IMG/VR virus record: IMGVR_UViG_3300049855_000348
Coordinates: 1-64,000 of that record
DNA: 64,000 nucleotides
From: a virus
Direction: 5' to 3' (one strand)
This document shows, in pieces, positions 1 to 64,000 of the stretch (within the stretch, counting starts at the first letter, position 1; the number at the start of each line of letters is the position of its first letter). The translations under genes were made by a program, and so were the position numbers. The notes under the pieces were generated by a model. The model searched no databases, was not told the DNA's origin, and saw nothing but the letters and a program-made list of their open reading frames with translations.

Positions 1-170
1 TCAAGCTCAAGCTCGTCAAGCTCAAGCTCGTCAAGCTCAAGCTCGTCAAGCTCAAGCTCGTCAAGCTCAAGCTCGTCAAGCTCAAGCTCGTCAAGCTCAA
101 GCTCGTCAAGCTCAAGCTCGTCAAGCTCTTCTTCGTCCTCAAGCTCAAGCTCAAGTTCTTCGTCTTCTGA
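1..170. repeat. Perfect 15-bp tandem repeat (TCAAGCTCAAGCTCG x8, nt 1-120) decaying into imperfect Ser codons to about nt 170; continues off the window's left edge
   Basis: Read directly. The period of 15 nt equals 5 Ser codons, in frame with the 1..435 ORF. Confidence 0.95.
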
Positions 171-435
171 TTGCACCTTGCCTAGTATGATTAGTGATAG
201 TACCGCATATGGTACACAGGGTGTGCCGTTTAGCTTCTTCTTGGTATTCTCACCGGGTCCTATTACTTCTTATTCATACTCACCAATGCCACCGGGTCTT
301 TCCTTGAATAGCTCTACCGGTGAAATCTCTGGTACACCATCAGCTACGACAGTAAGTGCTGGTCTTGCGAGTGCGAATAATAGTTGTGGTAACGGTTATG
401 ACGGACTTACCATTATTATTAGTGGTGGATCCTAA
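1..435 (+). CDS. 3' part of a surface/fiber-like protein: poly-Ser linker followed by a putative Ig (He_PIG-like) domain (5' partial)
   Basis: Frame 1 is open from nt 1 to TAA 433-435. About 57 consecutive Ser are followed by ...PMPPGLSLNSSTGEISGTPSATT..., a signature typical of putative Ig domains. Codon usage is AT-richer than in neighbouring genes. Confidence 0.6.
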   Translation, partial: SSSSSSSSSSSSSSSSSSSSSSSSSSSSSSSSSSSSSSSSSSSSSSSSSSSSSSSSDCTLPSMISDSTAYGTQGVPFSFFLVFSPGPITSYSYSPMPPGLSLNSSTGEISGTPSATTVSAGLASANNSCGNGYDGLTIIISGGS

Positions 436-438
436 CAA

Positions 439-1506
439 CTAATCGCAGCAGTTTACTTCACACTGATATTTGATCATCGGAACACCGCTGAGCAGTCCGC
501 GATTGTTGAACAGTTTGATCCAACCAGAAAGCTGTTCGGTATTCACACGAACGCCAGCAATGGCAATTTCGCTGAGCAGCGAGTTGGTGAGGAAGAGTTC
601 ACCGCACTGCCCCTGAACATGCAGGGCATAGTCCGCATTCTCGAATGAGCAGCGATCGATACAGACGCTGTGGTGAACGGCATCGGTAACGGTGATCAGT
701 GCGGGATTGTTGACTGCGCTGCCAAGCGTCAAACGACGGTAGAGACCGCCGTAATGAATGTTCAGCAATGGCTGACCGTTGATGGCTTTGGTGAAGTTGA
801 TGCGATCGAGCAGGCAGCCGATGCGCTCGAAGTATTGACGGCTCAGACTGCTTGGAGGGTAAGCGGTGGTCTCTTTGTAAGAAACCAGACTGTACTCGAT
901 GTCCAGACATGGAATGCAGTTCGTGATGCTCGCCGGCTTGTTGGTTTCCACGTTTCCAAGACGAGCACGATCAACGATGAGCGACATGCGATTCAGCGTG
1001 GTATCGAGACCGTCAGCGGTATTGGCAGCAGTGAGTTCGTTGCCGCTCATCTCGATATCGAGAGGAACACCCTGAATCTTCTTGAGCGTTACTTGACCAT
1101 TACCACACAGTAAGAGTTTGCCGTAGCCTTCGGTGACGATGCCGTTGAATTCAACGTCATTTTCCGGCGAGCGGAAGAAGATACCCTGTGCCGCAATGGT
1201 GACACCGGCGAAGTAGAATTTGCACTGACCAACCGCACTGAAGTAGAGGAAGTATTGGCTGGTCATCACCAGACGAGCCTGCAACCACCCCTGATCGCTG
1301 GTGGTGATGGTGATAACGCTGTTCACCTGACGCAGGATGCTCAGGAAGATGTTCGCCACTTCATGATCACCGGGTCCGAGTAAAATGCGGTAATTCTCGG
1401 TATCCGAAACGATGTAGTTGTTGAAATCGGAGACGATCTGAAGCAGACACAGATTCAGTGTCGGGAAATCACCAGAGCCATCGACGTTGATGTGGTAGGT
1501 GATCAT
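439..1506 (-). CDS. hypothetical protein (beta-rich, fiber/spike-module neighbour)
   Basis: 355-aa ORF. Its ATG overlaps the stop of the upstream 1503..3110 gene (ATGA). Confidence 0.55.
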   Translation of the reverse strand: MITYHINVDGSGDFPTLNLCLLQIVSDFNNYIVSDTENYRILLGPGDHEVANIFLSILRQVNSVITITTSDQGWLQARLVMTSQYFLYFSAVGQCKFYFAGVTIAAQGIFFRSPENDVEFNGIVTEGYGKLLLCGNGQVTLKKIQGVPLDIEMSGNELTAANTADGLDTTLNRMSLIVDRARLGNVETNKPASITNCIPCLDIEYSLVSYKETTAYPPSSLSRQYFERIGCLLDRINFTKAINGQPLLNIHYGGLYRRLTLGSAVNNPALITVTDAVHHSVCIDRCSFENADYALHVQGQCGELFLTNSLLSEIAIAGVRVNTEQLSGWIKLFNNRGLLSGVPMIKYQCEVNCCD

Positions 1507-3110
1507 GGGTAGCTCAGCGGATTGTCTTTGAGGAGGCCGTTCTTATCGCATGGGCCACACCACGTGCGCAGTTGGAACTTGGCTCCCGCCTCGTTGTAAA
1601 CCATCAGGTTCGACCAACCGTCTTCACCGGCCTGACTATGCACGTGCTGGATGAACACTGGCAGCGATGGATCGCAAGTCTCCATACCCAGTGGTTCGAG
1701 GCAGAAGAGGAAGCGAGCGCAGCATGGGCCACCGATCACGTTATTGATGGCGTAGCTGTTGAGGTCGGTGTACTTGGTGACGTTGGCGTAGACATCCGGA
1801 TTCGTCGGATCAGCCAGACGAGAGTGGAGATCTTGACCGAGCTTCTGCCACTCGCTGAGCGTCATGTACTCTGGCATTCCAAATGGACCACTGATCCAGT
1901 GGACAACCGGCTGTGAAGCGAGTTGATAGAAGACGTTGTAGTCAGAGTAGACGTGGTTGAGGTCGATCTGACCGACGATGGTGATCGGTACTTCATAGTT
2001 CTCGACGACAACGGGAACCACCGCTGGAATCGTCACGAGAGCGCCGGCAGCGACCATCGACGAAGGGTTGAGGAACACCAGACGCTCAAGTGCGATGTCG
2101 GCGAGTTCCTTTTTCGAGTTGGCGAAACGGAACAGTGAGAAACGACCGAGCCATTCATAACCGCCTGCGGCAGCATTGGCGAAGGTCATCGGAGTTTCAG
2201 TGTTGAGACCGGAGTTGATGTTGGCGAGATCGGTCGTGGCCAGGACAGAATCGAAGTAGACCTTCAAACCGTCAGCAGCCAGAACGATTCCGATGTGATG
2301 CCAGCCGAGATCACCAAGTGCTGGAACCAGGGTGTCTGTTACGAGAGCCCCGTTGACGACACGAAGCGTGAGTGGACCGAAACTGTCTTGGCTGATCAGT
2401 ACCTGAAATTTCTGTGGGCTGGTCAGATCAATCGACGAAATCAACGCAGAGAAACCGGAACCAGGGTTGGCTGCATGTTTGATCCAACCAGTGATGGAGA
2501 ACGAGTCCTCCATGCGTACCTGTGGGAAGTTGATCTTGGTCGCAATTGTGATCTTGCCGCATGGCAGACCGTTGAGTCCAGCCTCTTCGGTAACTGCTCC
2601 CAGGATGATCACGCCATCGTTGTTGGCGGGGGTCAGGTCATGAACGTAGGAGCCATCAACTTCGCCGAGAGTAACGATGTCTTCATCGATCGCCCAGGTA
2701 GCACTTGGTTCGGGCTGGGCGGGGTCACTTTGGGTACGACCGCAGTACAGGTAGATCAGGGTGTCTGCTACGCTGCTGATGACTGGGATCTTCACCCATA
2801 CCATCAGGTGACCGGTGACCGGATCGTAGACTTGGACCTTGCAGGGGATGTGGTCGATCTGATTGGAGTCGGTGAAGGCGATATCACTGCCATCACTGTT
2901 GACGACGTTGCCGCCATTGGCGATCGTCCGTAGACCGGCGTCGGTGATATCCACCAAGATGACGTAGTTGGTGCGATCAACTAAGAAATTCACCGAATCG
3001 ATGGTGATCGGCATACGGTGGGTGTAGCCACCGAGCAGATACCCTGCGGGGTTCGAGATCGTCTTCCTGTGGGGGAGGAAGGCGTGGTTCTTGATCGTTA
3101 CGTCGGGCAC
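1503..3110 (-). CDS. DUF2341 plus LamG/concanavalin-like lectin domain protein (receptor-binding/tail-fiber candidate)
   Basis: 535-aa ORF. The N-terminus (ITIDS..NFLV..DGSDIAFTD..VWVKIP..LYLYCG) resembles DUF2341. The central part (FSITGWIK...WHHIGIVL...KVYFDS) resembles LamG. The GTG start is preceded by CTGCTAGATAAGGC. Confidence 0.6.
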   Translation of the reverse strand: MPDVTIKNHAFLPHRKTISNPAGYLLGGYTHRMPITIDSVNFLVDRTNYVILVDITDAGLRTIANGGNVVNSDGSDIAFTDSNQIDHIPCKVQVYDPVTGHLMVWVKIPVISSVADTLIYLYCGRTQSDPAQPEPSATWAIDEDIVTLGEVDGSYVHDLTPANNDGVIILGAVTEEAGLNGLPCGKITIATKINFPQVRMEDSFSITGWIKHAANPGSGFSALISSIDLTSPQKFQVLISQDSFGPLTLRVVNGALVTDTLVPALGDLGWHHIGIVLAADGLKVYFDSVLATTDLANINSGLNTETPMTFANAAAGGYEWLGRFSLFRFANSKKELADIALERLVFLNPSSMVAAGALVTIPAVVPVVVENYEVPITIVGQIDLNHVYSDYNVFYQLASQPVVHWISGPFGMPEYMTLSEWQKLGQDLHSRLADPTNPDVYANVTKYTDLNSYAINNVIGGPCCARFLFCLEPLGMETCDPSLPVFIQHVHSQAGEDGWSNLMVYNEAGAKFQLRTWCGPCDKNGLLKDNPLSYP

Positions 3111-3113
3111 GCC

Positions 3114-3121
3114 TTATCTAG
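3114..3121 (-). promoter_or_regulatory. CTAGATAA start-proximal box (class II motif)
   Basis: Minus strand reads ctgCTAGATAAggcGTG, ending at the GTG start at 3110. Confidence 0.45.
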
Positions 3122-3128
3122 CAGTCAA

Positions 3129-3698
3129 TCAACCAAAACGGCAAACGGGAGTCAGTTCACAGGAGCTTTGCGTGGTGGCCTTACGAGCCTGTTCCTGGGT
3201 ATGCAGTGCCTGAGAGACCTCTTCGGCTTGCAAACGCTGGTTGTTGACCAGTGAATGGGTAGACACCCGAGCGACGAAGTCGGCCAGATCAAGCTCAATA
3301 CGGTTGAAGACTTCGGCCTTGATGTGAGCCTTGTCCAGGCACTCCTGCGCACCGGCAGGATCCTGGGTGTAGACGGTCAGGAAGGCAGAGGGGTCGAGGT
3401 CGGTGATGTTCAGCAGGAGGTTGAGGGCGGTACCATCCATCTCAACCCGGTCGATCATCTCCAGGTATTTGTACTCGTTCGATTCCGGATCAGTCGTCCA
3501 CCAGGAGGTCACGACGATGCGCGGGCGGATGCCAGCCTTGAAGAGACGCCAGTAGAGTCCGATAGCTTCGACTTGTGAGTCAGAGGTGTGTACCGTGGCT
3601 CCAAGCCCTTCAAACATTCGTGTGAGGGCTTTGGAGGTTCTTTTATCACTCATCAACAGCAGGACATGAGCATCATGCAGGATAGAGATGGTATTCAT
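3129..3698 (-). CDS. CheY-like receiver-fold protein with a degenerate phospho-acceptor site
   Basis: 189 aa. HVLLLMSDKRTSKAL...RPRIVVTSWW...EMDGTALNLLLNI follows the receiver-domain pattern, but SD replaces DD and TS replaces the phospho-Asp. AAGGTGA lies upstream of the ATG. Confidence 0.4.
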   Translation of the reverse strand: MNTISILHDAHVLLLMSDKRTSKALTRMFEGLGATVHTSDSQVEAIGLYWRLFKAGIRPRIVVTSWWTTDPESNEYKYLEMIDRVEMDGTALNLLLNITDLDPSAFLTVYTQDPAGAQECLDKAHIKAEVFNRIELDLADFVARVSTHSLVNNQRLQAEEVSQALHTQEQARKATTQSSCELTPVCRFG

Positions 3699-3704
3699 GA
3701 GGTT

Positions 3705-4262
3705 TCACCTTGGCCGTTTTTGGAAATGCGAAACTTCAGCTTCGAGTCTGGCGATGTCTTGCAGAGCGCCATCGTTTTTATCAACGAGGTTCTGCAATGT
3801 ACTCTTCAGGTTCGAGATCTCATTGGTGGTTGTGGCCTCACTGCGTAAAAGACTGCGAACATCGTCTCTCAACGTGTCCCAGTCTTGACGCTGTGTTTGC
3901 AAACCAGAGATGAGAATCTGAAGACGTGATTCAAGATTCTGTTGCTGTGCGAAATGATTCTGTTGTTCAATGGCACGATCATCAAGACGTTGGTGGATAC
4001 GAGTGATCGCAGCATTGAATTCATTACGAATTATTTCTGAAACATCATCATTACTCTCATTCAGATCGACCTTCACCTGATTGAGATGTTCTTTGACGAT
4101 AGAAGAGATCTTCTCTTCGTGTGGATTTGCTTCCTGATATTTCAGGATCTGTTCGAGCTTGGTGTTGACCTCGCCTTTCCAGATGCCGGCCTGAAAGATC
4201 CAGACAACACATCCACCGCCAGTGATCAGGGCGATGATCGAGATAACGAGGTTCCAGTCCAT
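3705..4262 (-). CDS. N-terminally membrane-anchored coiled-coil protein
   Basis: 185 aa with a hydrophobic N-terminus (WNLVISIIALITGGGCVVWIF) followed by heptad-like Q/E/L-rich sequence. Confidence 0.5.
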   Translation of the reverse strand: MDWNLVISIIALITGGGCVVWIFQAGIWKGEVNTKLEQILKYQEANPHEEKISSIVKEHLNQVKVDLNESNDDVSEIIRNEFNAAITRIHQRLDDRAIEQQNHFAQQQNLESRLQILISGLQTQRQDWDTLRDDVRSLLRSEATTTNEISNLKSTLQNLVDKNDGALQDIARLEAEVSHFQKRPR

Positions 4263-4272
4263 GACCTATGTA

Positions 4273-5031
4273 TCAGATCACTGTGTCGAATCTGGTGACA
4301 TATGCGACCCATCCGGTCGACAGAGCAGTGAGGACCAATGTGAAGTTGGGAGCGTTGTAGACCACAGAAGCAGACACATCAAAAGTGCCACCGGAATCCG
4401 GATGATTGAGGTAATCACTGATCAGGTATGAGAACTGATTGGCCGCACGCATGATGAGGGTCAGTTTGTAGCTTTCCATCACGCCATCTTTTCGCAGGAT
4501 GATGTCGTAGACGGTCTTGTGCAGGGTTCCTTCGGCGATCGAATCGATGTAATTTTCACCAACAGAAAGCGGTACTGGTGCCGGTGTCGCATTTCCGATC
4601 GGCAACACAGACCGCTCTGTCAGTACCTTGATTCCAGTGCCGATGAGCGGGTAGATCATCCCGCCTTCGCCAATCACGTAGAAGTGTAGATCGCTAGATC
4701 CATTGGGGGTGAACGGCAACACCGCCTCATAGACTCGGCCCACCACGAAGCCAGCAGGCATGACCTCTCTACTGCCAGACTTCCTTGGCAGGACGATGCA
4801 CTGACCGATAGCACGGATGGCGACGATCTTCACAGCGTCGTAGCGCAGTGGGTAGATCATCCCAGCTTCGCCGACCACGTAGAAGTGCAGGTCGCTGGAG
4901 CCGTTTGGGGTGAATGATCCGACGATCGGGTAACGGGTACCAATCTTGAAACCAGCCGGCAGCACCGTCCGTGTCCCCGACTTCCGGGGCAGTACCATAC
5001 AGAGCCCGCTGATTGTCGTGTTTACATCCAC
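4273..5031 (-). CDS. hypothetical protein with an internal tandem duplication of about 57 aa
   Basis: 252 aa. The two repeats are LPRKSGTRTVLPAGF..FTPNGSSDLHFYVVGEAGMIYPL and LPRKSGSREVMPAGF..FTPNGSSDLHFYVIGEGGMIYPL. The GTG start is preceded by a CTAGATAG box. Confidence 0.55.
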   Translation of the reverse strand: MDVNTTISGLCMVLPRKSGTRTVLPAGFKIGTRYPIVGSFTPNGSSDLHFYVVGEAGMIYPLRYDAVKIVAIRAIGQCIVLPRKSGSREVMPAGFVVGRVYEAVLPFTPNGSSDLHFYVIGEGGMIYPLIGTGIKVLTERSVLPIGNATPAPVPLSVGENYIDSIAEGTLHKTVYDIILRKDGVMESYKLTLIMRAANQFSYLISDYLNHPDSGGTFDVSASVVYNAPNFTLVLTALSTGWVAYVTRFDTVI

Positions 5032-5034
5032 GAT

Positions 5035-5042
5035 CTATCTAG
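5035..5042 (-). promoter_or_regulatory. CTAGATAG start-proximal box (class II motif)
   Basis: Minus strand reads aagCTAGATAGatcGTG, ending at the start at 5031. The TAG is also the stop of the 5035..5310 ORF. Confidence 0.4.
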
Positions 5043-5310
5043 CTTTCAATTTGCCACAGCCGCAGGACTTGGAACGACCAGAATAGAGATTTCCCGACAA
5101 AATCAGCACTTCTTTTCCGCAGTCACACCGGCATGCCCAGGCGCGGGAACGTGGGTGGTGCATCGTCACTGGAGCCAGGGCGACCAGCTTTCCGAAGCGT
5201 TGGCCTGTCACATCTTTGGCTCTCACACAACTATGTATGTTGGTTCCGTAGATAAGAATCCCAAGCCTCCACATCCTCCTGAAGGAAAGTCCCATGACCG
5301 AAACCACCAA
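5035..5310 (-). CDS. small Cys-rich (zinc-ribbon-like) protein; start uncertain
   Basis: GQRFGKLVAL...WACRCDCGKEV...SKSCGCGK follows the pattern of a common small phage/bacterial Cys-cluster protein. An alternative GTG start at 5211 would avoid overlap with the divergent 5294 gene. Confidence 0.4.
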   Translation of the reverse strand: MVVSVMGLSFRRMWRLGILIYGTNIHSCVRAKDVTGQRFGKLVALAPVTMHHPRSRAWACRCDCGKEVLILSGNLYSGRSKSCGCGKLKAR

Positions 5311-5722
5311 TGCCTACTACACCGACAAGACGCCGCCGCTCATCAAGATGACGGCGTTCACGGATCTGAGCGAGCAGGAAGTCGCCAAGATGCGCTCCTT
5401 CCGCACGGTGTCCGACCCCCTGATCCAGCCCGGTGAAGTGTTCTTCTACATGCCCAACAGTGGCGGTGCGAAGAACATCGAGGGTGATGATCGCTTCTGG
5501 GAGTCGAACAAGCGCATCAGCGCGGCCTTCCTCAACGAAGCGAATCCGATGAACCGTCGTAAGGTCGAAACCCTCCAGTCCAACGGTTCTTCGGTCACCG
5601 AGTTCCGTGAACTCGCTGCCACTGCCGCCCATGCCAACGATCAGCGTTGCATCAAGGTCATGTGGCTCAACCCGGTCACCAGCCCGGACTCCTTTGTCCA
5701 GGTCCGTGTCAACCTGAAGTGA
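5294..5722 (+). CDS. hypothetical protein (first gene of the plus-strand virion/tail block)
   Basis: 142-aa ORF with GAAGGAAAG upstream of the ATG. It is followed by a 12-bp stem-loop. Confidence 0.55.
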   Translation: MTETTNAYYTDKTPPLIKMTAFTDLSEQEVAKMRSFRTVSDPLIQPGEVFFYMPNSGGAKNIEGDDRFWESNKRISAAFLNEANPMNRRKVETLQSNGSSVTEFRELAATAAHANDQRCIKVMWLNPVTSPDSFVQVRVNLK

Positions 5723-5729
5723 TCCCTGT

Positions 5730-5762
5730 CTCGGGCGGTGGTTCTAACAGCCACCGCCCGAG
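5730..5762 (+). other. intergenic stem-loop (12-bp perfect stem, 9-nt loop) without a T-tract
   Basis: CTCGGGCGGTGG-ttctaacag-CCACCGCCCGAG, read directly. It abuts the GTAGATAA box of the next gene. Confidence 0.7.
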
Positions 5763-5770
5763 GTAGATAA
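5763..5770 (+). promoter_or_regulatory. GTAGATAA start-proximal box (class II motif)
   Basis: gGTAGATAAaccATG, ending at the start at 5774. Confidence 0.4.
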
Positions 5771-5773
5771 ACC

Positions 5774-6520
5774 ATGCCGATTTTCCCACGCGACAACGCC
5801 CGTTACGGTGATCCTGTGCGTCTCAACGCACAGTTCTTCAGTGGCGGTGTCTTGTTTGATCCGCCCATTCTTGAACGGGTCGAGATCTATCGTGGCGGAG
5901 ACGGTACCGAGAATGGTGGTGTCCTGGTCGATACGGTCGACAGCGCCAACATTTTCCAGACCGATGTGGGTCTCTACTACATCATCCTCGATCTGCTCTA
6001 CCATGCGTCGCCTTCGCCGGCACCGCTCTCGCCTGAAGATCCCGCTGCCATCATTCCGCAGATGCGGTACTATGATCGCTGGATCTACCGTGAAGAGGTT
6101 GACGGTCCCGAAGTCCACAGCGTTGGTCTGAGCTTCTACCTCTATCCGAGTGGTTCATTCGTCTGTGATGACACCTCGAAGTGGCGCTTCGAGATGAAGC
6201 CCGATCGCAAGCGTATCGTCAAGGGCGAGAACCTGGACATTCGTTTGCAGATCATCCCGGTACCGCTCTACCGCAGCCGCCGCGAGCCGATCGTCGACTA
6301 CCTGATGCCCATCAGCACGATGCGGTACCGGCTGATTGACGTTCAGAACAATCAACTGGTCGACTGGACCACGATTGCATTCACTGGCAAGGAAGGCATC
6401 CTGCCAACCAACATCTTCGCCGCCCTGCAACTCGGCGAGTACCACGTCATTGCCGAACTCACCCTTCCAAACGGTCAGTCAGTCAGATACCCACGTCTCC
6501 CCGTGATGCTTGTCGACTGA
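5774..6520 (+). CDS. hypothetical virion-module protein
   Basis: 248-aa ORF, tightly spaced in a co-oriented block. Confidence 0.6.
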   Translation: MPIFPRDNARYGDPVRLNAQFFSGGVLFDPPILERVEIYRGGDGTENGGVLVDTVDSANIFQTDVGLYYIILDLLYHASPSPAPLSPEDPAAIIPQMRYYDRWIYREEVDGPEVHSVGLSFYLYPSGSFVCDDTSKWRFEMKPDRKRIVKGENLDIRLQIIPVPLYRSRREPIVDYLMPISTMRYRLIDVQNNQLVDWTTIAFTGKEGILPTNIFAALQLGEYHVIAELTLPNGQSVRYPRLPVMLVD

Positions 6521-6524
6521 CACC

Positions 6525-6532
6525 CTAGATAA
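6525..6532 (+). promoter_or_regulatory. CTAGATAA box (class II motif), here 21 nt upstream of the ATG with an intervening GAGAGG Shine-Dalgarno
   Basis: cCTAGATAAaacatcGAGAGGccaaagccATG (start 6553). Confidence 0.4.
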
Positions 6533-6552
6533 AACATCGAGAGGCCAAAGCC

Positions 6553-7596
6553 ATGCCGACCAAATCTATCATCCACGAGAGCGTCGTCAGCGTCCTGAAG
6601 GAAGCTGGTGTCAAGCCCAAGGGAAGCGGCATCGCCCCCTCGAACCATCGCGGTCTGCTCGCTGAGAGCGGTCGTGCGGAACTGCTCGACAAGAAGTCGG
6701 TGGCAGTCATCAAGATGCAGTCGCATCCGAAGCTGTCGGACTGCTCTTGGGAAGCCAAGACCGTCGCCGAAGCCAAGACCCAGGCGTTCGCCGCCTGCAA
6801 GAAGGCTGGCGGGTTCGCCATCTTCGAGTCGTGCAAGGACGGCGTGCTGACCTGCCGCTTCACCCGCGACGCCGCCAAGGCGACCGTCAAGGATGAGGCC
6901 ACCCTGGCTGCCAGCATCAAGGAAGACGACGAGACCGACGGCACCGGTGAACCGACCGGCGACACCAAGACCGATGTCGAAGCCAAGAACGACAAGGGCG
7001 TCTCCCTCAAGACCGATGTCCAGGTCGACAACAAGGGCGAGAATCTGGCCGAAGGCGAGAACGAAGTCGAGACCAAGAAGATCTTCGTGAACAAAGAGAA
7101 GCTGGCCAAATACAAGGAACTGATGGCCAAGAAGGCGGAAGCCGCCAAGAAGAAGCCGGCCACTGCCGAAGAGAAGAAGGAAGTCGCCGAGCAGATCGCC
7201 GCCATCGACGCCGAACTCGATCAGATCAGCGAAGAGTTCTACAGCACCCGCTCGAAGACCATCACCTTCGTACTCTACGAAGGTGGCGTTGCTGAAGTCC
7301 ACGGCCTCAACGAAGATGAACTGGCTCCGTTCGGCGGCACCGCCCCGGCGATGCCCGTCCGCTACGCCAAGAAGGCCAAGGATGCTGGTCCGAACAGCAA
7401 GGTCGACATGGGCGTGTTCTCGCTCCAGAAGATCGAAGGCATGGCCGCCCAGTCGGCGACCATCCTCACCGGCAAGGACTTCAAGGCCAATGGCTGGGGA
7501 ACCCCGGGCAAGGGCACCGGCAAGCAGGGCAAGTGGTCGGATACGGGCAAGCACCCGCTCGACTCGGCCAAGAAGCTCAAAGCCGGCCAGGAGTGA
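6553..7596 (+). CDS. Lys/Glu/Ala-rich hypothetical protein (scaffold-like composition), probably highly expressed
   Basis: 347-aa ORF with a Shine-Dalgarno sequence. A strong intrinsic terminator follows immediately. Confidence 0.6.
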   Translation: MPTKSIIHESVVSVLKEAGVKPKGSGIAPSNHRGLLAESGRAELLDKKSVAVIKMQSHPKLSDCSWEAKTVAEAKTQAFAACKKAGGFAIFESCKDGVLTCRFTRDAAKATVKDEATLAASIKEDDETDGTGEPTGDTKTDVEAKNDKGVSLKTDVQVDNKGENLAEGENEVETKKIFVNKEKLAKYKELMAKKAEAAKKKPATAEEKKEVAEQIAAIDAELDQISEEFYSTRSKTITFVLYEGGVAEVHGLNEDELAPFGGTAPAMPVRYAKKAKDAGPNSKVDMGVFSLQKIEGMAAQSATILTGKDFKANGWGTPGKGTGKQGKWSDTGKHPLDSAKKLKAGQE

Positions 7597-7604
7597 GCCG
7601 ATCA

Positions 7605-7630
7605 AACCCCGGGTTGCCCCGGGGTTTTTT
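7605..7630 (+). terminator. rho-independent terminator
   Basis: AAACCCCGGG-ttg-CCCCGGGGTTTTTT, 9 nt after the stop of the 6553..7596 gene. Confidence 0.85.
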
Positions 7631-7650
7631 CATGCCTATCGATAAGGGTG

Positions 7651-7678
7651 TTGACTTAGACTAAAGTGTCGCTATACT
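7651..7678 (+). promoter_or_regulatory. class I promoter (TTGACT-N16-TATACT with TAGAC and GTCGC spacer blocks)
   Basis: TTGACTTAGACtaaagtGTCGCTATACT. The downstream gene has an 18-nt leader with GGAG. Confidence 0.75.
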
Positions 7679-7702
7679 GTGCTCATCAACCAAGGAGCAC
7701 TT

Positions 7703-8575
7703 ATGGCCGTCACCGTCAAAGCCTCGTCCGACCTCCAACTCTCGCTGCGCCTGGACAGCAAGCTCGGAGCCGAGAATCCCGCCGCCTTCGGCGTGAAGCG
7801 CGGCTATGACGGTGCCGATCGCTTCTTCCTCAAGCCGGGTGAGACCTACTTCGCCGGTCGCGTGGTACGGGTTCGCAGTCATACGGTGCAGGTGATGTCT
7901 GACGTGTGGGCTGATGAGACCTTGGTTGAGGTGGCTCTGCCCAACGGTCAGGTCGAAGAGATCATCCTCGGCTACAGCGGTGATGCTGAGGTCACGGTTG
8001 ACGCCACTCCAGCGGTGCTCTCGAAGGTCGAGACCTACAAGAACGTCGCCATGAAGCTCGAACAGGCGCTCTCCAAAGCCCAGGCCGAAGTCGACCGTTT
8101 GAAGCCGGCCCTGCGCAAGGGTGGCAAGGCGCTGGCCTTCAAGGGTCGCAAGGTGAAGGTCGGTACCGAGGTCGAGATCTTCTGGTCCGGCACCGTCCGC
8201 AACAAGTTCAACGGCTGCAACGAGCACCGTCTGGGTGTGATCCTGCCCAACGGAGACAAGACCTGGGTCTCGGCTGACAACTTCGAGCCCCTGCCCACCC
8301 CGGCAGAAGTCGCCGCCTACGGGTACGCCCTGAAGTTCCTGGATCTCGCCACGGTCGCCTCCCTGGAAGGTCCGAAGGATGTTGGCGACCTGGGCAACTA
8401 CGAGGAGGCCAAGCTCGCCAACCGTGAAGCTGAAGAGGACCTGCGTCGTCTGATGCCGGCCCGGGTCCGGGCTCGGGAGTTCGTCCGTGGGCAGGATGGC
8501 GATGAGGCTGCAAGCGAGCACGAGCGCCTGTACGCAGCCGAAAGCCGTCAGGAGGTGCAGATGGGGGACTACTGA
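7703..8575 (+). CDS. hypothetical virion-module protein
   Basis: ATG at 7703 preceded by GGAGCAC. The ORF track's GTG at 7679 lies inside the promoter -10 region and was rejected. Confidence 0.6.
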   Translation: MAVTVKASSDLQLSLRLDSKLGAENPAAFGVKRGYDGADRFFLKPGETYFAGRVVRVRSHTVQVMSDVWADETLVEVALPNGQVEEIILGYSGDAEVTVDATPAVLSKVETYKNVAMKLEQALSKAQAEVDRLKPALRKGGKALAFKGRKVKVGTEVEIFWSGTVRNKFNGCNEHRLGVILPNGDKTWVSADNFEPLPTPAEVAAYGYALKFLDLATVASLEGPKDVGDLGNYEEAKLANREAEEDLRRLMPARVRAREFVRGQDGDEAASEHERLYAAESRQEVQMGDY

Positions 8576-8614
8576 GAAAGTCCCGCAAATCGACCGCAAA
8601 GGGGGTTGGCGCTG

Positions 8615-8622
8615 CTAGATAA
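8615..8622 (+). promoter_or_regulatory. CTAGATAA start-proximal box (class II motif)
   Basis: ctgCTAGATAAgccGTG, ending at the start at 8626. Confidence 0.45.
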
Positions 8623-8625
8623 GCC

Positions 8626-9813
8626 GTGCCAACCCAGTTCGCATCCAATGTCAAAATCGGCCAGGACATCTTCGTCAACGATCTGGCGGTGTTGTATCTG
8701 TCGTACCGGATGCTCTGGGATAAGGGCAGCCGGCTCGATCTGTTGATCTTCGACCCTGACTGCAAGTTCCACCGGAGCCTGGAAGGCTTGGGTGGGGCAC
8801 CGTCGCCGGCAGTCGAGTTCCAGCTTGAGTACGAACCGTCTGAGGGGGCGCTCTACAAGAACAAGGGCACCAAGCACACCCTCTACCTGATCAAAGCTGG
8901 TCAGGTGCTGACCCCGCTCGGTCTCTGCCTGCGGCTGAAGGCCGTCGACAAGGCCAGCATGCTCCTGCGTGGCACTTCGCTCAACCACAACGCCAACGGG
9001 GTGAAGGCCGGCAAGTTCGTCGAGGCTCTGGCCGGTCGTGTCGGCATCACCGCCAAGATCCCCGACACCGGGGACAACGCCGGCTCTCACCGGGCGGTAC
9101 GTGCCAAGCCGATTGACGCCATCCGCTACGAACTGGACCGAGTGCTCTCCGGTGGTGGCAAGCCCATCAGTCTTCAGTTCGACGACCGTACCGATCAGCA
9201 GGTCCTGACCGGTTTCGAGGAACTGTACGACGCTCAGACTCAGCTACTCACCGACTCTCTCACCGGTGGCACCTACAGCTACGGCGTTGGCATCAAAGAG
9301 AACAATGGAGATTCGGTTTCTTACGGTAACGCCATCTACCATTGGGAACTCGATCAAGACTATCGTCCGGCCATCTGGGGTCACAAGGTCAGCATCGACC
9401 ACCTGAACTCGAAGGGCGAGCAGGTCACCGGTGAGATCTCGGCGAAGCTCTCGAAGAAGCTCGGCATCCAGGGTGACATCCTCGATGCTGGTTCGTCTCG
9501 CCTGCACCTGCCGATGAATGGTCCGGACTCAGCCACCTCAGACGACTACTACGCCAAGGCGGTGATGGTGAACTCAGTCTTCCAGACTGAGATGGCAGTG
9601 ACCAGTGGATGGATGCTGATCGACTCGGATTACAAAGCCTACGACGATCCTACTATTCTGAACCGGAAGCATGTAGTCGTTGCTCTAACAGGCGGAACCA
9701 ACGAGAAGAGTGGGAATGCGATCATTCCCAAGCAGGCGGTGATCATGGGCTTCGAGCATCGTATGACACGCAAGTCGGCCTATACCAGGGTCCACCTGCG
9801 TCGGGGTAGCTAA
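8626..9813 (+). CDS. hypothetical tail-module protein (immediately upstream of the tape measure gene)
   Basis: 395-aa ORF with a GTG start. Confidence 0.6.
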   Translation: MPTQFASNVKIGQDIFVNDLAVLYLSYRMLWDKGSRLDLLIFDPDCKFHRSLEGLGGAPSPAVEFQLEYEPSEGALYKNKGTKHTLYLIKAGQVLTPLGLCLRLKAVDKASMLLRGTSLNHNANGVKAGKFVEALAGRVGITAKIPDTGDNAGSHRAVRAKPIDAIRYELDRVLSGGGKPISLQFDDRTDQQVLTGFEELYDAQTQLLTDSLTGGTYSYGVGIKENNGDSVSYGNAIYHWELDQDYRPAIWGHKVSIDHLNSKGEQVTGEISAKLSKKLGIQGDILDAGSSRLHLPMNGPDSATSDDYYAKAVMVNSVFQTEMAVTSGWMLIDSDYKAYDDPTILNRKHVVVALTGGTNEKSGNAIIPKQAVIMGFEHRMTRKSAYTRVHLRRGS

Positions 9814-9814
9814 G
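9807..9814 (+). promoter_or_regulatory. TAGCTAAG variant of the class II box
   Basis: ggTAGCTAAGccATG, ending at the start at 9817. It contains the TAA stop of the upstream gene. Confidence 0.35.
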
Positions 9815-9816
9815 CC

Positions 9817-12360
9817 ATGGCCGAACCGATCATGCAGGAGGATGTTCTCGTCAACTTCATGGTTGGCGATGAAAAGGTTGTTGCCATGGCCAAGCGGCTG
9901 GCTGAGAACATCAATGGCGTCCGTGGTGCCTCTGAGCAACTGTCCAGTGGTCGTCATTTCATGAAGATGGCTGATGAAATCTTACACCTGGGAAAGGTGA
10001 TGGAGGCCATCAACTTCAACAAAATTCTCGACACCGCCTCCAGTGCGACCAACGATATGTTGAAGAACATGAGGGCTATCAGTGCCAGTGCCGGCATGAC
10101 GAGTAAACAGTTCGCAGAGTTGAATTCTGGCATCGTTGATGCGGCAGCACAGACCGGTGCAGAATTCGGGAACATCGCAGCGAGTGCTCGTGATCTTTTC
10201 GGCAGCACCGGTCTGAAAGAAGGTCTTGGTAAGTCCGTACTCGACGCTGAGCGTCTTGGTATGGTCTTCGACACGAGTTCTGGTTCTTTCGCCAAACTCA
10301 CTGCCAGCATGATCCAGTTCGGTGATGGCGCTGTTGATGCCAACGATGTGATGAAGTCGTTCGACAAGGTTACCGGCATCACCGGTAAGCGTATGGACGA
10401 TCTGTTGGAGTCGGTCACTGACATCAGCAAGACCATGCGGAATGCTGTCGGTAGTGGTAAGCAGTTCGGTGAAAACATGAAAGCCGTTTTGACTAATACG
10501 GCTCAGATCTCAGCACAGTTTACCGAGATGGGTGGCAGCGGTGCCTCTCTCAACGAACTGATGCAGGGTGTGATGGATCCCAACAAGTGGGGTGATATCG
10601 CACAGAAAATGCCGGGCATGGCTGGTCACTTGTTTGAGATGCAGCAGGCGATGGCGGCAGGAAACATGGATGCCTTCAACGCTGCGTTGAAGCAGGGTGC
10701 TGAAGATACCGCTGCGATGGGTGCCAACATGCCGGCCATCGCTCGTGTGGCATCAGGTATTGATTTCACCTCAGCAGAAATTCTTGGAAAGATTGATTTC
10801 AAGAAGGTCGGTACAGAGGCCGAGGGTACGAACGATGTGATGACTCGTTTTGCTGAGTTGTCACATGACCTTGGCACACGATGGGCTCAGTTCTCAAACA
10901 CGCTCTCGAAGAATCTGATGCCGGTTCTGAACATGATCATCGGTGGTATTTCCAAGCTGATGGGTTGGATCAACTTTGCCATGGATAGCCTTGGTCCAGT
11001 TGGTGGCCAGTTCCTTGCTTGGGGAATCGTCATCACAGGTGCAATGGTCAGCCTTCTTGCCGCAACGAAGATGTTCGCCAAGGGAGCGATCAAAGCAGTT
11101 TCCGAGACCGCTGCTGAAGCTGGTCATGGTGTTGGTAAAGCTGCCGGTTCAGTGGTTGGTGGCTTCATGGAAGCGATTGGCAAGGCTGCCTCATCGATTG
11201 CCAAGTATGCCGTTCCGATGTTGGTTATCTCTGCCGCCCTGCTCGTCTTCGCCGCAGCGGTCTACGTGCTCGCCAAGTCCTTCCAGGTCCTCGATAGTGT
11301 TGATCTCGGTCACGTTGCTCTGGGTCTGTTGTTGGTCATTGGTGCCTTCGCCGTATTCGCTATCGCAGCAGTCCTATTGGCACCGGTAGCGCCGGCTCTG
11401 ATCGTGGTTGGCTTGGCCTTCCTGGTCTTCGCCGCAAGCGTCTATGTGATGGCAGCCGCCTCGACCATCCTGGTGGCCTCCGCCATGGCTATGGGTGAAG
11501 TCCCATGGTCGGTACTCGCCGCTGGCTTCATGGAACTGGCACCAGCCCTGCTGGCTCTGTTCATCGCTGCTATGCCATGGGCGTCGCCGGTTGGCTGGCT
11601 GGTCTCTGCCGGTCTGGCTCTTCTCGGTACGTCGCTGGAAGGCGTCGCTGCATCCGCTCAGCAACTCGGCATGGGCTCGCTCAATGCAGCCAAGGGTCTC
11701 AAGGGAATCACTGACTCAGCAGACAAGATCAGTGCTCTGTCGGGGCTGGACTTCACTGGCCTGGAGAAGCTGGGCAACGCCGTCTCTGCCTACAACGTTC
11801 AGGTCACCACCAGCATCAGTGGCAAGACCACCGGTGGCAATGCTGTGCTCAAGGGTATCCAAGAGTCGATCGCCTCGGTGGTCAACACCGTCAAGTCGAT
11901 GCAGGACTTCTCGGTCGATGGTACCCAGGCCATCCTCGATCCGATTCGTGAGATGACTGCCATGGGTACACTGTTCGCCTCCGGCAAGGACAAAGATCTG
12001 CTCTACTTCGCTGCTACGCTCACTGCCTTCATGGGCATGATGCACAATGCCGCTGGCTCCTTCAGCGAAGGTGACTTCGACAAGCTCGGCATCGCAGCTA
12101 GCAAGCTGGAGAACGTGCAGGCAGCTATCAGTCATGACGTGAAGATCAGCACCAAAACTGGCGCTGAGTTGGCTCTCGAAGACCACACCGCTGCTACCGC
12201 TGAACACCAGAAGAACGTCGAGACCCTGTTGGCTGATATCCGTGATGGCATTGATCGCATCAATGGTGGCCCTGGCTCTAAGCAGGTTGCTGAGTACAAC
12301 GGAGGAACCCCAAGCTGGCGTCCTGAAAGTCTGTTCTCGTCTGAGGGAGAGAGCTTCTAA
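9817..12360 (+). CDS. tail tape measure protein
   Basis: 847 aa. The N-terminal region has TMP-core character (Ala/Gly/Ser/Met-rich helical repeats such as ...AGMTSKQFAELNSGIVDAAAQTGAEFGNIAASARDLF...). A central run holds several hydrophobic segments. Confidence 0.8.
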   Translation: MAEPIMQEDVLVNFMVGDEKVVAMAKRLAENINGVRGASEQLSSGRHFMKMADEILHLGKVMEAINFNKILDTASSATNDMLKNMRAISASAGMTSKQFAELNSGIVDAAAQTGAEFGNIAASARDLFGSTGLKEGLGKSVLDAERLGMVFDTSSGSFAKLTASMIQFGDGAVDANDVMKSFDKVTGITGKRMDDLLESVTDISKTMRNAVGSGKQFGENMKAVLTNTAQISAQFTEMGGSGASLNELMQGVMDPNKWGDIAQKMPGMAGHLFEMQQAMAAGNMDAFNAALKQGAEDTAAMGANMPAIARVASGIDFTSAEILGKIDFKKVGTEAEGTNDVMTRFAELSHDLGTRWAQFSNTLSKNLMPVLNMIIGGISKLMGWINFAMDSLGPVGGQFLAWGIVITGAMVSLLAATKMFAKGAIKAVSETAAEAGHGVGKAAGSVVGGFMEAIGKAASSIAKYAVPMLVISAALLVFAAAVYVLAKSFQVLDSVDLGHVALGLLLVIGAFAVFAIAAVLLAPVAPALIVVGLAFLVFAASVYVMAAASTILVASAMAMGEVPWSVLAAGFMELAPALLALFIAAMPWASPVGWLVSAGLALLGTSLEGVAASAQQLGMGSLNAAKGLKGITDSADKISALSGLDFTGLEKLGNAVSAYNVQVTTSISGKTTGGNAVLKGIQESIASVVNTVKSMQDFSVDGTQAILDPIREMTAMGTLFASGKDKDLLYFAATLTAFMGMMHNAAGSFSEGDFDKLGIAASKLENVQAAISHDVKISTKTGAELALEDHTAATAEHQKNVETLLADIRDGIDRINGGPGSKQVAEYNGGTPSWRPESLFSSEGESF

Positions 12361-13733
12361 TGGCTAAAGAAAAAATTGGTGCAGCCGGCATGACCCGTGG
12401 CCCCGTTCAGGGTGCTGACGTTGGTGCCACTCGTAATTCTCCTCCGCTATCGGCACAGGAGCAGGAGGCGAATCGTCAGAGTGATGAAGTCAACATCGCT
12501 GACGCCAAGACCAACATTGCCAACAACAACATGCCGGCAGCCAACCAGAATGTGGCCAATATCCATGATCCGCAGAAACGCATTGAAATGCACAATCAGT
12601 TGGCTGCTGCTGGTGGTGCCGAGTCTCCGCCCGCGAGCCTGTTCAAAGATGGTAGCGGCGGACTCTCTGATCCGCTAGCTCTCTTCTTTATGATGGTGTT
12701 TTACCTCGACAAGGCTTCGCCGACATTCAACTGGAATGATGTGCTGAAGACCGCCAGCGATAATGGCGGGGACAACGTCAAATTCGGAACCATCAAGGTC
12801 GAGGATGGTTTCCTCCCACAACGCCGCTTCAGCGATTCCAACGTTCAGACACCACCAGTGGTTTCATCGAGTGCTGGAAACACCAGTCCAGAAACCACAC
12901 GTGAACTCAACACAAAGCAGACCGAGGTCGGTGCGCAGAAAGATGCCAACCCCAACCCGACAGCCGTCAGTCAGGGTCAGGGCACGTCTGAAAAGAAGGC
13001 CGGTAACGTCATTGTCTGGCCAACCCAGACTATGCCGATCATCTCTGGTGGTATGAACAAGAGTGTTGATTGGCCAAGTCAATCAGTGGCGACTTTGGCT
13101 GAACCAGTTCTCTCGCTCAACAAGGGTGCTTCACCTATCGAGATCGACATCGAGTTCGTCTATGCCGTTGGTACCTTCGGCATCGGTGATGGTGAGATCA
13201 GCGGCTACAGCAGTGTTGGTGACAAGGACCGTGGAGGTGAACCAGCCAGCACATCAGAGCCGCCTCTGACGAACCGCCAGAAGGGCTGGTGGACTGTTGA
13301 GGAGATCATGGGTGCGATGTATCTCGCCACCTCCCTAGTCTATCCATTCAAGAGCAGTCAGGTAGTATCCAAGGGAGTGAAGGACAAGGAGAGTGCTGGT
13401 GCTCAAGCGCAGTTCCCTGTGATCTTCATGCGGCATTACAGCCTCTTCCCCTTCCTGACGCCGTTCGTCGTCAAGGCGGTCAAGATCGAGCCAGATGAGG
13501 AACAGCCGCTCATCGTGACGGAACCACTCAACCTCAACAAGACCATGAAGTCTCACCTGACCTTCCCAGCCGTGCGTCAGGTCGTGAAGATCACCCTATC
13601 GATGATCTCGGCTCACTACTACCTGCCGGTCTTTGGTGGTAAGGACGAAGGCAATCAGATTCAGATTCAAACTTCAGGTGAGACCTATCTTGCCCTGGCT
13701 CAAAGTCTCTTGGGTAAAAGGTTAGAAAAATAA
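12360..13733 (+). CDS. hypothetical tail/baseplate-associated protein
   Basis: 457-aa ORF. Its ATG overlaps the TMP stop (TAATG). Confidence 0.6.
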   Translation: MAKEKIGAAGMTRGPVQGADVGATRNSPPLSAQEQEANRQSDEVNIADAKTNIANNNMPAANQNVANIHDPQKRIEMHNQLAAAGGAESPPASLFKDGSGGLSDPLALFFMMVFYLDKASPTFNWNDVLKTASDNGGDNVKFGTIKVEDGFLPQRRFSDSNVQTPPVVSSSAGNTSPETTRELNTKQTEVGAQKDANPNPTAVSQGQGTSEKKAGNVIVWPTQTMPIISGGMNKSVDWPSQSVATLAEPVLSLNKGASPIEIDIEFVYAVGTFGIGDGEISGYSSVGDKDRGGEPASTSEPPLTNRQKGWWTVEEIMGAMYLATSLVYPFKSSQVVSKGVKDKESAGAQAQFPVIFMRHYSLFPFLTPFVVKAVKIEPDEEQPLIVTEPLNLNKTMKSHLTFPAVRQVVKITLSMISAHYYLPVFGGKDEGNQIQIQTSGETYLALAQSLLGKRLEK

Positions 13734-13738
13734 ACCAT

Positions 13739-14059
13739 ATGCCTGACTATGGAAGTAACAGCCGTTTCAGCACAGACGACGAATTCAAGGTCGTCACCCG
13801 TAAAGGCGTGACCCTTGGTACAGTCACCATCATGCCAGTCCCCAACCGTGGGCCGGACGACTCGCAGTACATCGTACCGCTGAACTTCCAATACCGGTGG
13901 GATCTCCTGGCCAACGCATTGCTGGGTGATCCAAACGACAAGTGGATCCTGATGCGCCACAATCGCATTGAGGACCCGTTTACCGGTCCTTTGGCCGGTG
14001 ATCGTCTGCTGGTGCCTACGGCTGATCAGATCGCTTATTACAGGGGTCAGCAGAGCTAA
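13739..14059 (+). CDS. small tail-module protein (possibly tail-X/LysM-like)
   Basis: 106 aa. The C-terminal ...WDLLANALLGDPNDKWILMRHNRIEDPF..LAGDRLLVP pattern gives only a weak resemblance. Confidence 0.45.
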   Translation: MPDYGSNSRFSTDDEFKVVTRKGVTLGTVTIMPVPNRGPDDSQYIVPLNFQYRWDLLANALLGDPNDKWILMRHNRIEDPFTGPLAGDRLLVPTADQIAYYRGQQS

Positions 14060-14081
14060 GTGTTCGGTCCAGAGTGAACGG

Positions 14082-14109
14082 TTGACATAGATTGTGGTGT
14101 CGCTAATAA
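14082..14109 (+). promoter_or_regulatory. class I promoter, upstream member of a tandem pair
   Basis: TTGACATAGATtgtggtGTCGCTAATAA. Confidence 0.6.
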
Positions 14110-14134
14110 ATTGGCATGCGCCCACAACCAGTCG

Positions 14135-14162
14135 TTGACTTCGACCCTTTTGTCGCTATACT
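14135..14162 (+). promoter_or_regulatory. class I promoter with leaderless geometry
   Basis: TTGACTTCGACccttttGTCGCTATACT. The ATG at 14169 lies exactly 7 nt after the -10 hexamer. Confidence 0.75.
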
Positions 14163-14168
14163 GTGAGC

Positions 14169-14510
14169 ATGCAAAAGAAACTCATCACCCTGGAACTCGA
14201 AACTGAAGTCGGTGGCCCGGCGCGGATGCCCCGTGCGCCCCAACTGCCAGTCCCCGAAACCTACTTCGATACCCTGTGGATGGCGATCGAAGGGTGGTAC
14301 AACTACCTCAGCTTCAAAGGTGCGCAGAAGGGCTGGGGTGAGCCCGCGACCTTCCTGTCTGATCTGGATGTCAAGGTGATGTACGCCGGACAGACCCAGC
14401 AGTTCCTGATCCCCTACGTCAACGGCAAGGGCAGCCACGCCATGCTGATCACCATCTACAAGCGCGACGAAGGTCAGCGCGTGTACGAGGTCACCGCTTA
14501 CAACTCCTGA
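14169..14510 (+). CDS. hypothetical early protein (probably a leaderless mRNA)
   Basis: ATG at the predicted +1. The ORF track's GTG at 14163 would lie inside the -10/discriminator region. Confidence 0.55.
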   Translation: MQKKLITLELETEVGGPARMPRAPQLPVPETYFDTLWMAIEGWYNYLSFKGAQKGWGEPATFLSDLDVKVMYAGQTQQFLIPYVNGKGSHAMLITIYKRDEGQRVYEVTAYNS

Positions 14511-14516
14511 GGATTC

Positions 14517-15059
14517 ATGAGCCCACAAGAGATCATGCGAGCCTACCCAGTAGGCCGCATCCTTGAACTGTCACCTGAGGCGAAGCATCGCATCAAGTTC
14601 CTGGCAGTGTGCCTTGATAACATCGACCTCTGCCAGCGTAAATTGCAAGACAAGCTCGGTGGAATGCATGCAATCGGCCAGCCCGTCACCGGCGAGCAGA
14701 TCACCGAGGTGATCGACAACATGCTCGATGCCCAACCGTTCGAGGGGATGATCTCGCTCACCCTCGGCGAGGGATGGAATGGTCCGGAAGCGATCATCCA
14801 CGCCAAGAATTCGGCTCGATGCCTGCGCAAGGTCATCTGGTCGGTGATCTACGACGATGTCGTCGCCACCTACAGCATCACGTTCTCGGTCTGGAAGAAA
14901 CTCAAGTGCTCGCTGCTGGAGAATCCACCCGGTGGTGGCGTTCTCATTCGTGGCTACGAGTTCGCCGAGAAGGAACTCGGACACGAGGGTAAGTCGAACC
15001 GCCCTGATGTCTGTCCCGACTTCCCACCGATGGGTCTCATGGATGAGGATGAGGAATGA
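14517..15059 (+). CDS. hypothetical protein
   Basis: 180-aa ORF with GAGGA upstream of the ATG. Confidence 0.6.
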   Translation: MSPQEIMRAYPVGRILELSPEAKHRIKFLAVCLDNIDLCQRKLQDKLGGMHAIGQPVTGEQITEVIDNMLDAQPFEGMISLTLGEGWNGPEAIIHAKNSARCLRKVIWSVIYDDVVATYSITFSVWKKLKCSLLENPPGGGVLIRGYEFAEKELGHEGKSNRPDVCPDFPPMGLMDEDEE

Positions 15060-16957
15060 GCAACCTCAACCAAATCATGGAAGCGATCATGTGCTCGGAC
15101 ACCGGCGAGGAGGTCGACACCGACCCGATCGTTGGCCAGCTTGCCGGTGGAAACGCCGTCAGTTGGAAACCGTCTGACCAGATGCTTCAGGCTGCTGCCT
15201 CCCTCGGTTACGGCCAAGGCGTCTCACAGTTGAAGCCGATGATGACCCCCAAGGGTCGTCTGATCGGCTTCCCCTTCCCGACCCCACGTCCCTTTCAACT
15301 TGAAGCTGTGGATGCCGTGCTCGAAGAGTTCAAGGCCGGCAACAACGTTCTATTCGAGGCTGGTACCGGGTTCGGTAAGTCACCACTGGAGATCGGTGTC
15401 GTCTCGGCCTTCCAGTCCGCCTACCTGCTCATCGGTCGCAATGATCTGGTCGACCAATGGGAGCGTGACTTCGATCACTTCAGCAAGATCGGCTTCTACA
15501 AAGCTCGTGCTCGCTTCGACTGCACAGAGATCTCCGGCGATCGTGGCCCTCTCAACTGTTCCCAGGCCAAGACCCCCTGCGGCAAGAAGCGCCAGAGCAA
15601 AGACAACGACTGCCAAGCCTGCCCCTACGCCGTGAATCGTGATGTGGCGCTCGCCAAGCCCTACACCGTGATGACGCTGTCCCTGGGGATGACCATCTTC
15701 AAACACCTCCAGATGCACCCTGGCGTGACCAAGCGTGACGTGATGGTGATCGACGAGTGCTCAGAGCTTGAGTCTGAGATCATGAAGTTCTTCGAGTTCC
15801 AGGTGTCGACCAAGACGCTCTTCCGGGCAATTCAGAAGACGATCACCATGGGTCAGTTCTTCAGCGAAGGGGATGATTTCTATAGCCGCTGGCCGAACGT
15901 CACGCCCAGCACCAACTTCGCCATCGCCATCAACCAAATGCGCCCGATTTCAGACACCTCCGCCTGCTTCCGTTGGGCGATCGAGATCTCAGGCATTGCC
16001 CAGCAACGCATGAACTGGCTTGGTGCCGGCCAGAAGTCCGAGGAGGCTGAGAAGATCGCCGAAGCCTGCGAACAGATCATCCGCATGTGCAAGCAGGTGA
16101 TCGACGCCATCGGCGACAACGTGCCCTACTTCGGGGAGATGGTCCCAGATGAGGTTGATGGCACCTACAAGGTCCGCGTCTCCCCCCTGGAGGCTAAGGG
16201 CATGCTGAGGCGTCTCCTGGCCCCGTACGCGAAACATCTCCTGTTCGTGAGTGCTACGACCGGGTCAGCCGAGATGTTCGCTAGAACGCACTCCCTGCCC
16301 AAGGAAGCGCCTGTCGTCAAGGTGACCGCCCCGTCCGGCTTCCCGGTGGCCAATCGTATGGTCTACAACCTGCGTGCCGGCAACATGAGTAACAAGACCC
16401 AGGTGGCCGACTCCCCCTTGGTCCTGAAGATGCTGGTCGACCTCGCCACCCAACGCCAGTCAGAGCAGCCCCGGTTCGATCACATCAACCAGAAGGGCAT
16501 CATCCACACCTACAACAACAAGATCACGGACATGGTCCTGGAAGCCTTCCGGTCGGCTGGCCTTGGTCACCGGGTGATCCCTCTCAAGGGGTCTGGCAAG
16601 GCTCGTGAGCAGGCCATGGAGATCTTCACCAAGACCACCCAGCCGCTGATCCTGGTCAGTCCCTCGGCGATGCTCGGCCTGTCTCTGAATGACGATCTGG
16701 CCCGCTGGCAGGCCATCGTGAAGGTACCGTACCCGTACCTCGGGGATCAGAGCATTGCCCATCGCAAGGAGACAATCGCAGGCTGGTACGAGTGGCAGAC
16801 CGCCAAGGATCTGATCCAGACCTTCGGTCGCATCGTGCGCTCAGACAGCGACTGGGGATCCACCTACATCCTCGACGACGCCTTCACCGGGTTCTACTCC
16901 CGCAACAGTGATCTCTTTCCTGCGTTCATCCGCGAAGCCATCTGGCAGAAGCCGTGA
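15056..16957 (+). CDS. XPD/DinG-family (Rad3-like) ATP-dependent DNA helicase with a 4-Cys Fe-S-type insertion
   Basis: Walker A FEAGTGFGKS, a DEAH-like VIDECSE, and the Cys cluster C..C..C...C..C between motifs I and II. The C-terminal FGRIVRSDSDWGSTYILDDAF is typical of DinG/XPD. Confidence 0.75.
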   Translation: MSNLNQIMEAIMCSDTGEEVDTDPIVGQLAGGNAVSWKPSDQMLQAAASLGYGQGVSQLKPMMTPKGRLIGFPFPTPRPFQLEAVDAVLEEFKAGNNVLFEAGTGFGKSPLEIGVVSAFQSAYLLIGRNDLVDQWERDFDHFSKIGFYKARARFDCTEISGDRGPLNCSQAKTPCGKKRQSKDNDCQACPYAVNRDVALAKPYTVMTLSLGMTIFKHLQMHPGVTKRDVMVIDECSELESEIMKFFEFQVSTKTLFRAIQKTITMGQFFSEGDDFYSRWPNVTPSTNFAIAINQMRPISDTSACFRWAIEISGIAQQRMNWLGAGQKSEEAEKIAEACEQIIRMCKQVIDAIGDNVPYFGEMVPDEVDGTYKVRVSPLEAKGMLRRLLAPYAKHLLFVSATTGSAEMFARTHSLPKEAPVVKVTAPSGFPVANRMVYNLRAGNMSNKTQVADSPLVLKMLVDLATQRQSEQPRFDHINQKGIIHTYNNKITDMVLEAFRSAGLGHRVIPLKGSGKAREQAMEIFTKTTQPLILVSPSAMLGLSLNDDLARWQAIVKVPYPYLGDQSIAHRKETIAGWYEWQTAKDLIQTFGRIVRSDSDWGSTYILDDAFTGFYSRNSDLFPAFIREAIWQKP

Positions 16958-17145
16958 TCGAGATCCACATCGACGAAGTTACGTGGATGAGTGCTGATCC
17001 TGAAACACAGGAAGCAGCGAAACGTTCATGGCCTCCTGGCTATTTTCTTTTTCTACACGTGGTCGACCCAACGGGCCAGAAGCTCGGTCGCCATCGCTGG
17101 GATCGCCACTACCCATCTCTACCAAAGGAATCTTCATGTCCCTGA
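16954..17145 (+). CDS. small hypothetical protein
   Basis: 63 aa. The GTG overlaps the helicase stop (GTGA). Confidence 0.4.
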   Translation: MIEIHIDEVTWMSADPETQEAAKRSWPPGYFLFLHVVDPTGQKLGRHRWDRHYPSLPKESSCP

Positions 17146-17612
17146 CCAATCTCACTGAACACGCTCAGCGTGTTCTCTCCTTCATGCTCCGTGCGAAACA
17201 GAATTGCCCGGTTGTGCCGACCTTGCCTGATGAAAAGACGCGGATTCTACGGGCGAAGTTGATCTTTGAGGAGGCGATGGAACTCATCAAGGATGGTCTG
17301 GGAATCGATGTCAGCATCGAGACCGACAAGGAAGGGAATGCTGAGTACGCTTTCAAAATCGTCGGCCCTGGTGATCTCGTGCAGATCGCCGATGGCTTCG
17401 CTGATCTCTCGGTGGTGAACACCGGCACGGCGCTCGCCTGCGGCATGGAAGATGTTCGTCTGTTGGAGATCGTCGACCGCAACAACCTCGCCAAGTTCCG
17501 CCCTGGTCATTCATTCCGCGAGGATGGCAAGTTGATCAAGCCACCTGACCACCAGAAGCCGGACTTCAAATCTGAACTCATGCTTCAGGAACACGCAGCG
17601 AAACATGCCTGA
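17136..17612 (+). CDS. MazG-like/PRA-PH-like nucleotide pyrophosphohydrolase
   Basis: ATG at 17136 after AAGGAA. The helical protein carries LIFEEAMELI and IADGFADL acidic motifs. Confidence 0.55.
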   Translation: MSLTNLTEHAQRVLSFMLRAKQNCPVVPTLPDEKTRILRAKLIFEEAMELIKDGLGIDVSIETDKEGNAEYAFKIVGPGDLVQIADGFADLSVVNTGTALACGMEDVRLLEIVDRNNLAKFRPGHSFREDGKLIKPPDHQKPDFKSELMLQEHAAKHA

Positions 17613-17859
17613 AAAAGTTCCATTCGTCCAAGAACCAGACACGTTCATCACTGCAAAACCAGTCGAGAAAAAGGCTGGGAAGCAATGGGTCGTGAAGAAA
17701 GTTCACACCACTATCAAAATCATGGATCAAGATATTCCAATGAAAGATCCAGAAAGTGGTGTGGTTGGTTTTCTGCCAGTTCTGGATGATTATGAGAAAG
17801 CACTTCGTTTCGTAGATGGTGATAGAAGTCTTCTAGCCGGTATCGAACCGGTCACTTGA
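17605..17859 (+). CDS. small hypothetical protein
   Basis: 84 aa. It overlaps the upstream stop, and its own stop overlaps the 5' end of the first tRNA-like RNA. Confidence 0.5.
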   Translation: MPEKVPFVQEPDTFITAKPVEKKAGKQWVVKKVHTTIKIMDQDIPMKDPESGVVGFLPVLDDYEKALRFVDGDRSLLAGIEPVT

Positions 17860-18008
17860 CTCCTATGGTAGCCGTGAAAGCGCAAGGTGTAAAACCCCCA
17901 GGCGAGTAGAACGGAAGGAATCCGAAGTGGGTAGTTGACCAAGCTGTGGCCACAGCCGTCAGCGAGAGCGGAGGAGATAGGTGGGTTCGATTCCTGCCGG
18001 AGTCACCA
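17858..18008 (+). ncRNA. 151-nt tRNA-like RNA with an acceptor stem, T-arm and encoded CCA but a greatly expanded body
   Basis: 5' GACTCC pairs with 3' GGAGTC-A-CCA. The T-arm is GTGGG-TTCGATT-CCTGC. The body carries a copy of the CAAGG..CCCCCAG loop motif and a GCTGTGGCCACAGC palindrome. Confidence 0.5.
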
Positions 18009-18016
18009 AATGCTGT

Positions 18017-18055
18017 GTCCGTGATGGTTATTTTCTTCGGAAACCCATCACGGAC
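18017..18055 (+). other. 11-bp perfect hairpin
   Basis: GTCCGTGATGG-ttattttcttcggaaac-CCATCACGGAC, read directly. Confidence 0.7.
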
Positions 18056-18308
18056 AAGAACCTACGACACACTTGCCAAATTGTTCTTGCAACTGAAATC
18101 AGTCTTGCTACACCTCCACGTACCAGCCATGAGACCTCTCACCTCCATACCAGCCGTTCGCGCCACCAAGTGGCAAGCGAAGCCCATGACCAAAACGGTC
18201 AATGGCGCACAGGGTTGCTTTGGAGTGACAACTGAACGCAATCAGGCCGATCACATTCCGGAACCAGGGTTCATGTAGCAGACAAGGGTAAAACCTCCAA
18301 GCCACATG

Positions 18309-18350
18309 AACCCCGGGACCAAAAAGTCTCGGGGTTCTTCTTTTTCTGAT
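18309..18350 (+). terminator. terminator-like hairpin with a T-rich tail
   Basis: AACCCCGGGAC-caaaaa-GTCTCGGGGTT followed by CTTCTTTTT. Confidence 0.55.
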
Positions 18351-18490
18351 CCTCACGGATCTTGACAACTTTATAATCGTGGAAGCCAATGAGGGGAGAA
18401 ATCCCTTCATTCTTGGACCTACCATCCTGTTCTACTAGACAGGGAAGCCTGTGGGGAGAAATCCTCTAGCCGTGGTGGTGGTCCTGGTAT

Positions 18491-18565
18491 CGTCGAGTAT
18501 TTCAGCGGAAGAATATCTGCATGACATGCAGAAGGTCGGTGGTTCGATCCCACCCTCGACGACCA
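18491..18565 (+). tRNA. tRNA-Val(GAC)
   Basis: 75 nt. Acceptor cgtcgag/ctcgacg, T-arm ggtgg-ttcgatc-ccacc, anticodon arm tctgc-atGACat-gcaga, CCA encoded. Confidence 0.7.
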
Positions 18566-18570
18566 AACAA

Positions 18571-18648
18571 TGCGGAGTAACTGGAGATGGAACCAGCCCA
18601 GCCTCATAAGCTGAACAAACGTGTGTTCGAGTCACACCTCCGCAACCA
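18571..18648 (+). tRNA. tRNA-Met or Ile2 (CAT)
   Basis: 78 nt. Acceptor tgcggag/ctccgca, D-stem ctgg/ccag, anticodon loop ctCATaa, T-arm gtgtg-ttcgagt-cacac, CCA encoded. Confidence 0.7.
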
Positions 18649-18650
18649 TT

Positions 18651-18839
18651 TGCAAGGACCTCTCTGCCCACCATCTCGATCCTAAGAAGAAAGAAGACAA
18701 CATCGGTACGATGGTCAGAAGAAGAGTGGCTATCAAAACTTTGGAAATCGAACTGCAAAAGTGTCTCTGCGTGTGTGAGAACTGTCATCGCAAGATCCAT
18801 GCAGGTATCATCAAACCTTTTCTCAGTGCTGGATCATGA
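18651..18839 (+). pseudogene. HNH endonuclease remnant (HNH core only, no credible start)
   Basis: The frame reads ...SAHHLDPKKKEDNIG...CLCVCENCHRKIHAG.., the H-H...N...CxxCH..H core. There is no ATG upstream of the HH, and the ORF-track start lies inside the tRNA-Met. Confidence 0.5.
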
Positions 18840-18886
18840 CCGAACGCCTGTGGTCATTCCCTGGCGGGCACTCGGATTCTTCACAT

Positions 18887-18963
18887 GGTGGTCGTAGCTC
18901 AATGGATAGAGCACTGGACTGTGGCTCCAGCGGCTGTGGGTTCGACTCCCATCGATCACACCA
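18887..18963 (+). tRNA. tRNA-His(GTG)
   Basis: An extra 5' G (G-1), acceptor gtggtcg/cgatcac, D-arm gctc-aatggata-gagc, anticodon loop ctGTGgc, CCA encoded. Confidence 0.8.
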
Positions 18964-19047
18964 GTTCATTGTGCGGAGTACGCGCCTGACCCAGGCAAGA
19001 GGGTTTGCTCTAACCTCCCAGAGAAGAACGGGAGGTTGCTTCGGCAT

Positions 19048-19121
19048 GGCTTGGTCGCTCAACGGCAGGGCGCTGGTTTGAAAAACCAGAGACGAAGGTT
19101 CGACTCCTTCTCAAGCCACCA
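19048..19121 (+). tRNA. tRNA-Phe(GAA)
   Basis: 74 nt. Anticodon arm ctggt-ttGAAaa-accag, T-arm gaagg-ttcgact-ccttc, CCA encoded. Confidence 0.8.
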
Positions 19122-19133
19122 TCTCCTTCTCAC

Positions 19134-19211
19134 GGTCGGTTCACTGCATGGTGCAGTGTGCGCAAGGACAGTCCCCTAAGCACGGCGGTTCGATTCCCCG
19201 GCTGACCACCA
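19134..19211 (+). ncRNA. tRNA-like RNA A: normal acceptor, D-arm, T-loop and CCA but no canonical anticodon arm
   Basis: Acceptor ggtcggt/gctgacc and D-arm actg-catggtg-cagt. The 26 nt at the anticodon position form only gtgc/gcac around an 18-nt loop, gcAAGGacagtCCCCTAAgc. No 5-bp/7-nt arm is found in any register. Confidence 0.5.
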
Positions 19212-19221
19212 TTTTTTTCAT

Positions 19222-19294
19222 CGGCTGGAATAGGTGCGCGTAAGGCATCAGATCCCCTCAAGCGATGGAGGTTCGATTCCTCCCTGGCCGACCA
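19222..19294 (+). ncRNA. tRNA-like RNA B: 7-bp acceptor, T-arm and CCA with a 38-nt non-cloverleaf body
   Basis: Acceptor cggctgg/ctggccg and T-arm ggagg-ttcgatt-cctcc. The body contains cgc-GTAAGGcatcagatCCCCTCAA-gcg. Confidence 0.5.
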
Positions 19295-19407
19295 AGTACG
19301 ACTTCTCGGGTTCCGCAAGGAACGATCGTCCTACTGGCTACAACGGTGAAAATCCGGTGGATGCCAGAGGTGGTGGGATGGCTCACCAAATAAACTGAGA
19401 CTCATAA
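19295..19407 (+). ncRNA. structured spacer RNA (GNRA-capped helices), homologous at its 3' end to 19485..19592
   Basis: Helices gttcc-GCAA-ggaac, ctggc...gccag enclosing ccgg-tgaaaat-ccgg, and ggtg...cacc, followed by AAATAAACTGAGACT. Confidence 0.4.
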
Positions 19408-19484
19408 GCACCGATCGGCTGGTGGAAAAGCTACCTCCCTTTCAAGGAGATTCTTCGCGGGTTCGACTCCCGTTCGGTGTACCA
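19408..19484 (+). tRNA. tRNA-Glu(TTC)
   Basis: 77 nt. Acceptor gcaccga/tcggtgt, anticodon loop ctTTCaa, T-arm gcggg-ttcgact-cccgt, CCA encoded. Confidence 0.75.
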
Positions 19485-19592
19485 ACGACGGAGCACAGTG
19501 ATCGAAAGATCGACCGGCTAGGCAACTCGCAAGAGTGCTCGAAAGGGCGGAGTCTAGTGGGGTGTAAGCACCTCGAATAAACTGTGAGTTAT
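19485..19592 (+). ncRNA. structured spacer RNA (GAAA- and GCAA-capped helices)
   Basis: Helices gatc-GAAA-gatc, actc-GCAA-gagt, gagcac...gtgctc and ggtg-taag-cacc, followed by GAATAAACTGTGAGTT. Confidence 0.4.
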
Positions 19593-19666
19593 GGTCCTTT
19601 CTGTCAGTGGCAGGCAGCCTGATTCTCAGTCAGACAACGTCGGTTCGATTCCGACAAGGACTACCA
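19593..19666 (+). tRNA. tRNA-Glu(CTC)
   Basis: 74 nt. Acceptor ggtcctt/aaggact, D-arm tgtc-agtggca-ggca, anticodon loop ttCTCag, T-arm gtcgg-ttcgatt-ccgac, CCA encoded. Confidence 0.65.
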
Positions 19667-19670
19667 GCAA

Positions 19671-19766
19671 GAGCGGGACACTGGTTCGAGGCCAGTCATC
19701 GCAAGATGTAGCTCAGGGTGAAAACGTAAGGCATCAAACCCCCAAGTAATCCGGAAGAGCACGCTC
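19671..19766 (+). ncRNA. circularly permuted tRNA-like RNA X1 (T-arm, then GCAA-capped acceptor-like hairpin, then D-arm; the termini form the anticodon-like stem)
   Basis: GAGCG-ggac-ACTGG-ttcgagg-CCAGT-CATC-gcaa-GATG-ta-GCTC-[42-nt insert with GTAAGGcatcaaaCCCCCAAG]-GAGC-a-CGCTC. Every helix was read directly. Confidence 0.55.
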
Positions 19767-19771
19767 TATTT

Positions 19772-19849
19772 GTTCCTGAGGACTAACGGCTAGGTCACCT
19801 CCCTGTCACGGAGTCATTCAAGTGGGTTCAACTCCCATCAGGAACGCCA
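19772..19849 (+). tRNA. tRNA-Asp(GTC)
   Basis: 78 nt. Acceptor gttcctg/caggaac, anticodon loop ctGTCac, T-arm gtggg-ttcaact-cccat, CCA encoded. Confidence 0.75.
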
Positions 19850-19853
19850 ACAT

Positions 19854-19927
19854 CCACGCTTCGTCTAATGGCAGGGCACCGATCTGATACGTCGGATACC
19901 AAGGTTCGATTCCTTGAGCGTGGACCA
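19854..19927 (+). tRNA. tRNA-Ile(GAT)
   Basis: 74 nt. Acceptor ccacgct/agcgtgg, anticodon arm ccgat-ctGATac-gtcgg, T-arm caagg-ttcgatt-ccttg, CCA encoded. Confidence 0.75.
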
Positions 19928-19941
19928 CTTCAGTTTCACAT

Positions 19942-20016
19942 TGTGGGATGGCCTATGTGGTAGGGCACCCGGTTGTTACCCGGACTATACTGGTTCGACT
20001 CCAGTTCCCACAGCCA
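19942..20016 (+). tRNA. tRNA-Asn(GTT)
   Basis: 75 nt. Acceptor tgtggga/tcccaca, anticodon loop ttGTTac, T-arm actgg-ttcgact-ccagt, CCA encoded. Confidence 0.75.
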
Positions 20017-20021
20017 CTTTT

Positions 20022-20097
20022 GGGGTCGTAGCTCAATTGGCAGAGCACCTGTTTTGCACGCAGGATGTTAGCGGTTCAAGTCCGCTCGATTCCACCA
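20022..20097 (+). tRNA. tRNA-Ala(TGC)
   Basis: 76 nt. G3:T70 wobble present, anticodon arm cctgt-ttTGCac-gcagg, CCA encoded. Confidence 0.8.
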
Positions 20098-20167
20098 CGC
20101 GGGAGTAATCTGAGAAATCAGAGAGAATTACCAGCCTCACAGCCGGCAAGGAGTAGACTGTGGTTTT

Positions 20168-20243
20168 GGGGAGTTAGCTCATCTGGTAGAGCGCGAGCAT
20201 GGCATGTTCGAGGCGAGGAGTTCAAGTCTCCTACTCTCCACCA
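20168..20243 (+). tRNA. tRNA-Ala(GGC)
   Basis: 76 nt. G3:T70 wobble present, anticodon arm cgagc-atGGCat-gttcg, CCA encoded. Confidence 0.75.
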
Positions 20244-20602
20244 CTTTCAATCATACGGGCGGCGATATCTCAGAAGCGTAAGGATGATCCCCCAAGTTAT
20301 GAGAAAATCCTATGGGGTGAAAGCCCTCAACTGTCCACCACTCGATCGGAACGTCAGTCGCAGCGTAAGGCTTTTATCAAATCCCCAAGCTGTGCAGTAA
20401 CGCAACTGCTGGTGAAAGACCAGCCTGATCACTCTTCAAACGAAACCCTGGCGGTGAAAAACCGCTTCCTCGGCGCATCCCCTACGTTGGTCTACCTCTG
20501 AAGTTTATCGACCCAGGGCTTCGTGTTTCTGCTAGCTAGATTCATGGGTACCATCAGCGACATCGACGATCAACTCTACGTTCAGCACATCAAGTAACGC
20601 AT
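20244..20602 (+). ncRNA. about 360-nt non-tRNA structured region rich in GNRA-capped helices, with two copies of the GTAAGG..CCCCAAG loop motif
   Basis: Helices gggt-GAAA-gccc, gctggt-GAAA-gaccagc, gcggt-gaaaa-accgc, gcagt-aacgca-actgc and cagc-[GTAAGGcttttatcaaatCCCCAA]-gctg. The only ORFs are short and overlap tRNAs. Confidence 0.4.
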
Positions 20603-20677
20603 ACGTCGATAGCTCCAATGTAGAGCGACGGTTTCCAAAACCGTTGGTTGGGGGTTCAAGTCCCTCTCGACGTGCCA
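20603..20677 (+). tRNA. tRNA-Trp(CCA)
   Basis: 75 nt. Acceptor acgtcga/tcgacgt, anticodon arm acggt-ttCCAaa-accgt, CCA end encoded. Confidence 0.8.
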
Positions 20678-20682
20678 TTCAC

Positions 20683-20757
20683 TGAGAGATAGTTCAACGG
20701 TAGAACGCTGCCCTCTGGAGGCAGATGCTAGAGGTTCGAGTCCTCTTCTCTCAACCA
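20683..20757 (+). tRNA. tRNA-Gln(CTG)
   Basis: 75 nt. Anticodon arm ctgcc-ctCTGga-ggcag, T-arm agagg-ttcgagt-cctct, CCA encoded. Confidence 0.8.
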
Positions 20758-20760
20758 CAC

Positions 20761-20835
20761 TCAGGAATAGTTCAACGGTAGAACGCTGACCTTTGGAGTC
20801 AGTTGCTCCAGGTTCGAGTCCTGGTTCCTGAACCA
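20761..20835 (+). tRNA. tRNA-Gln(TTG)
   Basis: 75 nt. Anticodon arm ctgac-ctTTGga-gtcag, T-arm ccagg-ttcgagt-cctgg, CCA encoded. Confidence 0.8.
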
Positions 20836-20843
20836 TTTCACAT

Positions 20844-20922
20844 CTGCGTGTAGCTCAGCCTGGAACAGAGCACTTGCCTTGGGAGCAAGGGGTCGGAGGT
20901 TCAAATCCTCTCACGTAGACCA
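20844..20922 (+). tRNA. tRNA-Pro(TGG)
   Basis: 79 nt. Anticodon arm cttgc-ctTGGga-gcaag, T-arm ggagg-ttcaaat-cctct, CCA encoded. Confidence 0.8.
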
Positions 20923-20927
20923 TTCAT

Positions 20928-21009
20928 GACGGTCGAGTCGAAAGTCGGGCGCTCCGGCATCAGATTGCAACCCTGATGACAGGTGGTTGAACTCCACCGA
21001 TCGTCTCCA
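20928..21009 (+). tRNA. tRNA-Cys(GCA) with an enlarged (about 14-nt) D-loop
   Basis: 82 nt. Acceptor gacggtc/gatcgtc, D-stem gtcg/cggc, anticodon loop ttGCAac with an A:C at the 31:39 pair, T-arm ggtgg-ttgaact-ccacc, CCA encoded. Confidence 0.55.
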
Positions 21010-21014
21010 TTCAC

Positions 21015-21090
21015 GTGTGTGTATCTCAGTGGCTAGAGAGCTTCCTTGCCAAGGAAGAGGTCGCAGGTTCAAGTCCTGTCACACACTCCA
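21015..21090 (+). tRNA. tRNA-Gly(GCC)
   Basis: 76 nt. Anticodon arm cttcc-ttGCCaa-ggaag, CCA encoded. Confidence 0.8.
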
Positions 21091-21092
21091 AC

Positions 21093-21161
21093 AGGGGCAA
21101 ATGCGGGTTCAACTCCCGCTGCGACTTCGGTCGTATCGTCTAACCCGGTAGGACGGCCCCA
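21093..21161 (+). ncRNA. circularly permuted tRNA-like core X2 (T-arm, then UUCG-capped acceptor-like hairpin, then D-arm); further helices extend to about 21282
   Basis: aGGGG-caaat-GCGGG-ttcaact-CCCGC-t-GCGAC-ttcg-GTCGT-at-CGTC-taacccggtag-GACG-g-CCCC. Downstream helices are ccgtgcgg/ccgcacgg and ccgctc/gagcgg. Confidence 0.5.
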
Positions 21162-21282
21162 CCCCGTGCGGATTGGATACCCGCACGGAATCCGAAGTCC
21201 TCAGGTTCAAGCCAAGGCAACCGCTCGCCGAGCGGAATACAAAATGCGGCTAGAGCAGGGGAGCACGAACGTGGCCCCGTTT

Positions 21283-21356
21283 GCCGATGTAGGTCAATGG
21301 TAGATCTGCTGCCTTCCAAGCAGAGGACGCGGGTTCGATTCCCGCCATCGGCTCCA
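21283..21356 (+). tRNA. tRNA-Gly(TCC)
   Basis: 74 nt. Acceptor gccgatg/catcggc, anticodon loop ctTCCaa, T-arm gcggg-ttcgatt-cccgc, CCA encoded. Confidence 0.8.
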
Positions 21357-21360
21357 TCAT

Positions 21361-21436
21361 GTGTGCCTAGCTCAATGGATAGAGCATCTGACTACGGATC
21401 AGAAGGTTGAAGGTTCGAGTCCTTCGGTACACGCCA
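21361..21436 (+). tRNA. tRNA-Arg(ACG)
   Basis: 76 nt. Anticodon arm tctga-ctACGga-tcaga, T-arm gaagg-ttcgagt-ccttc, CCA encoded. Confidence 0.8.
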
Positions 21437-21469
21437 TTGCATAGCGATCTTTTTGGCTAGCATGTAACC

Positions 21470-21997
21470 ATGTCACTCAAAGATGCCCTCTTTCACTTTC
21501 GTGATCTTGGTTACTACGTTGATGATCAAGGAAATGTATTCAACCCAAGAGGAAAGATTCTTCGGTGTTCAACAAACAAAGATGGTTACAAAAGAATTAC
21601 CACAAGAATGAGAAATCATCCAGTTCATGGGGATTGGTGCCCTAAGGTTGAGGTTCACCGTCTTGCCGGTTATCAGAAGTTCGGAGACAAAATCTTCACC
21701 GAAGGACTTGAGATCTGTCACGATGATGGCGATAAGCGAAACAACGCCAAAGACAATCTGCGACTCGATACGCACAAAAGTAATATGATGGATGTTCCTC
21801 AAGAGGTAAGGATCAATAGAGCAAGACGTGCTGGTAGAGAACATGCCAAGCTAACAGATGAGCAGGTTGCTCACATTCGTTCATCTGGCATGACTCTGAA
21901 ACAGATCATGCAAACATACGGTATCAGTAAGTCTGGTGCCTCCTACGTCAGATCAGGAAAGACTTACGCCAGCCCGTGTATCCCCTCGCTTTCCTAA
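21470..21997 (+). CDS. HNH (HNH_3-type) homing endonuclease with a C-terminal HTH
   Basis: 175 aa with ...GYKRITT...EVHRLAGYQKFG...EICHDDGDKRNNAKDNLRLDTHKSN.. and LTDEQVAHIRSSGMTLKQIMQTYGISKSG. The gene is AT-richer than its surroundings and is embedded in the tRNA array. Confidence 0.75.
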   Translation: MSLKDALFHFRDLGYYVDDQGNVFNPRGKILRCSTNKDGYKRITTRMRNHPVHGDWCPKVEVHRLAGYQKFGDKIFTEGLEICHDDGDKRNNAKDNLRLDTHKSNMMDVPQEVRINRARRAGREHAKLTDEQVAHIRSSGMTLKQIMQTYGISKSGASYVRSGKTYASPCIPSLS

Positions 21998-22051
21998 AGC
22001 GGTGAAAGGGTAACTGGACACATGCAGGTTCAAATCCTGCCTCGGGTACCA
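21972..22051 (+). ncRNA. atypical tRNA-like RNA E1 (possible tRNA-Arg(CCT) lacking a D-arm)
   Basis: Acceptor gcccgtg/ctcgggt (one T:T mismatch), then 7 nt, then arm tcgct-ttCCTaa-agcgg, then 21 nt, then T-arm gcagg-ttcaaat-cctgc and A-CCA. Its 5' end overlaps the HNH gene's 3' end. Confidence 0.4.
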
Positions 22052-22054
22052 CAT

Positions 22055-22132
22055 CGGGGTCCTAGTACGGGAGTGTCTGCATACCATTCGGTCACTACAG
22101 CCTCGGCGGTTCAATCCCGCCAACCTCGACCA
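22055..22132 (+). ncRNA. tRNA-like RNA with acceptor, T-arm and CCA but a long hairpin in place of the D and anticodon arms
   Basis: Acceptor cggggtc/aacctcg (6 of 7 pairs) and T-arm ggcgg-ttcaatc-ccgcc. The body forms agtgtctg-cataccatt-cggtcact, an 8-bp stem with a T:T mismatch and a 9-nt loop. Confidence 0.4.
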
Positions 22133-22135
22133 CAT

Positions 22136-22211
22136 GCGATCGTATTTCAATTGGAAGAACACCACCCTCCGAAGGTGGAAGGTGCAGGTTCGAGTCCTGC
22201 CGATCGCGCCA
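22136..22211 (+). tRNA. tRNA-Arg(CCG)
   Basis: 76 nt. Anticodon arm ccacc-ctCCGaa-ggtgg, T-arm gcagg-ttcgagt-cctgc, CCA encoded. Confidence 0.8.
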
Positions 22212-22214
22212 TCT

Positions 22215-22290
22215 GGTGACGTAGCTCAATGGACAGAGCTTCCAGCTTCTACCTGGATGGTTGGAGGTTCGAGTCCTCCCGTCATCGCCA
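22215..22290 (+). tRNA. tRNA-Arg(TCT)
   Basis: 76 nt. Anticodon arm tccag-ctTCTac-ctgga, T-arm ggagg-ttcgagt-cctcc, CCA encoded. Confidence 0.8.
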
Positions 22291-22294
22291 TCAT

Positions 22295-22369
22295 GCTGCC
22301 ATAGCCGAGTGGTAAGGCACTTCATTCGTAACGAAGAGACCGGGTGTTCGATTCACCCTGGCAGCACCA
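22295..22369 (+). tRNA. tRNA-Thr(CGT)
   Basis: 75 nt. Acceptor gctgcca/tggcagc, anticodon loop ttCGTaa, T-arm gggtg-ttcgatt-caccc, CCA encoded. Confidence 0.7.
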
Positions 22370-22373
22370 TCAC

Positions 22374-22449
22374 GCCCCCATAGCTCAGTTGGTAGAGCAA
22401 CAGTTTTGTAAACTGTAGGTCGTCGGTTCGATCCCGACTGGTGGCTCCA
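22374..22449 (+). tRNA. tRNA-Thr(TGT)
   Basis: 76 nt. Anticodon arm acagt-ttTGTaa-actgt, T-arm gtcgg-ttcgatc-ccgac, CCA encoded. Confidence 0.8.
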
Positions 22450-22456
22450 TTTTCAC

Positions 22457-22530
22457 GCTGCTATAGTTCAGTGGTAAAACACGTCCTTGGTAAGGACGAG
22501 CCCCAGGTTCAATTCCTGGTAGCAGCACCA
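22457..22530 (+). tRNA. tRNA-Thr(GGT)
   Basis: 74 nt. Anticodon arm cgtcc-ttGGTaa-ggacg, T-arm ccagg-ttcaatt-cctgg, CCA encoded. Confidence 0.8.
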
Positions 22531-22535
22531 TTCAT

Positions 22536-22611
22536 CCATCAGTAGCGTAATTGGCAGCGCAGCGGGTTTTTACCCCGTGGGTTGTGAGTTCGACTCTCAC
22601 CTGATGGACCA
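22536..22611 (+). tRNA. tRNA-Lys(TTT)
   Basis: 76 nt. Anticodon arm gcggg-ttTTTac-cccgt, T-arm gtgag-ttcgact-ctcac, CCA encoded. Confidence 0.8.
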
Positions 22612-22617
22612 TCGCAT

Positions 22618-22693
22618 GCATCCATAGCTCAACTGGCAGAGCACTCGGTTCTTACCCAAGGGGTTGGAGGTTCAAATCCTCCTGGATGCACCA
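22618..22693 (+). tRNA. tRNA-Lys(CTT)
   Basis: 76 nt. Acceptor gcatcca/tggatgc, anticodon loop ttCTTac, T-arm ggagg-ttcaaat-cctcc, CCA encoded. Confidence 0.75.
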
Positions 22694-22707
22694 TCATTAC
22701 ATAAGTC

Positions 22708-22941
22708 ATGCCAGCATGGAAATGGATGATCCTGAAGTTCTGTACCAGAGCGCATTTCATGCGGCTCATAGCAACCTTGATCATCCTCATCGCAGGCTTT
22801 CAATCTCTCTACTACCAGAAGATTGAAGACACGTGGTTGATCCTGGTTGGTGCAGTGATGAACCACTACTTCAACCACAAAGAAGCTGCGAACGTCACGG
22901 AAGAAGACAAGAATCCGGACGACGAATGCAAGGTCGGTTAG
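22708..22941 (+). CDS. small two-TM membrane protein (hypothetical) inside the tRNA array
   Basis: 77-aa ORF with two hydrophobic segments (LIATLIILIAGF and WLILVGAVM). Its 3' end overlaps the next tRNA by 10 nt. Confidence 0.4.
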   Translation: MPAWKWMILKFCTRAHFMRLIATLIILIAGFQSLYYQKIEDTWLILVGAVMNHYFNHKEAANVTEEDKNPDDECKVG

Positions 22942-23006
22942 TTCAGCGGTAGAACGCTTCTCTTACACGGAAGATGTCGGGGGTTCGATCCCCTCACCGA
23001 CTACCA
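22932..23006 (+). tRNA. tRNA-Val(TAC)
   Basis: 75 nt. Acceptor ggtcggt/accgact, anticodon arm cttct-ctTACac-ggaag, T-arm ggggg-ttcgatc-ccctc, CCA encoded. Confidence 0.8.
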
Positions 23007-23011
23007 CTTGC

Positions 23012-23091
23012 CGGTCTGTATCGGCTCGGTCTTATAAGCCGTCGAAACCGTAATTGGTTACATGAGGGTTCGACTCCCTCCAGACCGACCA
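23012..23091 (+). ncRNA. atypical tRNA-like RNA E2 (possible tRNA-Ile(TAT) lacking a D-arm); same architecture as E1
   Basis: Perfect acceptor cggtctg/cagaccg, then 8 nt, then arm cggt-ctTATaa-gccg, then 22 nt with an aacc/ggtt hairpin, then T-arm gaggg-ttcgact-ccctc and A-CCA. It lies immediately upstream of an HNH gene. Confidence 0.4.
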
Positions 23092-23126
23092 CAAGGCTTC
23101 CACGATTCCCCTCCAAGGAGAACGCC

Positions 23127-23678
23127 ATGGCACCCGGTGCCTGCATAGTGCTGAACAACTCGTATGCCTTCCTCTCGATCAACAACTGGTTCGAGGCGAT
23201 GCGTCTCGTCGTCCGTGGCCGCGCCGTGCCGCTGGCAAACTACGAGACCAAGATCCGGGCAGAGCGTGAAGAGTTCGACGCACCAGCAGTCGTGATGCTG
23301 AAGCACCACGTGAACCTGGGGCGGAGAAGGCAACCTTTCACCCTGCCATCACATCGCAACATCTGGGTCCGTGATGGTGGGCACTGCGCCTACTGCAATC
23401 ACCCGCTGACGCTGCGGACAGTGACCAAGGAACACGTGATGCCCAGGTCACGCGGTGGAGAAGACAGCCTCTTGAACGTCGTGTCCGCCTGTGGCGACTG
23501 CAACGCCAAGAAGTCGAACCGCACGCCGGCAGAAGCCGGCATGAAGTTCCGTGACGGCATCGAACTGCGTCACCTCAACGATGAGGAGAAGCTGACGGTG
23601 CTGCTCAAGACCTCCCAGAGCCACGAACGGAAGACGTGGCTGGGGTTCCTCAAGAAGCAGGGTCTGACGCTGTTCTGA
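23127..23678 (+). CDS. HNH endonuclease (McrA-like)
   Basis: ATG at 23127 after AAGGAGAA. Motifs CAYCNH...EHVMPRSRGGEDSLLNVVSACGDCNAKKSN are present. The longer ORF-track start at 22974 runs through tRNAs and was rejected. Confidence 0.75.
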   Translation: MAPGACIVLNNSYAFLSINNWFEAMRLVVRGRAVPLANYETKIRAEREEFDAPAVVMLKHHVNLGRRRQPFTLPSHRNIWVRDGGHCAYCNHPLTLRTVTKEHVMPRSRGGEDSLLNVVSACGDCNAKKSNRTPAEAGMKFRDGIELRHLNDEEKLTVLLKTSQSHERKTWLGFLKKQGLTLF

Positions 23679-23844
23679 CGGATGTTGTGCCTCCGGCTCT
23701 GATCGCTTGATCACAGTCGGAGGCGAACCGTCGAACGGACTCCCGATCGTTCCAGTTGAAGGTCCATTCGTGAACCTCTCCGCTGGATGTGGTGATGGTT
23801 CCGATCACGAGTAGAGTGCCGGATGGATAGGGGCGTGCTGGCAT
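23650..23844 (-). CDS. small hypothetical protein
   Basis: 64-aa ORF downstream of the release-factor gene with no clear Shine-Dalgarno. Its 3' end overlaps the convergent HNH gene. Confidence 0.3.
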   Translation of the reverse strand: MPARPYPSGTLLVIGTITTSSGEVHEWTFNWNDRESVRRFASDCDQAIRAGGTTSVRTASDPAS

Positions 23845-23896
23845 ACCGGTGAAGTCTACAGACTAGCACCGATTGCAAGTCGTCTGGGTGTGAAGT

Positions 23897-24578
23897 TCAC
23901 TCCATCAAGCCGTCCAGGTCCCCCTTCATCCAAGCACGCACCGTGATGGATCGCCCTGTGCGGTGGTCCCTCACGTTGTCGTTCTGCACCTGGATGGTGC
24001 GGATCTTGTCACCACGCTCGCCGGAGCCTATCTGCTGCCGGCGATCGTCGTTTTGATCGGTATGGTGTTGGGTAGCGATGCCCCCCGCCAGACGCTCCTG
24101 TAACAGGGCCATGGCAGCATGCTTGTTCGACAACTGGTGGCGCTCTTTGTCGGCACGGACAGTCATGCCCGTCGGACGATGGGTGATCTGCACACCCGAC
24201 TCAGTCTTGTTGCGGTGCTGACCACCTGGGCCAGATCCACGGACGGTGATGATATCCAGGTCGCGTTCATCCAGCACGAACTTCTGCTGCTGGCTTCCAT
24301 CGATCACCGCCACGGTGACCGTCGAGCTATGGACACGACCCTTGCGCTCAGTGGGTGGAACCCGCTGCCAACGATGGCCGCCTGCTTCTTGGCTGAAGGC
24401 TTCTTTGGCTCCCTTACCAGTAACGGTGAGCCGCAGAAAGCCGTGAGACTCTTGATCCACTACAACTTCAAAGACCCCTCCGCGCTCCCCATTTGCGATA
24501 GATGGTGAGGTGTTCGCGCACGAGCAATCGTGCGTCCTCGCCGCCTTCAGCGGCTCTGATTTCGAGGTGGATAGTCAT
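23897..24578 (-). CDS. RF1-like peptide chain release factor lacking domain 1; needs a +1 ribosomal frameshift at CTT TGA: join(24578..24471, 24469..23897) on the minus strand
   Basis: Frame 0 reads MTIHLEIRAAEGGEDARLLVREHLTIYRKWGARRGL then TGA. The +1 frame continues EVVVDQESHGF...GGHRWQRVPPTERKGRVHSSTVTVAV...GSGPGGQHRNKTESGV (a PxT-like PPT and the GGQ motif). The slip site is cGGAGGGGT CTT TGA A. Confidence 0.8.
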
Positions 24579-24584
24579 GACGGG

Positions 24585-24612
24585 CTTGTAGCAGGTGGGT
24601 GACTAGATTCAA
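24585..24612 (-). promoter_or_regulatory. weak promoter-like element with leaderless geometry for the release-factor gene
   Basis: Minus strand reads TTGAAT-N16-TACAAG-cccgtc-ATG. The -10 is poor (it ends in G) but the spacing matches the class I promoters. Confidence 0.3.
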
Positions 24613-24619
24613 CGAGCAC

Positions 24620-24647
24620 TTGACATAGACCTTTTGGTCGCTAATAG
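24620..24647 (+). promoter_or_regulatory. class I promoter with leaderless geometry
   Basis: TTGACATAGACcttttgGTCGCTAATAG. The ATG at 24654 is 7 nt after the -10. Confidence 0.75.
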
Positions 24648-24653
24648 TAAGCC

Positions 24654-24872
24654 ATGGCAAGCGATCCGCAGCAGATCTCAATCGACAAACAGATCGAGCA
24701 ATCTCGCATCATCAAGAATCTGACTGCCAACAACAATCAGCTTCGCTCGGCGCTCAAGAAGTGCCTCAACGTGTTGAGTGGTGAGGATCTAAATAAGGAT
24801 TGTCTGATCAGGGCTTTAGAAGCCGGTCGAGACGCCTTGCAGAACCAAAAAACACAGAAGAAAAAATCATGA
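24654..24872 (+). CDS. hypothetical early protein
   Basis: 72-aa ORF starting at the predicted +1. Confidence 0.55.
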   Translation: MASDPQQISIDKQIEQSRIIKNLTANNNQLRSALKKCLNVLSGEDLNKDCLIRALEAGRDALQNQKTQKKKS

Positions 24873-25174
24873 ACGACACCCCCGAGCCCGCTCCTGTTCT
24901 CTTCACCCTCGAAAACATCAAGTCAATCGTCGACTGGCAGTTGGCTGGCTTCGTCCATCCGCTGACCTGTGGGAACGACAGTAGCCACCCCGATCTGTTG
25001 CCGACCATGGGAGAGGTTCTTCCATACGCACCCGGCAATGTGACCATGGCCCTGGTCTGTGTTCAGTGCGGCTACAAGCAGACGCACATCCCTGAAACCT
25101 GCATCACCAGCCCTCGTGACCCGGCGTGGTTGCAGATGCGTGATATGCTCAGCGGGAAGAGCAGTCCGGGATGA
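24869..25174 (+). CDS. hypothetical protein (Cys pairs suggest a zinc ribbon)
   Basis: ATGA overlap with the upstream stop. CGND...CVQCGY is present. Confidence 0.5.
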   Translation: MNDTPEPAPVLFTLENIKSIVDWQLAGFVHPLTCGNDSSHPDLLPTMGEVLPYAPGNVTMALVCVQCGYKQTHIPETCITSPRDPAWLQMRDMLSGKSSPG

Positions 25175-25995
25175 GCACCAAGATCTACAACGGCTACCGG
25201 ATCATGTCCTCGAATATCTTCGAGATCATGAGGCTGCTCGATGATGTTGGCAAAGCCTATGACAAGGCTGCCAAGGTCTACATGGCCACCCTGTCCGCCC
25301 ACGTGATGATCAATGCCTGGGATACGCTGACGTTGGCCGCACCACAGAGGATCGCACAGGATGAGGAGATGGAAGATCTCCTGGAGTATTCGGTCTCAAT
25401 CCACACCTACCAGTTTATCGCCAGTCGGCAGAAGAAGATCAAGGCGACGAACCGTCGTGACCCGGTCTATGACTTTCAACTCGACATCATCATCTTCCCA
25501 GAAGGCGGCTGGAGCGATACGCTGGCCATGGTCTACACTGAGAACGCCACGTTCAAAAAGGCGTTCGAGGAGCATCCGCTGGTGGAGGAGTTCGGCTATT
25601 GGGACAACTCTGATCGCCCCGAAGAAGTACCAGAGCACGCCTGGAACAGTCGTGGTGAGCGGTGGATGGCTCTGGTTGGTGATGATGTTCCGAGCCGCCG
25701 TGGCCTGACCAGACAGTACGAACGGCAGTACGGACCTGAAGTTCTCTACTCCGACATATTGCCGCTTTTCCCACTCATCGAGCATCGTGCTGAGCGGTGG
25801 GCAGAGGAGAGTTTGGTCAGTGAGTATGGCGAGAAAGTTGAGGCACCAGCCAAAGATGGGGTCTACTCATGGCTGACAAGAGCCAGGGCATGGGCCAAGG
25901 AAGGTACCCGGTTGAAAGACCGCATCGCCAAGATCCTGCCCTTGATGAGCAACCCAACCAAAGAACAGATCAGCAAGTTCCCCGAGAAGAAGTGA
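25171..25995 (+). CDS. hypothetical protein
   Basis: 274-aa ORF with an ATGA overlap. Confidence 0.6.
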   Translation: MSTKIYNGYRIMSSNIFEIMRLLDDVGKAYDKAAKVYMATLSAHVMINAWDTLTLAAPQRIAQDEEMEDLLEYSVSIHTYQFIASRQKKIKATNRRDPVYDFQLDIIIFPEGGWSDTLAMVYTENATFKKAFEEHPLVEEFGYWDNSDRPEEVPEHAWNSRGERWMALVGDDVPSRRGLTRQYERQYGPEVLYSDILPLFPLIEHRAERWAEESLVSEYGEKVEAPAKDGVYSWLTRARAWAKEGTRLKDRIAKILPLMSNPTKEQISKFPEKK

Positions 25996-26231
25996 TGCCG
26001 AAGCACCACACCTATCTGACCAGTCCACGGCTGGCTTTGCAGGAGATCCGGAAGCTCCGTCATGGTCCGAGTTCAATCGTCGATCCAAGAGGCTCGGATC
26101 CCATTGCCACACTGACACCAGCGCAGCGAGAGCAGATCAAGCGTGACTTCCATCTCTGGTGGGATTCGTGGGTCGCTCCTTGCCTGACCACGCTCGAACG
26201 TCGCCACAGCAAGACCAGGGTGAAGAAGTGA
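25995..26231 (+). CDS. hypothetical protein
   Basis: The ATG at 25995 overlaps the upstream TGA (GTGATG). 78 aa. Confidence 0.45.
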   Translation: MPKHHTYLTSPRLALQEIRKLRHGPSSIVDPRGSDPIATLTPAQREQIKRDFHLWWDSWVAPCLTTLERRHSKTRVKK

Positions 26232-26527
26232 ACAGACACGGCATCAAAACGACAACGAAGGAGGTTTTCTTTTTCTCCTTCAAGGGTGACTCTACCGTCA
26301 GTTCACTCGATCAGATCACCCTTCCCCCAGCAATGGGACTCAGTGATCAGATGTTTCACCGTTTTGGCGAATGGCTCAAGCGTGAGGGTCATGCCTGGGA
26401 ATACCTTTCAGAGGAACGACTCTGTCAGCTATCGATTGAGTTCTTCAACCTTGCTCTCATGCAGCATGAGAAGCCACGTCGCTTCGATCGGATGGCTACC
26501 AAGGAAGAGATCAAAGTAGGGTGTTGA
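26228..26527 (+). CDS. hypothetical protein (start uncertain)
   Basis: The GTG at 26228 overlaps the upstream stop. The gene's own stop is the TGA inside the TTGACT of the next promoter. Confidence 0.45.
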   Translation: MNRHGIKTTTKEVFFFSFKGDSTVSSLDQITLPPAMGLSDQMFHRFGEWLKREGHAWEYLSEERLCQLSIEFFNLALMQHEKPRRFDRMATKEEIKVGC

Positions 26528-26551
26528 CTTAGACTGAATGGTCGCTATACT
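26524..26551 (+). promoter_or_regulatory. class I promoter with leaderless geometry
   Basis: TTGACTTAGACtgaatgGTCGCTATACT followed by ctgggcATG. The ATG at 26558 is 7 nt after the -10. Confidence 0.8.
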
Positions 26552-26557
26552 CTGGGC

Positions 26558-27085
26558 ATGAGCAAGAACAAAGACGCCACCACTGATCCCGCCAACGCCG
26601 TCGAATCCGCCCGTGGCATCCTGGAAGAGTTGAGGGAAGAGTTGCAGGCGTGGTATGACAACCTCCCCGAGAACTTTCAGAACGGCAGCAAGGGTGAAAC
26701 CCTCCAGTCCGCCATTGATCAGTTGGAGTCGGCTGACGGGTACCTGGAAGAGCCGCCCACCTGCGCTGAACTGCTCACGGTCAACTACAGCTTCTCGACC
26801 AAGCGGAAGCAGTCCCGCGCCGACCGCTGTGCTGATGCGTGCAGTCTCCTGGCCGGCTGTGTCGATGCCGCCCGCGAGAAAGCCACCGAGCTTCAGGAAG
26901 CCCAGGCGCTCTCCTCCGAAGCCAACCAGGACCAGACCGGCCTGGATGAAGCCACCAAAGAGAAGATCGCCAAGGAAGCCAAGCAGGTTGAATCTGACAT
27001 CAGTGAACTGGAATCGTTCGCTGATGCCTGTGAGAGCGCCAAGGATGAAGCCGAAGCCACTGAGTTTCCAGGGATGTTCGGATGA
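26558..27085 (+). CDS. acidic hypothetical protein
   Basis: 175-aa ORF starting at the predicted +1. Confidence 0.6.
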   Translation: MSKNKDATTDPANAVESARGILEELREELQAWYDNLPENFQNGSKGETLQSAIDQLESADGYLEEPPTCAELLTVNYSFSTKRKQSRADRCADACSLLAGCVDAAREKATELQEAQALSSEANQDQTGLDEATKEKIAKEAKQVESDISELESFADACESAKDEAEATEFPGMFG

Positions 27086-27405
27086 ATGACCTGAACGATC
27101 CAAAACTCACCGGCCCCTGGTTCGCTGCCCGCCTTCAGGTCTACGTGACCGGCAAGTACAATGCCTTCAAGCACTGCGCCTCATCTGGCCTGCGCTGGGC
27201 TTGGGTGATCACCAATGGTGAGGTGGTTGAAGGCTCAGGCGACCCGATTGGCAGCGGGTGCTACTATCGCCGTTACGACACCAAGAAGGACGCAGCCGAA
27301 ATGGCTGCCAAGTACGACCCCAATCGTGGTGTCTACACTCCCAGGATCCTCAACGCTACCTGCCGGCAGCAGGTGGCCAAGTACGCCCCGAAAGGCACCC
27401 CATGA
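27082..27405 (+). CDS. hypothetical protein
   Basis: 107 aa with an ATGA overlap. Confidence 0.55.
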   Translation: MNDLNDPKLTGPWFAARLQVYVTGKYNAFKHCASSGLRWAWVITNGEVVEGSGDPIGSGCYYRRYDTKKDAAEMAAKYDPNRGVYTPRILNATCRQQVAKYAPKGTP

Positions 27406-27623
27406 GCACTCAGACCCAGGTTCGTGTCACCGTCCGCTTCTATGGCCGGCTCTCGGGAGCCTTGGGCATTGGTAGCGAGCATGTCGAGCGTCGCACCATC
27501 ACGGTGCCCAGCCCGTTCACCGAGGAGGAGGCGAAGGAAGCCGCCCGGGTGAATCTCTACGATCGCCAAGGCGACAGCTTGGCCTACGAACACGTCACCG
27601 TCAAATCCATCGCTTTCAACTGA
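27402..27623 (+). CDS. hypothetical protein
   Basis: The ATG at 27402 overlaps the upstream stop (ATGA). 73 aa. Confidence 0.5.
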   Translation: MSTQTQVRVTVRFYGRLSGALGIGSEHVERRTITVPSPFTEEEAKEAARVNLYDRQGDSLAYEHVTVKSIAFN

Positions 27624-27630
27624 GCACCCC

Positions 27631-28065
27631 ATGACCATCTCCAAAATGAACTGCATGCACTGCGGCAAACTCTTCACCGAGCAGGAGCCATCCTACCTCG
27701 GCCTGCTGCTGCACAGGATCTGCTACCAAGTGGTCGGTGGTCAGATAGACGAGCAGTTGCCGACCCTGTCATCCCACAGCAGCCACGGAGACCGGCAAAC
27801 CGACCTCCTGGCCCAGAAGGTCGCCTACCCTCCGACTGCCGACCTTCCTGGTCAGCGTGGTACTCACGGCTGCCAGTATCCGGCCCCGCCACTCGATACC
27901 GGCGAGATGTCCCTCAACGAGGTGCTGGTCCGCCTGGGCATCTCGAAGACCAAGATTCCCCTGTCGTTCGACAAGTACGACTTCGAGAAACGGGGTCATC
28001 GGATCTTCACTGGTGACTGCCAAGAGATCTGGGTGTGGCTGCGCGAGCAAAAACTCATCCTCTGA
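27631..28065 (+). CDS. hypothetical protein
   Basis: 144-aa ORF. Confidence 0.5.
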   Translation: MTISKMNCMHCGKLFTEQEPSYLGLLLHRICYQVVGGQIDEQLPTLSSHSSHGDRQTDLLAQKVAYPPTADLPGQRGTHGCQYPAPPLDTGEMSLNEVLVRLGISKTKIPLSFDKYDFEKRGHRIFTGDCQEIWVWLREQKLIL

Positions 28066-28094
28066 CAAGATCAGGAACCCGGTAGTTGAAACCC

Positions 28095-28112
28095 GTGTTC
28101 CACGTGGAACAC
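28095..28112. repeat. perfect 18-bp palindrome GTGTTCCACGTGGAACAC in a 137-bp intergenic gap
   Basis: Read directly. It could be an operator or an RNA hairpin. Confidence 0.8.
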
Positions 28113-28202
28113 TGGGGGCTCTCACAGCCTCGTACAGGCAAGATCTCCCACAAAGTGACCATGGCCAGCCAATGACCATCGTCTTCGCTCTGAGGGGTTT
28201 CT

Positions 28203-28484
28203 ATGACTCGCAAGCGCCTCCCTGGAACCTCGATCATGAGCCACGCCCTCGACATCACTCCGATCCTTGGGATACCAGTTCTTTTTGACCCATCAAAGCT
28301 GGTGATCCCGGTCAATGAGGCTCGGGTGATCACCAACCGGACCTACCACGAGCGGGATACCCGGTGGTCGGTCATCTGGCAGCGGGCCGATGGACGGGTG
28401 ACGGCGACTGGGTTCCTGACCGAGAAGGCTGCGCTGACCTGGGCATGCGCTCGGGCAGCGGTGACCCAGGTGCTGCCGGAATGA
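28203..28484 (+). CDS. hypothetical protein
   Basis: 93-aa ORF. Confidence 0.5.
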   Translation: MTRKRLPGTSIMSHALDITPILGIPVLFDPSKLVIPVNEARVITNRTYHERDTRWSVIWQRADGRVTATGFLTEKAALTWACARAAVTQVLPE

Positions 28485-28858
28485 ATGAGGTCCAGGTCTA
28501 CGATGGTGATGGTACCATTCCGCTGGTCGACTTCACGACGATTGAACCCATGCGTGGCGGTCAGCAGGTGAAGGTTCTCTTCTTCAACGATGACGACTCC
28601 ATCAAGCGTGCGTACGGGTTGGCAACGGTGAGGAAGCTCGAACACACTCTCTCGCTTGTCATCGGGAGCCGTTTACTGCCGGCCAACGAAGAACTCGGTA
28701 AGAGACTGACGAGTCTTCACGGCTCTTTCGAGAGGTTCAACCTGGAGATCCTTGGCGTCAGGTACGTCGATTGCCTTGTCGCCAACCTCATCTTCAACCC
28801 CAAGACCGAATACAGTTACATCCAGGTCAGATTCGCCAGAACCATTCAGAGGGATTAG
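28481..28858 (+). CDS. hypothetical protein (N-terminal EVQVYDGDG motif family)
   Basis: The ATG at 28481 overlaps the upstream stop (ATGA). 125 aa. Confidence 0.5.
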   Translation: MNEVQVYDGDGTIPLVDFTTIEPMRGGQQVKVLFFNDDDSIKRAYGLATVRKLEHTLSLVIGSRLLPANEELGKRLTSLHGSFERFNLEILGVRYVDCLVANLIFNPKTEYSYIQVRFARTIQRD

Positions 28859-28861
28859 GTG

Positions 28862-28889
28862 TTGACTTAGACCAAAAGGTCGCTAATAT
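28862..28889 (+). promoter_or_regulatory. class I promoter with leaderless geometry
   Basis: TTGACTTAGACcaaaagGTCGCTAATAT. The ATG at 28896 is 7 nt after the -10. Confidence 0.8.
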
Positions 28890-28895
28890 ACCGGC

Positions 28896-29165
28896 ATGAG
28901 CACTACCACTGAAGCCCCTGCCACCCTCATCCCTGCTTACAAGGTCCGCGTCCGTGATGACAAGGGCACCAACGTGGGCTGCCTGGGTCACAACGGCGAT
29001 GTCTGGCGACTGAGGGTCTACCACGGGCACTACACCAAGGAACAGGCCGATCGGTACGCTGCCGAGTTGACCAAGCAGAACCCTGGCTACGTCGCCACCG
29101 CCGAACGCTACGAGAAGGGCGACGGTTTCCTCAACGCCTTGCTCGCCAGCAACAAGAAGACCTGA
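28896..29165 (+). CDS. hypothetical protein
   Basis: 89-aa ORF starting at the predicted +1. Confidence 0.55.
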   Translation: MSTTTEAPATLIPAYKVRVRDDKGTNVGCLGHNGDVWRLRVYHGHYTKEQADRYAAELTKQNPGYVATAERYEKGDGFLNALLASNKKT

Positions 29166-29166
29166 C

Positions 29167-29343
29167 ATGGCCCACCAGTGGGTACATCGTCCCCATACCC
29201 TTGAGCACTTCCAGAAGCCGGAACAGCGGACGTGCTCCGTCTGTGGTGCTCAGCAGGAACTGGTTGTTGAACAGGCTTGGATGCGGGTTGTCTCTCGTCG
29301 CTGGCTGCCGCTGGCTGGCCGGTGCAAGATCAAGAAGTCTTGA
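29167..29343 (+). CDS. possible 58-aa Cys-containing protein (below the ORF-track cutoff)
   Basis: The ATG follows 1 nt after the upstream stop. The frame ends on the TGA inside the TTGACT of the next promoter, as seen for other genes. It competes with the 29201..29398 track ORF. Confidence 0.35.
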   Translation: MAHQWVHRPHTLEHFQKPEQRTCSVCGAQQELVVEQAWMRVVSRRWLPLAGRCKIKKS

Positions 29344-29367
29344 CTTAGATCAAAGAGTCGCTATACT
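29340..29367 (+). promoter_or_regulatory. class I promoter (leadered; the downstream gene has an AAGGAAG Shine-Dalgarno)
   Basis: TTGACTTAGATcaaagaGTCGCTATACT. Confidence 0.75.
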
Positions 29368-29394
29368 TCCCATGTCACCCAAGGAAGCCTGTCT

Positions 29395-29718
29395 ATGACC
29401 ATGTCTCTCGCCGAAGTCTGCACCTTGGTTCAAGATCTGCACGGTAAGAAGACTGGTAGCCGCGACATCTTTCGTCTGGTGATCAAGGCGCTCGTTGCGA
29501 GTGGGAAAGATACAATCGAGGCCGGTGACACCTTACTCGGTGTCGTGCCGGGTAGCCCACGTGAAAAAACCGCATGGCTCAAAGCCGATGCAGAGGTACT
29601 GGGCGGACGCTGGGTCAAGGGCCGTCAGGTCGTGACCGGACGTGGTCCTTTCGGTCGTTACGGTGGCGGGAGTGCTCGCAGTGGATACTACAGCGGTTAC
29701 TTCACCACCAGAATATAA
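29395..29718 (+). CDS. hypothetical protein
   Basis: 107-aa ORF with AAGGAAG upstream. Confidence 0.55.
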   Translation: MTMSLAEVCTLVQDLHGKKTGSRDIFRLVIKALVASGKDTIEAGDTLLGVVPGSPREKTAWLKADAEVLGGRWVKGRQVVTGRGPFGRYGGGSARSGYYSGYFTTRI

Positions 29719-29753
29719 TGCTTACTTCAAACCCATCACAAAGGAATCCCTTC

Positions 29754-30350
29754 ATGCGCTTCTTCCTCCTGCTCCTCCTGTCCTTCTCCACTCTGTTCGC
29801 CGGTGATCCTCCGGCTGCCGAGGCCAAGCTGCCTGCCGATGTGCAGAAGGTAGTCGATGAACGTGATGCTGCGGTGGCCAAGGCCAAGGCGGTCTTCGAT
29901 GCGGCTCAGGCCAAGGCGACGACCGAGGCTATCGCCAAGCTGGAGAAGGTGGTTGTCGCCATCACAAAAAAGGGCGATCTCGCCAACGCTACGGCTATCC
30001 AGAAGTTGGTCGACGAGTACAAGGCCGGGCTTCCGGATCTATTGGGTAAGAAACCAGAAACAAAAATCGATCTTGAGGAGGCGATTGTTGGTGTGAAGTG
30101 GAAATTTTACTGGCAAGGTCTTGGTGGTGAAAACAAGATCATGAGATTTGCCCGTAAGGGTGTCATTAGTGAAGGGTCCAACTTCGGTGAAAACAGTTAT
30201 CGCATCAAGGACGGTGTTCTACAACTTCTCAATCAGAATGGTGGAATACACAGCACTCTCACTCTGAGGGCTGATGGGAATCTTGAAAGTGGAGACACTT
30301 CTGAATCAACCTGGAAGGGGAAGTGCTTCTTGATCAAGGCCGAGAAATAA
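29754..30350 (+). CDS. secreted protein (signal-peptide-like N-terminus)
   Basis: ATG at 29754 after AAGGAA. The N-terminus MRFFLLLLLSFSTLFAGD is followed by an Ala/Lys-rich helix and a beta-rich C-terminus. Confidence 0.55.
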   Translation: MRFFLLLLLSFSTLFAGDPPAAEAKLPADVQKVVDERDAAVAKAKAVFDAAQAKATTEAIAKLEKVVVAITKKGDLANATAIQKLVDEYKAGLPDLLGKKPETKIDLEEAIVGVKWKFYWQGLGGENKIMRFARKGVISEGSNFGENSYRIKDGVLQLLNQNGGIHSTLTLRADGNLESGDTSESTWKGKCFLIKAEK

Positions 30351-31146
30351 TCCTGATCAGTTCGTTGTTTTTCACGTCCTGACAGAATGATGGGCGATCA
30401 ATAAGAAGGCTGTCGTTTTCAAATACGTCGATCGACAGCCTTTCAACTTCTGCCCATCTATAGAGAAAATGAAAGTGGTAGGAGTAGATCTCGAAGTCTG
30501 ACTCAACCTGAAGAAGTCGACCATCGATGTAGCGAACGGCTGGATGAATGCCTTTGTGATTCTGAAGAGAGTCGCGGCCAACGTGCTTGGCTCCAACTCG
30601 CTTCATCGCTATGGAAAACCACCGCTCATCAAGACAATGATGTTTTTCAGTATCGCAGATCTTTTGCCGAAAGTCCAGATCTTCTGAAAATTCTTTGAAC
30701 CACTTTTCTTGAGTAGAAGAAAAGTAGTCATTTTTGAACCATGTCCAATATCCTCCGATGCGATCATAATGACTGATTATTTCAACATCGTCAGAGATCA
30801 GATTTTTTACTAGATCGTAGTTTCCGTACATGGCATCCATGTCGGTCCACATAAAACAATCGTAATCTTTGATGATGTCGTTGAAGATCCAATAGAAGAG
30901 CGGTCGAAGATCACAAATTTTATAGGCATGCGGAAGACCCTTGAACTCTGGAATTATCTTTCTTACACGCTCGTTGATGTCCTCCATCGACATCTTTACG
31001 AATTCCATGTTAGGATACATCTTGGGAGGAGGTGTATCAGCAATAACGATGTACTTGTCGATTCCCTGCTTCGCACCTGAACGTCCAGTCAGGTGCCAGA
31101 TCTTAGGGTAAGGTCCCTGCCAAACGTTGAGCATGCAAGAACGCAT
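30334..31146 (-). CDS. putative glycosyltransferase (DUF6625-like pattern)
   Basis: 270 aa with YKICDLRPLFYWIF..DYDCFMWTDMDAMYGN. Last gene of the AT-rich minus-strand operon. Confidence 0.45.
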   Translation of the reverse strand: MRSCMLNVWQGPYPKIWHLTGRSGAKQGIDKYIVIADTPPPKMYPNMEFVKMSMEDINERVRKIIPEFKGLPHAYKICDLRPLFYWIFNDIIKDYDCFMWTDMDAMYGNYDLVKNLISDDVEIISHYDRIGGYWTWFKNDYFSSTQEKWFKEFSEDLDFRQKICDTEKHHCLDERWFSIAMKRVGAKHVGRDSLQNHKGIHPAVRYIDGRLLQVESDFEIYSYHFHFLYRWAEVERLSIDVFENDSLLIDRPSFCQDVKNNELIRIISRP

Positions 31147-31147
31147 C

Positions 31148-34009
31148 TTACCACCATGCCTTGAAGAAGCCGATACCGTCGGCGAAATATCTGAATGTAA
31201 CTGACATACCTTTTTTACGCAGGTAGGTAGAAAGACCTTCTATGGTATAATCAGAGATTGAATGACCACTCATCATACTTGCTGAGTATCGATTGTCTCC
31301 TTCCCTGAAGTTATGAAACTCACCGACAATCTTTTTTATTTTAGAAAGTTTTTTGGTGGTGTAGAGGATAGGGAACTCAGATCCTTCACAGTCAATCTTC
31401 AAAAGATCAACTTCATCTAAGATATCGTCTAGACCAATTACAGGGACACTTATTGTTCCACGCTCATAAATCACGTGTGCTCCTCCAAAGTTGTTTCCAA
31501 CGTTGGTGAGACTTGCTATTGATTTACGATATTCGTCTGATCTTCCTATAGCGGCTGTGATGACTTTGATAGATGGATATTTTTTTACATTTTGTGCAAG
31601 TATGAGGAGGTTGTCTAACATCGGCTCACAACATATCACTTCTTTTGCACCAAGTGAGGCGCACATGGCTGAGAATGCACCAATGTTGCCGCCGATGTCC
31701 AACACTGTTTTTCCGCTCACGTCAGATGGTTGTATCTCATACTCGTTTTCAATGACAACAGAGTGAATGACGCCCTGGTCAGTTGTATTTTCACGATAAA
31801 CGAGTTCGTTGGCGATGTTTTTTGCTTTGGCTTTACTGATAGGAAGTTTTGGAATAACTCTTTTGTGTGAATAGTATTCATCAAGCTGTGTTTGAGCAGT
31901 GATAAACTCAACAACATCGCCATGATAAAAACCAAGACCACCACTCTTCTTTATTTTGAAAAGATACAATGGTGTTCCACAACACATAGCCACATGCGCA
32001 ATACCTGAATCAACGGCAAACACAGCACGAGCCGACGAGATTTCGTCAAACAAGGCTTTCATGTCGGTGCCATGGTCTTTGAATGTTGCTAATGGGAAGG
32101 ATGCCTTCATCCATTCATCATGTGGTTGAAGGAAGACTATGTTATAGCCTTGCTCCGTGAATCGAGCGACCAATTGAACGATGTCGTCTTTAGAGATGTC
32201 GTAGTTGTTCGAGTAAGATCCCGACGAATGACCTACAAGGTGAAAAATGACATTGTTCCTTCCGGAATCACCACAAGAATATCCAAGATAGTCATGTGGA
32301 AAATCCAACGCATCAGCCGAACGGTCTTTATTACCGAATTTCATGACCTTGATGAAATTTGAAATAAAGTTAGAGCACTCGAAACTACTCCAGTGCTCGT
32401 GAACACAGTTGTCACTAGGAACTGGGATCCACCCTGTGAAATCCTCAGGTCCACCGTCAACTGGTCGAATCTTTGTTACAGGAATCTGCTCGATCCATTG
32501 ATCAATGTCTTGGTGTTCTATCCTGGCGATGTCTACAAACTCTCGCATCTTTTGATCAATGAGTTTGCTGTTACCGTAAAAGTAAAGTTTCTGCTTTGTA
32601 TGTTTAGCATACCAATAATACAAAGAGACATGCAATATAGCATCACCAAGACCTGACTTCCAGTTGATGTAAAGGAAGGGTTTTTCTTTCACCGCATTCT
32701 CCTTCCTATCAAACCACCGCTCAACCTTGTGTTCATCGTAGTTGAGCGTCCAGTCCCAGAAGGCTTCCTTGCTGCGGTAGACCCACATAGGAACACGCCA
32801 CCCTGCCGCGATGAAGCAGGGTCCGCTCTGGGGGGTGATCAACAGATCGAGCTTGCTGACCATGTCGACTATCCAGGAGATGTCGCCGTTGACCTGTCGC
32901 AGGTCTTCAACGCCCTCAGGAACGATTCTGTTGTCTCGGTTGCCTATCAGGAAGATCCGATGCTTTGGATAGCTTTGACGGGCTTCCTTGAGCATCTGGT
33001 CTAGGACTACAGGGTCGATATCTCCCTGGGTGTTGCTGTGGGTGATCAAACCGATGAGTCCGCCGTTTGGCCTTGGCTTTGGTCTGTTGAAGTGGATGTC
33101 AAAAGACTTTCCTGGAGTCATGGTCGGATCCATGAAACGGTAAAATCTCTTCACACCGTTCATCTGAGGCCATTCGTCTAAAGAAGGGTTACCACCGCAA
33201 TCGATCATGTCGGGAGTGCGTTCAGACCAGATCACCCCATCAAAAAACTCACAGGCAGCTTTGCGTTCTGGTTGAAACCAGACCAACACCGAGTGACCGG
33301 TTTTTATATGATAGAGATGAGCGGCAGCACAGAAACCTAACACATCACCGAGCATCTGGTGACCCATCCAGAATGATTTTTCGGCTTTCTTGACGTTGTG
33401 TGAATCGATAAGGAAATCGTCGTAGACGACCTTTTTCTTGAATCGAACGACTACCTTTTTTTCAATATCAGAGAAGTCATCAAGCTGGAAGGCATATCCC
33501 TCTACGGTGATTTTGACATTTAGATTACTTGCACGATAGAGATAATCGACACCTTCCTGCTTCAAAATCTCAACATTATATTTGAGAAAATCATAGGTCT
33601 TTTTTGGATCATTTACGGCATAAAATTGTGTGCCCCATGGAGCACCACTTTTGATGGTGAATAAGCCTTTTGTATCGAGAGGTAGTGTTGTTTCACTGTG
33701 AAAAAACAAAAGGTCGTAATCGTCACCTTCGTTCATGATACCATCAATATCAGACATGAGTCCACGACGAAAGAGAGCATCATCTTCACAGATGAAGATC
33801 TTCTTATGTCCAGCTTTTATCGCCATTTCTAGGACTTTGATATGACCGAGAGTACAAGCCAGTCGACGATTCTCGTTCACGACTCCGTCTACCACAACGT
33901 AGGTCGTGTTCATCTCTTCCATTTGCTTAGCAAAAATGGCACGTCGATCACTACGGCTGGGGAGACTCAGGACGTAGACCTGATCAACGTAATCATTCAA
34001 CGATGTCAT
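31148..34009 (-). CDS. 953-aa multidomain fusion: GT25-like glycosyltransferase, two GT9 (heptosyltransferase)-like modules and an FkbM-type methyltransferase
   Basis: The N-terminus (YVLSLPSRSDRR...GHIKVLEMA...IFICEDDALF) looks like GT25. The middle (LGDVLGFCAAAH..., LIGLITHSN..., ITPQSGPCFIAAGW...) looks like GT9. The C-terminus (VLDIGGNIGAFS...LLKIDCEGSEFPIL) looks like FkbM. Confidence 0.6.
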   Translation of the reverse strand: MTSLNDYVDQVYVLSLPSRSDRRAIFAKQMEEMNTTYVVVDGVVNENRRLACTLGHIKVLEMAIKAGHKKIFICEDDALFRRGLMSDIDGIMNEGDDYDLLFFHSETTLPLDTKGLFTIKSGAPWGTQFYAVNDPKKTYDFLKYNVEILKQEGVDYLYRASNLNVKITVEGYAFQLDDFSDIEKKVVVRFKKKVVYDDFLIDSHNVKKAEKSFWMGHQMLGDVLGFCAAAHLYHIKTGHSVLVWFQPERKAACEFFDGVIWSERTPDMIDCGGNPSLDEWPQMNGVKRFYRFMDPTMTPGKSFDIHFNRPKPRPNGGLIGLITHSNTQGDIDPVVLDQMLKEARQSYPKHRIFLIGNRDNRIVPEGVEDLRQVNGDISWIVDMVSKLDLLITPQSGPCFIAAGWRVPMWVYRSKEAFWDWTLNYDEHKVERWFDRKENAVKEKPFLYINWKSGLGDAILHVSLYYWYAKHTKQKLYFYGNSKLIDQKMREFVDIARIEHQDIDQWIEQIPVTKIRPVDGGPEDFTGWIPVPSDNCVHEHWSSFECSNFISNFIKVMKFGNKDRSADALDFPHDYLGYSCGDSGRNNVIFHLVGHSSGSYSNNYDISKDDIVQLVARFTEQGYNIVFLQPHDEWMKASFPLATFKDHGTDMKALFDEISSARAVFAVDSGIAHVAMCCGTPLYLFKIKKSGGLGFYHGDVVEFITAQTQLDEYYSHKRVIPKLPISKAKAKNIANELVYRENTTDQGVIHSVVIENEYEIQPSDVSGKTVLDIGGNIGAFSAMCASLGAKEVICCEPMLDNLLILAQNVKKYPSIKVITAAIGRSDEYRKSIASLTNVGNNFGGAHVIYERGTISVPVIGLDDILDEVDLLKIDCEGSEFPILYTTKKLSKIKKIVGEFHNFREGDNRYSASMMSGHSISDYTIEGLSTYLRKKGMSVTFRYFADGIGFFKAWW

Positions 34010-34026
34010 GAGATGGACGCCCTGTC

Positions 34027-34215
34027 TTATTGACGTTGCAGATTCAGTATTTCTAGCTCAAGGTCAATAAGCAAACGCGGAACGTCGCCTCCGTTTGGCT
34101 TACCCTCACGCTTCAGACGTTCATTGATCCAAACGTCGAGGTGTTCCTTCGGGGTATGCTTACGAAGGTGATCAACGACTCGTTGCAGTAGATCGATTTC
34201 ACGATTTTTTGACAA
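34027..34215 (-). CDS. small hypothetical protein
   Basis: 62-aa ORF within the operon. Confidence 0.4.
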   Translation of the reverse strand: MSKNREIDLLQRVVDHLRKHTPKEHLDVWINERLKREGKPNGGDVPRLLIDLELEILNLQRQ

Positions 34216-35050
34216 TGTTGAATCCTTTGATCAAGAGTTCTTTGGCACGCATCAAGTGGACAATAGCCGGACTGTTTTTGTTTTTCTCTCCGCTCATGTA
34301 GTCTTCAAATGTCCAAACCTCTCCCATAGGGAGCTTGTTTACATACTGACCAGTCCAATCAGAAGCCCAGTAGTTGTTGGTGTTTTTGTAGACGTTCAAC
34401 TTCCAGTCATTCACGAAATGACCGATATAGGCTAGAGCAACTTCCTCGGTGATATCAAGTAGGTGTAGCTCGTTACGACCAAACTCATAGAACTCAATGG
34501 CTTTATTGTAAAATTCGTCAATCGACTCACGACGCACAATCCAAAAGCCGGCGTTTGTGTTGTAGACAGGTTGGTCTTGAGGAACACCACGATAGTGTAG
34601 AAGAACCTTGTACCATTTTATCGGTACTCCCCACCAGTCATCACGCTTTACGAACTGACCTTCGCACTTGGATTCAAGCTGGACGAACCATTTGTTGTCG
34701 CGCAGTAGTTTGTCGAATGGACGTGGCTTGCGGACGAAGAAATTGTCAGCATCGAGCCAGACAAAGTAGGCGTAGTCGAGCTTGGAGACCTCTTCCTTCA
34801 GGTACTCGAACTTGAACAGGTAGTGATCGTTGCTCAATTCCTCAATATGGTGGAAGAAGACACCTGGATCGCCAAGGGTATCCCATGGCTCATCAGTCCA
34901 CACATGGAAGTCTTCAGTAACACCAACTCGCCGTGCTGAGATAATGCAGGTCCTGAACATTTTAGCGTGGTCACCGGTGGCAACCGACCAGTAACAGAAC
35001 TCACGATTCGTATTCGGTTGTACGTGGATCAATTCATTTACTTTGTTCAC
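34199..35050 (-). CDS. putative GT-A fold glycosyltransferase (DXD motif)
   Basis: 283 aa with YAYFVWLDADNFFV. Confidence 0.45.
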   Translation of the reverse strand: MNKVNELIHVQPNTNREFCYWSVATGDHAKMFRTCIISARRVGVTEDFHVWTDEPWDTLGDPGVFFHHIEELSNDHYLFKFEYLKEEVSKLDYAYFVWLDADNFFVRKPRPFDKLLRDNKWFVQLESKCEGQFVKRDDWWGVPIKWYKVLLHYRGVPQDQPVYNTNAGFWIVRRESIDEFYNKAIEFYEFGRNELHLLDITEEVALAYIGHFVNDWKLNVYKNTNNYWASDWTGQYVNKLPMGEVWTFEDYMSGEKNKNSPAIVHLMRAKELLIKGFNIVKKS

Positions 35051-35238
35051 GGGTTGTCCTTCGAGTAGGCTGCGTCGTCGATGATGCGATGAAGGCGCTT
35101 GACCTCCATCATCAGAATAACGATGTCCCAGTCGCTTGGTACGACCTGAACGATGTGGGGTAGCTCACACATGGTTTTGTGAGCGTGGTCCATGGCCTCT
35201 TTGAGTGTTCGATCTTTGATGGTCGCGTTCTTGGCCAT
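35047..35238 (-). CDS. small hypothetical protein
   Basis: 63-aa ORF that overlaps the downstream start. Confidence 0.4.
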   Translation of the reverse strand: MAKNATIKDRTLKEAMDHAHKTMCELPHIVQVVPSDWDIVILMMEVKRLHRIIDDAAYSKDNP

Positions 35239-35265
35239 GACGAATCTACCCAGGGGAAAGGTGAA

Positions 35266-35472
35266 TCAGGACGGGTCAGCCGGTGTGTAGCGGATGACCC
35301 CGCGACCCTTGGCAATCAGGGCAGCACTTTCGGCATCCCAGCCATCGGCGGTGTAGGTCACGAGGTGCTTCTCGTGGGAGTTGAACGCCAGGGACACCCA
35401 GTATTTGCCGGGCTCCTCAGGCTTCTTTCCCTTGATCCAGGGGCAGCGGTAGCCGTTGGGGGTGATGGTCAT
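35266..35472 (-). CDS. small hypothetical protein
   Basis: 68-aa ORF. Confidence 0.4.
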   Translation of the reverse strand: MTITPNGYRCPWIKGKKPEEPGKYWVSLAFNSHEKHLVTYTADGWDAESAALIAKGRGVIRYTPADPS

Positions 35473-35753
35473 GTTGGCCTCGGTTTGAACTGGCCGATGT
35501 CGTCGGCGAACTTGGCCCAGCGCAGGAGAGCTTTGGTGGCATCCTCCATGTTCCAGATCAGATCTCGGCCATTCTCTTTTCGAGTGGCTTCGCTGATGGC
35601 TGTGTAAAGCGGAAGGTTGCCTCTGATCAGATCCTCAGCGAAGAACTTCCGGCTCTCCTCCTCTTGCGAGTGTTTGCAGATGATCTCGACAGCGTCTGGG
35701 ACATTGTCTGGTGAGTCTGGTGGAGTGAGACCGCTGCCGACCTGGATGCTCAC
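35469..35753 (-). CDS. hypothetical protein
   Basis: 94-aa ORF with overlapping stop and start. Confidence 0.45.
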   Translation of the reverse strand: MSIQVGSGLTPPDSPDNVPDAVEIICKHSQEEESRKFFAEDLIRGNLPLYTAISEATRKENGRDLIWNMEDATKALLRWAKFADDIGQFKPRPT

Positions 35754-36337
35754 AGGCGACTCGCTGTGTTCCCGATTTGTTCGAGCTTGTCGAGGCGAGT
35801 ACCGAGTTGATATTTGGCATGCTCGGTGATGAGTTGGCCGAGGATTCTACCCTTCAACTGGTAGTCTGACAGGTTGTAGGCGATGGTGTTGAAATGCTGA
35901 TCTCCGCGCACACTATTGACGATGTCTCGGATGATCTCGCAGATGTTCTTGAGGGCGTTTTTCGCATCGTACTCACCACTGAAACCGGGCAAACTCTGAT
36001 CGTTGTCTTTGAGTAGCTGTTGTTCGATCTCGTTTAGCCTAACACTGAGAGATTCGACGAGCTTGGTAAAGTCGTTTTGATTGACGCTGTGAATAGCATT
36101 CAAAACCTTATTACCCTCATCGATGAGTTTTTTCAGGTCAGCAGCTTTGGCTTCGATATCGACGTAAACCTTCTTCGCCGCGACATCGATGATCGTCTCA
36201 ATCTCTTTCTTTGTGCTCTCTGAGATCTTGAGGCTTACTACCTTGATGGCCTCATCGATCGCACGCTGACGCATCTCTGGCGATGGCCAGAGAAAGGCTT
36301 CGTCCATCTGAACTGGCTCAGGAGCATCAACCATCAC
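35750..36337 (-). CDS. hypothetical helical protein
   Basis: 195-aa ORF. Confidence 0.5.
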   Translation of the reverse strand: MMVDAPEPVQMDEAFLWPSPEMRQRAIDEAIKVVSLKISESTKKEIETIIDVAAKKVYVDIEAKAADLKKLIDEGNKVLNAIHSVNQNDFTKLVESLSVRLNEIEQQLLKDNDQSLPGFSGEYDAKNALKNICEIIRDIVNSVRGDQHFNTIAYNLSDYQLKGRILGQLITEHAKYQLGTRLDKLEQIGNTASRL

Positions 36338-36732
36338 TTCGACTCGACGCGGGCACCACTCAGGGCGAGTGTACGGGCTAGGACGACCGCATCAGCCTCG
36401 GAGGAGCAGGGGATCCAGACGCCGAATTGCAGCGGTGGATTCATCGGAGGAACAGCCAGTTCCTTCTCGACCGGTTTGACACGGAAGCGGTTGATGATTT
36501 CAGTCAACTCTTGGAAGAGGACCTTGGAACGATCCTGGATCTCGACGCAGACCAGAACGGTACCTTTTTTGACATCTTCGCCGATAGGATACCGGGAGAC
36601 TCGGTGGTACTTTTTCTTCTTCAGACCGGAGTTGATCTTGTCGGTTCTCTTGTTGAAAGCGACGATTACTTTCGAGAACTCATTGAACCGATCGTGCTTG
36701 ATGGTGGCTTTGAGATCGTGTCCGCTGCTCAT
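36334..36732 (-). CDS. hypothetical protein, first gene of the glycosylation-island operon (leaderless)
   Basis: The ATG at 36732 is 7 nt after the -10 of promoter 36739..36766. Confidence 0.55.
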   Translation of the reverse strand: MSSGHDLKATIKHDRFNEFSKVIVAFNKRTDKINSGLKKKKYHRVSRYPIGEDVKKGTVLVCVEIQDRSKVLFQELTEIINRFRVKPVEKELAVPPMNPPLQFGVWIPCSSEADAVVLARTLALSGARVESK

Positions 36733-36738
36733 GCCGGA

Positions 36739-36766
36739 AGTATAGCGACCTTTTGGTAGCTGTCAA
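36739..36766 (-). promoter_or_regulatory. class I promoter with leaderless geometry
   Basis: Minus strand reads TTGACAGCTACcaaaagGTCGCTATACT followed by tccggcATG. Confidence 0.75.
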
Positions 36767-37077
36767 CCGTGATCCATGTCTGGTCTGCTGTTGACGAGAC
36801 GGATCTCGACGAACTCGGTGATCTCAACCTCCAACTTCAGGAAGTCCTCACTGTGGATGCTCCTGGACCCACCAGATGGCACCAGGATCCTGCCGGCGAC
36901 AGCCTCGTAGAGGATCTGTTCGAGAACCTGCACCGAGAGCCGTTTGTCCTTGATGGTGAATGACCAGCACCGTGGAGTGGAGACCAAGGAGGTCATGCCG
37001 GCGTTCTCACCCGACCTGATCATCCAGAGCACACCATCGCCATCCTGGTGAACATCGATCAGGTCGAGGAGCTTCAT
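36763..37077 (-). CDS. hypothetical protein
   Basis: 104-aa ORF. Confidence 0.45.
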   Translation of the reverse strand: MKLLDLIDVHQDGDGVLWMIRSGENAGMTSLVSTPRCWSFTIKDKRLSVQVLEQILYEAVAGRILVPSGGSRSIHSEDFLKLEVEITEFVEIRLVNSRPDMDHG

Positions 37078-37084
37078 GGCTTAG

Positions 37085-37411
37085 TTAGGCTTCGCCGTTG
37101 TTGGTGTCTTTCCATTTATTCCAATCCAATCCCATCATCACCTTTGTGGGATCGGTGTCTCTACCAGTGTGATAGGTATCACCTTCATCTTCTTCCATCG
37201 GTTGTGAGAGTAGACGATTGATGCCGTTGAATTTATCCCATAGAAATTCGTTTTGTTTACGAAGATCGGCTATGTCTGAATTTTTATATTCAGATTCTCT
37301 TTCAAGCTCTATGATACGTTGGCGTAGCCGTTCATTCTCCTCAATCAGCTTCTGAAGCTCTGGAGGAATCACGCCATCACCATCAAACACCTGCACTTCA
37401 GACAAGCCCAT
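37085..37411 (-). CDS. hypothetical coiled-coil protein (N-terminal SEVQVFDGDG motif family)
   Basis: 108-aa ORF. Confidence 0.5.
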   Translation of the reverse strand: MGLSEVQVFDGDGVIPPELQKLIEENERLRQRIIELERESEYKNSDIADLRKQNEFLWDKFNGINRLLSQPMEEDEGDTYHTGRDTDPTKVMMGLDWNKWKDTNNGEA

Positions 37412-38261
37412 CGGTCACCATGTCCTCTCTGTCGACATCTTCTCCGAGGTACTTCTTCTCGAAACGTTTTTCAGCGATCTCACAGTTTCTGATGAAGCAC
37501 TCCTGCTGTTTGGTGGTCCACTTTGCGGTGGTCACCTTGTAGGGCTGCTGGCCTTTGTTCGTCATCTGCGTCCGGTCACGAGTGTTACGAAGGCAGATGT
37601 AGAAGGCTTCCGAATCGTACTGTGACTGAACGATCCACATCACGGTCGTGTCTTTGAAAATGATGCGACGAGAGCCGACTACCACTATCAATGATTTCAG
37701 CTTGAATGGGTCGATGATGCCGATGAAGTTTTCTCTTGTCTCGTCGGTGATCTTCTTCACCTCAAGGACGATCGTATGTTGCGATCGAAAGAGATTGGCT
37801 TCGAGAGAACCGCATACGATGGTGTGTGAAGTCTGGTTCATCGCATTCTCGTACAGACAGCGATGCTTCTGACGAAGGGCGTCTATGTCGATCCGCAATC
37901 CAATGTTGGCCAGGAAAGCGCAGAGGTAGCCGTTGATGCGAACGAAGACATCTTCGTGTTTCTTATCTTCCCCTGTGAACTGGTAGAGACGCAGAGCCAG
38001 CACGTGCTCATCGAGCAGCAACTGTTGGAGCGACAACTGGTCACGGTCCTTCTCCGTGATGTTGTGATAGTCCATGACCTGACCTTTGCCGGAGATCAGG
38101 AAGCAGTAGAGCAGTCGACGGCAGGCGACGCCGACCCGGTCAGCGTAGCCGGCACGCTCCAGGATGAAGTTCCGGCAATCGCCTGGGATGTAACCCCAGT
38201 TGATCGGGTTCTCCCACTCAAGGGGGCCGCCAATGCCGTCACCGACCTGGATCGATCTCAC
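37398..38261 (-). CDS. hypothetical protein
   Basis: 287-aa ORF. Confidence 0.55.
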   Translation of the reverse strand: MRSIQVGDGIGGPLEWENPINWGYIPGDCRNFILERAGYADRVGVACRRLLYCFLISGKGQVMDYHNITEKDRDQLSLQQLLLDEHVLALRLYQFTGEDKKHEDVFVRINGYLCAFLANIGLRIDIDALRQKHRCLYENAMNQTSHTIVCGSLEANLFRSQHTIVLEVKKITDETRENFIGIIDPFKLKSLIVVVGSRRIIFKDTTVMWIVQSQYDSEAFYICLRNTRDRTQMTNKGQQPYKVTTAKWTTKQQECFIRNCEIAEKRFEKKYLGEDVDREDMVTDGLV

Positions 38262-39211
38262 TTGGCAGCTTTCGCCAGCTTGAGCTTTTCCTTGGCGTCC
38301 TTCACCGCTTGGCGGGTCTCTTTGACCATGACCTTGGCGCTGGCCAGGGTCGGCAGGAACTGAACCTCGGGGTTGTTGCCGAGCTTGGCCCAGTTCTTCT
38401 GGACGCTTTCCAGGTTGCCATTGGCCAGCACCCCGCCGTTGTACTTGGCGCAGTAGCTCAGGGTGCCGTAGAGGTCATCCCAGCAGCGTTTCCGGCGCTC
38501 CAGAGCCTCGATCTCGGTCTGAAGGGTCTCCAGGTGCGTCTTGCGATCAACCTTCGCCTGAGCGACCGCACGGTCGATCTCTGCCTGCCGGGCGACCACA
38601 TCGAAGCCCTCAGCCGACTCAACCAGGGTGGGCACCTGACGGTAGACGGTCATCTGACCATCGGCAGCGTTCTCGCCGTAGCGGTAGTTGGTCTTGAGGC
38701 TGGTTCTGAGGACCAGCTTCTTGTCGCCCAGGACCACAGTGCAGTAGCCGACCAGTTCCGAGTCCAGGCTGACGTTCAGGGTCACCTCACCATCACCACC
38801 GATCAGATCGGCCTTCTCGCCGACACGGGCGGCGAAGAACGCCTTGTTGTCTTCCCACTGCTGATCAGCCGCCTTCTCGATCGCGGCTTCATCCAAGGTC
38901 CAGCCGGCGATTTCCTTCTGGAGGTTGCGGAAGCGGAGGTCCTGATTCTGGTAGGTGGGGGTGGCCGGAGCGGCTTCCTTGTTCTTGTTGACCCAGGCGT
39001 GGCGGATGCGGCTGGCCGGGAAGCTCTTGTAGTCGTCCATGGAGCGGACGTGGACCGGCAGGCGCTCGCTGGGCACCCAAGCGGCGACCTCCTTCTGGGT
39101 GATCGCCAGCAGGCGCTTGGCCCAGTCCAGCATGTTGGCGCGGATCTTGTCGCGCACGACATCGAAGGCCGGGGTGTTCAGGGCAGCGAGGATGGCGGTG
39201 CTGTTGCTCAT
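38258..39211 (-). CDS. hypothetical protein (leaderless)
   Basis: The ATG at 39211 is 7 nt after the -10. The ORF-track ATG at 39217 abuts the -10 and was rejected. Confidence 0.55.
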   Translation of the reverse strand: MSNSTAILAALNTPAFDVVRDKIRANMLDWAKRLLAITQKEVAAWVPSERLPVHVRSMDDYKSFPASRIRHAWVNKNKEAAPATPTYQNQDLRFRNLQKEIAGWTLDEAAIEKAADQQWEDNKAFFAARVGEKADLIGGDGEVTLNVSLDSELVGYCTVVLGDKKLVLRTSLKTNYRYGENAADGQMTVYRQVPTLVESAEGFDVVARQAEIDRAVAQAKVDRKTHLETLQTEIEALERRKRCWDDLYGTLSYCAKYNGGVLANGNLESVQKNWAKLGNNPEVQFLPTLASAKVMVKETRQAVKDAKEKLKLAKAAK

Positions 39212-39217
39212 GCCCAT

Positions 39218-39245
39218 ATATTAGCGATCTTTTGGTCTAAGTCAA
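39218..39245 (-). promoter_or_regulatory. class I promoter with leaderless geometry
   Basis: Minus strand reads TTGACTTAGACcaaaagATCGCTAATAT followed by atgggcATG. Confidence 0.75.
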
Positions 39246-39253
39246 CACCTATC

Positions 39254-39841
39254 CTAGAACTTCCATCCAATCCCGAAGCTCACGTCCGACAGGTAGACGG
39301 AAAGCATGCCTAGAAACGGCCCGTTTTCCAACTCGGCCACCACCCCAACGTGGTCGCTGCGGCTGACGATGCTGTTCATGCAGTCAGAAAGCTGATCCCC
39401 ATACCAGTAGCGGTACCGGAGGATGAGGGAGCCACCGAAGGTCGGATCTCGCAAGGCTGGACCACCGAAGATCCAACCACCCTCAGCCCAGGATCTGGAC
39501 TCAAGGTCGAACCAGGGGTGATCGTAGTCAATGCCGATGAAAGGACGAACGGTCGTGTGCTCCTCTTCCCGAAGATTATACCTTTGGCTGCCGAAGGTGT
39601 CGTGAACGCTGTTCTGGATCTGCTTGCCATTGAGATCGCCGGAAAGCAACACACCAGCCCTGATGAATTCGTAGCGAACCGAAGTTGCCAGGATGTCTAC
39701 CCGGGAGTCGCCGTAGATGCGATCGGTGTAGAGTCGTCCGTCGATGGTCAGTTCTGTGGTCGCTTGTCGGAGTGTGAGAACAAGACCACCGGTCATGTAA
39801 TCATCACCACCGTCGTTGAGAAGGAGCAGTAGGAAATCCAT
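39254..39841 (-). CDS. hypothetical protein with an outer-membrane beta-barrel-like C-terminus (...GIGWKF)
   Basis: 195 aa with alternating aromatic/hydrophobic strands and a terminal Phe. No convincing signal peptide. The start is leaderless. Confidence 0.45.
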   Translation of the reverse strand: MDFLLLLLNDGGDDYMTGGLVLTLRQATTELTIDGRLYTDRIYGDSRVDILATSVRYEFIRAGVLLSGDLNGKQIQNSVHDTFGSQRYNLREEEHTTVRPFIGIDYDHPWFDLESRSWAEGGWIFGGPALRDPTFGGSLILRYRYWYGDQLSDCMNSIVSRSDHVGVVAELENGPFLGMLSVYLSDVSFGIGWKF

Positions 39842-39847
39842 CTTTCA

Positions 39848-39875
39848 AATATAGCGACTTTTTTATCTAAGTCAA
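39848..39875 (-). promoter_or_regulatory. class I promoter with leaderless geometry
   Basis: Minus strand reads TTGACTTAGATaaaaaaGTCGCTATATT followed by tgaaagATG. The ATG at 39841 is 7 nt after the -10. Confidence 0.75.
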
Positions 39876-39878
39876 GAA

Positions 39879-39967
39879 TGGCGGAAGTGGCACGAATCGA
39901 ACGTGCAAGACCCGTGAAGGTCTGTTGAGGTTCAAGCTCAGTCCCCTCGCCTATAGGGAGCACTTCC
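39879..39967 (-). tRNA. tRNA-Ser(TGA), class II
   Basis: 89 nt. Acceptor ggaagtg/cacttcc, anticodon loop ctTGAac, long variable arm agacc-ttcac-gggtct, T-arm gcacg-ttcgatt-cgtgc, CCA encoded. Confidence 0.75.
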
Positions 39968-39972
39968 ATGAA

Positions 39973-40064
39973 TGGCGGATACGGCAGGATTTGAACCTGC
40001 GGGTGACTTGCGCCACCTCCTAGTTTCGAGCTAGGTGCGATAAGCCGGGCTCTGCCACGTATCC
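39973..40064 (-). tRNA. tRNA-Ser(CGA), class II
   Basis: 92 nt. Anticodon arm cctag-ctCGAaa-ctagg, long variable arm, CCA encoded. Confidence 0.75.
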
Positions 40065-40069
40065 ATGAA

Positions 40070-40162
40070 TGGCGGATTGCTAGGGAGTCGGACCCTCAAC
40101 GTGTTTCCACGTTTCATCGCTTTCCAGGCGAGTACGGTTAGCCACCACCGTCAACACAATCC
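40070..40162 (-). tRNA. tRNA-Ser(GGA), class II
   Basis: 93 nt. Anticodon loop ctGGAaa, variable arm aacgtg-gaaa-cacgtt, T-loop tccgact, CCA encoded. Confidence 0.65.
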
Positions 40163-40167
40163 ATGAA

Positions 40168-40259
40168 TGGCGGAACGGGTGAGATTTGAACTCACGGGTG
40201 ACTTTCGCCACCTCTTCCTTAGCAAGGAAGTGCAATAGGCCAGACTCTGCCACCGTTCC
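40168..40259 (-). tRNA. tRNA-Ser(GCT), class II
   Basis: 92 nt. Anticodon arm cttcc-ttGCTaa-ggaag, long variable arm, CCA encoded. Confidence 0.75.
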
Positions 40260-40263
40260 ATGA

Positions 40264-40347
40264 TGGTCTCTGAGGTGGGACTCGAACCCACAAAGCTGCG
40301 ATGTTTAGGACCGCAAGGTGTGCCATTCCCTATGAAGCCACTCAGAG
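40264..40347 (-). tRNA. tRNA-Leu(TAA)-like, atypical (C at position 33, long D region, short variable loop)
   Basis: 84 nt. Acceptor ctctgag/ctcagag, anticodon arm gcggt-ccTAAac-atcgc, T-arm gtggg-ttcgagt-cccac, A73, CCA encoded. Confidence 0.5.
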
Positions 40348-40351
40348 AAGT

Positions 40352-40429
40352 TGGTGTCCCATGCAGGAGTCGAACCTGCAAAGATCTGCATTTTGAATGC
40401 AGCGCGTCTGCCAATTGCGCCAATGGGAC
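40352..40429 (-). tRNA. tRNA-Leu(CAA) with a short (6-nt) variable loop
   Basis: 78 nt. Leu-type D-arm tggcgcaattggcagacgcg, anticodon arm ctgca-ttCAAaa-tgcag, A73, CCA encoded. Confidence 0.65.
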
Positions 40430-40430
40430 G

Positions 40431-40507
40431 TGGTATCCACGAAGAGATTTGAACTCTTACTGTTCGGTGCCTAAGACCGATGCCTCTGCCGGTTGGGCTA
40501 CGTGGAC
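40431..40507 (-). tRNA. tRNA-Leu(TAG) with a short (5-nt) variable loop
   Basis: 77 nt. Anticodon arm tcggt-ctTAGgc-accga, T-arm aagag-ttcaaat-ctctt, A73, CCA encoded. Confidence 0.65.
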
Positions 40508-40513
40508 GTGAAA

Positions 40514-40599
40514 TGGTGGGATAGGCTGGAGTCGAACCAACAGTGGCGGTGAAGCGTCACGTTTACAGCGTGGTGAGCCTTCCAATGCTCAACTATCCC
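40514..40599 (-). tRNA. tRNA-Tyr(GTA), class II
   Basis: 86 nt. Acceptor gggatag/ctatccc, D-arm gagc/gctc, anticodon loop ctGTAaa, 15-nt variable arm, CCA encoded. Confidence 0.75.
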
Positions 40600-40609
40600 A
40601 GATGAAAAA

Positions 40610-40688
40610 TGGTACCCGTGACAGGAGTCGAACCTGCAATTTTACTACCACCTCAAGGTAGCGCGTCTGCCAATTTCGCCACACGGGC
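40610..40688 (-). tRNA. tRNA-Leu(GAG) with a short (7-nt) variable loop
   Basis: 79 nt. D-arm tggcgaaattggcagacgcg, anticodon arm ctacc-ttGAGgt-ggtag, A73, CCA encoded. Confidence 0.65.
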
Positions 40689-40691
40689 ATG

Positions 40692-40769
40692 TGGTACCGG
40701 GGGCGGGAGTCGAACCCGCAAAGAACATGGACCTGAACCATGCGCGTCTGCCTGTTTCGCCACCCCGGC
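40692..40769 (-). tRNA. tRNA-Leu(CAG) with a short (6-nt) variable loop
   Basis: 78 nt. D-arm tggcgaaacaggcagacgcg, anticodon arm catgg-ttCAGgt-ccatg, A73, CCA encoded. Confidence 0.65.
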
Positions 40770-40800
40770 GTGTATGAAGCGACCACGATCAGAAAGTTGT

Positions 40801-40834
40801 AAAAGAAAGAACCCCGGCTTTTTGGGCCGGGGTT
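40801..40834 (-). terminator. rho-independent terminator between the 40983..41564 gene and the minus-strand tRNA array
   Basis: Minus strand reads AACCCCGGC-ccaaaaa-GCCGGGGTT followed by CTTTCTTTT. Confidence 0.7.
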
Positions 40835-40982
40835 CGAGAGTTCGCTTTGGGCTTTTGTGCCTACTCCAGCGTGCTCCGAATCCCGGTCTCCGAATAGGAG
40901 AGGGACAACGACAGCAGACTGAGTGAGAGAGAACGGCGCATTGCGCTGCTCCTCATAGCGAGACTACTCCAGGTGGCAAGAA

Positions 40983-41564
40983 CTATTTCTTGTGGGTGCC
41001 CTCCACGCCACGAGCGACACGGTCCATGGTGCGCTTGTGCAGCCAGAGGCGAGCAGTGTCGAGATGGTTCAGTGCGACAGCATTGTCACGGCAGGAAAAT
41101 TCTCCCTTCATGAAGCCCTCCAAACGATCGATGAGGATGGCGAGCAGGGCTTCGTGGCTGTTGCCGTTGTAGCCGGCTTCTTTCACTGGGCCGTTCTGGA
41201 AGGTGATGCGCTGGACTTTGAAGGGGGTTTTGACTTTGAACCCAAGGGAACCCATGATTGGGATCTTCGCAAAGTTGAAATCGTCCAGAATAGTGAGGGT
41301 GGTTTCTTCGTTGATGTCGAATTCGGTTCGACTCGGGCCATCCTCTTCGTTGGAATCCAACAGAGCTACAACATCTTCCCATTCTTTGTGTTGTTTCCGA
41401 ATCACCGGATCTTCAGAATCCGGTTCAGGTTCGCCATAGGGGATCAACACGACATAGTCGTGGCAGGCACCACCACTTCCCGGCTTGTCCAACACGAAGA
41501 TGCGCAAAGCCTCGTTGAGGCCGTTGACGCGGTGGGCGGTGAGTTCACGGATATTAGGACGCAT
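40983..41564 (-). CDS. hypothetical protein (conserved-looking C-terminal helical region ending ...RGVEGTHKK)
   Basis: 193-aa ORF with GGAGAA upstream of the ATG. Confidence 0.55.
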   Translation of the reverse strand: MRPNIRELTAHRVNGLNEALRIFVLDKPGSGGACHDYVVLIPYGEPEPDSEDPVIRKQHKEWEDVVALLDSNEEDGPSRTEFDINEETTLTILDDFNFAKIPIMGSLGFKVKTPFKVQRITFQNGPVKEAGYNGNSHEALLAILIDRLEGFMKGEFSCRDNAVALNHLDTARLWLHKRTMDRVARGVEGTHKK

Positions 41565-41709
41565 GGCGTTCTCCAGACACGCCGCAGGCCGGGTGGGAAC
41601 AGAGTGTCCCCGGTGCCGTCGGCCACATATGGGCTTCAGGCGTGATGGATCGACCTGCGATCACTGTCGACCTCTGTCTACCTGCCGGCTAAATACGTCA
41701 AGCCCAGGC

Positions 41710-41737
41710 TTGACTTGGTCATGATAGCGACTACTAT
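41710..41737 (+). promoter_or_regulatory. class I-related promoter (TTGACT-N16-TACTAT), leadered
   Basis: TTGACTtggtcatgatagcgacTACTAT. The downstream ATG at 41756 is preceded by GAGGAAA. Confidence 0.55.
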
Positions 41738-41755
41738 GTCGCCAACGAGGAAACG

Positions 41756-42262
41756 ATGGCCTATCCTAACCGTGAACTCTACCTGCCGATCCTCCTAGAG
41801 GTCGAGGAGGCTGTCACCCGTCGCGGCGAGAACCGTCCACTGATCGTCGAGGCGGCCTACAAGAAGATCATCGCCGAGTGGGGTGCCAACCTCACCGAAG
41901 AGGAGCAGACCTCGCTGGGTGCCTTCCGCCTGATCATGGAGCAGTTCGCCCTGCGGAACCAGATCCAGGCCGAGGCGGCTGCGCAGATCGTCACCAAGTC
42001 GGCGGTACAGCGTTGGGGCGTCGACAACGTCCCGAACTGGGCCAACCTCACTACCATCCAGCAGACCGCTGCCCTCTTCACTCGTCTTAGCTCGAAGGCG
42101 AAAGAGATCGTCTACGAGGACATCATCTCGAAGGACGGCAAGCCACAGCCCGGCAGCACGCTGAAGTGGGATTTCCCCGATGTCGATGAGACACGGGCGA
42201 AGATCGCCAAGGTCTTCCTCGACGACATCATCGCTCAGGGTCAGGGTGCGGAGCAGCAGTGA
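41756..42262 (+). CDS. hypothetical protein
   Basis: 168-aa ORF with a Shine-Dalgarno sequence. Confidence 0.6.
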   Translation: MAYPNRELYLPILLEVEEAVTRRGENRPLIVEAAYKKIIAEWGANLTEEEQTSLGAFRLIMEQFALRNQIQAEAAAQIVTKSAVQRWGVDNVPNWANLTTIQQTAALFTRLSSKAKEIVYEDIISKDGKPQPGSTLKWDFPDVDETRAKIAKVFLDDIIAQGQGAEQQ

Positions 42263-43059
42263 AGAAGCCGATCAATCAATCCGTTGCCAAGATCATCACT
42301 GAAAACGACTGGGGTTCTTACCTCAAGTTGCCAGTTTCTGAAGATGATCTCCTGAACGAATCGCAGAATGATCGGCTCAAGCGGCTGCAACGCATTCTGA
42401 CCGCACGGCATTTCGGCATCATGAGCCCGCATCGTTCCTTCGCACATCATCAAGACATTCCTCAGAAGGGAATGCGTCCTGAAGGTGATCCTGCGATCTA
42501 TCGTGGTGATCAATCCGCCCTTCGCTTTGTCGGCGCTGACTTTCGTGGCGGCAAACAGGCGATGAAGATGACGCACAACGCCGCTGCATGGAGTCAACTC
42601 CGTCAGACCGTATCGCATCTTGGTTTCAAGCCGCTGCCGGTAACCGGAGCCTTCAAAGAGAAGGGGGGTGAACTGGGGGCGGAGGCTGCGCTGGTGATCC
42701 CAGGGACAGGTCACGGGAAAGTCCAACTTTCTCAAGCCGTCCTGGTCAACCTCGCTCGTCGCTACAACCAGGACAGCTTCATCTACGCCGGTCCCGAAAC
42801 GCAGGGCAAAGTACACCTGTTCGAGGTGTCGGCGCGAGGGAAGAGTGGCCTTCCAACCGCCTATGATCATCACTTCCCAATCGGCTCAGCAGAGACACCA
42901 TCTGATATCCGATCGCTAGTGCAGCGACTCTACAAAGCCGAAGACGATCCTCAGAAGATCCAAGGCTTGGCACAGCCACGTCGTCATGGTGAACAGCCAG
43001 TGAAACGTCCGACGTTTGGCACCCAACTCGGAAAGGGTAAGGGAATAACATTTACATGA
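42259..43059 (+). CDS. hypothetical protein
   Basis: 266-aa ORF with a GTGA overlap. Confidence 0.55.
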   Translation: MKKPINQSVAKIITENDWGSYLKLPVSEDDLLNESQNDRLKRLQRILTARHFGIMSPHRSFAHHQDIPQKGMRPEGDPAIYRGDQSALRFVGADFRGGKQAMKMTHNAAAWSQLRQTVSHLGFKPLPVTGAFKEKGGELGAEAALVIPGTGHGKVQLSQAVLVNLARRYNQDSFIYAGPETQGKVHLFEVSARGKSGLPTAYDHHFPIGSAETPSDIRSLVQRLYKAEDDPQKIQGLAQPRRHGEQPVKRPTFGTQLGKGKGITFT

Positions 43060-43589
43060 GCGAGATCCAGGTTCTTGACGGCATGCTCGACACCTCCCTG
43101 CACGATGAGCAGGGGAGAAAACATGGTGTTTTCAGACTGGTCGGGGATCCGTATAACTGGAACAAGGGCAACTGGACCTTGTTGGTTGAGTACGTTCGTG
43201 GAGTTCAACAGTTCCCGGTCAAATGGGAGTCTCCATCTGGTCGCATCGAACGCCGATCGAGAAGCTACTGGGTTGATGAGAAGGGTCTCGTTGGTCCTGA
43301 TGGATGGACTCGATACTACAGCACCAATCCAGATGCGATTCTTGAGGAAGGCTTCGCCGGCCCATCAACACCTGCCGAGCACATCTACTACAACAAGGAT
43401 GGCACAGAGGTTCTGTACCATAAGCGTTGGACGGCAAAACAGACACGTAAACGGAAGACCGAACCACCATCGCCGAACAAGTGGCCGAAGGTCTGGCCTG
43501 CCGAGAGTGTCAAGAAGCCCCGTCACCCCCGTTACATCGAGATCTCTGAATCAAACAACGTCACGCCAACCGATGTGATCTATAAGTAA
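43056..43589 (+). CDS. hypothetical protein (N-terminal SEIQVLDG motif family)
   Basis: 177-aa ORF with an ATGA overlap. Confidence 0.55.
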   Translation: MSEIQVLDGMLDTSLHDEQGRKHGVFRLVGDPYNWNKGNWTLLVEYVRGVQQFPVKWESPSGRIERRSRSYWVDEKGLVGPDGWTRYYSTNPDAILEEGFAGPSTPAEHIYYNKDGTEVLYHKRWTAKQTRKRKTEPPSPNKWPKVWPAESVKKPRHPRYIEISESNNVTPTDVIYK

Positions 43590-43592
43590 GTC

Positions 43593-44246
43593 ATGGACTT
43601 CATCGGCTTCGTCAATCGTCTGAACGAAGGTTTCGTCAGCGTCCCCAAGCAGCCATGGAAGACCAAGGAAGAAGCCCTGGCCCTGGCTGAGAAGGCGCTG
43701 CCGGCCTTCCGTCGTATCCTGATGAAGGCTGCGCCGGCTGATTCCGTGGTGAAGTACGCCATCAAGCCATCAGAGTCGATTGATGACAAACTCCAACGCT
43801 GGAAGCCTGCCGGTCGTGGTATCGACACCATGTTCGACATGCTGCGTGGTGCCATCCTGGTCCGTGACGGTGAGGAGATCCAGGACACCATTCATCGCCT
43901 GAGCCGTGGGCCAGTGGTCGCCAAGTTCGAGCACAAGGATGAGCCGAAGGATGCTCTGGGCTACTACGGCAGCTACCACATCGACCTGTACCTGCCTGAG
44001 TTCAAGGTGGTGGCTGAGGTCCAGGTGATGACCAAGAAACTCTGGGCGTACAAGAAAGAGGCGCACCGGATCTACAAGGAGCAGCGCGGTAAACCTCAGA
44101 TCGACCCTGCTGCTGCGAGCAAGTCACGGGAACTCTACCGTGTCGGCAACACGCCGAAGAAACTTACTGCGCAGAAGCCTGAGAAAGCCGATCGCGCAAT
44201 GCTGCAAGCTGCCCGTAGAGGCGAGCACCCGGACCTATCTGATTGA
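43593..44246 (+). CDS. RelA/SpoT-type small alarmone synthetase-like nucleotidyltransferase (SAS/toxSAS-like)
   Basis: 217 aa. It carries KPSESIDDKLQR, DMLRGAILV, GYYGSYHIDL and AEVQVMTKKLWAYKKEAHRIYK, in the order of the synthetase-domain motifs. Confidence 0.65.
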   Translation: MDFIGFVNRLNEGFVSVPKQPWKTKEEALALAEKALPAFRRILMKAAPADSVVKYAIKPSESIDDKLQRWKPAGRGIDTMFDMLRGAILVRDGEEIQDTIHRLSRGPVVAKFEHKDEPKDALGYYGSYHIDLYLPEFKVVAEVQVMTKKLWAYKKEAHRIYKEQRGKPQIDPAAASKSRELYRVGNTPKKLTAQKPEKADRAMLQAARRGEHPDLSD

Positions 44247-44757
44247 TGCCAGCCTTGCGGGATGCCAGCAGCAAAGCCTCGGCACCTTGAAGGTAGTTCT
44301 TCACCCATTCTGGCTTCATGGTCTTCGACCCGTCCAGTAGGTTGTCGTAGCGATCGGCGAGCTTGATCAGCACCGCATCCAACGACTTGCCCGAGAAGCC
44401 AGCGATGTAGGCGTTCTTGTCCTTGGTCCCCGGAGGCTTGGTCAGTTCACGCACCAGCTTTTGCACCCGTTCAGGGAACTCGGAGATGTCAGCCTTGGTG
44501 TCTTCGAGCACGTCGTGGAGGTAAGCCGCTGCCAGCACCTCTTTGTCCACCACACCAGCGTTCTGGAGGATCTTCACTACCCGTTCAGGGTGGACGATGT
44601 AGGGGTTCTTCCCATCCTTCCGGATCTGACCTTCGTGGGCGATGGTGGCGAATGAGCGAGCGTGTTCCAGCAGGTCGCGTTGACCATTGCCAGCGATGTG
44701 GTCCATCACATCGTGGTCATCGTTCGAGAGGGCTTCGCAGAGGATCTTCTTTTTCAT
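44164..44757 (-). CDS. HD-domain (p)ppGpp hydrolase-like protein (small alarmone hydrolase, Mesh1/SpoT-type)
   Basis: 197 aa with ATIAHEGQIRKDGKNPYIVHPERV and AAYLHDVLEDT. Its 3' end overlaps the convergent synthetase gene by 83 nt. Confidence 0.7.
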   Translation of the reverse strand: MKKKILCEALSNDDHDVMDHIAGNGQRDLLEHARSFATIAHEGQIRKDGKNPYIVHPERVVKILQNAGVVDKEVLAAAYLHDVLEDTKADISEFPERVQKLVRELTKPPGTKDKNAYIAGFSGKSLDAVLIKLADRYDNLLDGSKTMKPEWVKNYLQGAEALLLASRKAGINQIGPGARLYGQLAALRDRLSQASAQ

Positions 44758-44766
44758 GTTGTCCTT

Positions 44767-44794
44767 ATGATAGCGTTAGTTTTGTCTAAGTCAA
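44767..44794 (-). promoter_or_regulatory. class I promoter (3-nt leader)
   Basis: Minus strand reads TTGACTTAGACaaaactAACGCTATCAT, with the ATG at 44757. Confidence 0.65.
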
Positions 44795-44811
44795 CCTTTT
44801 GATCGACGTTC

Positions 44812-44838
44812 TTGCGTCTACCAAAATAGCGATAGAGT
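44812..44838 (+). promoter_or_regulatory. weaker divergent promoter for dnaE (TTGCGT-N15-TAGAGT)
   Basis: The ATG at 44846 is 8 nt after the -10. There is no Shine-Dalgarno. Confidence 0.4.
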
Positions 44839-44845
44839 GATCGCC

Positions 44846-47800
44846 ATGCCGACCCTTTCCTTGCATTCCCATACTGTCTACTCCCAACGTGACTCGATCG
44901 TAAAGCCTGATGCAATAGCTACCAAGATCAAAGCCAACGGCGGGACGCACTACGCCGTTACCGACCACGGCACTGCCCAGGGCTGGCTGGCCGTCCGTGA
45001 TGCCTGCAAGAAGGCCAAGTTGATCCCGATCTATGGGGTCGAGCTTTACGTCAACGACTTCATCCTCGTTTTCAAGGAGATCCAACGACTCCGTGATGCC
45101 GCCCCCAAGAAGGAAGCCCCACAGGTCGTATTGCAGGCGATCAGGGACAAGATCCTGCCTCTGATGTCCCCAGCACAGGCCACCTACTTCACGTCGAACC
45201 TGGACGATCCCAAGGACCCTGTCGCAACCGCCAAGCAACTGATGATGCGCCTGGGCTACGGCTACGAGCATCTGGTGGCTGTGGCCGTCACCGCCCAAGG
45301 CCGGGAGAACTTGATCCGCCTACACAACAAGGGGCAGACCGACGGCAACTACTTCAAGCCGCAGGTGACCACCGACCAATGCCTTGCCGCTGCTGAGGGC
45401 ATCATTTGGACGACCGCCTGCATGGGTGGTCCGATCGCCAAACGTTTCCGCTACGACCCGACTGGCCAGGAGGCGCTGAATTACCTCAACCGCTGGCAGG
45501 CACACAAGGCGAACTTCTACCTGGAGGTCCAGCCGCTCGACCTACTCGACCAACGCCGGAACAACAAGCGCCTGATCGCTGTCTCCAAGGTGACCGGCTT
45601 CCCGCTGGTCCTGTCACAGGACAACCACCACCTGAACGAAGAGGACTGGGTTGCTCACCGTGCGCTGATGCTCTCTCAGAACGACCGTACGATCGAACAG
45701 ATCGAAGAGACCTATGCCTACCAGGGGAGCCTTTTCACCTTCACCGAACTGAAGCGCAAGCTCGGCGTCTCCACCACGTGGCAAGCGCAGGAGATCATCG
45801 AGAACGAAAAGATCGAAGTGAGGATCCCGGCTGGTCACCACTACGGGGATGTGAAGCTCCACTGGCGTACCAATGACGATGTCCGCAAACAGTGTGAGAC
45901 CACCAACCCTGAGTTGATGCCGATCATCGACGAATGCTTCGCCACCACCGATCGACTCTGCCAGGAGATCAAAGAGATCCCCTGGTCAACCAAGCATCGC
46001 CTGACGCACTATGACGACGCCAGGGCACAAGCGTTGGCAATCTGCCATCAGCGTCTGAAGGACCTTGGCTTCGATCGTGAGACCGTCAACGATGGTACTG
46101 TGGTTGTCACTGAAGGTGAAAAGCCGTCAGAGATCAAGGCCAAGTATCTCGCTTGGTTGGAGAAGGAAGACAAGGTTATCACCGCCTGTGGATTCTGGGA
46201 TTACATCTGGACGCTCTATCGAGTGACCAAGGCTGTGCAGGACGAAGGTATCCCAGTCGGCTACGCTCGTGGCTCTGGCGGTGGTTGTCTCGTGATGTTC
46301 CTCCTTGGTATCATCCGTGTGAACCCAGTGAAGTATGGTCTGTACTTCGAGCGATTCCTGAACCCGGCTCGTCTCGGTTTGGATCCGAAAACCTTGAAGC
46401 GTGTGAAGGAGATGGCGTCCTGCCCTGACGCTGACCTGGACTTCTCATCGATCAGTCGCAAGCGGGTCATCGAGATCACCGAACAGATGTTCGGCAAGGA
46501 GTTCGTGGTTCCTGTTGGAACCGTCGGCGAAGCGAAACTCAAGACCGCCATGGCCGATCTGTGCCGCGTACTCAAGATCACGCAGGCTACCTACATGCCG
46601 GTCTCGAAGGAACTGCCTGAAGACATCAATGGCGTCATGACCTTCGAGGATGCGATGAAGGTGCCGGCATTCGCCGAGTTCATCGCCAAGCATGAACTCC
46701 TGTCCAAGCTGTTGGCTCCGCTCATCGGTGTGATCCGTTCTACTGGTCAACACGCTGGCGGTGTCTGCATCGCCGACGTTCCGGTTGCCAATGCTGTGCC
46801 GGTGATCCGTGCTGGTGCCAAGGATGGTGGCAACATTGTCACCGGCTTCGGTGAGTCTGGTGCTGAGCGTGCTCTTGAATCCATCGGCTTCGTGAAGTTC
46901 GACTTCTTGGCTACTGATACTGTCGACCATGTCTCTTTGTGTGCCCGTTCGCTCTACGAAGAACATCTGGCCAACGGCGGTCAGCCGTGGGTGAAGCCTG
47001 GGGAAATTCTGCTCTACCCTGAGCAAATCCCACACTTCACCGAGAACGATCCCAACGTGATGAAGGCGATCTTCCATACCGGCAACACCGACGGCATCTT
47101 CCAGATGGAAGAACAGATCGGTAAGCAGATGGTGCAGTTGGTGAAGCCAGACACCGTCGATGAAATCTCCGACATCAGCACCATGATCCGTCCTGGTTGT
47201 TTGCAGGCGCATTGTACGTGGTTCACCAATGCCACCGGTGCGGTTGAGAACAAAGTCGGCAGTGGTCTCCACTTCGCTTACGCTGCTCGTAAGTTCGAGC
47301 GTGAACTCAACCCACCACCAGATCTACCTCAGGAAATCTTGGAGGTCTTGAAGCCAACGCACTACTGCTGCATCTACCAGGAACAGATGATGTTCCTGAT
47401 TGAGATCGTCACTGGTGGCAAGATGTCACTCGGTGAAGGTGACATCTACCGTCGTGCCGTCGAGCACTCGGCGAAGGGTGTTCCGGCAGCAATCGAGACG
47501 CTGGCCAAGATGGAAGGCGAGATGAAGGCTGCCGGTGCCTACTCACCGGACATCGTCGAGACTGTCTGCACGATCATCAAGGGTGGTGCGGCCTACTCAT
47601 TCAATAAAGCACACTCGCTGTCCTACTCGCTCTTCAGCTACGGTCAGGCGTGGTTCAAGCATTACTACCCGCACATCTTCCTGGCCAGTCACGTGAGTCT
47701 GCTCGCAGCGAAGAACAAGCTGGAGAAGGCTCACAAGATCATCAACAACGGTCGCTCGATGGGTATCGAGATCAAAGCACCACACGTCCTCCACTCGAAA

Positions 47801-48601
47801 GAGAAGGCAACGTGGGGCGCAGACAAGAAGACAATCTTCCTTCCGTTCACCACCGTCAAAGGTGTGAAGGATGAAACCGCTCTGGCAATCCCTAGACTCG
47901 CTCAGGGCTGCACCACCGTTCTCGATTTCATGCTCAAGGCTCGGAAGGATCCGGCGATCAAGAAGAATCATCTGATCGACCTCGCTCGCATCGGCGGCTT
48001 CGATGGTATGGACAATGTTCCGCGCCTCAAAACGGTTGCTGCGATCACTTACTGTCTTGCTCGTGTGACGGCTAAACAAAGCGATCAGATCTTCACCGAG
48101 TTCTGGAATCAGGCTCTGGCATTCACGTGCCTTGGCGAGATCACCAACGAACGAAAGTCACAGATCGAAGTGGAGGTGTTCGGTTCGTTCATCAACGAGT
48201 CACCACTCGACCGTATGCTGCCATGGCTCCACGAGAACGGCTGGCAACCCATGTCCCAGATCGTGCCAGAGAAGGATCAGGAATTCCCGGTGTTCTTCCT
48301 CACCACCGGTGTGACGAAGAAGGTCCACAAGACCGGCAACAGCAAGGGTAAGGAATGGCTCAAGCTGACATGCTGGGATGGTGAGGGCGTCTGCGAACTC
48401 AACATCTGGGCTCATGACCTCCAGGGAACTCCCGAGGAGGGCATCGTCGGCTACCACGGAATCATCAAGCCGAACCAAGTCTATTTGGCCATCATCCAAG
48501 CCGACGGGGAGCGCCCGGTCTCCTTGGCTCGACGCAAGGTCTACAACGCACGGGTTCCTGAGATCCGGACGACATTGGCGATCAAAAACCTGGGTAGCTA
48601 G
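44846..48601 (+). CDS. dnaE: DNA polymerase III alpha subunit (DnaE-type)
   Basis: The PHP N-terminus is MPTLSLHSHTVYSQRDS. GSGGGCLVMFLLGIIRVNPVKYGLYFERFLNP and FNKAHSLSYSLFSYGQAWFKHYYP match conserved Pol IIIa motifs. The ATG at 44846 is preferred over the track's GTG at 44837. Confidence 0.9.
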   Translation: MPTLSLHSHTVYSQRDSIVKPDAIATKIKANGGTHYAVTDHGTAQGWLAVRDACKKAKLIPIYGVELYVNDFILVFKEIQRLRDAAPKKEAPQVVLQAIRDKILPLMSPAQATYFTSNLDDPKDPVATAKQLMMRLGYGYEHLVAVAVTAQGRENLIRLHNKGQTDGNYFKPQVTTDQCLAAAEGIIWTTACMGGPIAKRFRYDPTGQEALNYLNRWQAHKANFYLEVQPLDLLDQRRNNKRLIAVSKVTGFPLVLSQDNHHLNEEDWVAHRALMLSQNDRTIEQIEETYAYQGSLFTFTELKRKLGVSTTWQAQEIIENEKIEVRIPAGHHYGDVKLHWRTNDDVRKQCETTNPELMPIIDECFATTDRLCQEIKEIPWSTKHRLTHYDDARAQALAICHQRLKDLGFDRETVNDGTVVVTEGEKPSEIKAKYLAWLEKEDKVITACGFWDYIWTLYRVTKAVQDEGIPVGYARGSGGGCLVMFLLGIIRVNPVKYGLYFERFLNPARLGLDPKTLKRVKEMASCPDADLDFSSISRKRVIEITEQMFGKEFVVPVGTVGEAKLKTAMADLCRVLKITQATYMPVSKELPEDINGVMTFEDAMKVPAFAEFIAKHELLSKLLAPLIGVIRSTGQHAGGVCIADVPVANAVPVIRAGAKDGGNIVTGFGESGAERALESIGFVKFDFLATDTVDHVSLCARSLYEEHLANGGQPWVKPGEILLYPEQIPHFTENDPNVMKAIFHTGNTDGIFQMEEQIGKQMVQLVKPDTVDEISDISTMIRPGCLQAHCTWFTNATGAVENKVGSGLHFAYAARKFERELNPPPDLPQEILEVLKPTHYCCIYQEQMMFLIEIVTGGKMSLGEGDIYRRAVEHSAKGVPAAIETLAKMEGEMKAAGAYSPDIVETVCTIIKGGAAYSFNKAHSLSYSLFSYGQAWFKHYYPHIFLASHVSLLAAKNKLEKAHKIINNGRSMGIEIKAPHVLHSKEKATWGADKKTIFLPFTTVKGVKDETALAIPRLAQGCTTVLDFMLKARKDPAIKKNHLIDLARIGGFDGMDNVPRLKTVAAITYCLARVTAKQSDQIFTEFWNQALAFTCLGEITNERKSQIEVEVFGSFINESPLDRMLPWLHENGWQPMSQIVPEKDQEFPVFFLTTGVTKKVHKTGNSKGKEWLKLTCWDGEGVCELNIWAHDLQGTPEEGIVGYHGIIKPNQVYLAIIQADGERPVSLARRKVYNARVPEIRTTLAIKNLGS

Positions 48602-48602
48602 G
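48595..48602 (+). promoter_or_regulatory. TAGCTAGG variant of the class II box
   Basis: ggTAGCTAGGccATG, ending at the start at 48605. It contains the dnaE TAG stop. Confidence 0.35.
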
Positions 48603-48604
48603 CC

Positions 48605-48877
48605 ATGGGATTACCAGCCGCTCGCATCGGTGACACCTACGCCATGCACACCGACATGATCCTCACCGGATCACCGAACGTGTTGGTCAACGGCAGGGGT
48701 ATTCACCGGGTGATGGACATCTTCATGTGTCCGATCGTTGGCATCGGCATGACCGTTATGGGTTCGCAGACGGTCAAAGTGAACAACCAGTTTGCCGCCC
48801 GGGTGATGGGGGTCGGTATCTGTGCCGGCCAAAACCTCATTGCTACAGGGAGCCAAGACGTATCAATCGGAGGTTGA
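48605..48877 (+). CDS. PAAR-domain spike-tip protein
   Basis: 90 aa. AARIGD...GSPNVLVNGRGIHRVMD...GSQTVKVNN..AARV matches the PAAR repeat pattern. The stop is the TGA inside the next TTGACT. Confidence 0.75.
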   Translation: MGLPAARIGDTYAMHTDMILTGSPNVLVNGRGIHRVMDIFMCPIVGIGMTVMGSQTVKVNNQFAARVMGVGICAGQNLIATGSQDVSIGG

Positions 48878-48901
48878 CTTAGACCAGTTGGTCGCTATAC
48901 T
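48874..48901 (+). promoter_or_regulatory. class I promoter with leaderless geometry onto a GTG
   Basis: TTGACTTAGACcagttgGTCGCTATACT followed by ctgggcGTG. The GTG at 48908 is 7 nt after the -10. Confidence 0.75.
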
Positions 48902-48907
48902 CTGGGC

Positions 48908-49423
48908 GTGCTAAGATTCCACCCCATGATTGATCGAGCCATCGATCGCTTCGCCTTGGATGAGGAGTCCATTCATGGTCCTGCCCACTGGGCACGGGTC
49001 CTTGAAAACGGGATGCGAATCGCCCCCTTCACCGGTGGCGACAAGATTGTGGTGGGACTCTTCGCCATCTTCCATGACTGCTGCCGCCAGAATGACGGCA
49101 CAGACATCTACCACGGTCCCCGGGCTGCCAAGTGGGTAGCCGACATGGAGGACCTGGGTCTCGACCGGCATCAGAAGCTCGACCTGATCAAGGCGCTGGC
49201 AGGGCACACCAACAGCCTGCACACGCCCAATGTGACGGTTGCCACCTGCTGGGATGCGGATCGCCTGGACATCAGTCGCTGCGGCTTTCAGATCAACCCC
49301 ATGTTCCTGACCACGGATGCAGCCAAGAATCCCGACGTGATCGCCTGGGCTCAGAAGCGGGGCGAGTACGGTGAGGTCCCCAAGTTCGCCAACCCCTACG
49401 TTTTCAAAGGGAGCACCCCATGA
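48908..49423 (+). CDS. HD-domain metal-dependent phosphohydrolase
   Basis: HGPAHWARV...FAIFHDCCR...HG...CWDADRLD gives an H..HD..D pattern. An alternative ATG lies at 48926. Confidence 0.6.
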   Translation: MLRFHPMIDRAIDRFALDEESIHGPAHWARVLENGMRIAPFTGGDKIVVGLFAIFHDCCRQNDGTDIYHGPRAAKWVADMEDLGLDRHQKLDLIKALAGHTNSLHTPNVTVATCWDADRLDISRCGFQINPMFLTTDAAKNPDVIAWAQKRGEYGEVPKFANPYVFKGSTP

Positions 49424-49779
49424 GCTATAGCAACACCAACAGCGAGGGTACCAATTCGCTGGGCAACCTGCTGACCTACCTGATCACCGGCGTGGTGCTG
49501 GTCTACATCTGGAACGGCTTGGTCTGGCTCTTCTTCCGCCACTTCGGCTGGGGTTACGTGCCGATCAACCTCTGGACGCCCTTCCTCGGCTGGGTGATGC
49601 TGGTGGCCTTCGCTGCCCCCTCCCTCTTCGCCTTCCATGCCACCCTGATGCCCGATGCCATCGTAGGCTCCAGCAACCCTGCGACCTACTACGCTCACCC
49701 CAATGCATGGCTCTGGTCCTTCCTGACGGTACCCCTGATGCTGCTCTTCCTGCGGGCGTTTCCTAAAACCGATGAATGA
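49420..49779 (+). CDS. membrane protein (about 3 TM segments)
   Basis: 119 aa, hydrophobic, with an ATGA overlap. Confidence 0.55.
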   Translation: MSYSNTNSEGTNSLGNLLTYLITGVVLVYIWNGLVWLFFRHFGWGYVPINLWTPFLGWVMLVAFAAPSLFAFHATLMPDAIVGSSNPATYYAHPNAWLWSFLTVPLMLLFLRAFPKTDE

Positions 49780-49782
49780 CCA

Positions 49783-49790
49783 CTAGATCA
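49783..49790 (+). promoter_or_regulatory. CTAGATCA variant of the class II box
   Basis: caCTAGATCAgggtATG, ending at the start at 49795. Confidence 0.3.
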
Positions 49791-49794
49791 GGGT

Positions 49795-50148
49795 ATGAAT
49801 AACCAAGAGACCCTTCGTCACGACCCCAGCCTGGGTGAAGTCGATCCCCGCACCTATCATCTGGTTGGGTGCGTTCGCTTTGTCTGTGAGAAGATCGGCA
49901 GCAACGACCGCATCGCCCAGGCCAACCGGCTCATCTACGCCGTCGACAAGGCATGCGAGGCGTCAGGGGAGACCCGGGTAAGGGTCCACCTGACTTCGAC
50001 CCCTGGAATCGATCCCAAGGTCTCTGTGGAGGTCCGGATCCAGCCTCTGACCACCTCCGAGAAGGATGAGAAAGCCCTGTTCGAGAAGGTGGCCAAATTG
50101 TGGCCCGAGGTGCTGGCCAAGGGTGTTGGCCGTTGGGTAGCCGCCTAA
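49795..50148 (+). CDS. hypothetical protein
   Basis: 117-aa ORF. Confidence 0.55.
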   Translation: MNNQETLRHDPSLGEVDPRTYHLVGCVRFVCEKIGSNDRIAQANRLIYAVDKACEASGETRVRVHLTSTPGIDPKVSVEVRIQPLTTSEKDEKALFEKVAKLWPEVLAKGVGRWVAA

Positions 50149-50161
50149 GCCTCTGCCGGCG

Positions 50162-50169
50162 CTAGATAA
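50162..50169 (+). promoter_or_regulatory. CTAGATAA start-proximal box (class II motif)
   Basis: gCTAGATAAgcgcATG, ending at the start at 50174. Confidence 0.45.
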
Positions 50170-50173
50170 GCGC

Positions 50174-51796
50174 ATGGCTCTGGAAAACCCTCTCCACCGG
50201 ATCGACACGGCGAATATCGAGACCGAAGCCCCTGCCATCCCGTGGCAGAAGAGGGACTTCGACGGATATTCCCTCCGAAACGTACACGAACGGGCATTGG
50301 CAGATCGTGATGTGTGGTTGCTCGGTCTGATCAAGACCGTCAAGGATCACGGCGGGGCAAATGTCAGCCCACAGTTCCCGTTCACCGAGACGGCCACCAT
50401 GAAGCCGTCGCAGGCGGTGGCGCTCGACAACGTCGGCGACGTGATGGCCGGCTTCACCGTTGACCCGGCACCCCTCAAGCTCAGTACCAGCTTCCTGGCT
50501 GATCTCAAGTTGATCCTCAGCAACGAGTTCCGTGAGCCTTACATCTCAACGATGGTGCTGCGCAAGGCACTCGACACGAACACCTCCCTGGTGCAGATCT
50601 TCGTCGATCTGGAGATCAGCGCACGCTACACCGGTGACCAGCAGGACCACGTGATCCTGGCTCTCACCGGCAAAGCCTTCAACGACGTGCAGGACAACAC
50701 GAATCCGTCCTCCCGTGATGACATCGCTCTGACGTTGACCCCGCAGACCGTTGATGGTCGTGAATGGCTCAACTCCGGCGTCGTCCGCTTCGCCTTCATC
50801 GGCTCGGTTCAGAGTTCGCTCTCCACCTCATGGTCGGTTGGTCTCTACAACAACGCCATGGTCGAAGGCTTCTCGACGCTGCCGACGCTGGAACGCATCA
50901 CCTTCGCCTTCACCCGCCCGGCGACCGAACTGACGGAACTGGCCTACAACCTTCTCGGCGATCTTCAGAGCGCGGTGCCGTTCCTCGACAAGATCAAGAA
51001 CTACCCGTTCGACATCGGTGCGACGGCAGGTCAGATCCTCGCCAAGTACATCCTCGACATCAATGTCTCCGGCCCACCGGTTGCGCCGGTCTACATCAAG
51101 CGCATTCGTATCGATGGCAGCAATTACATTTTCCTGCTGGCCTACAACGAATACGATTCGCTCGGCAACTACCTCGGCACGGTGAACATCGGTGTCGCCA
51201 CGCTGACACCAACCTCGGCCAACAAGATCACTGTGTCGTCTCTGGGCTCGAACCGTGTTGCCGGCGTCTCGCCGACATGGCTCGATGAAGTCCCCACCAC
51301 CGGCACGACTGACAACTACGGCAACGGCACGCTGAAGGTAAAGTCGTACGCCGACATGGCATCGCTCTTTGCCGAACTCATCTCTGCGCCGGTGACCGTC
51401 GGAAGTCCAAGCCCAATCGATGTGAGCCCAGTCTCCCCTGAGCCGATCGTCGGTCTCTATGCTGATCCGACCATGATCGAAATGGTTGAGAGCAACAGCT
51501 ACCTCGACTCGTTGGCGCTCGACATCCAGGGAACACCAGTGTCGGTTTACAACCGGCCACTCAGTTCTTCCCATACGTCACCGAACGTTCAGGTCTCCAT
51601 CGGCGGTGTGCTGGTCAATCGCCGCACTTGCTACGGTCAAGAAGCCCTGATGCGTGACTTCTATGGCATCGCCTCGTCTGAGTCGCTGATCGACAACCCG
51701 AAGATCCCGTTGGAAGATCAATGGTATGACACCACATCAGCAACGCTGAAGGTGTACCAGTTCATCCAAGGTAAGCGTCGGTGGAGGACCCTGTGA
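50174..51796 (+). CDS. hypothetical virion structural protein (540 aa)
   Basis: Large ORF heading the co-oriented structural block. Confidence 0.6.
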   Translation: MALENPLHRIDTANIETEAPAIPWQKRDFDGYSLRNVHERALADRDVWLLGLIKTVKDHGGANVSPQFPFTETATMKPSQAVALDNVGDVMAGFTVDPAPLKLSTSFLADLKLILSNEFREPYISTMVLRKALDTNTSLVQIFVDLEISARYTGDQQDHVILALTGKAFNDVQDNTNPSSRDDIALTLTPQTVDGREWLNSGVVRFAFIGSVQSSLSTSWSVGLYNNAMVEGFSTLPTLERITFAFTRPATELTELAYNLLGDLQSAVPFLDKIKNYPFDIGATAGQILAKYILDINVSGPPVAPVYIKRIRIDGSNYIFLLAYNEYDSLGNYLGTVNIGVATLTPTSANKITVSSLGSNRVAGVSPTWLDEVPTTGTTDNYGNGTLKVKSYADMASLFAELISAPVTVGSPSPIDVSPVSPEPIVGLYADPTMIEMVESNSYLDSLALDIQGTPVSVYNRPLSSSHTSPNVQVSIGGVLVNRRTCYGQEALMRDFYGIASSESLIDNPKIPLEDQWYDTTSATLKVYQFIQGKRRWRTL

Positions 51797-52761
51797 GCGA
51801 TCTGAGTTCCCTACCGGAAGTCACCCCGCTGTCTTGTCAGCGGGAACTGTCTTTCACCGAGTTCAACCGCGTCATCAGTGAACTGATGGAGCGTGACCGT
51901 GTTCTCGAAGAAGCCGTGCTCGCCTTCACTGACGAGGCATTCCTTCAGAACACCGTCAAGATGCTTCAGGCCACCGAGATCATCCTTGGATCAGATCTGA
52001 TGCAGTCTGTCATCACTGCTGGCATTCTGCCGGTGGGTGTCGACAGCTACGAGAACTTCCAGGCCGATGTGAAGCAGCGTCTGGCCAATCTCGAATTGGA
52101 GACCACGGTCACCACCGGTGATCAGGCTCCACGTTCACTGAAGAGTGTGGTCGACGGACTGGTTACTACCACACAAGCCTTTGCCACTGAGCTTGCCACC
52201 TTCGCCACTCAGCTTGAAGAGATCAAGTCGCTGACTTCTGACATCGCCGAAGTGAAGGCGACGATGGACAGTCTGGATCGTCGTGTCACCGATCTCGAAT
52301 CGTTGACGGCTGATATCGCTGACGAACTTCGCAACGCTCGCAAGGAACTGGCTACCGATCCGAGCAAGCGTCTGGTCGACAAGATCGACGCCATGGATTC
52401 GGTCAGCCGTGCTCTGCGGCAGCGTGTGGATTCTCTCACCAAGGAGATCACCGACGCCCGTTCAGCAGATCGCTACGACACCCTAGCCCAACACATCGGT
52501 GCCATCGAGTCGAACGTCGAAGCACTCCAGGAAACCCTGGAGCGCATCAAGGGCAAGGGTGCGGTCTCCGGCATCAAGGCTGGCCGCTCGATCCTGCATG
52601 GTGATGTTGAACTCATCCCAGGCAGCAACATCAGCATCACCCGTGAGCGCAATGGATTCCGCTTCGATGTCGTTGAGATCGGCACTGTGGTCGACCTCGG
52701 TGCTCCAAGCATCGACCCGAACAACTGCTGTGGACCGGGCCGCCCGACCTTCGGGAACTGA
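51793..52761 (+). CDS. hypothetical structural protein with a central coiled coil
   Basis: The GTG at 51793 overlaps the upstream TGA (GTGA). An alternative GTG lies at 51781. Confidence 0.55.
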   Translation: MSDLSSLPEVTPLSCQRELSFTEFNRVISELMERDRVLEEAVLAFTDEAFLQNTVKMLQATEIILGSDLMQSVITAGILPVGVDSYENFQADVKQRLANLELETTVTTGDQAPRSLKSVVDGLVTTTQAFATELATFATQLEEIKSLTSDIAEVKATMDSLDRRVTDLESLTADIADELRNARKELATDPSKRLVDKIDAMDSVSRALRQRVDSLTKEITDARSADRYDTLAQHIGAIESNVEALQETLERIKGKGAVSGIKAGRSILHGDVELIPGSNISITRERNGFRFDVVEIGTVVDLGAPSIDPNNCCGPGRPTFGN

Positions 52762-52764
52762 TCT

Positions 52765-53856
52765 GTGCGCTTCCATCCGCAGGTGGCCAGGATCCTGAAG
52801 GAAGCCGTCGGTGAGACCAAACTCCCCGTCAAGGTCTACGCACCGAATCCAACCAGTGCTCGTGGCTTCTTCCCTGAACGCAATCACCCCAACCTGAGCA
52901 TCGAGTTCAAGCCGGTTGGCGGTGGTAAGCACATCGAGCTTGGTTCCGGTCGTGCCACCCACGTGCAGTATTCTGGTGAGCACTTCGGAGGCACTTCCAA
53001 CCAAGCCGAGTACGCCACCAAGAAGCGGTGCTTGATCATCTCAGCCATCGGCTCGAACTCTGGTGGCCGATACACGGCTGTGGCCCTCGATTACATCTCC
53101 AAGAACGGCGGCAAGCTGATGGGCGAAGGGTACTTCTCCTGGCAGGGCCAGCGGGCCAGCGGTGGTACCAACGACGAGATCATCGACCGCTTCTTCGCTA
53201 AGATGAACAGCCTGTTCGGGCTGCTCAACCATCGCATCCCAAATCGTAAGGCGGATGCTGACCTGTTCCGTGCTGCCGGTCTGGAGGTCGAGGAACAGCC
53301 CGCAGAGGCGATTCCAGACATCATCAAGGATCACCCCACCCTACTGCCAGCCACGAAGGTCCTGACGGCTCTGGGAGCCAAGCTGGACACTCCTCCTGGT
53401 ATCACCTTCGAGATCACCAAGATCCCGACTGACTTGGGCCACCAGCACGTCATCCAGAAGGCTCTGGATGACCTGAAGGATGCCAAGCTGCTCGACTACG
53501 ATCTGGCCTACCAGGGGCCGAAGATCTCGAAGATCACGATCATGAGGGAAGGTGTTGACTTAGACCGTAAGGTCGCTATAATCGAGAGCATGAGAAACCG
53601 CGACATTATCGCCACCGCCAACAAGGGAAAATACGGTAACGGTCTCAGGATCGTCTGTCAGGGCATCACCTTCGTGACGATCGAGGCGACCGATGGTAGC
53701 GGCTCGATCGCGGTGGCCGAGGGTGAGAAGGAGTTCTCGCTCTGCGACTACGAGAAGGGCGAGTTGGTCGACAAGATCCGCACGTTGGCCGGCAAGGTCA
53801 CTCGTCAGGGTATCACCGAGACTATCCGCGAGTACGCCAAGCCCATCAACGGGTGA
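52765..53856 (+). CDS. hypothetical structural protein; contains an in-frame class I promoter copy
   Basis: 363-aa ORF with a GTG start. The promoter is translated as ...GVDLDRKVAII... Confidence 0.55.
   Translation: MRFHPQVARILKEAVGETKLPVKVYAPNPTSARGFFPERNHPNLSIEFKPVGGGKHIELGSGRATHVQYSGEHFGGTSNQAEYATKKRCLIISAIGSNSGGRYTAVALDYISKNGGKLMGEGYFSWQGQRASGGTNDEIIDRFFAKMNSLFGLLNHRIPNRKADADLFRAAGLEVEEQPAEAIPDIIKDHPTLLPATKVLTALGAKLDTPPGITFEITKIPTDLGHQHVIQKALDDLKDAKLLDYDLAYQGPKISKITIMREGVDLDRKVAIIESMRNRDIIATANKGKYGNGLRIVCQGITFVTIEATDGSGSIAVAEGEKEFSLCDYEKGELVDKIRTLAGKVTRQGITETIREYAKPING
53555..53582 (+). promoter_or_regulatory. class I promoter embedded in frame within a coding sequence
   Basis: TTGACTTAGACcgtaagGTCGCTATAAT. 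The in-frame ATG at 53590 is 8 nt after the -10. Confidence 0.6.
53590..53856 (+). CDS. possible nested 88-aa product (C-terminal part of 52765..53856) from the internal promoter
   Basis: The in-frame ATG lies at leaderless distance from the embedded promoter. Confidence 0.35.
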   Translation: MRNRDIIATANKGKYGNGLRIVCQGITFVTIEATDGSGSIAVAEGEKEFSLCDYEKGELVDKIRTLAGKVTRQGITETIREYAKPING

Positions 53857-53859
53857 GCC

Positions 53860-54177
53860 ATGCAACAGGTCGTCGAAGTTCTTCCAGACGAGTCGATCCC
53901 GGTGACCGAGTGGGAGAGGGCGTTGGAAGGTTTCAACAGCTACCAGCAGGCTGAGATCCGAAATGCCATGGCCTACCATTCGCGGCTTGGCTGGTCACCC
54001 AAGTTGATCCAGCGTGACCGTCCAGGCAAGCCGAGCACCTTCGCGCTTCGTTCTGGCAGTTCGGCGACGCCAACAGACAAGCCTTTCGAGGTGCCGTTCG
54101 AGTTCTCGATCTGCAACGTCTGCCATACCGCTACCTGCGAGCACAAGGAAGGAAGACCGGACTGGCCTGCTAGATAA
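53860..54177 (+). CDS. hypothetical protein
   Basis: 105-aa ORF. Its TAA stop lies inside the next CTAGATAA box. Confidence 0.55.
   Translation: MQQVVEVLPDESIPVTEWERALEGFNSYQQAEIRNAMAYHSRLGWSPKLIQRDRPGKPSTFALRSGSSATPTDKPFEVPFEFSICNVCHTATCEHKEGRPDWPAR
54170..54177 (+). promoter_or_regulatory. CTAGATAA start-proximal box (class II motif)
   Basis: ctgCTAGATAAgccATG, ending at the start at 54181. Confidence 0.45.
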
Positions 54178-54180
54178 GCC

Positions 54181-55956
54181 ATGATCAGGGATCTCTACCA
54201 AAAGCTCACCGAAGAGGACAAGAAGGACTCTCCGAAGAAGAAGACTGATCGTCCTGAGAAGGAAGAGCCAGTTCTCATCATCAAGTTGGTTGATGGCAAG
54301 AAGATCCGTGACGGTGTCTGTGTCGATTTCATCGGTGGTGGTCACAACCTCGCCTATCCCGACATCATCCCCAAGGGTGAGATCTGGATCGAACAGGATC
54401 TGTCACCGGAAGAGCAGACCGACATCCTGGTGCATGAACTCGTCGAATTCGCGCTCATGTCGAAGGCCGACATGACCTACACGCCGGCCCACACCTTCGC
54501 CAACAAGATGGAGAAGGTGTTCCGTGGCTTCGAGGGTCGCTGGAAGATCCGTGGTGCTCCGGAGGCCGGTGAGGCGATCGTCAAGGGCAAGGAGAAGGCG
54601 GAGGTAGAAGAGAAGGAGAAGAAGGTCGCCGAGTCTCTGATCAACGAGACCTACACCAATGGTCTGATCTACTTTCTCAAGTACCTCGAAGCCGGCATCG
54701 ACGTGTACGACTTCGCTCATGAACTTGAAGCCTTCTTCGAGTCCAAGGGAATGGACCATCCGGAAACCTATGATCCCGATGAGCCATTCGAGTTCTTGGA
54801 GTCGAAAGAGTTTGAGTCATTGAAACCGAAGTTCCAGAAATACCTCGAAGAGAACATTCGTGCTGATGATGCTGCGTTGCCGACTTACCTCTACCTCGAC
54901 AGCGCCAAGCTGGTCCCACGCAACACGTGGTTGGTCCACTTCTCTGATGACGCTGATGACATTGCCACCAGTGGCTTCACCTATGGTGCTGAAGACTACA
55001 CCAAGATCGGCCTGACTACTCACTTCAGCGACAAGGTCCGCAAGAAGGGTCCTGGTTGGAACTTCGCCTTCAAGCTGGACAGTCGGTATTCAACTCGTGC
55101 AGCGGACAGTGGAAAATACGGCAAGCATGCCGTTCTCTTCCAGTGCGCTGGCGTTGAAGCTCATCATAGTGGTGACAGCGAAGATCAAGTCGTCTTCTGG
55201 GGTCCTGCTGCACACAATCGTTACCTGCTGATGAAGGATGGCGAAGGTAATTGGTGCGTTCGTCATGCACGCACGCACCGTGTTCTCTTTCAATCGGAAG
55301 AGTTCGATGATGTCGCTGTCTGGGTAACAAAGAACGAACATCAGTACCGCAAGGTCATCACCAACGACCTGCCGCAGAAACCAATCTTCCCGACGCCGGT
55401 CAAAGACCGTGCTCGGATGCAAGCCAAGCCTTCGGTACCGATGCCGAAGTCGATTCAAGAAGCCAAGAAGTGGGACACCAAAGGTGGACGCTTCATCACT
55501 CCAGAAGAAAAGAATGACAAAAAGAAAAAGCGCCCGTCCTACAAAATCTACAAGGGCATCCCGACCAATCCGCCGCAGGCTATTCAAGTAGCACAGGGCA
55601 TCTCCGAGAGCGAAGAGAACCAGTCACTGCTGGTGATCGTCAACAAGTATGCCTCGAACAAGCATCCTGATGACCATGTGCCAGAGGACTACGACTGGGC
55701 TCGTGACAAGGCGTTCAACGTCAGCAGCCTGGAGCACATGATGCCCGGTGGCATAGCTGGCTGGAAGTCTTGGCTCGCCGATGAGGTGAAAGGTGTTCCA
55801 GGTCAGTGGGACAAGCTCGCCACGACAAAGAAGATCGATGACCCAGTCATCATCTCCCCAGGCCACATCTGGGATGGCTGGCATCGCATCGCTGCTGCCA
55901 TCGTCAATGGACACGCAACCATTCCGGCGATCGTAGGAAGACTCCATGCTCGGTAA
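54181..55956 (+). CDS. large hypothetical protein with a C-terminal ParB/sulfiredoxin-like nuclease-fold motif
   Basis: 591 aa. The C-terminus reads ...IWDGWHRIAAAIVNGHATIPAIVG, a DGxHR...IP pattern. Confidence 0.5.
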   Translation: MIRDLYQKLTEEDKKDSPKKKTDRPEKEEPVLIIKLVDGKKIRDGVCVDFIGGGHNLAYPDIIPKGEIWIEQDLSPEEQTDILVHELVEFALMSKADMTYTPAHTFANKMEKVFRGFEGRWKIRGAPEAGEAIVKGKEKAEVEEKEKKVAESLINETYTNGLIYFLKYLEAGIDVYDFAHELEAFFESKGMDHPETYDPDEPFEFLESKEFESLKPKFQKYLEENIRADDAALPTYLYLDSAKLVPRNTWLVHFSDDADDIATSGFTYGAEDYTKIGLTTHFSDKVRKKGPGWNFAFKLDSRYSTRAADSGKYGKHAVLFQCAGVEAHHSGDSEDQVVFWGPAAHNRYLLMKDGEGNWCVRHARTHRVLFQSEEFDDVAVWVTKNEHQYRKVITNDLPQKPIFPTPVKDRARMQAKPSVPMPKSIQEAKKWDTKGGRFITPEEKNDKKKKRPSYKIYKGIPTNPPQAIQVAQGISESEENQSLLVIVNKYASNKHPDDHVPEDYDWARDKAFNVSSLEHMMPGGIAGWKSWLADEVKGVPGQWDKLATTKKIDDPVIISPGHIWDGWHRIAAAIVNGHATIPAIVGRLHAR

Positions 55957-56683
55957 GCCATGGCTGGAGATCTTGACGGAGTCGCACGATCCAGAACCCG
56001 AGGTGACTTGGGTACCATGCGAAGCCTGGGAAGATGACTGCCTCGTCTTGCCGGCTGTCGCCGATGAACAGATCATCACCGAGGGCAATGCTGCCGACGT
56101 GCTCAAGAAGCTGCGTGCTGACGGTTGGTCAACCTCTGGTCGTTCCCTGTCCAGAATCCTCAAGGAAGTCGACCCACGCTTCATCAACCACGCTGAGCAC
56201 TTGAAACGCCTCACGCAGGGCGGTGTGCGCCCCGATGGGACACCTTTCCCTGGTGGTGGTGGTCTGCGGTGGGGTGGACTGCTGATCTCGGCCAAGGAAG
56301 CCCTGCTGCGCGTCCTGGGCTCGTATGAATACAACGACACTCAGGAGCAGTACCAGCAGACCATCCGCTTCGCCAACTTCCACAAGATCGCCAAGGCTCG
56401 TGGAGTGAACTGGACCGAGAAGGCTCGGATGCTGATGAACGACCGGATCAAGGTCCACTGCGACTGCCCGGCCTTCCGGTACTTCTACGCCTACACCGCC
56501 ACCAAGAAGGGCTTCGGCCTGTACCCGGAACTGCGACCCAGCGAGAAGACCAACAAGCAGAAGAACGGCGGTATCTGCAAGCACCTGAATCTGGTCTTGG
56601 CCCACCTGCCTTCCCAGGCACAGAGCATCGCCGGTGAGATGAAGAGCCACTTCGGGGTGAAGATCAAGAAGAAGACCAAGTAG
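55946..56683 (+). CDS. SWIM zinc-finger protein
   Basis: 245 aa with VHCDCPAFRYF...GGICKHLNLVL, a CxC...CxH pattern. Confidence 0.55.
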   Translation: MLGKPWLEILTESHDPEPEVTWVPCEAWEDDCLVLPAVADEQIITEGNAADVLKKLRADGWSTSGRSLSRILKEVDPRFINHAEHLKRLTQGGVRPDGTPFPGGGGLRWGGLLISAKEALLRVLGSYEYNDTQEQYQQTIRFANFHKIAKARGVNWTEKARMLMNDRIKVHCDCPAFRYFYAYTATKKGFGLYPELRPSEKTNKQKNGGICKHLNLVLAHLPSQAQSIAGEMKSHFGVKIKKKTK

Positions 56684-56686
56684 GTG

Positions 56687-56714
56687 TTGACTTAGACTGA
56701 AAGGTCGCTATAAT
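56687..56714 (+). promoter_or_regulatory. class I promoter with leaderless geometry
   Basis: TTGACTTAGACtgaaagGTCGCTATAAT followed by ctgggcATG. The ATG at 56721 is 7 nt after the -10. Confidence 0.8.
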
Positions 56715-56720
56715 CTGGGC

Positions 56721-56894
56721 ATGAACGAAGCGAAGAAAATCACCTTCCTGCCCATCCGCACGACGCTCTCTGGTCGTGACTCGACCTGCGGCAAGATCCG
56801 CGAGTGGTTGGTCCTCGAAGGTGGTGTGCAGATCAGCCGCCGCTACTCTCTCAAGGACTGCAAGCGTGACTACCCGACGGGAGTGAAGGCATGA
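56721..56894 (+). CDS. 57-aa hypothetical protein (below the ORF-track cutoff)
   Basis: The ATG sits at the predicted +1. The frame (MNEAKKITFLPIRTT...) ends in an ATGA overlap with the next gene. Confidence 0.5.
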   Translation: MNEAKKITFLPIRTTLSGRDSTCGKIREWLVLEGGVQISRRYSLKDCKRDYPTGVKA

Positions 56895-57139
56895 CCAACT
56901 CCGAGACCATCGCTCAAGCCCTCCGTGAGTTCGCCAATTTACTGGGCGAGGAGGTCAAGAAGTCCGAAACTCCTGAAGATCAGGAGAAATGGATGGAACT
57001 GAGCGTCCTGATGCGTCGTTTCGCTCGCTTGGCGGCTGCGATGCCGTTCGAGGCGGCCAAGGAACTGGTCAAAGAGTTCGAGGAAGAGGACCGCAGCATC
57101 ATCATGGACTTGCTGGGTAAGAAGGGGATCTTCTTCTAA
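56891..57139 (+). CDS. hypothetical protein
   Basis: 82-aa ORF. Confidence 0.5.
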   Translation: MTNSETIAQALREFANLLGEEVKKSETPEDQEKWMELSVLMRRFARLAAAMPFEAAKELVKEFEEEDRSIIMDLLGKKGIFF

Positions 57140-57158
57140 GTCCCGTCTAAATAGGTGC

Positions 57159-58070
57159 ATGCCTGATGGACCTGGACGTGCAACACGCCGAGATGTAGCC
57201 AGCCACAACAGCAACCCGCTGGGTTTTCAGGGGTTGTGGAGTGGTGTTGTCGTTGACGATCTCGATCCGCTGAAAATTGGTCGTGTTCGTCTGCGCATCT
57301 TCGACCTGCACGATGAAGAGACCCCGGTGGCAGAACTGCCCTGGGCGTTGCCGTGCTTCCCCTCAGCCTTCATGAACGCCACCGATCCGACCAAGTCGGG
57401 TGGTTTCTTCCAGGTGCCGCCGATCGACGCCATGGTCCACGTGATGTTCCAGAAGGGAGATCCAGAGTTCCCTGTTTGGATGGGTGGCTGGTTCCCCAAG
57501 GAACCCGGCATCATCGGTCGTGAGAAGTACACCTCGAACGACAATCGCAAGGCGCTCTACAACGGCGAAGGTCGACCAGCTTGCCCATCGTGGCGGTCAT
57601 TGCGTGGTCACGTCATCGAACTCGATGATGAGGTTCCCGAACTTCGCATCACCTCCACCAATGGTCACAAGATCACGATGTCGGATGGTGCTGGTGAGCA
57701 GGGCGACTGCATCAAGCTCGAAGATCATGCCGGCAATTACATCTGGATGGATACCGGTCGCGGTCTCTTGTCGATTCGTTGGGACGGTGATGTGAAGGAA
57801 CACATCACTGGCAATAAACAAATCATCATCGACGGCAATCTTCAGATGACCGTCGGTGGTAACCACGAGACATCAGCCGACGGTAACATCACGCACCTCG
57901 CTTCTGGTCAGATGTCTCTCGACTCGCCAATGATCAATCTCAACGGAGGCATTGCTCAAGAGCCTTCCATCAGCGAAGCTGCGCAGGGTGCGGAATCCGC
58001 TGGCGACTCTGTCGGCGAAGTTCTGAAACGCCTCGGCAACACCATCCGCAAGATCCTGACAGGAAAGTAA
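57159..58070 (+). CDS. baseplate central spike/hub protein (gpV / gp5 OB-fold-like)
   Basis: GVVVDDLDPLKIGRVRLRIF...LPWALPCFP...GGFFQVPPIDAMVHVMFQKGDPEFPVWMGGWF, followed by beta-helix-like repeats. Confidence 0.75.
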   Translation: MPDGPGRATRRDVASHNSNPLGFQGLWSGVVVDDLDPLKIGRVRLRIFDLHDEETPVAELPWALPCFPSAFMNATDPTKSGGFFQVPPIDAMVHVMFQKGDPEFPVWMGGWFPKEPGIIGREKYTSNDNRKALYNGEGRPACPSWRSLRGHVIELDDEVPELRITSTNGHKITMSDGAGEQGDCIKLEDHAGNYIWMDTGRGLLSIRWDGDVKEHITGNKQIIIDGNLQMTVGGNHETSADGNITHLASGQMSLDSPMINLNGGIAQEPSISEAAQGAESAGDSVGEVLKRLGNTIRKILTGK

Positions 58071-58071
58071 C

Positions 58072-59787
58072 ATGGCCATCTGCACCGATCCGGTTGATCT
58101 CTGCGGCGTAAAGATCCCTCACGCTGGCTGCAACATCGACTCGTATGAGAACGGCCTTGGACCCGGCATGCAGCACATCATCCAGTTGAACTGGATCACT
58201 GTGCCTAGCGAAGAGGCGACGATCCCCGAGGTGTGGGTGTTCGTCGATGGCTACAAGCCGCTCCGCCTCGGCAATTTCGCTGATGGTCAATACTACTCCA
58301 TTTCGTGGGATCTTCGTAAGACGATGCAATCAGGCACCGTCCGTATTGGTCTCCAGTTCCCGCCGACGGAAGATGAGAAGATCCAGGGCAAGCAAGGTGC
58401 GCTGGTCTTCAGCACGGTCACCAACTACTTCGAGAACCGCATCGAACTGACCTTCGATCACAACGTCAGCGGTGCGGCATCTGAGACCTTCGCTGAAGTC
58501 CAGGCTGTTCCCGGTTCTCAAGAGGTCTGCGGTACCGACAGCAGCTATGGTGTCTGCATCTTCGATTGCTGCCCTCAGAACTGCACGAAGCCCTACGACA
58601 ACAACGTCTTCTGCTGGGAGACTCACAACGAGTCAGCCTTCGCCGTTCGTGATGCCATCGATCCCGGTCTCGCCAAGCAGGTCTTCGTTGCTTCCGAATC
58701 TGGTGTCATGCCCATCCGTGGTGTGGCTCTGACACGTTCCGGTGACGCCTACGACCAGGACACGAAGCTCCTCTACGCCAGCCAGCAATGGGTCATGGTG
58801 TGGGACTTTGAGCAGGGTCGCTTGATGGATTTCTTCCCCAAGGAATGGCTGCGCTACGGCGCTGCGTTCTATTATCAGAACCAGACCCTACGGAAGGAGA
58901 TCAAGGCCGGCTTCTCGAACCGCAAGCCGTACTACATCGAGATCGTCGATCTCGGCTTGGTGAACAACCCTCAGGGTGCCTACAACCTCGACCTCGACTC
59001 CAGCGGTCAGCATGCGCAGAACTGGGATGTCCCATCCCGCATCCTGGCTCTGCACCGTGAAGGTCAGCAGCGTCCCGCTCCCGGCTGGGGCAAGCCGAAA
59101 CCAGTGGGCGCTGAAGCCCTCTACACCGAGTTCAATCACCTCAGTGTCGACACTTACCGTCAGGTCTCGAATGAGGCTGCGCCGGCCCTGCGTCAGCGTT
59201 TCTTCGAGGACCGTAAGCTGTTCCTCGAACACACCACCAAGCAGCGCCACCACGATCAGATCATGTTCCTGACCAAGGAGGTCGCCGAGCGTACCCTTCG
59301 TGCCTTGCAGGATGTGGTGGAGAATGGTCGCCATCTGGTCGATACGTTGAACCCCGAAAGCCAGAACGGCTTCGGCTATTACATGATCACCATCCTGAAC
59401 ATCATCAGCCAGAAGATGCTGAAGGCGAAGGCTGACATCAAGATGCAGCAGTTTGGTGACTTCAAGCTCGAAGCCGATGAAGAGACGGCTGCTGACTGGT
59501 CTCGTTACATCTACGGCGAGCTACGCCGTCTGGTGGAGATCACCAAGATCGAGAAGAAGGACTTCCAGGCCACCATGCTGGAAGCTCTGAAGACGGCTGA
59601 TCCGGCTGACCCGACCAGCCTGCTCAAGAAGATCCAGGAACTGATCGACCCGGCCCTGCTCAAGCAGCAGTACGACATCGCCGCCAACGGTCGAATCAAT
59701 GCCGGTGGTGGTCTCAACGATCCGGATACCGCCACTGAAAATCAGATCCGTGGCATCCCAACTGCGAAGACCATCAAGTCGACGTAA
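58072..59787 (+). CDS. hypothetical baseplate-module protein
   Basis: 571-aa ORF. Confidence 0.6.
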   Translation: MAICTDPVDLCGVKIPHAGCNIDSYENGLGPGMQHIIQLNWITVPSEEATIPEVWVFVDGYKPLRLGNFADGQYYSISWDLRKTMQSGTVRIGLQFPPTEDEKIQGKQGALVFSTVTNYFENRIELTFDHNVSGAASETFAEVQAVPGSQEVCGTDSSYGVCIFDCCPQNCTKPYDNNVFCWETHNESAFAVRDAIDPGLAKQVFVASESGVMPIRGVALTRSGDAYDQDTKLLYASQQWVMVWDFEQGRLMDFFPKEWLRYGAAFYYQNQTLRKEIKAGFSNRKPYYIEIVDLGLVNNPQGAYNLDLDSSGQHAQNWDVPSRILALHREGQQRPAPGWGKPKPVGAEALYTEFNHLSVDTYRQVSNEAAPALRQRFFEDRKLFLEHTTKQRHHDQIMFLTKEVAERTLRALQDVVENGRHLVDTLNPESQNGFGYYMITILNIISQKMLKAKADIKMQQFGDFKLEADEETAADWSRYIYGELRRLVEITKIEKKDFQATMLEALKTADPADPTSLLKKIQELIDPALLKQQYDIAANGRINAGGGLNDPDTATENQIRGIPTAKTIKST

Positions 59788-59790
59788 CTG

Positions 59791-59798
59791 CTAGATAG
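59791..59798 (+). promoter_or_regulatory. CTAGATAG start-proximal box (class II motif)
   Basis: ctgCTAGATAGgaacaccATG, ending at the start at 59806. Confidence 0.4.
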
Positions 59799-59805
59799 GA
59801 ACACC

Positions 59806-60642
59806 ATGAGCGCACCATCTGGAGCAGGAATCAGCGACCCACGAGCCAAGCACCGTCCGGTGAATTATGGCCGTCCGTCGACCAATCAGCCGCTGCGCCT
59901 GCCACGTGATACTAACTCACCGGTGGCACGCATCTCCTCGAACCCGCTGTCACGTTCGGCTAGCCAGAGTTCGACCTTCAGCAGCAATGCCATTCAGGTC
60001 GGCCAGCCCGTCGATACCTCGAACAGCACTGCCCGTATGGTGGCGTTCACGGTGGACAACCAGACCAATGCCGGCGCATCACAACTGACGGCTGCTGAAC
60101 AGGCTCGCAACCTGGAAGCTGTCAACGCTCGCAAGTCGGGCGTGCTTGGTTGCATCGGTAAGAGCCCGTCGAATCCGAACCCTGGCTGTGCCACGCCGTG
60201 CGACACGATCGACTGCTTGGAGAAGATGCTGGTGGGCAACCTGCTCGACCTGGATGCCAAGAAGCTCCTGTGCGATGCAGTCACTGCCACCGAGCGTGCC
60301 ATCAAGCGTGATGTCGACTCGGCTGGTGATCAGCTTCTCGGAGCCGCCAAGGCACTGACCGACATCAGCGTCATCAATGCCCCGCTGCGTGTGGTGAACA
60401 ACTTCATCGGCAAGATCGACCCTGGTCAGGTGGCCAACTGCTTGGGTGCCCAAGCGGTGAAGGACAACATCCAGGGCAAGCTGCGCAAAGCTCAGAACAC
60501 GGTCAAGAAGTTCCAGAAGGGCTACCAAGACAAGATCGCCAAGAAATTCAACGATGGCACGGCTGCCCTCCAGCAGTTCAGCCTTGCACCTGATCAGTGC
60601 AACCGCCCGAAACCAGCTAGCCTCAGTGGAATCCTGGTGTGA
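59806..60642 (+). CDS. hypothetical baseplate-module protein
   Basis: 278-aa ORF. Confidence 0.55.
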   Translation: MSAPSGAGISDPRAKHRPVNYGRPSTNQPLRLPRDTNSPVARISSNPLSRSASQSSTFSSNAIQVGQPVDTSNSTARMVAFTVDNQTNAGASQLTAAEQARNLEAVNARKSGVLGCIGKSPSNPNPGCATPCDTIDCLEKMLVGNLLDLDAKKLLCDAVTATERAIKRDVDSAGDQLLGAAKALTDISVINAPLRVVNNFIGKIDPGQVANCLGAQAVKDNIQGKLRKAQNTVKKFQKGYQDKIAKKFNDGTAALQQFSLAPDQCNRPKPASLSGILV

Positions 60643-61085
60643 TCGACATCGTCAAACCGGTGCGGCCTCCGAATGTGACGGGAAGTTCAATCTTCTCGTC
60701 CGGGTTCGGTTTCAACACCTTCACACCGCAGCGTAAACAGTTCGCGTTGCTGGCCAACTTCGATTCGATCAGGGACAATATCCGTAACATCATCTTCTTC
60801 CGCAAGGGTGACTACCCGGACAATCCTGACTTCGGCATCGGCCTGCAAGACTATCTCTTCGAGCAAGCTGACGAAGTCATGCGTATCGCTCTGAATCAAG
60901 AGACACGCCGTCAGATCTCTCGCTACGAGCCACGTGTCGTCATTCGCTCCATCAGCGTCAGCACCCCATCGTGGGCTGATGATGCGGTGGTGCTGGATAT
61001 CGATCTGCTGGTGAACAACATCCAACTCTCAGGCGCGGCATCTGCCAGTGGCGGCTTCTCCATCAACCCAACAGGTTCAGCATGA
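60639..61085 (+). CDS. baseplate wedge protein, GPW/gp25-like
   Basis: IRDNIRNIIFFRKGDYPDNPDFGIGLQDYLFEQ...ISRYEPRV matches the gp25-family pattern. Confidence 0.75.
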   Translation: MIDIVKPVRPPNVTGSSIFSSGFGFNTFTPQRKQFALLANFDSIRDNIRNIIFFRKGDYPDNPDFGIGLQDYLFEQADEVMRIALNQETRRQISRYEPRVVIRSISVSTPSWADDAVVLDIDLLVNNIQLSGAASASGGFSINPTGSA

Positions 61086-63040
61086 GCACAGAAGTCGAAG
61101 TCGGCCTCATCCCACGTGGACGCAAGTCCTACTCCCAGGTCGAATACTCGTCACTGGACCGTGAGACCATCGAACAGTCGTTGATCGACTACGTTCGTGC
61201 CACGTTCCCTGAGCAGCGCGACTACGTCGAGTCGGCTGGCTTCCGCATCGTCACTCGTGAGATCTCCTACGTTGCTGACCTGCTCAGCTACCGCGCCGAC
61301 TACCTCGCCAACAACAACTACCTGCCGACTGCCACCAACCTGCGTGCGCTCGACAACCTGTTGGCTTTGATCGGCTACCGTCGCTCCTCGGTGCAGCCTG
61401 CTGCTACCGACGTGATCATCGTTCCGCAGCAGACCATCGGCAATCCAGACATTCCGGCTGAAGCTGCCAACACTGTCCGCATCCCGGCCAAGACCGTCAT
61501 CACCGGCGTCGGCAAGATGGGCAACCCGGTCAGCTTCGAGTTGTTCGCTGGCCCCACCAACATCTTCGACGACATTGAGATCCCAGCCGGTCAGGCGAAC
61601 GTCGCCGCCTATGCTGTTGAAGGCATCAGCAAGACCATCGTCGTCAAGAGTAACGGCGAACGCTTCCAGCAGATCTACCTGTCGGACATCAGCATCATCC
61701 AGGATACCATCCGCATCAATGCCGGTGTCTACGACTCCACTGATCCCAGCGTCGGCACGACCTACAATCCGAACCTCCCACAATGGGAGCGTGTCGACTA
61801 CATCGTCACCCATCGTGCTGAGAACGTCTTCGAGGCTCGCCTTCGTCCTGATGGTCTGACGCTGATCAGCTTCGGTGATGGCACCTTCGGCAATACCATC
61901 CCCCTCGGCCAAGACATCATCATCAACTACCGTCAAGGCGGTGGTGAGAACGGTAACGTCCTGCCCGGTGGTCTGACCGGCAATGGCAACTTCCCGATCT
62001 ACAACGGTGGTCTGCGTACGCCGAACTCGGTCGGCTGCGCCATGACCAACGTCGCTCGTGGCGTGGGTGGCCGCGACGAGGAAGGCATCGAAGAGGCCAA
62101 GTTCCTCGCTCCGCTGGTCTACCAAGCCCAGAGCCGTGCCGTCAAGGATATCGACTTCACCGCCCTGGCGCTGAAGCACCCCAAGGTCAGCAAGTGCGTT
62201 GCGGTGTCCCGTCAGGACATCGTCGTCGACAGCTTTGAGGATCCTGCCGAGTGGACCTTCCCATTGGCCGCCACTCAGCCGTACACCATCAACATCAACG
62301 TTCACCGTCTCGACCTGCGTACCTCGCAGAACTACACCGCCAACGTTCGCCCATCGAAAACCGTCTACACCGACATCAACGAGTTGGTGATCGAGTTGAA
62401 TGCGCTGCTCGGCTGGTCGTACGATGAAGCCTCGTTGAGTTTCTATCCGACGGTACTCAACAAACAGTTCATCGGTCGCTTCGATGTCTCCATCCAGGGC
62501 TACATCGAGTTCTGGGTCACCCCAGGCAGCTACCAAGCACGCCTGAGCATCAACACCGGTGGCAATGCCTTGCTGCCGCGCCTGTTCATCCCGGCTGGTG
62601 ATTACGGTCGTGTCGATGCCAACTACGTCGACCTGCACATCCTCACCTACGCCGATGACGGCAACGTGGCAGTCCCCAATGTCGCCCTGGTCAACGATCT
62701 GCGCACCTACTTCGACAAATACCGTGAGATCCAGACCGAGATCGTCATCCGTCGTGGCTTCATCCAGCGTGTCGACATCGACGGCAACGTCTACATCGAC
62801 AAGACCGCAGATCCCATCCAGATCCGCAACAAGGTCGATCAAGCCATCAAGGATCTGTTCTCTGCCAGCAAGCGTGAACTGGGTGAGCCGTTCTACGTCT
62901 CGAAGCTCTTCGAGGCCATCGAAGCTATCAGCGGTGTCGCCTACGTTGACGAGTTCAAGCCCGCACAGAATGTCTTCCCAGACTCCCGCACGCTTCTTCA
63001 ACTGGGCACGGTCAACGTCGTGTTCTATGAGGCCAAGTAA
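61082..63040 (+). CDS. baseplate J-like protein (gp6/gpJ family)
   Basis: 652 aa. It follows the gp25-like gene with an ATGA overlap. GGRDEEGIEEAKFLAP... and the C-terminal region are typical of baseplate J. Confidence 0.75.
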   Translation: MSTEVEVGLIPRGRKSYSQVEYSSLDRETIEQSLIDYVRATFPEQRDYVESAGFRIVTREISYVADLLSYRADYLANNNYLPTATNLRALDNLLALIGYRRSSVQPAATDVIIVPQQTIGNPDIPAEAANTVRIPAKTVITGVGKMGNPVSFELFAGPTNIFDDIEIPAGQANVAAYAVEGISKTIVVKSNGERFQQIYLSDISIIQDTIRINAGVYDSTDPSVGTTYNPNLPQWERVDYIVTHRAENVFEARLRPDGLTLISFGDGTFGNTIPLGQDIIINYRQGGGENGNVLPGGLTGNGNFPIYNGGLRTPNSVGCAMTNVARGVGGRDEEGIEEAKFLAPLVYQAQSRAVKDIDFTALALKHPKVSKCVAVSRQDIVVDSFEDPAEWTFPLAATQPYTININVHRLDLRTSQNYTANVRPSKTVYTDINELVIELNALLGWSYDEASLSFYPTVLNKQFIGRFDVSIQGYIEFWVTPGSYQARLSINTGGNALLPRLFIPAGDYGRVDANYVDLHILTYADDGNVAVPNVALVNDLRTYFDKYREIQTEIVIRRGFIQRVDIDGNVYIDKTADPIQIRNKVDQAIKDLFSASKRELGEPFYVSKLFEAIEAISGVAYVDEFKPAQNVFPDSRTLLQLGTVNVVFYEAK

Positions 63041-64000
63041 TGTCTCTTCAGGCGAACATCAATGTCCCTGGCCTGATCACGCTGAACTACCCCTACCAAG
63101 GGCAGTCCATCACCAGCCACGTTCGCTTGGCCGGCAACGTCATCATCCCGGACAAGGACAGCCTGCCCGCTGGTACCGATTACCTGATGGAGCAGTTGTC
63201 TCCTGGTGATCAATTGTTGGTCCTGCCGAGCCACGCTCTCTACGGCAAGACCTACAACATCAAGGACATCACCTACTACATGGACGGTGTTGCGGTTCGT
63301 CAGGTGGACTACACCGAAGACGAGATCCGCACCTACCGTTTCAACGATGACTACCTCTCGGTGTTCTACGGTGATGAGATCTCTGAAGGCAATCACGTCT
63401 ACACCATCGTGGTGACGGCCTACTCATCGCAGAACCCTGGCATCATCATCTACGACAGCCTCGAATTGAATTTCGTCTACGATCTGGCCAGCAACAGCAT
63501 CAAGACGATGCTCGATGCCATCACGCCTCAGCCATTCCTTGGTGCTGATGATCACCAGACGATCATGTACGCTTTGGACTACGTCCTCACGAAGCGCACT
63601 GAAGGCTCGCTGAAGACTGACATCGACTTCCTCGGCAGTCTCTACGATCTCGACAAAATCCCCGACTACCTGATCCCGTTCCTCGCCAAGACCATCGGCT
63701 ACGACTACTTCGCTGGTCTCCTCGGCAACGGTGACAGCATTCGTGAAGAACTGCGTTTCCTGCCTGACTGGCAGAAGTCTGTCGGTACCAAGGAAAGCAT
63801 CCTGGTCCTACTGCGTGCCCTGGCCATCTCAGGTAACATCGTTCCGCTCTACCTTGATCTCCAGAACAAGACTTTGGTCACTGGTGCCAAGCAGCGGTAC
63901 TTGCAGACCGACAGCACCAGCTTCCCAGCACAGACCAAACAAGCTCGTTGGACCATTCCACTCGTCCAACAGAACTTCGTCACCACGTCGATCAATCACA
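63040..64000 (+). CDS. tail/baseplate protein I-like (gpI family), 3' partial
   Basis: Not in the ORF track. The ATG at 63040 overlaps the TAA (TAATG) and the frame stays open to the window end. It contains ...IPFLAKTIGYDYF...LRFLPDWQKSVGTKESILVLLRAL... Confidence 0.65.
   Translation, partial: MSLQANINVPGLITLNYPYQGQSITSHVRLAGNVIIPDKDSLPAGTDYLMEQLSPGDQLLVLPSHALYGKTYNIKDITYYMDGVAVRQVDYTEDEIRTYRFNDDYLSVFYGDEISEGNHVYTIVVTAYSSQNPGIIIYDSLELNFVYDLASNSIKTMLDAITPQPFLGADDHQTIMYALDYVLTKRTEGSLKTDIDFLGSLYDLDKIPDYLIPFLAKTIGYDYFAGLLGNGDSIREELRFLPDWQKSVGTKESILVLLRALAISGNIVPLYLDLQNKTLVTGAKQRYLQTDSTSFPAQTKQARWTIPLVQQNFVTTSINH

Follow-up and report, generated by a model that had tools for sequence, protein, structure and literature searches.

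Cluster A mycobacteriophages (L5, Bxb1) carry stoperators, asymmetric sites of 13 bp dispersed at a distance from promoters, and in the MotA-dependent middle promoters of phage T4 an activator box near −30 replaces the absent −35 element. In-frame nested genes are known from lambda (C/Nu3) and T7 (4A/4B), and the middle and late transcripts of the Thermus phage phiYS40 are reportedly leaderless (Sevostyanova et al. 2007). Among bacteria, a −10 element adjoining the open reading frame drives leaderless genes in Deinococcus-Thermus (PMC12340547), and a 5′-terminal ATG or GTG is both necessary and sufficient for leaderless translation in mycobacteria (PMC4633059). T4-type phages contain promoter-early stem-loop (PeSL) cassettes, in which near-identical early-type promoters precede small genes without known function (PMC2839356, PMC4122927).

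Here we describe a 28-bp cassette, TTGACTTAGAC-N5-GGTCGCTATAcT, present in 14 copies in a stretch of 64,000 nucleotides (the window). This stretch covers some 30%, or roughly a third, of an uncultivated freshwater jumbo phage whose genome measures at least 220 kb. The gene set of this phage includes those for 33 tRNAs, for DnaE and for a baseplate of the myovirus type, and no close relative was found among sequenced phages; the relatives that carry the cassette at orthologous sites share ~50–80% protein identity with it. The best explanation for the repeat is probably a set of primary-sigma-type promoters that would make leaderless mRNAs and whose spacer blocks would serve as the site of a dimeric regulator. 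The cassette is a real and tidy instance of known phage tricks to which an extra conserved, protein-binding-like site has been added.

Like the leaderless genes of Deinococcus-Thermus and Actinobacteria (PMC12340547; PMC4633059), in which a properly spaced −35 raises expression, the cassette places a TANNNT-type −10 at a fixed 6–7 nt before an ATG or GTG, without a Shine-Dalgarno sequence. It differs from them in that a viral genome carries many repeats of a single 28-bp sequence, complete with a full-consensus −35 and conserved spacer blocks. It resembles PeSL as a repeated early-type promoter standing before small variable genes, at the borders of insertions, replacements or rearrangements between related phages; unlike PeSL, it lacks a stem-loop partner, is fused to the start codon, and has further copies among the structural-module genes and within a gene. 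An upstream terminator hairpin, with a U run, was detected at one of the 11 copies tested (7651), the other ten folding no better than shuffled sequences. With the stoperators of L5 and Bxb1 it shares a short conserved protein-binding-like site, repeated many times in line with transcription and overlapping an early promoter. The site described here is, in contrast, an 18-bp pseudo-palindrome that is not dispersed away from promoters but lies almost only inside them: 12 of the 14 occurrences of GTCGCTA in the window fall inside cassettes and one in the promoter at 41710.

Copies and architecture of the cassette

A weight matrix derived from the cassette copies and run over both strands (128 kb) scored the 14 cassettes at 28–46 bits, against a best score of 9.9 bits in 20 shuffles, and gave no further site of 8 bits or more in the window. 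The literal pattern, with up to three mismatches allowed, matched nine times against 0.00 expected. The sequence is present at every coordinate that had been predicted for it; the number of copies, originally put at about 16, comes down to 14, since the sites at 41710 and 44812 score below 8 bits. All 14 cassettes are co-oriented with the downstream gene:

7651..7678, plus strand: leadered cassette, AAGGAG before ATG 7703; intrinsic terminator hairpin upstream at ~7604–7630
14082..14109, plus strand: first of two cassettes in tandem; 7 nt past its −10, ATG 14116 starts a 16-codon mini-ORF extending across cassette 14135
14135..14162, plus strand: cassette with predicted leaderless ATG 14169, 113-aa gene
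24620..24647, plus strand: cassette with −10 TAATAG; predicted leaderless ATG 24654, 72-aa gene
26524..26551, plus strand: cassette of exact consensus; upstream ORF ends on the TGA in TTGAC; predicted leaderless ATG 26558
28862..28889, plus strand: cassette with predicted leaderless ATG 28896, 89-aa gene
29340..29367, plus strand: leadered cassette, AAGGAA before ATG 29395; its orthologue in relative L003 (14506) is leadered too
36739..36766, minus strand: cassette variant B (TTGACAGCTACC...GGTCGCT); predicted leaderless ATG 36732; upstream ORF ends on the TGA in TTGAC
39218..39245, minus strand: cassette with predicted leaderless ATG 39211; N-terminus MSNSTA kept in 22 homologues
39848..39875, minus strand: cassette directly after the minus-strand tRNA array; predicted leaderless ATG 39841
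44767..44794, minus strand: cassette of an HD-domain gene, ATG 44757 at 10 nt from the −10; 7-nt geometry in the L046 and L048 orthologues
48874..48901, plus strand: cassette of exact consensus; a PAAR gene ends on the TGA in TTGAC; predicted leaderless GTG 48908, orthologues of this gene starting with ATG
53555..53582, plus strand: cassette in frame within a conserved 363-aa ORF (52765–53856), encoding GVDLDRKVAII
56687..56714, plus strand: cassette with predicted leaderless ATG 56721, 57-aa gene; the gene after the cassette varies among relatives

The ORFs of 72–317 aa that follow copies 24620, 26524, 28862, 36766, 39245 and 39875 gave no significant Pfam match, and nearly all cassette-driven genes were blank in Pfam and PHROGs.

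Among 33 non-redundant copies from several genomes, each position of the −35 TTGAC is present in 30–33, T1 and A2 of the −10 in all 33 and T6 in 30, while the spacer between the two elements is 16 bp in all copies. A −35 near TTGACA, a −10 near TATAAT and a spacer within 16–18 bp place the cassette among predicted sigma70-type promoters, and the cassettes supply nearly all the best matches of this type in the window (10–11 of the 12 hexamer positions). Composed of a −35 TTGACT, a 16-bp spacer and a −10 TATA(C/A)T, the cassette would constitute a strong promoter family read by bacterial RNA polymerase with the primary (sigma70-type) sigma factor.

Start codons and predicted leaderless mRNAs

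The gap between the −10 and the start codon is 6 nt in 20 of the 33 copies and 7 nt in seven, which in these 27 puts the first base of the codon 7–8 nt past the −10; 26 of these short-gap copies use ATG and one GTG, and the bases upstream of the codon are those of the promoter itself. Copies with a clearly longer gap have leaders with a Shine-Dalgarno sequence (AAGGAG, AAGGAA or AAGGA). TANNNT was found 5–8 nt before the start of 10 of 73 genes, versus 1.8% of internal ATG/GTG codons, and eight of these ten are cassette genes. The nine starts originally placed exactly 7 nt after the −10 hexamer all agree, and a tenth copy with this distance was found at 14082 (ATG 14116). Two further copies have the start codon at 8 nt (53555) and at 10 nt (44794).

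Transcription from the cassettes would initiate at the first base (A or G) of the start codon, 7–8 nt downstream of the −10, giving mRNAs without a 5′ leader or Shine-Dalgarno sequence on whose 5′-terminal AUG ribosomes would load; this mode of loading suggests a host efficient in such translation. We infer leaderless mRNAs from the geometry and from N-terminal conservation, and the original prediction to this effect agrees with all the indirect tests applied; cassettes 7651 and 29340 are leadered, which for 29340 corrects the earlier reading. Many other genes of the phage have no Shine-Dalgarno sequence, so that its absence alone is weak evidence for a leaderless mRNA. A second start-adjacent motif, TARNTARR, was observed 2–3 nt before ATG, and the phage carries a release-factor-like gene.

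Several start codons proposed from the geometry found support. Moving the start from 39217 to 39211 is backed by N-terminal conservation in 22 homologues; in this family, the one for which a protein beginning at the proposed codon could be shown, MSN is the start in 17 of the 22 public gene calls and conservation begins at that Met. The shift from 44837 to 44846 agrees with a public gene call of 1251 aa, that from 7679 to 7703 leaves a proper Shine-Dalgarno sequence before the start, and the gene of fewer than 60 codons proposed at 56721 is also called, with 57 aa, in the public assembly. Upstream genes had further been said to end often on the TGA in TTGACT, an overstatement, as they do so at three of the 14 copies (gene ends at 26527, 48877 and 36763); at three further copies the upstream gene ends on the TAG of a conserved TAGGTG flank.

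The spacer blocks and their possible readers

Comparison of orthologous sites between the window and its relatives (15 pairs) gave identities of 95% for TTGAC, 96% for GAC, 89% for GTCGC and 84% for the −10, versus 62% for the central N6, 47% for the discriminator and 52% for the upstream 30 nt. The conserved spacer blocks noticed originally are borne out, GTCGCTA (positions 18–24) and GAC (9–11) being conserved at least as well as the hexamers. The suggestion that an added factor contacts TAGAC and GGTCGC is strengthened, since together, as half-sites, they make up an 18-bp pseudo-palindrome, (AGC/TTA)GAC-N6-GTCGCT, at −29 to −12. In copies L006 12433, L046 9690, L048 9690 and L008 8413 the palindrome is perfect and reads AGCGAC-N6-GTCGCT. 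The left half-site is mostly TTAGAC, only GAC being common to the right arm, and in about 80% of copies one strand is rich in A at the centre, so that the site is not symmetric like a simple homodimer operator. This palindrome also flanks the −10 on both sides in two other promoters (at 41726 and before DnaE), where it is conserved in relatives:

41710..41743, plus strand: second-class promoter, TTGACT-N16-TACTAT, with the palindrome AGCGAC-TACTAT-GTCGCC around the −10; leadered, GAGGAA before ATG 41756
44812..44845, plus strand: second-class promoter of DnaE, TTGCGT-N15-TAGAGT, with the palindrome AGCGAT-AGAGTG-ATCGCC; ATG 44846 8 nt after the −10, an arrangement kept in L046 and L048

Rejected as cassette copies by their scores and by the position of the half-sites around the −10, these two are a second promoter class with sigma70-like hexamers and the same half-sites.

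As judged from its sequence, the pseudo-palindrome in the cassette spacer probably binds a dimeric regulator. Such a DNA-binding protein, which the phage itself probably encodes, would occupy it and turn all cassette copies off, or on, together. In about 50 window proteins no helix-turn-helix or other DNA-binding domain, as expected of a cognate repressor, was detected, and no sigma factor appeared among the window genes screened, the window being about 30% of the genome.

The blocks could instead be read by the transcription machinery, either by a phage sigma factor or by a co-activator that redirects the host polymerase as T4 MotA/AsiA does, which would make the cassette a phage-specific promoter of the middle type. 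GTCGC, conserved as strongly as the hexamers, lies at −17 to −13, next to the −10 and in the zone touched by sigma region 3, and the spacer is asymmetric in its A-rich strand. The −35 drifts in relatives (TGGACT, TTGAGT, TTGTGT) while TAGAC, GTCGC and GTCGCTATA persist, a behavior that also fits a factor or sigma reading the blocks directly, and Tunturi_5, another jumbo phage, has a sigma factor and a promoter family of its own. We nonetheless consider this explanation unlikely. TTGAC is retained with 95% identity between orthologous sites, unlike in MotA-type promoters without a −35; the window, roughly a third of the genome, showed no sigma gene; and the orthologous copy at L003 12462 has GGGTCTATACT without GC. 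Moreover, the palindromes that are perfect in some copies recur around the −10 of two other promoters, and a palindrome at a different position is hardly explained by fixed polymerase contacts.

It is very improbable that the blocks have no function of their own and that the cassette was spread and homogenised by recombination or gene conversion, its likeness reflecting common descent. Gene content does differ at cassettes, a cassette-bounded block is inverted versus relatives, and mobile promoter modules of this kind are known from T4-type phages (PMC2839356, PMC4122927). Conservation is, however, block-wise (89–96% for the blocks), which argues against homogenisation, as this would not spare only the bases of N6 and the discriminator; these low-identity bases stand out within genomes only ~50–80% identical in protein, and the copies of one genome vary at the same positions. 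Least credible of all is the possibility that the mRNAs are not leaderless but start elsewhere, or that the cassette is another oriented protein-binding site, its nearness to ATG reflecting gene packing. Many genes without a Shine-Dalgarno sequence carry the other start-adjacent motif, which indicates that such translation occurs here even on leadered RNAs; on the other side stand the 6–7 nt gap in 27 of the 33 copies, the exceptions having a Shine-Dalgarno sequence, and the canonical hexamers with their 16-bp spacing. Furthermore, the GTG/ATG codons that would lengthen the ORFs (7679, 14163 and 39217) sit inside or directly after the −10, and the N-terminal extension is not conserved among homologues.

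Gene exchange at cassettes and a nested copy

Cassettes mark gene swaps between relatives, in a few cases. The conserved 56687 cassette is followed by the 57-aa gene in the window and by unrelated 68-aa and 65-aa genes in L046, and in L050 it is joined directly to an 82-aa gene with no extra gene between them, while the cassette-bounded block at 34–39.9 kb stands in reverse orientation compared with L003 and L006. Because their copies are near-identical, cassettes probably also act as recombination joints at which promoter-plus-first-gene modules are exchanged or inverted.

In its widest form, which we regard as speculative and rather doubtful, our proposal would have one dimeric factor controlling perhaps 50 leaderless cassettes genome-wide in a clade of freshwater jumbo phages, with the cassettes as portable joints and one of them as a nested-protein case. 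If true, such a single-factor regulon, together with TARNTARR and the release-factor-like gene, would point to a phage-specific programme of Shine-Dalgarno-independent translation initiation.

The nested case concerns the 53555 copy, whose −10 is followed at 8 nt by ATG 53590, a start that would yield an 88-aa C-terminal product. As in lambda C/Nu3 and T7 4A/4B, a C-terminal protein would arise from an internal in-frame start, here within a conserved structural-module ORF; unlike in those pairs, it would do so through an internal promoter and a leaderless mRNA rather than an internal ribosome-binding site.

A conserved promoter cassette in the window and its relatives

Our analyses confirmed the repeated 28-bp promoter cassette of the original prediction, which combines a -35 TTGACT, a 16-bp spacer with TAGAC and GGTCGC/GTCGC blocks and a -10 TATA(C/A)T. 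A weight matrix retrieved 14 sites in the window at 28-46 bits, whereas all others scored <8 bits and shuffled sequences reached a maximum of 9.9 bits. Searches with the literal pattern allowing up to three mismatches gave 9 matches in the window against 0 expected, while generic sigma70-like matches were not enriched there, the best of them being nearly all cassette copies. All 14 cassettes are directed toward the next gene. Two further sites proposed as copies, 41710 and the weaker 44812 in front of DnaE, both failed the weight matrix.

The window encodes DnaE, a helicase, baseplate J/W/V proteins, PAAR, a tape-measure-like gene and 33 tRNA genes in two arrays. Its sequence is also found within two longer contigs, one of 79 kb from Logan and one of 220 kb from JGI, which identifies it as part of a jumbo phage. 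No close phage appeared among 50,697 phage records by megablast and tblastn (best protein identities 24-28%), two structural proteins having zero matches in that collection, and the phage lineage is without a cultured relative. Starting from homologues of three window proteins, we reached contigs with about 50-82% protein identity (L003-L008, L046-L048, L050 and L051), one of which comes from a freshwater time series of Lake Mendota, the only relative linked by paper searches on sample accessions. These relatives retain the cassette at orthologous sites, namely upstream of the 39211 family, the HD gene, the 48908 family and the 56721 position, and within the 363-aa ORF at 52765-53856. The cassette is absent from the more distant relatives L009 (40% identity, GC 66%) and L049.

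Identity between window cassettes and their orthologous copies in relatives
TTGAC block: 95%
GAC block: 96%
GTCGC block: 89%
-10 hexamer: 84%
N6: 62%
Discriminator: 47%
Upstream 30 nt: 52%

The spacer blocks previously described as nearly invariant are indeed strongly retained across orthologues in comparison with N6, and the block-wise pattern shows selection on the blocks rather than recent copying. With the exact cassette pattern, IMG/VR gave no match, JGI metagenome contigs gave two single matches, both unrelated, and GTDB genomes gave 34 single matches in unrelated taxa, about the chance expectation, some of them falling in a conserved Bacteroidota coding motif. On these searches, the cassette is not a feature of host genomes and offers no clue to the host.

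Start-codon geometry and predicted leaderless transcripts

The 7-nt distance from the -10 hexamer to the start codon, originally proposed as mostly fixed, was found at ten window copies, including that of a mini-ORF at 14116. It does not extend to the 53555 copy (8 nt), the minus-strand 44794 copy of the HD gene (10 nt) or the leadered copies 7651, with AAGGAG, and 29340, with AAGGAA. When non-redundant copies were pooled across the window, its extension and the relatives (33 in all), the gap between the -10 and the start codon was 6 nt at 20 of them and 7 nt at another 7. A TANNNT hexamer lies 5-8 nt upstream of the start in 10/73 genes versus 1.8% of internal ATG/GTG codons, and eight of those ten starts are cassettes. 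The proposed revision of one start from 39217 to 39211 is backed by 22 homologues that align from MSNSTA on, and by 17 public gene calls that begin there. Shine-Dalgarno sequences are present at long gaps, and at gaps of 6-7 nt none is possible within the RNA. Leaderless transcripts should show such a pattern, and from it we infer both the transcription start and leaderless translation. Leaderless transcripts have been experimentally demonstrated in Deinococcus (PMC12340547) and mycobacteria (PMC4633059). Apart from the corrections described here, the original interpretation holds, with the leaderless start and a regulator as its predicted components.

The 53555 copy lies inside the 363-aa ORF, which is conserved full length in 9 homologues. 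This cassette encodes GVDxDxxVAII, the next Met276 is invariant, and the intragenic copy is also present in L046, L048, L050 and L051. The structure model of the ORF (mean pLDDT 76) yielded no PDB fold match, and places the putative internal promoter in a low-confidence linker ahead of a separate C-terminal domain. An internal leaderless transcript from this copy would give an in-frame 88-aa product.

Two further arrangements were observed at start codons:
14116-14166 (+): 16-codon putative leaderless mini-ORF joining the tandem cassettes 14082 and 14135; it starts 7 nt past the first -10, reads through the second cassette and stops just before ATG 14169
21435-21469 (+): further leaderless-type promoter ahead of the homing-endonuclease-like gene 21470, laid out as TTGCAT, AGCGAT, TAGCAT, then 6 nt and ATG, the half-site AGCGAT being present again

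Separately, a second motif, (G)C-TA(G/A)NTA(A/G)(G/A) (TAGATAAG), was located 2-3 nt upstream of the ATG/GTG of many large, mostly structural genes devoid of a Shine-Dalgarno sequence.

Examples of the second motif
Plus or unstated strand: 8616-8623, 50163-50170, 54171-54178, 9807-9814, 57148-57155
Minus strand: 3113-3120, 5034-5041, 37080-37087

It is start-adjacent in 12 of its 19 window occurrences, opens an ORF of 60 codons or more in 23/24 cases from the window and relatives, and is kept at orthologous sites; in at least 5 cases it is not the stop codon of the upstream gene. Its reading as a normal -10 was dropped, since 2-3 nt from the ATG is too close.

A spacer palindrome and its candidate regulator

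Cassette positions 6-23 read (TTA or AGC)GAC-N6-GTCGCT, and the perfect palindrome AGCGAC-N6-GTCGCT occurs in four copies (L006 12433, L046 9690, L048 9690 and L008 8413). The two sites that failed the weight matrix carry the same palindrome displaced by about 12 bp, bracketing the -10:
41726 (41710 promoter): AGCGAC-TACTAT-GTCGCC
44812 (DnaE promoter): AGCGAT-AGAGTG-ATCGCC

In the DnaE promoter, TAGCGATAGAnTGrTCGCC-ATG is kept in L046 and L048 and the upstream spacer has diverged. Of the 14 occurrences of GTCGCTA in the window, 12 are within cassettes and one is in the 41710 promoter. We infer that a dimeric DNA-binding factor occupies the spacer site, whose overlap with the core promoter makes a repressor more likely than an activator. 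In its common form, the left arm has just GAC in common with the right arm. About 80% of copies have an A-rich centre on one strand, and A4 and T4 centres were therefore dropped as proof of a symmetric operator. A phage sigma factor or co-activator reading the spacer blocks stays a live rival, since the -35 drifts in relatives while the blocks persist. The cassette-driven genes are nearly blank for function in Pfam and PHROGs, with no sigma factor or DNA-binding protein found among them, and no candidate binding protein emerged among the genes screened with these resources. If a regulator does bind the spacer site, one protein would gate dozens of promoters, providing a simple handle on the phage timing programme.

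In a compact and unusually regular form, the cassette joins three themes that are each known: the repetition of promoters in phages, mRNAs without leaders, and an operator embedded within a promoter. It is more useful than surprising. It provides a compact annotation rule for this phage clade, pointing to true gene starts, real small genes and operon-heading genes, and a predicted ready-made strong promoter for hosts that translate leaderless mRNA. It also suggests a host with efficient leaderless translation, which would narrow the host search for this uncultivated freshwater jumbo phage.

Gene exchange at cassettes and other elements of the window

What follows the conserved 56687 cassette differs between genomes: a 57-aa gene in the window, two unrelated genes of 68 and 65 aa in L046, and no extra gene in L050, where the cassette is fused straight to the 82-aa gene. 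The cassette-bounded 34-39.9 kb block has the opposite orientation in L003 and L006. These swaps recall the mobile promoter cassettes known from T4-type phages (PMC2839356, PMC4122927), but those have a stem-loop that is missing here, and classification as PeSL proper was dropped. With these swaps, the concept of modular evolution driven by repeated promoters extends to a very different phage lineage.

The cultured Acidobacteriota jumbo phage Tunturi_5 of Tunturiibacter (L052, PP885688) matches the window only distantly, through its helicase. At 117-158 kb this phage has a promoter-like family of its own, AATC-N~19-GGTATTAG, which is strand-specific: 16 copies lie on the coding strand and a single one on the opposite strand. 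In eight copies an ATG comes 5-7 nt downstream, the leaderless geometry. The paper describing the phage makes no mention of this family.

Other elements observed in the window
18491-23006 (+) and 39879-40769 (-): tRNA arrays, with no suppressor tRNA among the window's tRNA genes; homing-endonuclease-like genes lie within the plus-strand array, and relatives' orthologues of 22974-23678 have HNH domains
18308-18337 and 40809-40835: nearly identical GC-rich hairpins, one ahead of each array, GAACCCCGG...CCGGGGTTC and then a T run
23897-24460 (-): 187-aa protein that looks like a truncated phage-encoded peptide-chain release factor, with RF-1 (E = 1.3e-26) and PCRF domains; its gene adjoins the large tRNA array
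30000-34000: low-GC island (43-46% vs about 56%) with minus-strand glycosyltransferase, FkbM-methyltransferase and DUF6625 genes, among them a 953-aa ORF (31148-34009); L003 has a different gene set at this position
40983-41564: Acb2/Tad1-like anti-CBASS gene
43593-44246 (+) and 44164-44757 (-): convergent genes overlapping by about 80 nt, with a weak RelA/SpoT match in one and an HD_4 domain in the other, a pair that points to (p)ppGpp metabolism
54181-55956 (+): 591-aa protein whose longer homologues in relatives (718-1002 aa) have ART-PolyVal ADP-ribosyltransferase or acetyltransferase domains, as in phage 'polyvalent' proteins

Follow-up and report, generated by a model that had tools for sequence, protein, structure and literature searches.

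The tRNA array of an uncultured large phage contains seven copies of a short RNA motif, six of which are carried on tRNA-derived scaffolds. The copies lie in a 64-kb window (positions 1 to 64,000 of IMG/VR record IMGVR_UViG_3300049855_000348), all on the tRNA-sense (+) strand, with the Y of their YAAGG element at 17883, 18283, 19163, 19241, 19727, 20279 and 20366; the seventh copy in terms of scaffold (18283) is a divergent cousin. Our main reading, which we hold at a probability of roughly 0.4, is that the motif is a self-contained recognition module on tRNA-shaped RNAs, whose internal loop would serve for docking, a protein being the likeliest partner and another RNA a less likely one.

Motif copies and internal organisation

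An earlier note on this DNA had listed seven copies, all of which were found in the sequence; the copies at its approximate coordinates are real, with positions off by 0–11 nt. Within 17858–20602, the pattern given in that note has 6 matches and a pattern spanning all seven copies has 7, compared with means of 0.06 and 0.17–0.34, respectively, in dinucleotide-preserving shuffles, although this test is optimistic because the pattern was defined after the copies were seen. A count no higher than shuffled expectation had been named beforehand as grounds for refutation, and 0 of 1000 shuffles reached the observed number. Pattern matches elsewhere in the window were rejected as motif copies: those at 5560 and 26689 reflect a peptide common to two ORFs, K(V/G)ETLQS, and that at 22491 is inside a tRNA-Thr.

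The motif has four parts, namely a closing helix, an internal loop, two G:C pairs and an apical loop. The closing helix (3–6 bp) is arbitrary in sequence and covaries, with an invariant C:G as its terminal pair; pair 3 is AU in 5 copies, GC in 5, UA in 5 and CG in 4, and 23 cells of the helix are changed on both sides versus 7.7 in shuffles (0/500). The internal loop presents G-Y-A-A on its 5′ strand and (C/U)(N)A(A/G) on its 3′ strand, with 0–2 extra nucleotides after C/U, and is non-Watson–Crick. Between it and the apical loop stand the two G:C pairs, which are invariant, while the apical loops (3–12 nt) differ in length and sequence in every copy. Some window copies have loop words in common, e.g. 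CAUCA. The invariant positions among 14 aligned copies are C, G, AAGG, CCC and AAG. On this comparative sequence evidence, the target of selection is the internal loop and not the whole hairpin. The motif had been described as an apical loop, which does not hold, the conserved bases forming the internal loop and the 2-bp G:C helix. The suggestion that the GG/CC pairs covary also fails: they cannot covary because they never vary, so that neither these pairs nor pairing within the internal loop can be verified by covariation, and the covariation observed sits in the outer closing helix. The earlier note did not recognise it as a named motif; no Rfam family matches it, and by this sequence criterion it is an uncatalogued RNA module.

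Conservation in related arrays

The motif is conserved in four homologous phage tRNA arrays, in part at syntenic positions; lack of such conservation was the other outcome that the earlier note had named as refuting its reading. The helicase flanking these arrays is 54–83% identical, and orthologous motif copies keep the core although the phage helicases are in places only 54–60% identical. All carriers belong to uncultured large phages of one small clade, with five to seven copies per genome. When both strands of 108 kb were searched, covariance model R1 gave 22 matches (E ≤ 10), all on the + strand and inside arrays; it had no match elsewhere in the window outside the array, and in the controls (279 kb, including five unrelated phage tRNA arrays) no match exceeded 19 bits. 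The arrays contain homing endonuclease genes and change fast between relatives. The set of motif-carrying RNAs also differs among relatives, each genome having several copies, and by analogy multiple copies on a shifting set of carriers are the pattern of titrating or adaptor RNAs. Conservation of the motif could stem in part from shared descent, as the comparison covers only five related genomes.

Such descent raises the alternative that the copies lack a function of their own and are paralogous remnants of an ancestral tRNA-like gene, or a palindromic insertion that spread. Occurrence in a single clade of five genomes, the homing endonuclease genes and quick change of the arrays, and the loop words (such as CAUCA) that some window copies share would all suit this explanation. 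However, the core is invariant while helices covary and apical loops are scrambled, and descent alone is disfavoured because helices and loops would then be as conserved as the core; retention of the core across phages with helicases only 54–60% identical likewise makes this explanation unlikely.

tRNA-shaped carrier RNAs

The first carrier is a tRNA-like RNA of about 150 nt (17858–18008) with acceptor GACUCC/GGAGUC, discriminator A, encoded CCA and a T arm at 17980–17998 (loop UUCGAUU). Its motif hairpin (17877–17907; GC-GCAA-GG ... CC-CCAG-GC; R1 score 19.4 bits) is on the first internal arm. The ortholog of this RNA in the related array L006 (3797–3955) shows compensatory changes affecting the acceptor, the T arm and inner helices; in the motif arm, the outer helix reads CCGU/ACGG in the window and CCAG/CUGG in L006.

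Two further carriers have the motif at the anticodon position, as had been proposed. The first of these mimics, tl1 (19134–19211; 30.0 bits), comprises a 7-bp acceptor, a D-like hairpin whose loop contains GG, a T arm and ACCA, and its 5-bp ‘anticodon’ stem (UGUGC/GCACG) leads into the motif (19157–19185) in place of a 7-nt anticodon loop, the predicted fold placing an 18-nt motif hairpin there. RNAs of the tl1 type are syntenic, directly 3′ of tRNA-Phe in all five arrays (including L005, L006, L009 and L010). The second, tl2 (19222–19294), is a D-armless mimic with acceptor CGGCUGG/CUGGCCG, T arm GGAGG-UUCGAUU-CCUCC and ACCA; the motif hairpin (19235–19267; 17.7 bits; 3′ strand variant CCCCUCAAG) is its sole internal arm.

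The RNA at 19670–19767, between tRNA-Glu and tRNA-Asp, is circularly permuted, with the motif in its D loop (hairpin 19721–19751; 28.2 bits), again in agreement with the earlier reading. Its terminal helix AGAGCG/CGCUCU is an anticodon-stem analogue, followed by a variable loop (GGACA), a T arm (CUGG-UUCGAGG-CCAG), a closed acceptor (CAUC-GCAA-GAUG), UA and a D arm (GCUC..GAGC), and 8 of 23 pairs are changed on both sides relative to the L006 ortholog.

The copies at 20279 and 20366, previously taken for free hairpins, are instead arms of RNAs that form a three-way junction and have acceptor-like stems. In the RNA at 20257–20340, ACCA comes after the stem GGGCGG/CUGUCC, the motif (20273–20301; 30.5 bits) is on a long arm, and a short arm, GGGGU-GAAA-GCCCU, takes the T-arm place; the L006 ortholog (about 6790–6875) has an identical architecture without CCA. 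That at 20344–20432 (from the fold of 20335–20480) has the stem GAUCGG/CUGAUC without CCA, the motif arm at 20360–20394 (30.2 bits) and another arm, CUGGU-GAAAG-ACCAG; an ortholog was not found in L006.

The copy at 18283 is the divergent one. At 18265–18337 this cousin reads GACAAGG..CCUCCAAGC; the 5′ arm of its hairpin is formed by the last part of a conserved 49-aa ORF, whose stop codon is at 18276–18278, and an intrinsic terminator lies downstream (18308–18337). It is not reported by model R1, and in orthologs only the 3′ strand, CCUCAAGC, is retained, the 5′ strand differing (GCACAGGG, GAUAGAGG).

tRNA upper-half features (7-bp acceptor, UUCGAUU-type T arm and 3′ CCA) are found in the 17858–18008 RNA, tl1 and tl2, where compensatory changes in orthologs support them, and only partly in the two three-way-junction RNAs. 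Across scaffolds the same module occupies the anticodon-loop place, the D loop or D arm, or an arm of a three-way junction, and these varied positions on different tRNA-derived scaffolds bear out the earlier suggestion of a grafted module.

The location of the motif also bears on whether it could be a cleavage or processing signal, an internal-loop hairpin recognised by a host or phage endoribonuclease or RNA-modifying enzyme that would mature, inactivate or turn over the carriers or the operon transcript. It always lies within a densely processed polycistronic tRNA transcript, and strict sequence conservation beside helices of arbitrary sequence is as at nuclease sites. We nevertheless consider this improbable: flanking tRNA-like structures already supply processing signals, the motif sits on distal arms inside the predicted mature RNAs and not between RNAs, and HNH homing endonucleases are the only nearby nucleases recognised.

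Comparison with known RNAs

None of the carriers was called as a tRNA by ARAGORN or matched the Rfam tRNA family (RF00005) even at E ≤ 10, and no standard or permuted tmRNA was found by ARAGORN, Rfam giving only 13–17-bit fragments. The YrlA/Y RNAs (RF02553), known from phages with large tRNA sets, are tRNA mimics consisting of a T arm, a closed acceptor-like hairpin and a D arm, in which the RNA ends form an anticodon-stem analogue, and act as adaptors presenting a protein-binding element on a tRNA-shaped body (PMC4201824; bioRxiv 10.1101/312249). The domain order of the 19670–19767 RNA is that of the Rfam YrlA consensus, and it is the only carrier that fits; YrlA is permuted, whereas the majority of the carriers have the unpermuted order and a terminal CCA. 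The Rfam YrlA model has no match at 19670–19767, and its best non-tRNA match (27.3 bits, at 21102–21154) is below the gathering threshold of 69 bits. A second YrlA-like core is present in the window at 21102–21154. The motif is not the YrlA Rsr site GNCGAAN0-1G: GCGYAAGG has an extra pyrimidine and sits in internal arms, in the D loop or anticodon-loop position, whereas the Rsr site belongs to the terminal stem, on its 5′ strand, and GNCGAA was not found in the terminal stems of the carriers. Genomes with YrlA also encode Ro60/Rsr (TROVE), usually next to the RNA gene; no TROVE domain was detected in the 30 ORFs scanned, the window covering 64 kb of this 220-kb genome.

The 11-nt GAAA tetraloop receptor (CCUAAG...UAUGG) is likewise an asymmetric internal loop beside two C:G pairs with an A-A step preceding G, and invites the alternative that the motif is an RNA–RNA tertiary-contact module, the loop docking on a helix or GAAA-type loop of the same or another RNA. 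Contact within one RNA would fix the shape of mimics that have no normal D or anticodon arm, and contact between RNAs would give RNA-only assemblies. The GYAA strand is GNRA-like, the A-A/C-rich strand partly resembles the receptor, with an exact CCUAAG 3′ strand in three copies, and AAGG resembles UAUGG; known variants of the receptor accept an additional A and changes at the flipped-out U9 (bioRxiv 10.1101/2024.03.11.584472; PMC2275092). GAAA, GAAAG and GAAAA loops recur in the array, which has 7 GUGAAA sites, and GAAA-type arms at 20316 and 20412 share RNAs with motif copies. Against this, CCUAAG is confined to those three copies, U3 usually being C in the motif, and G-Y-A-A-G-G has two extra conserved bases, an invariant G-Y, relative to the UAUGG strand. 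The register is also unlike that of the receptor, in which the A of the U·A handle comes immediately after a G:U pair, because the last G pairs with a C two bases upstream of Y, that is, upstream of G-Y, as in 19 of the 19 copies counted. The cognate loop is missing as well: tl2 and tl1-type RNAs have neither a GNRA nor a GAAA loop, L005, L009 and L010, all of which bear the motif, have neither GAAA loops nor GUGAAA hairpins, and no one partner element is common to all scaffolds. The motif is therefore rejected as an 11-nt receptor, and a tertiary-contact module in general seems rather unlikely. It was also rejected as a kink-turn, which has a 3-nt bulge and then tandem sheared G·A/A·G pairs, as a GA/AG tandem cannot be placed, reading from the sequence, beside the GG:CC helix of the consensus.

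Multicopy protein-titrating RNAs of the CsrB/RsmZ type present many copies of one short motif on hairpins. The likeness here lies in the many hairpin copies, many of them with AAGGA; the differences are that the GG is paired and conserved together with a C run, and that separate tRNA-like RNAs, not a single RNA, carry the copies. The 16S rRNA 3′ end has complementarity to UAAGG(A), and the carriers could therefore titrate ribosomes by anti-Shine–Dalgarno pairing; a related idea is a small aptamer loop binding a ligand. AAGGA is read in roughly 12 of the 23 listed copies, about half, but Y is C and not U in about half, the GG is predicted to pair with the C run, which is just as conserved but plays no part in anti-Shine–Dalgarno pairing, and complementary targets are not enriched in the window, leaving both ideas very improbable.

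T4 species 1 and 2 RNAs are small stable RNAs that are co-transcribed with phage tRNAs, mature by tRNA processing and have partly tRNA-like ends. Like the carriers described here, they are non-tRNA RNAs in a phage tRNA cluster; we know of no sequence motif common to the two groups.

Proposed role and significance

Under our preferred reading of a recognition module, the phage would display five to seven copies of it on RNAs that mimic tRNA in its upper half, with acceptor stem, T arm and, in many cases, an encoded CCA. They would probably be excised from the tRNA operon transcript by tRNA-processing enzymes, with RNase P at the 5′ end and 3′ trimming, and may be stable thereafter. The internal loop would then most probably dock a phage or host protein, the carriers acting together as a multivalent sponge or decoy or, alternatively, as Y-RNA-like adaptors with a tRNA-shaped handle for tethering a factor. 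Among the ORFs scanned around the arrays (64-kb window of the 220-kb genome), none had a recognisable RNA-binding domain, and the structure prediction for a conserved upstream 84-aa protein is unusable (pLDDT 43). Going further, we tentatively propose, as a possible but doubtful extension, a new class of phage ncRNA in which multicopy tRNA/Y-RNA mimics bear a docking loop in place of decoding or elbow elements and capture or redirect a host tRNA-handling factor; this could be, for example, a defence nuclease that targets tRNA, a translation factor or a modification enzyme.

The prevailing view of phage tRNA arrays is that they supply spare parts with which to outflank host defences that cleave tRNA. 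A sizeable share of this array is non-tRNA and consists of tRNA-shaped RNAs, all with one conserved, uncatalogued internal loop. Engineers express stable RNAs by placing a functional hairpin in the anticodon arm of a tRNA scaffold, and the natural design seen here is the same. Whatever the partner, the covariance model and the scaffolds define, at the level of sequence, a candidate RNA family for which metagenomes can be searched. Should the loop bind a factor of the host or the phage, it would provide a compact, portable RNA–protein or RNA–RNA recognition module and point to a new RNA-based route for manipulating tRNA biology; and if capture of a tRNA-handling host factor proves true, tRNA arrays would contain an RNA-based counter-defence or takeover device.

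A recurrent hairpin module in the tRNA array

The source of the window is an uncultured large phage, whose helicase (15056–16957) has an identical counterpart among JGI proteins, encoded on a contig of 220 kb. No close isolate phage was found by megablast (0 matches) or tblastn (best identity 28%), and BLAST against isolate phages in near and distant modes returned T-arm or tRNA matches only. ARAGORN identified 25 tRNA genes at 18491–23006 (+) and 8 at 39879–40769 (−) in the window, and missed a tRNA-Asp(GUC) with encoded CCA at 19772–19849 (+; Rfam 42.9 bits) that is syntenic with tRNA-Asp genes of four related phage loci (L005, L006, L009 and L010). Several inter-tRNA stretches of the window array are non-tRNA, and it is in these that the motif was examined, an RNA hairpin module with a GYAA internal loop and a G:C clamp. 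All seven copies quoted in the earlier note are present, with the pyrimidine of YAAGG at 17883, 18283, 19163, 19241, 19727, 20279 and 20366. Their excess over chance was borne out by dinucleotide-preserving shuffles of 17858–20602 (n = 1000), with 6–7 matches observed against 0.06–0.34 expected and 0/1000 shuffles as high; since the pattern had been written after the copies were seen, independent evidence was sought.

Four further arrays were reached via helicase homologues with 83% (L006), 60% (L005), 59% (L009) and 54% (L010) identity to that of the window; L007 represents the phage of the window itself, and helicase relatives at 36–39% identity have no tRNA array downstream at the equivalent position. 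The earlier note would have taken lack of conservation in homologous arrays as a refutation; the motif is present in all four, with 2 to 6 copies each, and the tRNA-Phe to tRNA-Glu(UUC) interval holds motif-bearing RNAs in 5/5 arrays. The comparison set thus comprises five related genomes, with 64 kb of the window genome.

A covariance model of the motif (R1), built from 14 copies, gave 22 matches at E ≤ 10 in 108 kb of the window and related loci searched on both strands, all 22 on the plus strand and within arrays. Elsewhere in the 64-kb window, including the second (minus-strand) array, R1 found no match, and none above 19 bits was found in 279 kb of controls that included the tRNA arrays of Xanthomonas phage X1, Caulobacter phage CcrSC, Sinorhizobium phage Phosso, phage DSS3_MAL1 and Xanthomonas phage Xoo-sp13. 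The silence of R1 in these arrays indicates that the motif is not general to phage tRNA arrays. Rfam searches at the gathering threshold or E ≤ 10 returned only tRNAs and sub-threshold tRNA look-alikes, and three protein-seeded scans of IMG/VR found no syntenic relative. A motif plus T-arm pattern scan of IMG/VR gave one match, a false positive (host tRNA at an att site), and a JGI metagenome pattern scan gave 27 matches, essentially all unrelated (e.g. long-variable-arm tRNAs); because the window and L005 are missing from these matches, they are probably outside that collection. Two loci (L018 and L041) resemble the first window copy, but the pattern itself had selected them and their score is only 18.7 bits. 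Motif-like matches at 5560 and 26689 (+) derive from a peptide, K(V/G)ETLQS, common to two ORFs (about 5294–5722 and 26558–27085), which points to paralogous proteins.

Anatomy and covariation

With 19 copies aligned on fixed anchors, the C preceding G-Y is seen to pair with the G of the 3′ A-A-G (C:G in 18 copies, U:G in 1). The second closing pair is standard in 19/19 copies (G:C 12, G:U 5, A:U 1, C:G 1) and the third in 15/19, with all four Watson–Crick types used, while sliding the partner strand by 1–3 nt reduced pairing from 62/76 to between 12/76 and 30/76. When the 22 matches were realigned to R1, 23 cells were changed on both sides compared with 7.7 in shuffles (0/500), and the covariation score was 0.42 against 0.08–0.20 for slid structures. 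The inner two G:C pairs are invariant and are therefore uninformative on pairing.

Across the 14 copies aligned for R1, C, G, A-A-G-G, C-C-C and A-A-G do not vary; the apical loop of 3 to 12 nt has a different sequence in every copy. Variants of the 3′ strand are CCAAG, CUAAG (restricted to copies with Y = C), CUCA(A)G (restricted to copies with Y = U) and CCAG. A subtype GAGCAAGG..CCCCAGAAGG is found in L005 and L010, and L006 has a modified version of it, CCCCCUAGAAUU. We read the module as a helix followed by a 4 × 4–6 internal loop, a clamp of two G:C pairs and a disposable loop, in which the GYAA strand has a GNRA-like sequence and pyrimidines of the opposite strand face both adenines. 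Selection is strong on the non-canonical internal loop and indifferent to helix and apical-loop sequence; that the similarity is simply inherited among these related genomes, without function, is improbable.

Carrier RNAs

The RNAs bearing the motif (carriers) differ in architecture. The first is a 150-nt RNA (17858–18008) with an acceptor stem, canonical T arm and ACCA, bearing the motif on its first internal arm and showing compensatory changes in its L006 orthologue. Two tRNA mimics follow: tl1 (19134–19211), a full mimic with the motif on top of its 5-bp 'anticodon' stem, where a 7-nt loop would be expected, and tl2 (19222–19294), a D-armless mimic whose sole internal arm is the motif hairpin. 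A circularly permuted mimic (19670–19767), with the motif hairpin inserted in the D loop, runs in the order terminal helix, 5-nt variable loop, T arm, closed 4-bp acceptor (GCAA loop), U-A and D arm, and both sides are changed in 8/23 pairs relative to the L006 orthologue. Three-way junctions at 20257–20340 and 20344–20432 combine an acceptor-like stem and a motif arm with a GAAA/GAAAG-loop arm in the place of the T arm, the former with ACCA after the acceptor-like stem. One L005 RNA, tRNA-like in other respects and with a CUGCGAA loop, has the motif in place of a D arm. The 18283 copy is atypical, as its hairpin overlaps the stop codon of a conserved 49-aa ORF with a terminator downstream; it is not reported by R1 and its orthologues keep the 3′ strand only. 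The varied positions of the motif indicate that the same module was grafted at different places onto tRNA-derived bodies, and the set of these bodies differs among related phages.

Comparison with known RNA systems

The nearest named motif by sequence is the 11-nt GAAA receptor, whose CCUAAG occurs in three motif copies. This assignment was rejected, as two additional conserved bases are left over in the pairing register of the motif and many carriers, like 3/5 arrays, lack a cognate GAAA loop; a tertiary RNA–RNA contact of some kind is possible but doubtful. A K-turn was also rejected, no G.A/A.G tandem being placeable in the motif. A resemblance to RNase P CR-II or the double T-loop (GGUAAGGGUGAAAGG) was set aside; the words stand in reverse order in the motif.

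Judged from the sequence, removal of the GG..CC hairpin as an intron gives no 7-nt anticodon loop with U33, and the motif loop strands face each other rather than being staggered as in a bulge-helix-bulge, so both readings were rejected. A nuclease or modification site is unlikely. A tmRNA was rejected with ARAGORN. The window shows no enrichment of sequences complementary to the conserved strands, and sRNA-like seed pairing was rejected; a role in anti-SD or ligand binding seems highly improbable.

The bacterial Y RNA YrlA has the same domain order as the permuted carrier (19670–19767). Its Rsr-binding motif, GNCGAAN0-1G, lies in the terminal stem (PMC4201824), and the module differs from GNCGAA in both sequence and location, so that it is not read as an Rsr site. 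No TROVE protein was found among 30 ORFs scanned. A second permuted tRNA-like core at 21091–21200 (+), without the motif, comprises a T arm (UGCGGGUUCAACUCCCGC), a closed hairpin (UGCGAC-UUCG-GUCGUA) and a D arm enclosed by GGGGC/GCCCC; its 21102–21154 stretch aligns to positions 30–81 of Rfam YrlA at 27.3 bits (threshold 69). The word GGAAUCCGAAGU is common to 17921 and 21191 and is not conserved in L006.

Elements in and around the arrays

Directly upstream of the array region lies an 84-aa protein (17605–17859, +) with a conserved V(F/L)DDYEKAL motif, likewise placed in L005, L006, L008 (a further related locus) and L009; it has no Pfam or PHROG match, and its single-sequence structure model (pLDDT 43) was unusable. 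Just upstream of every array is a conserved 42–49-aa ORF (MRPLTSIPAVRATKWQAKP..GAQGCFGVTTERNQADHIPEPGFM; window 18129–18278 (+), L006 4053–4202, L005 12278–12418, L008 4639–4779, L009 4486–4623, L010 2174–2302), the alignment of which is too variable to serve for locus search. A conserved hairpin, with an intrinsic terminator after it (18308–18337), encloses the stop codon of this ORF, an organisation that resembles a leader peptide or attenuator. Between terminator and first tRNA, a box AACTnTATAnCGTGGAAGC(C) (18362–18386, +) is conserved in 6/6 loci (window, L005, L006, L008, L009 and L010) and may be a phage-specific array promoter; a partial reverse-strand copy at ~23104 accounts for a false motif match at 23092. 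Between this box and tRNA-Val (18380–18475, +), two repeats GGAAGCC-N-GGGGA-GAAA-UCC(C) form GAAA tetraloop hairpins.

Seven GUGAAA sites (+), most in hairpin loops, occur at 17874, 19346, 19718, 20317, 20412, 20454 and 22002, compared with three in L006 and none in L005, L009 and L010; CUGGU-GAAAG-ACCAG (20409–20423) and GCGGU-GAAAA-ACCGC (20451–20465) have the shape of the lambda boxB pentaloop. The latter is enclosed by a conserved hairpin of about 110 nt (20436–20545, +; L006 6876–6972; ACGAAACCCUGG ... CCAGGGCUUCGU, then U-rich sequence), which may be a large terminator or structured RNA. Two more elements, at 21972–22048 and 23010–23089 (+), resemble tRNAs in having a T arm and CCA; their Rfam scores of 28.0 bits (tRNA) and 26.6 bits (tRNA-Sec), respectively, are below threshold, and ARAGORN calls neither. 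The array also contains two HNH homing-endonuclease ORFs at 21470–21997 and 22974–23678 (Pfam HNH_3; HNH/HNH_5), both on the plus strand, with HNH ORFs also present in the L005 and L010 arrays, and a small ORF at 18621–18839 (+) with a CxxC..H..H signature and no Pfam match.

An RF-1 domain (peptidyl-tRNA hydrolase/ArfB-like) protein (23897–24460, −) adjoins the first array and a weak RelA/SpoT-like match (43593–44246, +; 23 bits, under cut-off) the second; tRNA or the ribosome is the target of both families. The minus strand of a low-GC island at about 30000–34000 (0.43–0.46 vs about 0.56 elsewhere) encodes a glycosyltransferase/FkbM-methyltransferase fusion of 953 aa. An unrelated metagenome contig (L034, reverse strand, about 1320–1450) contains a tRNA-like RNA with two T arms (GGGUUCGACUCCC and GGGUUCGAUUCCC) enclosed by CACCAGG/CCUGGUG.

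Possible function of the carriers

Several motif copies occur per genome, and the carriers, judged from their sequences, keep tRNA features recognised by RNase P, 3′-end maturation and CCA enzymes. The carrier RNAs would be excised and stable, with the internal loop serving as a docking surface. We tentatively favour a protein partner for this loop (probability roughly 40%), because the carriers have no single RNA partner in common and because copy number and carrier turnover resemble titration or an arms race; the carrier RNAs may then be sponges, decoys or Y-RNA-like adaptors.
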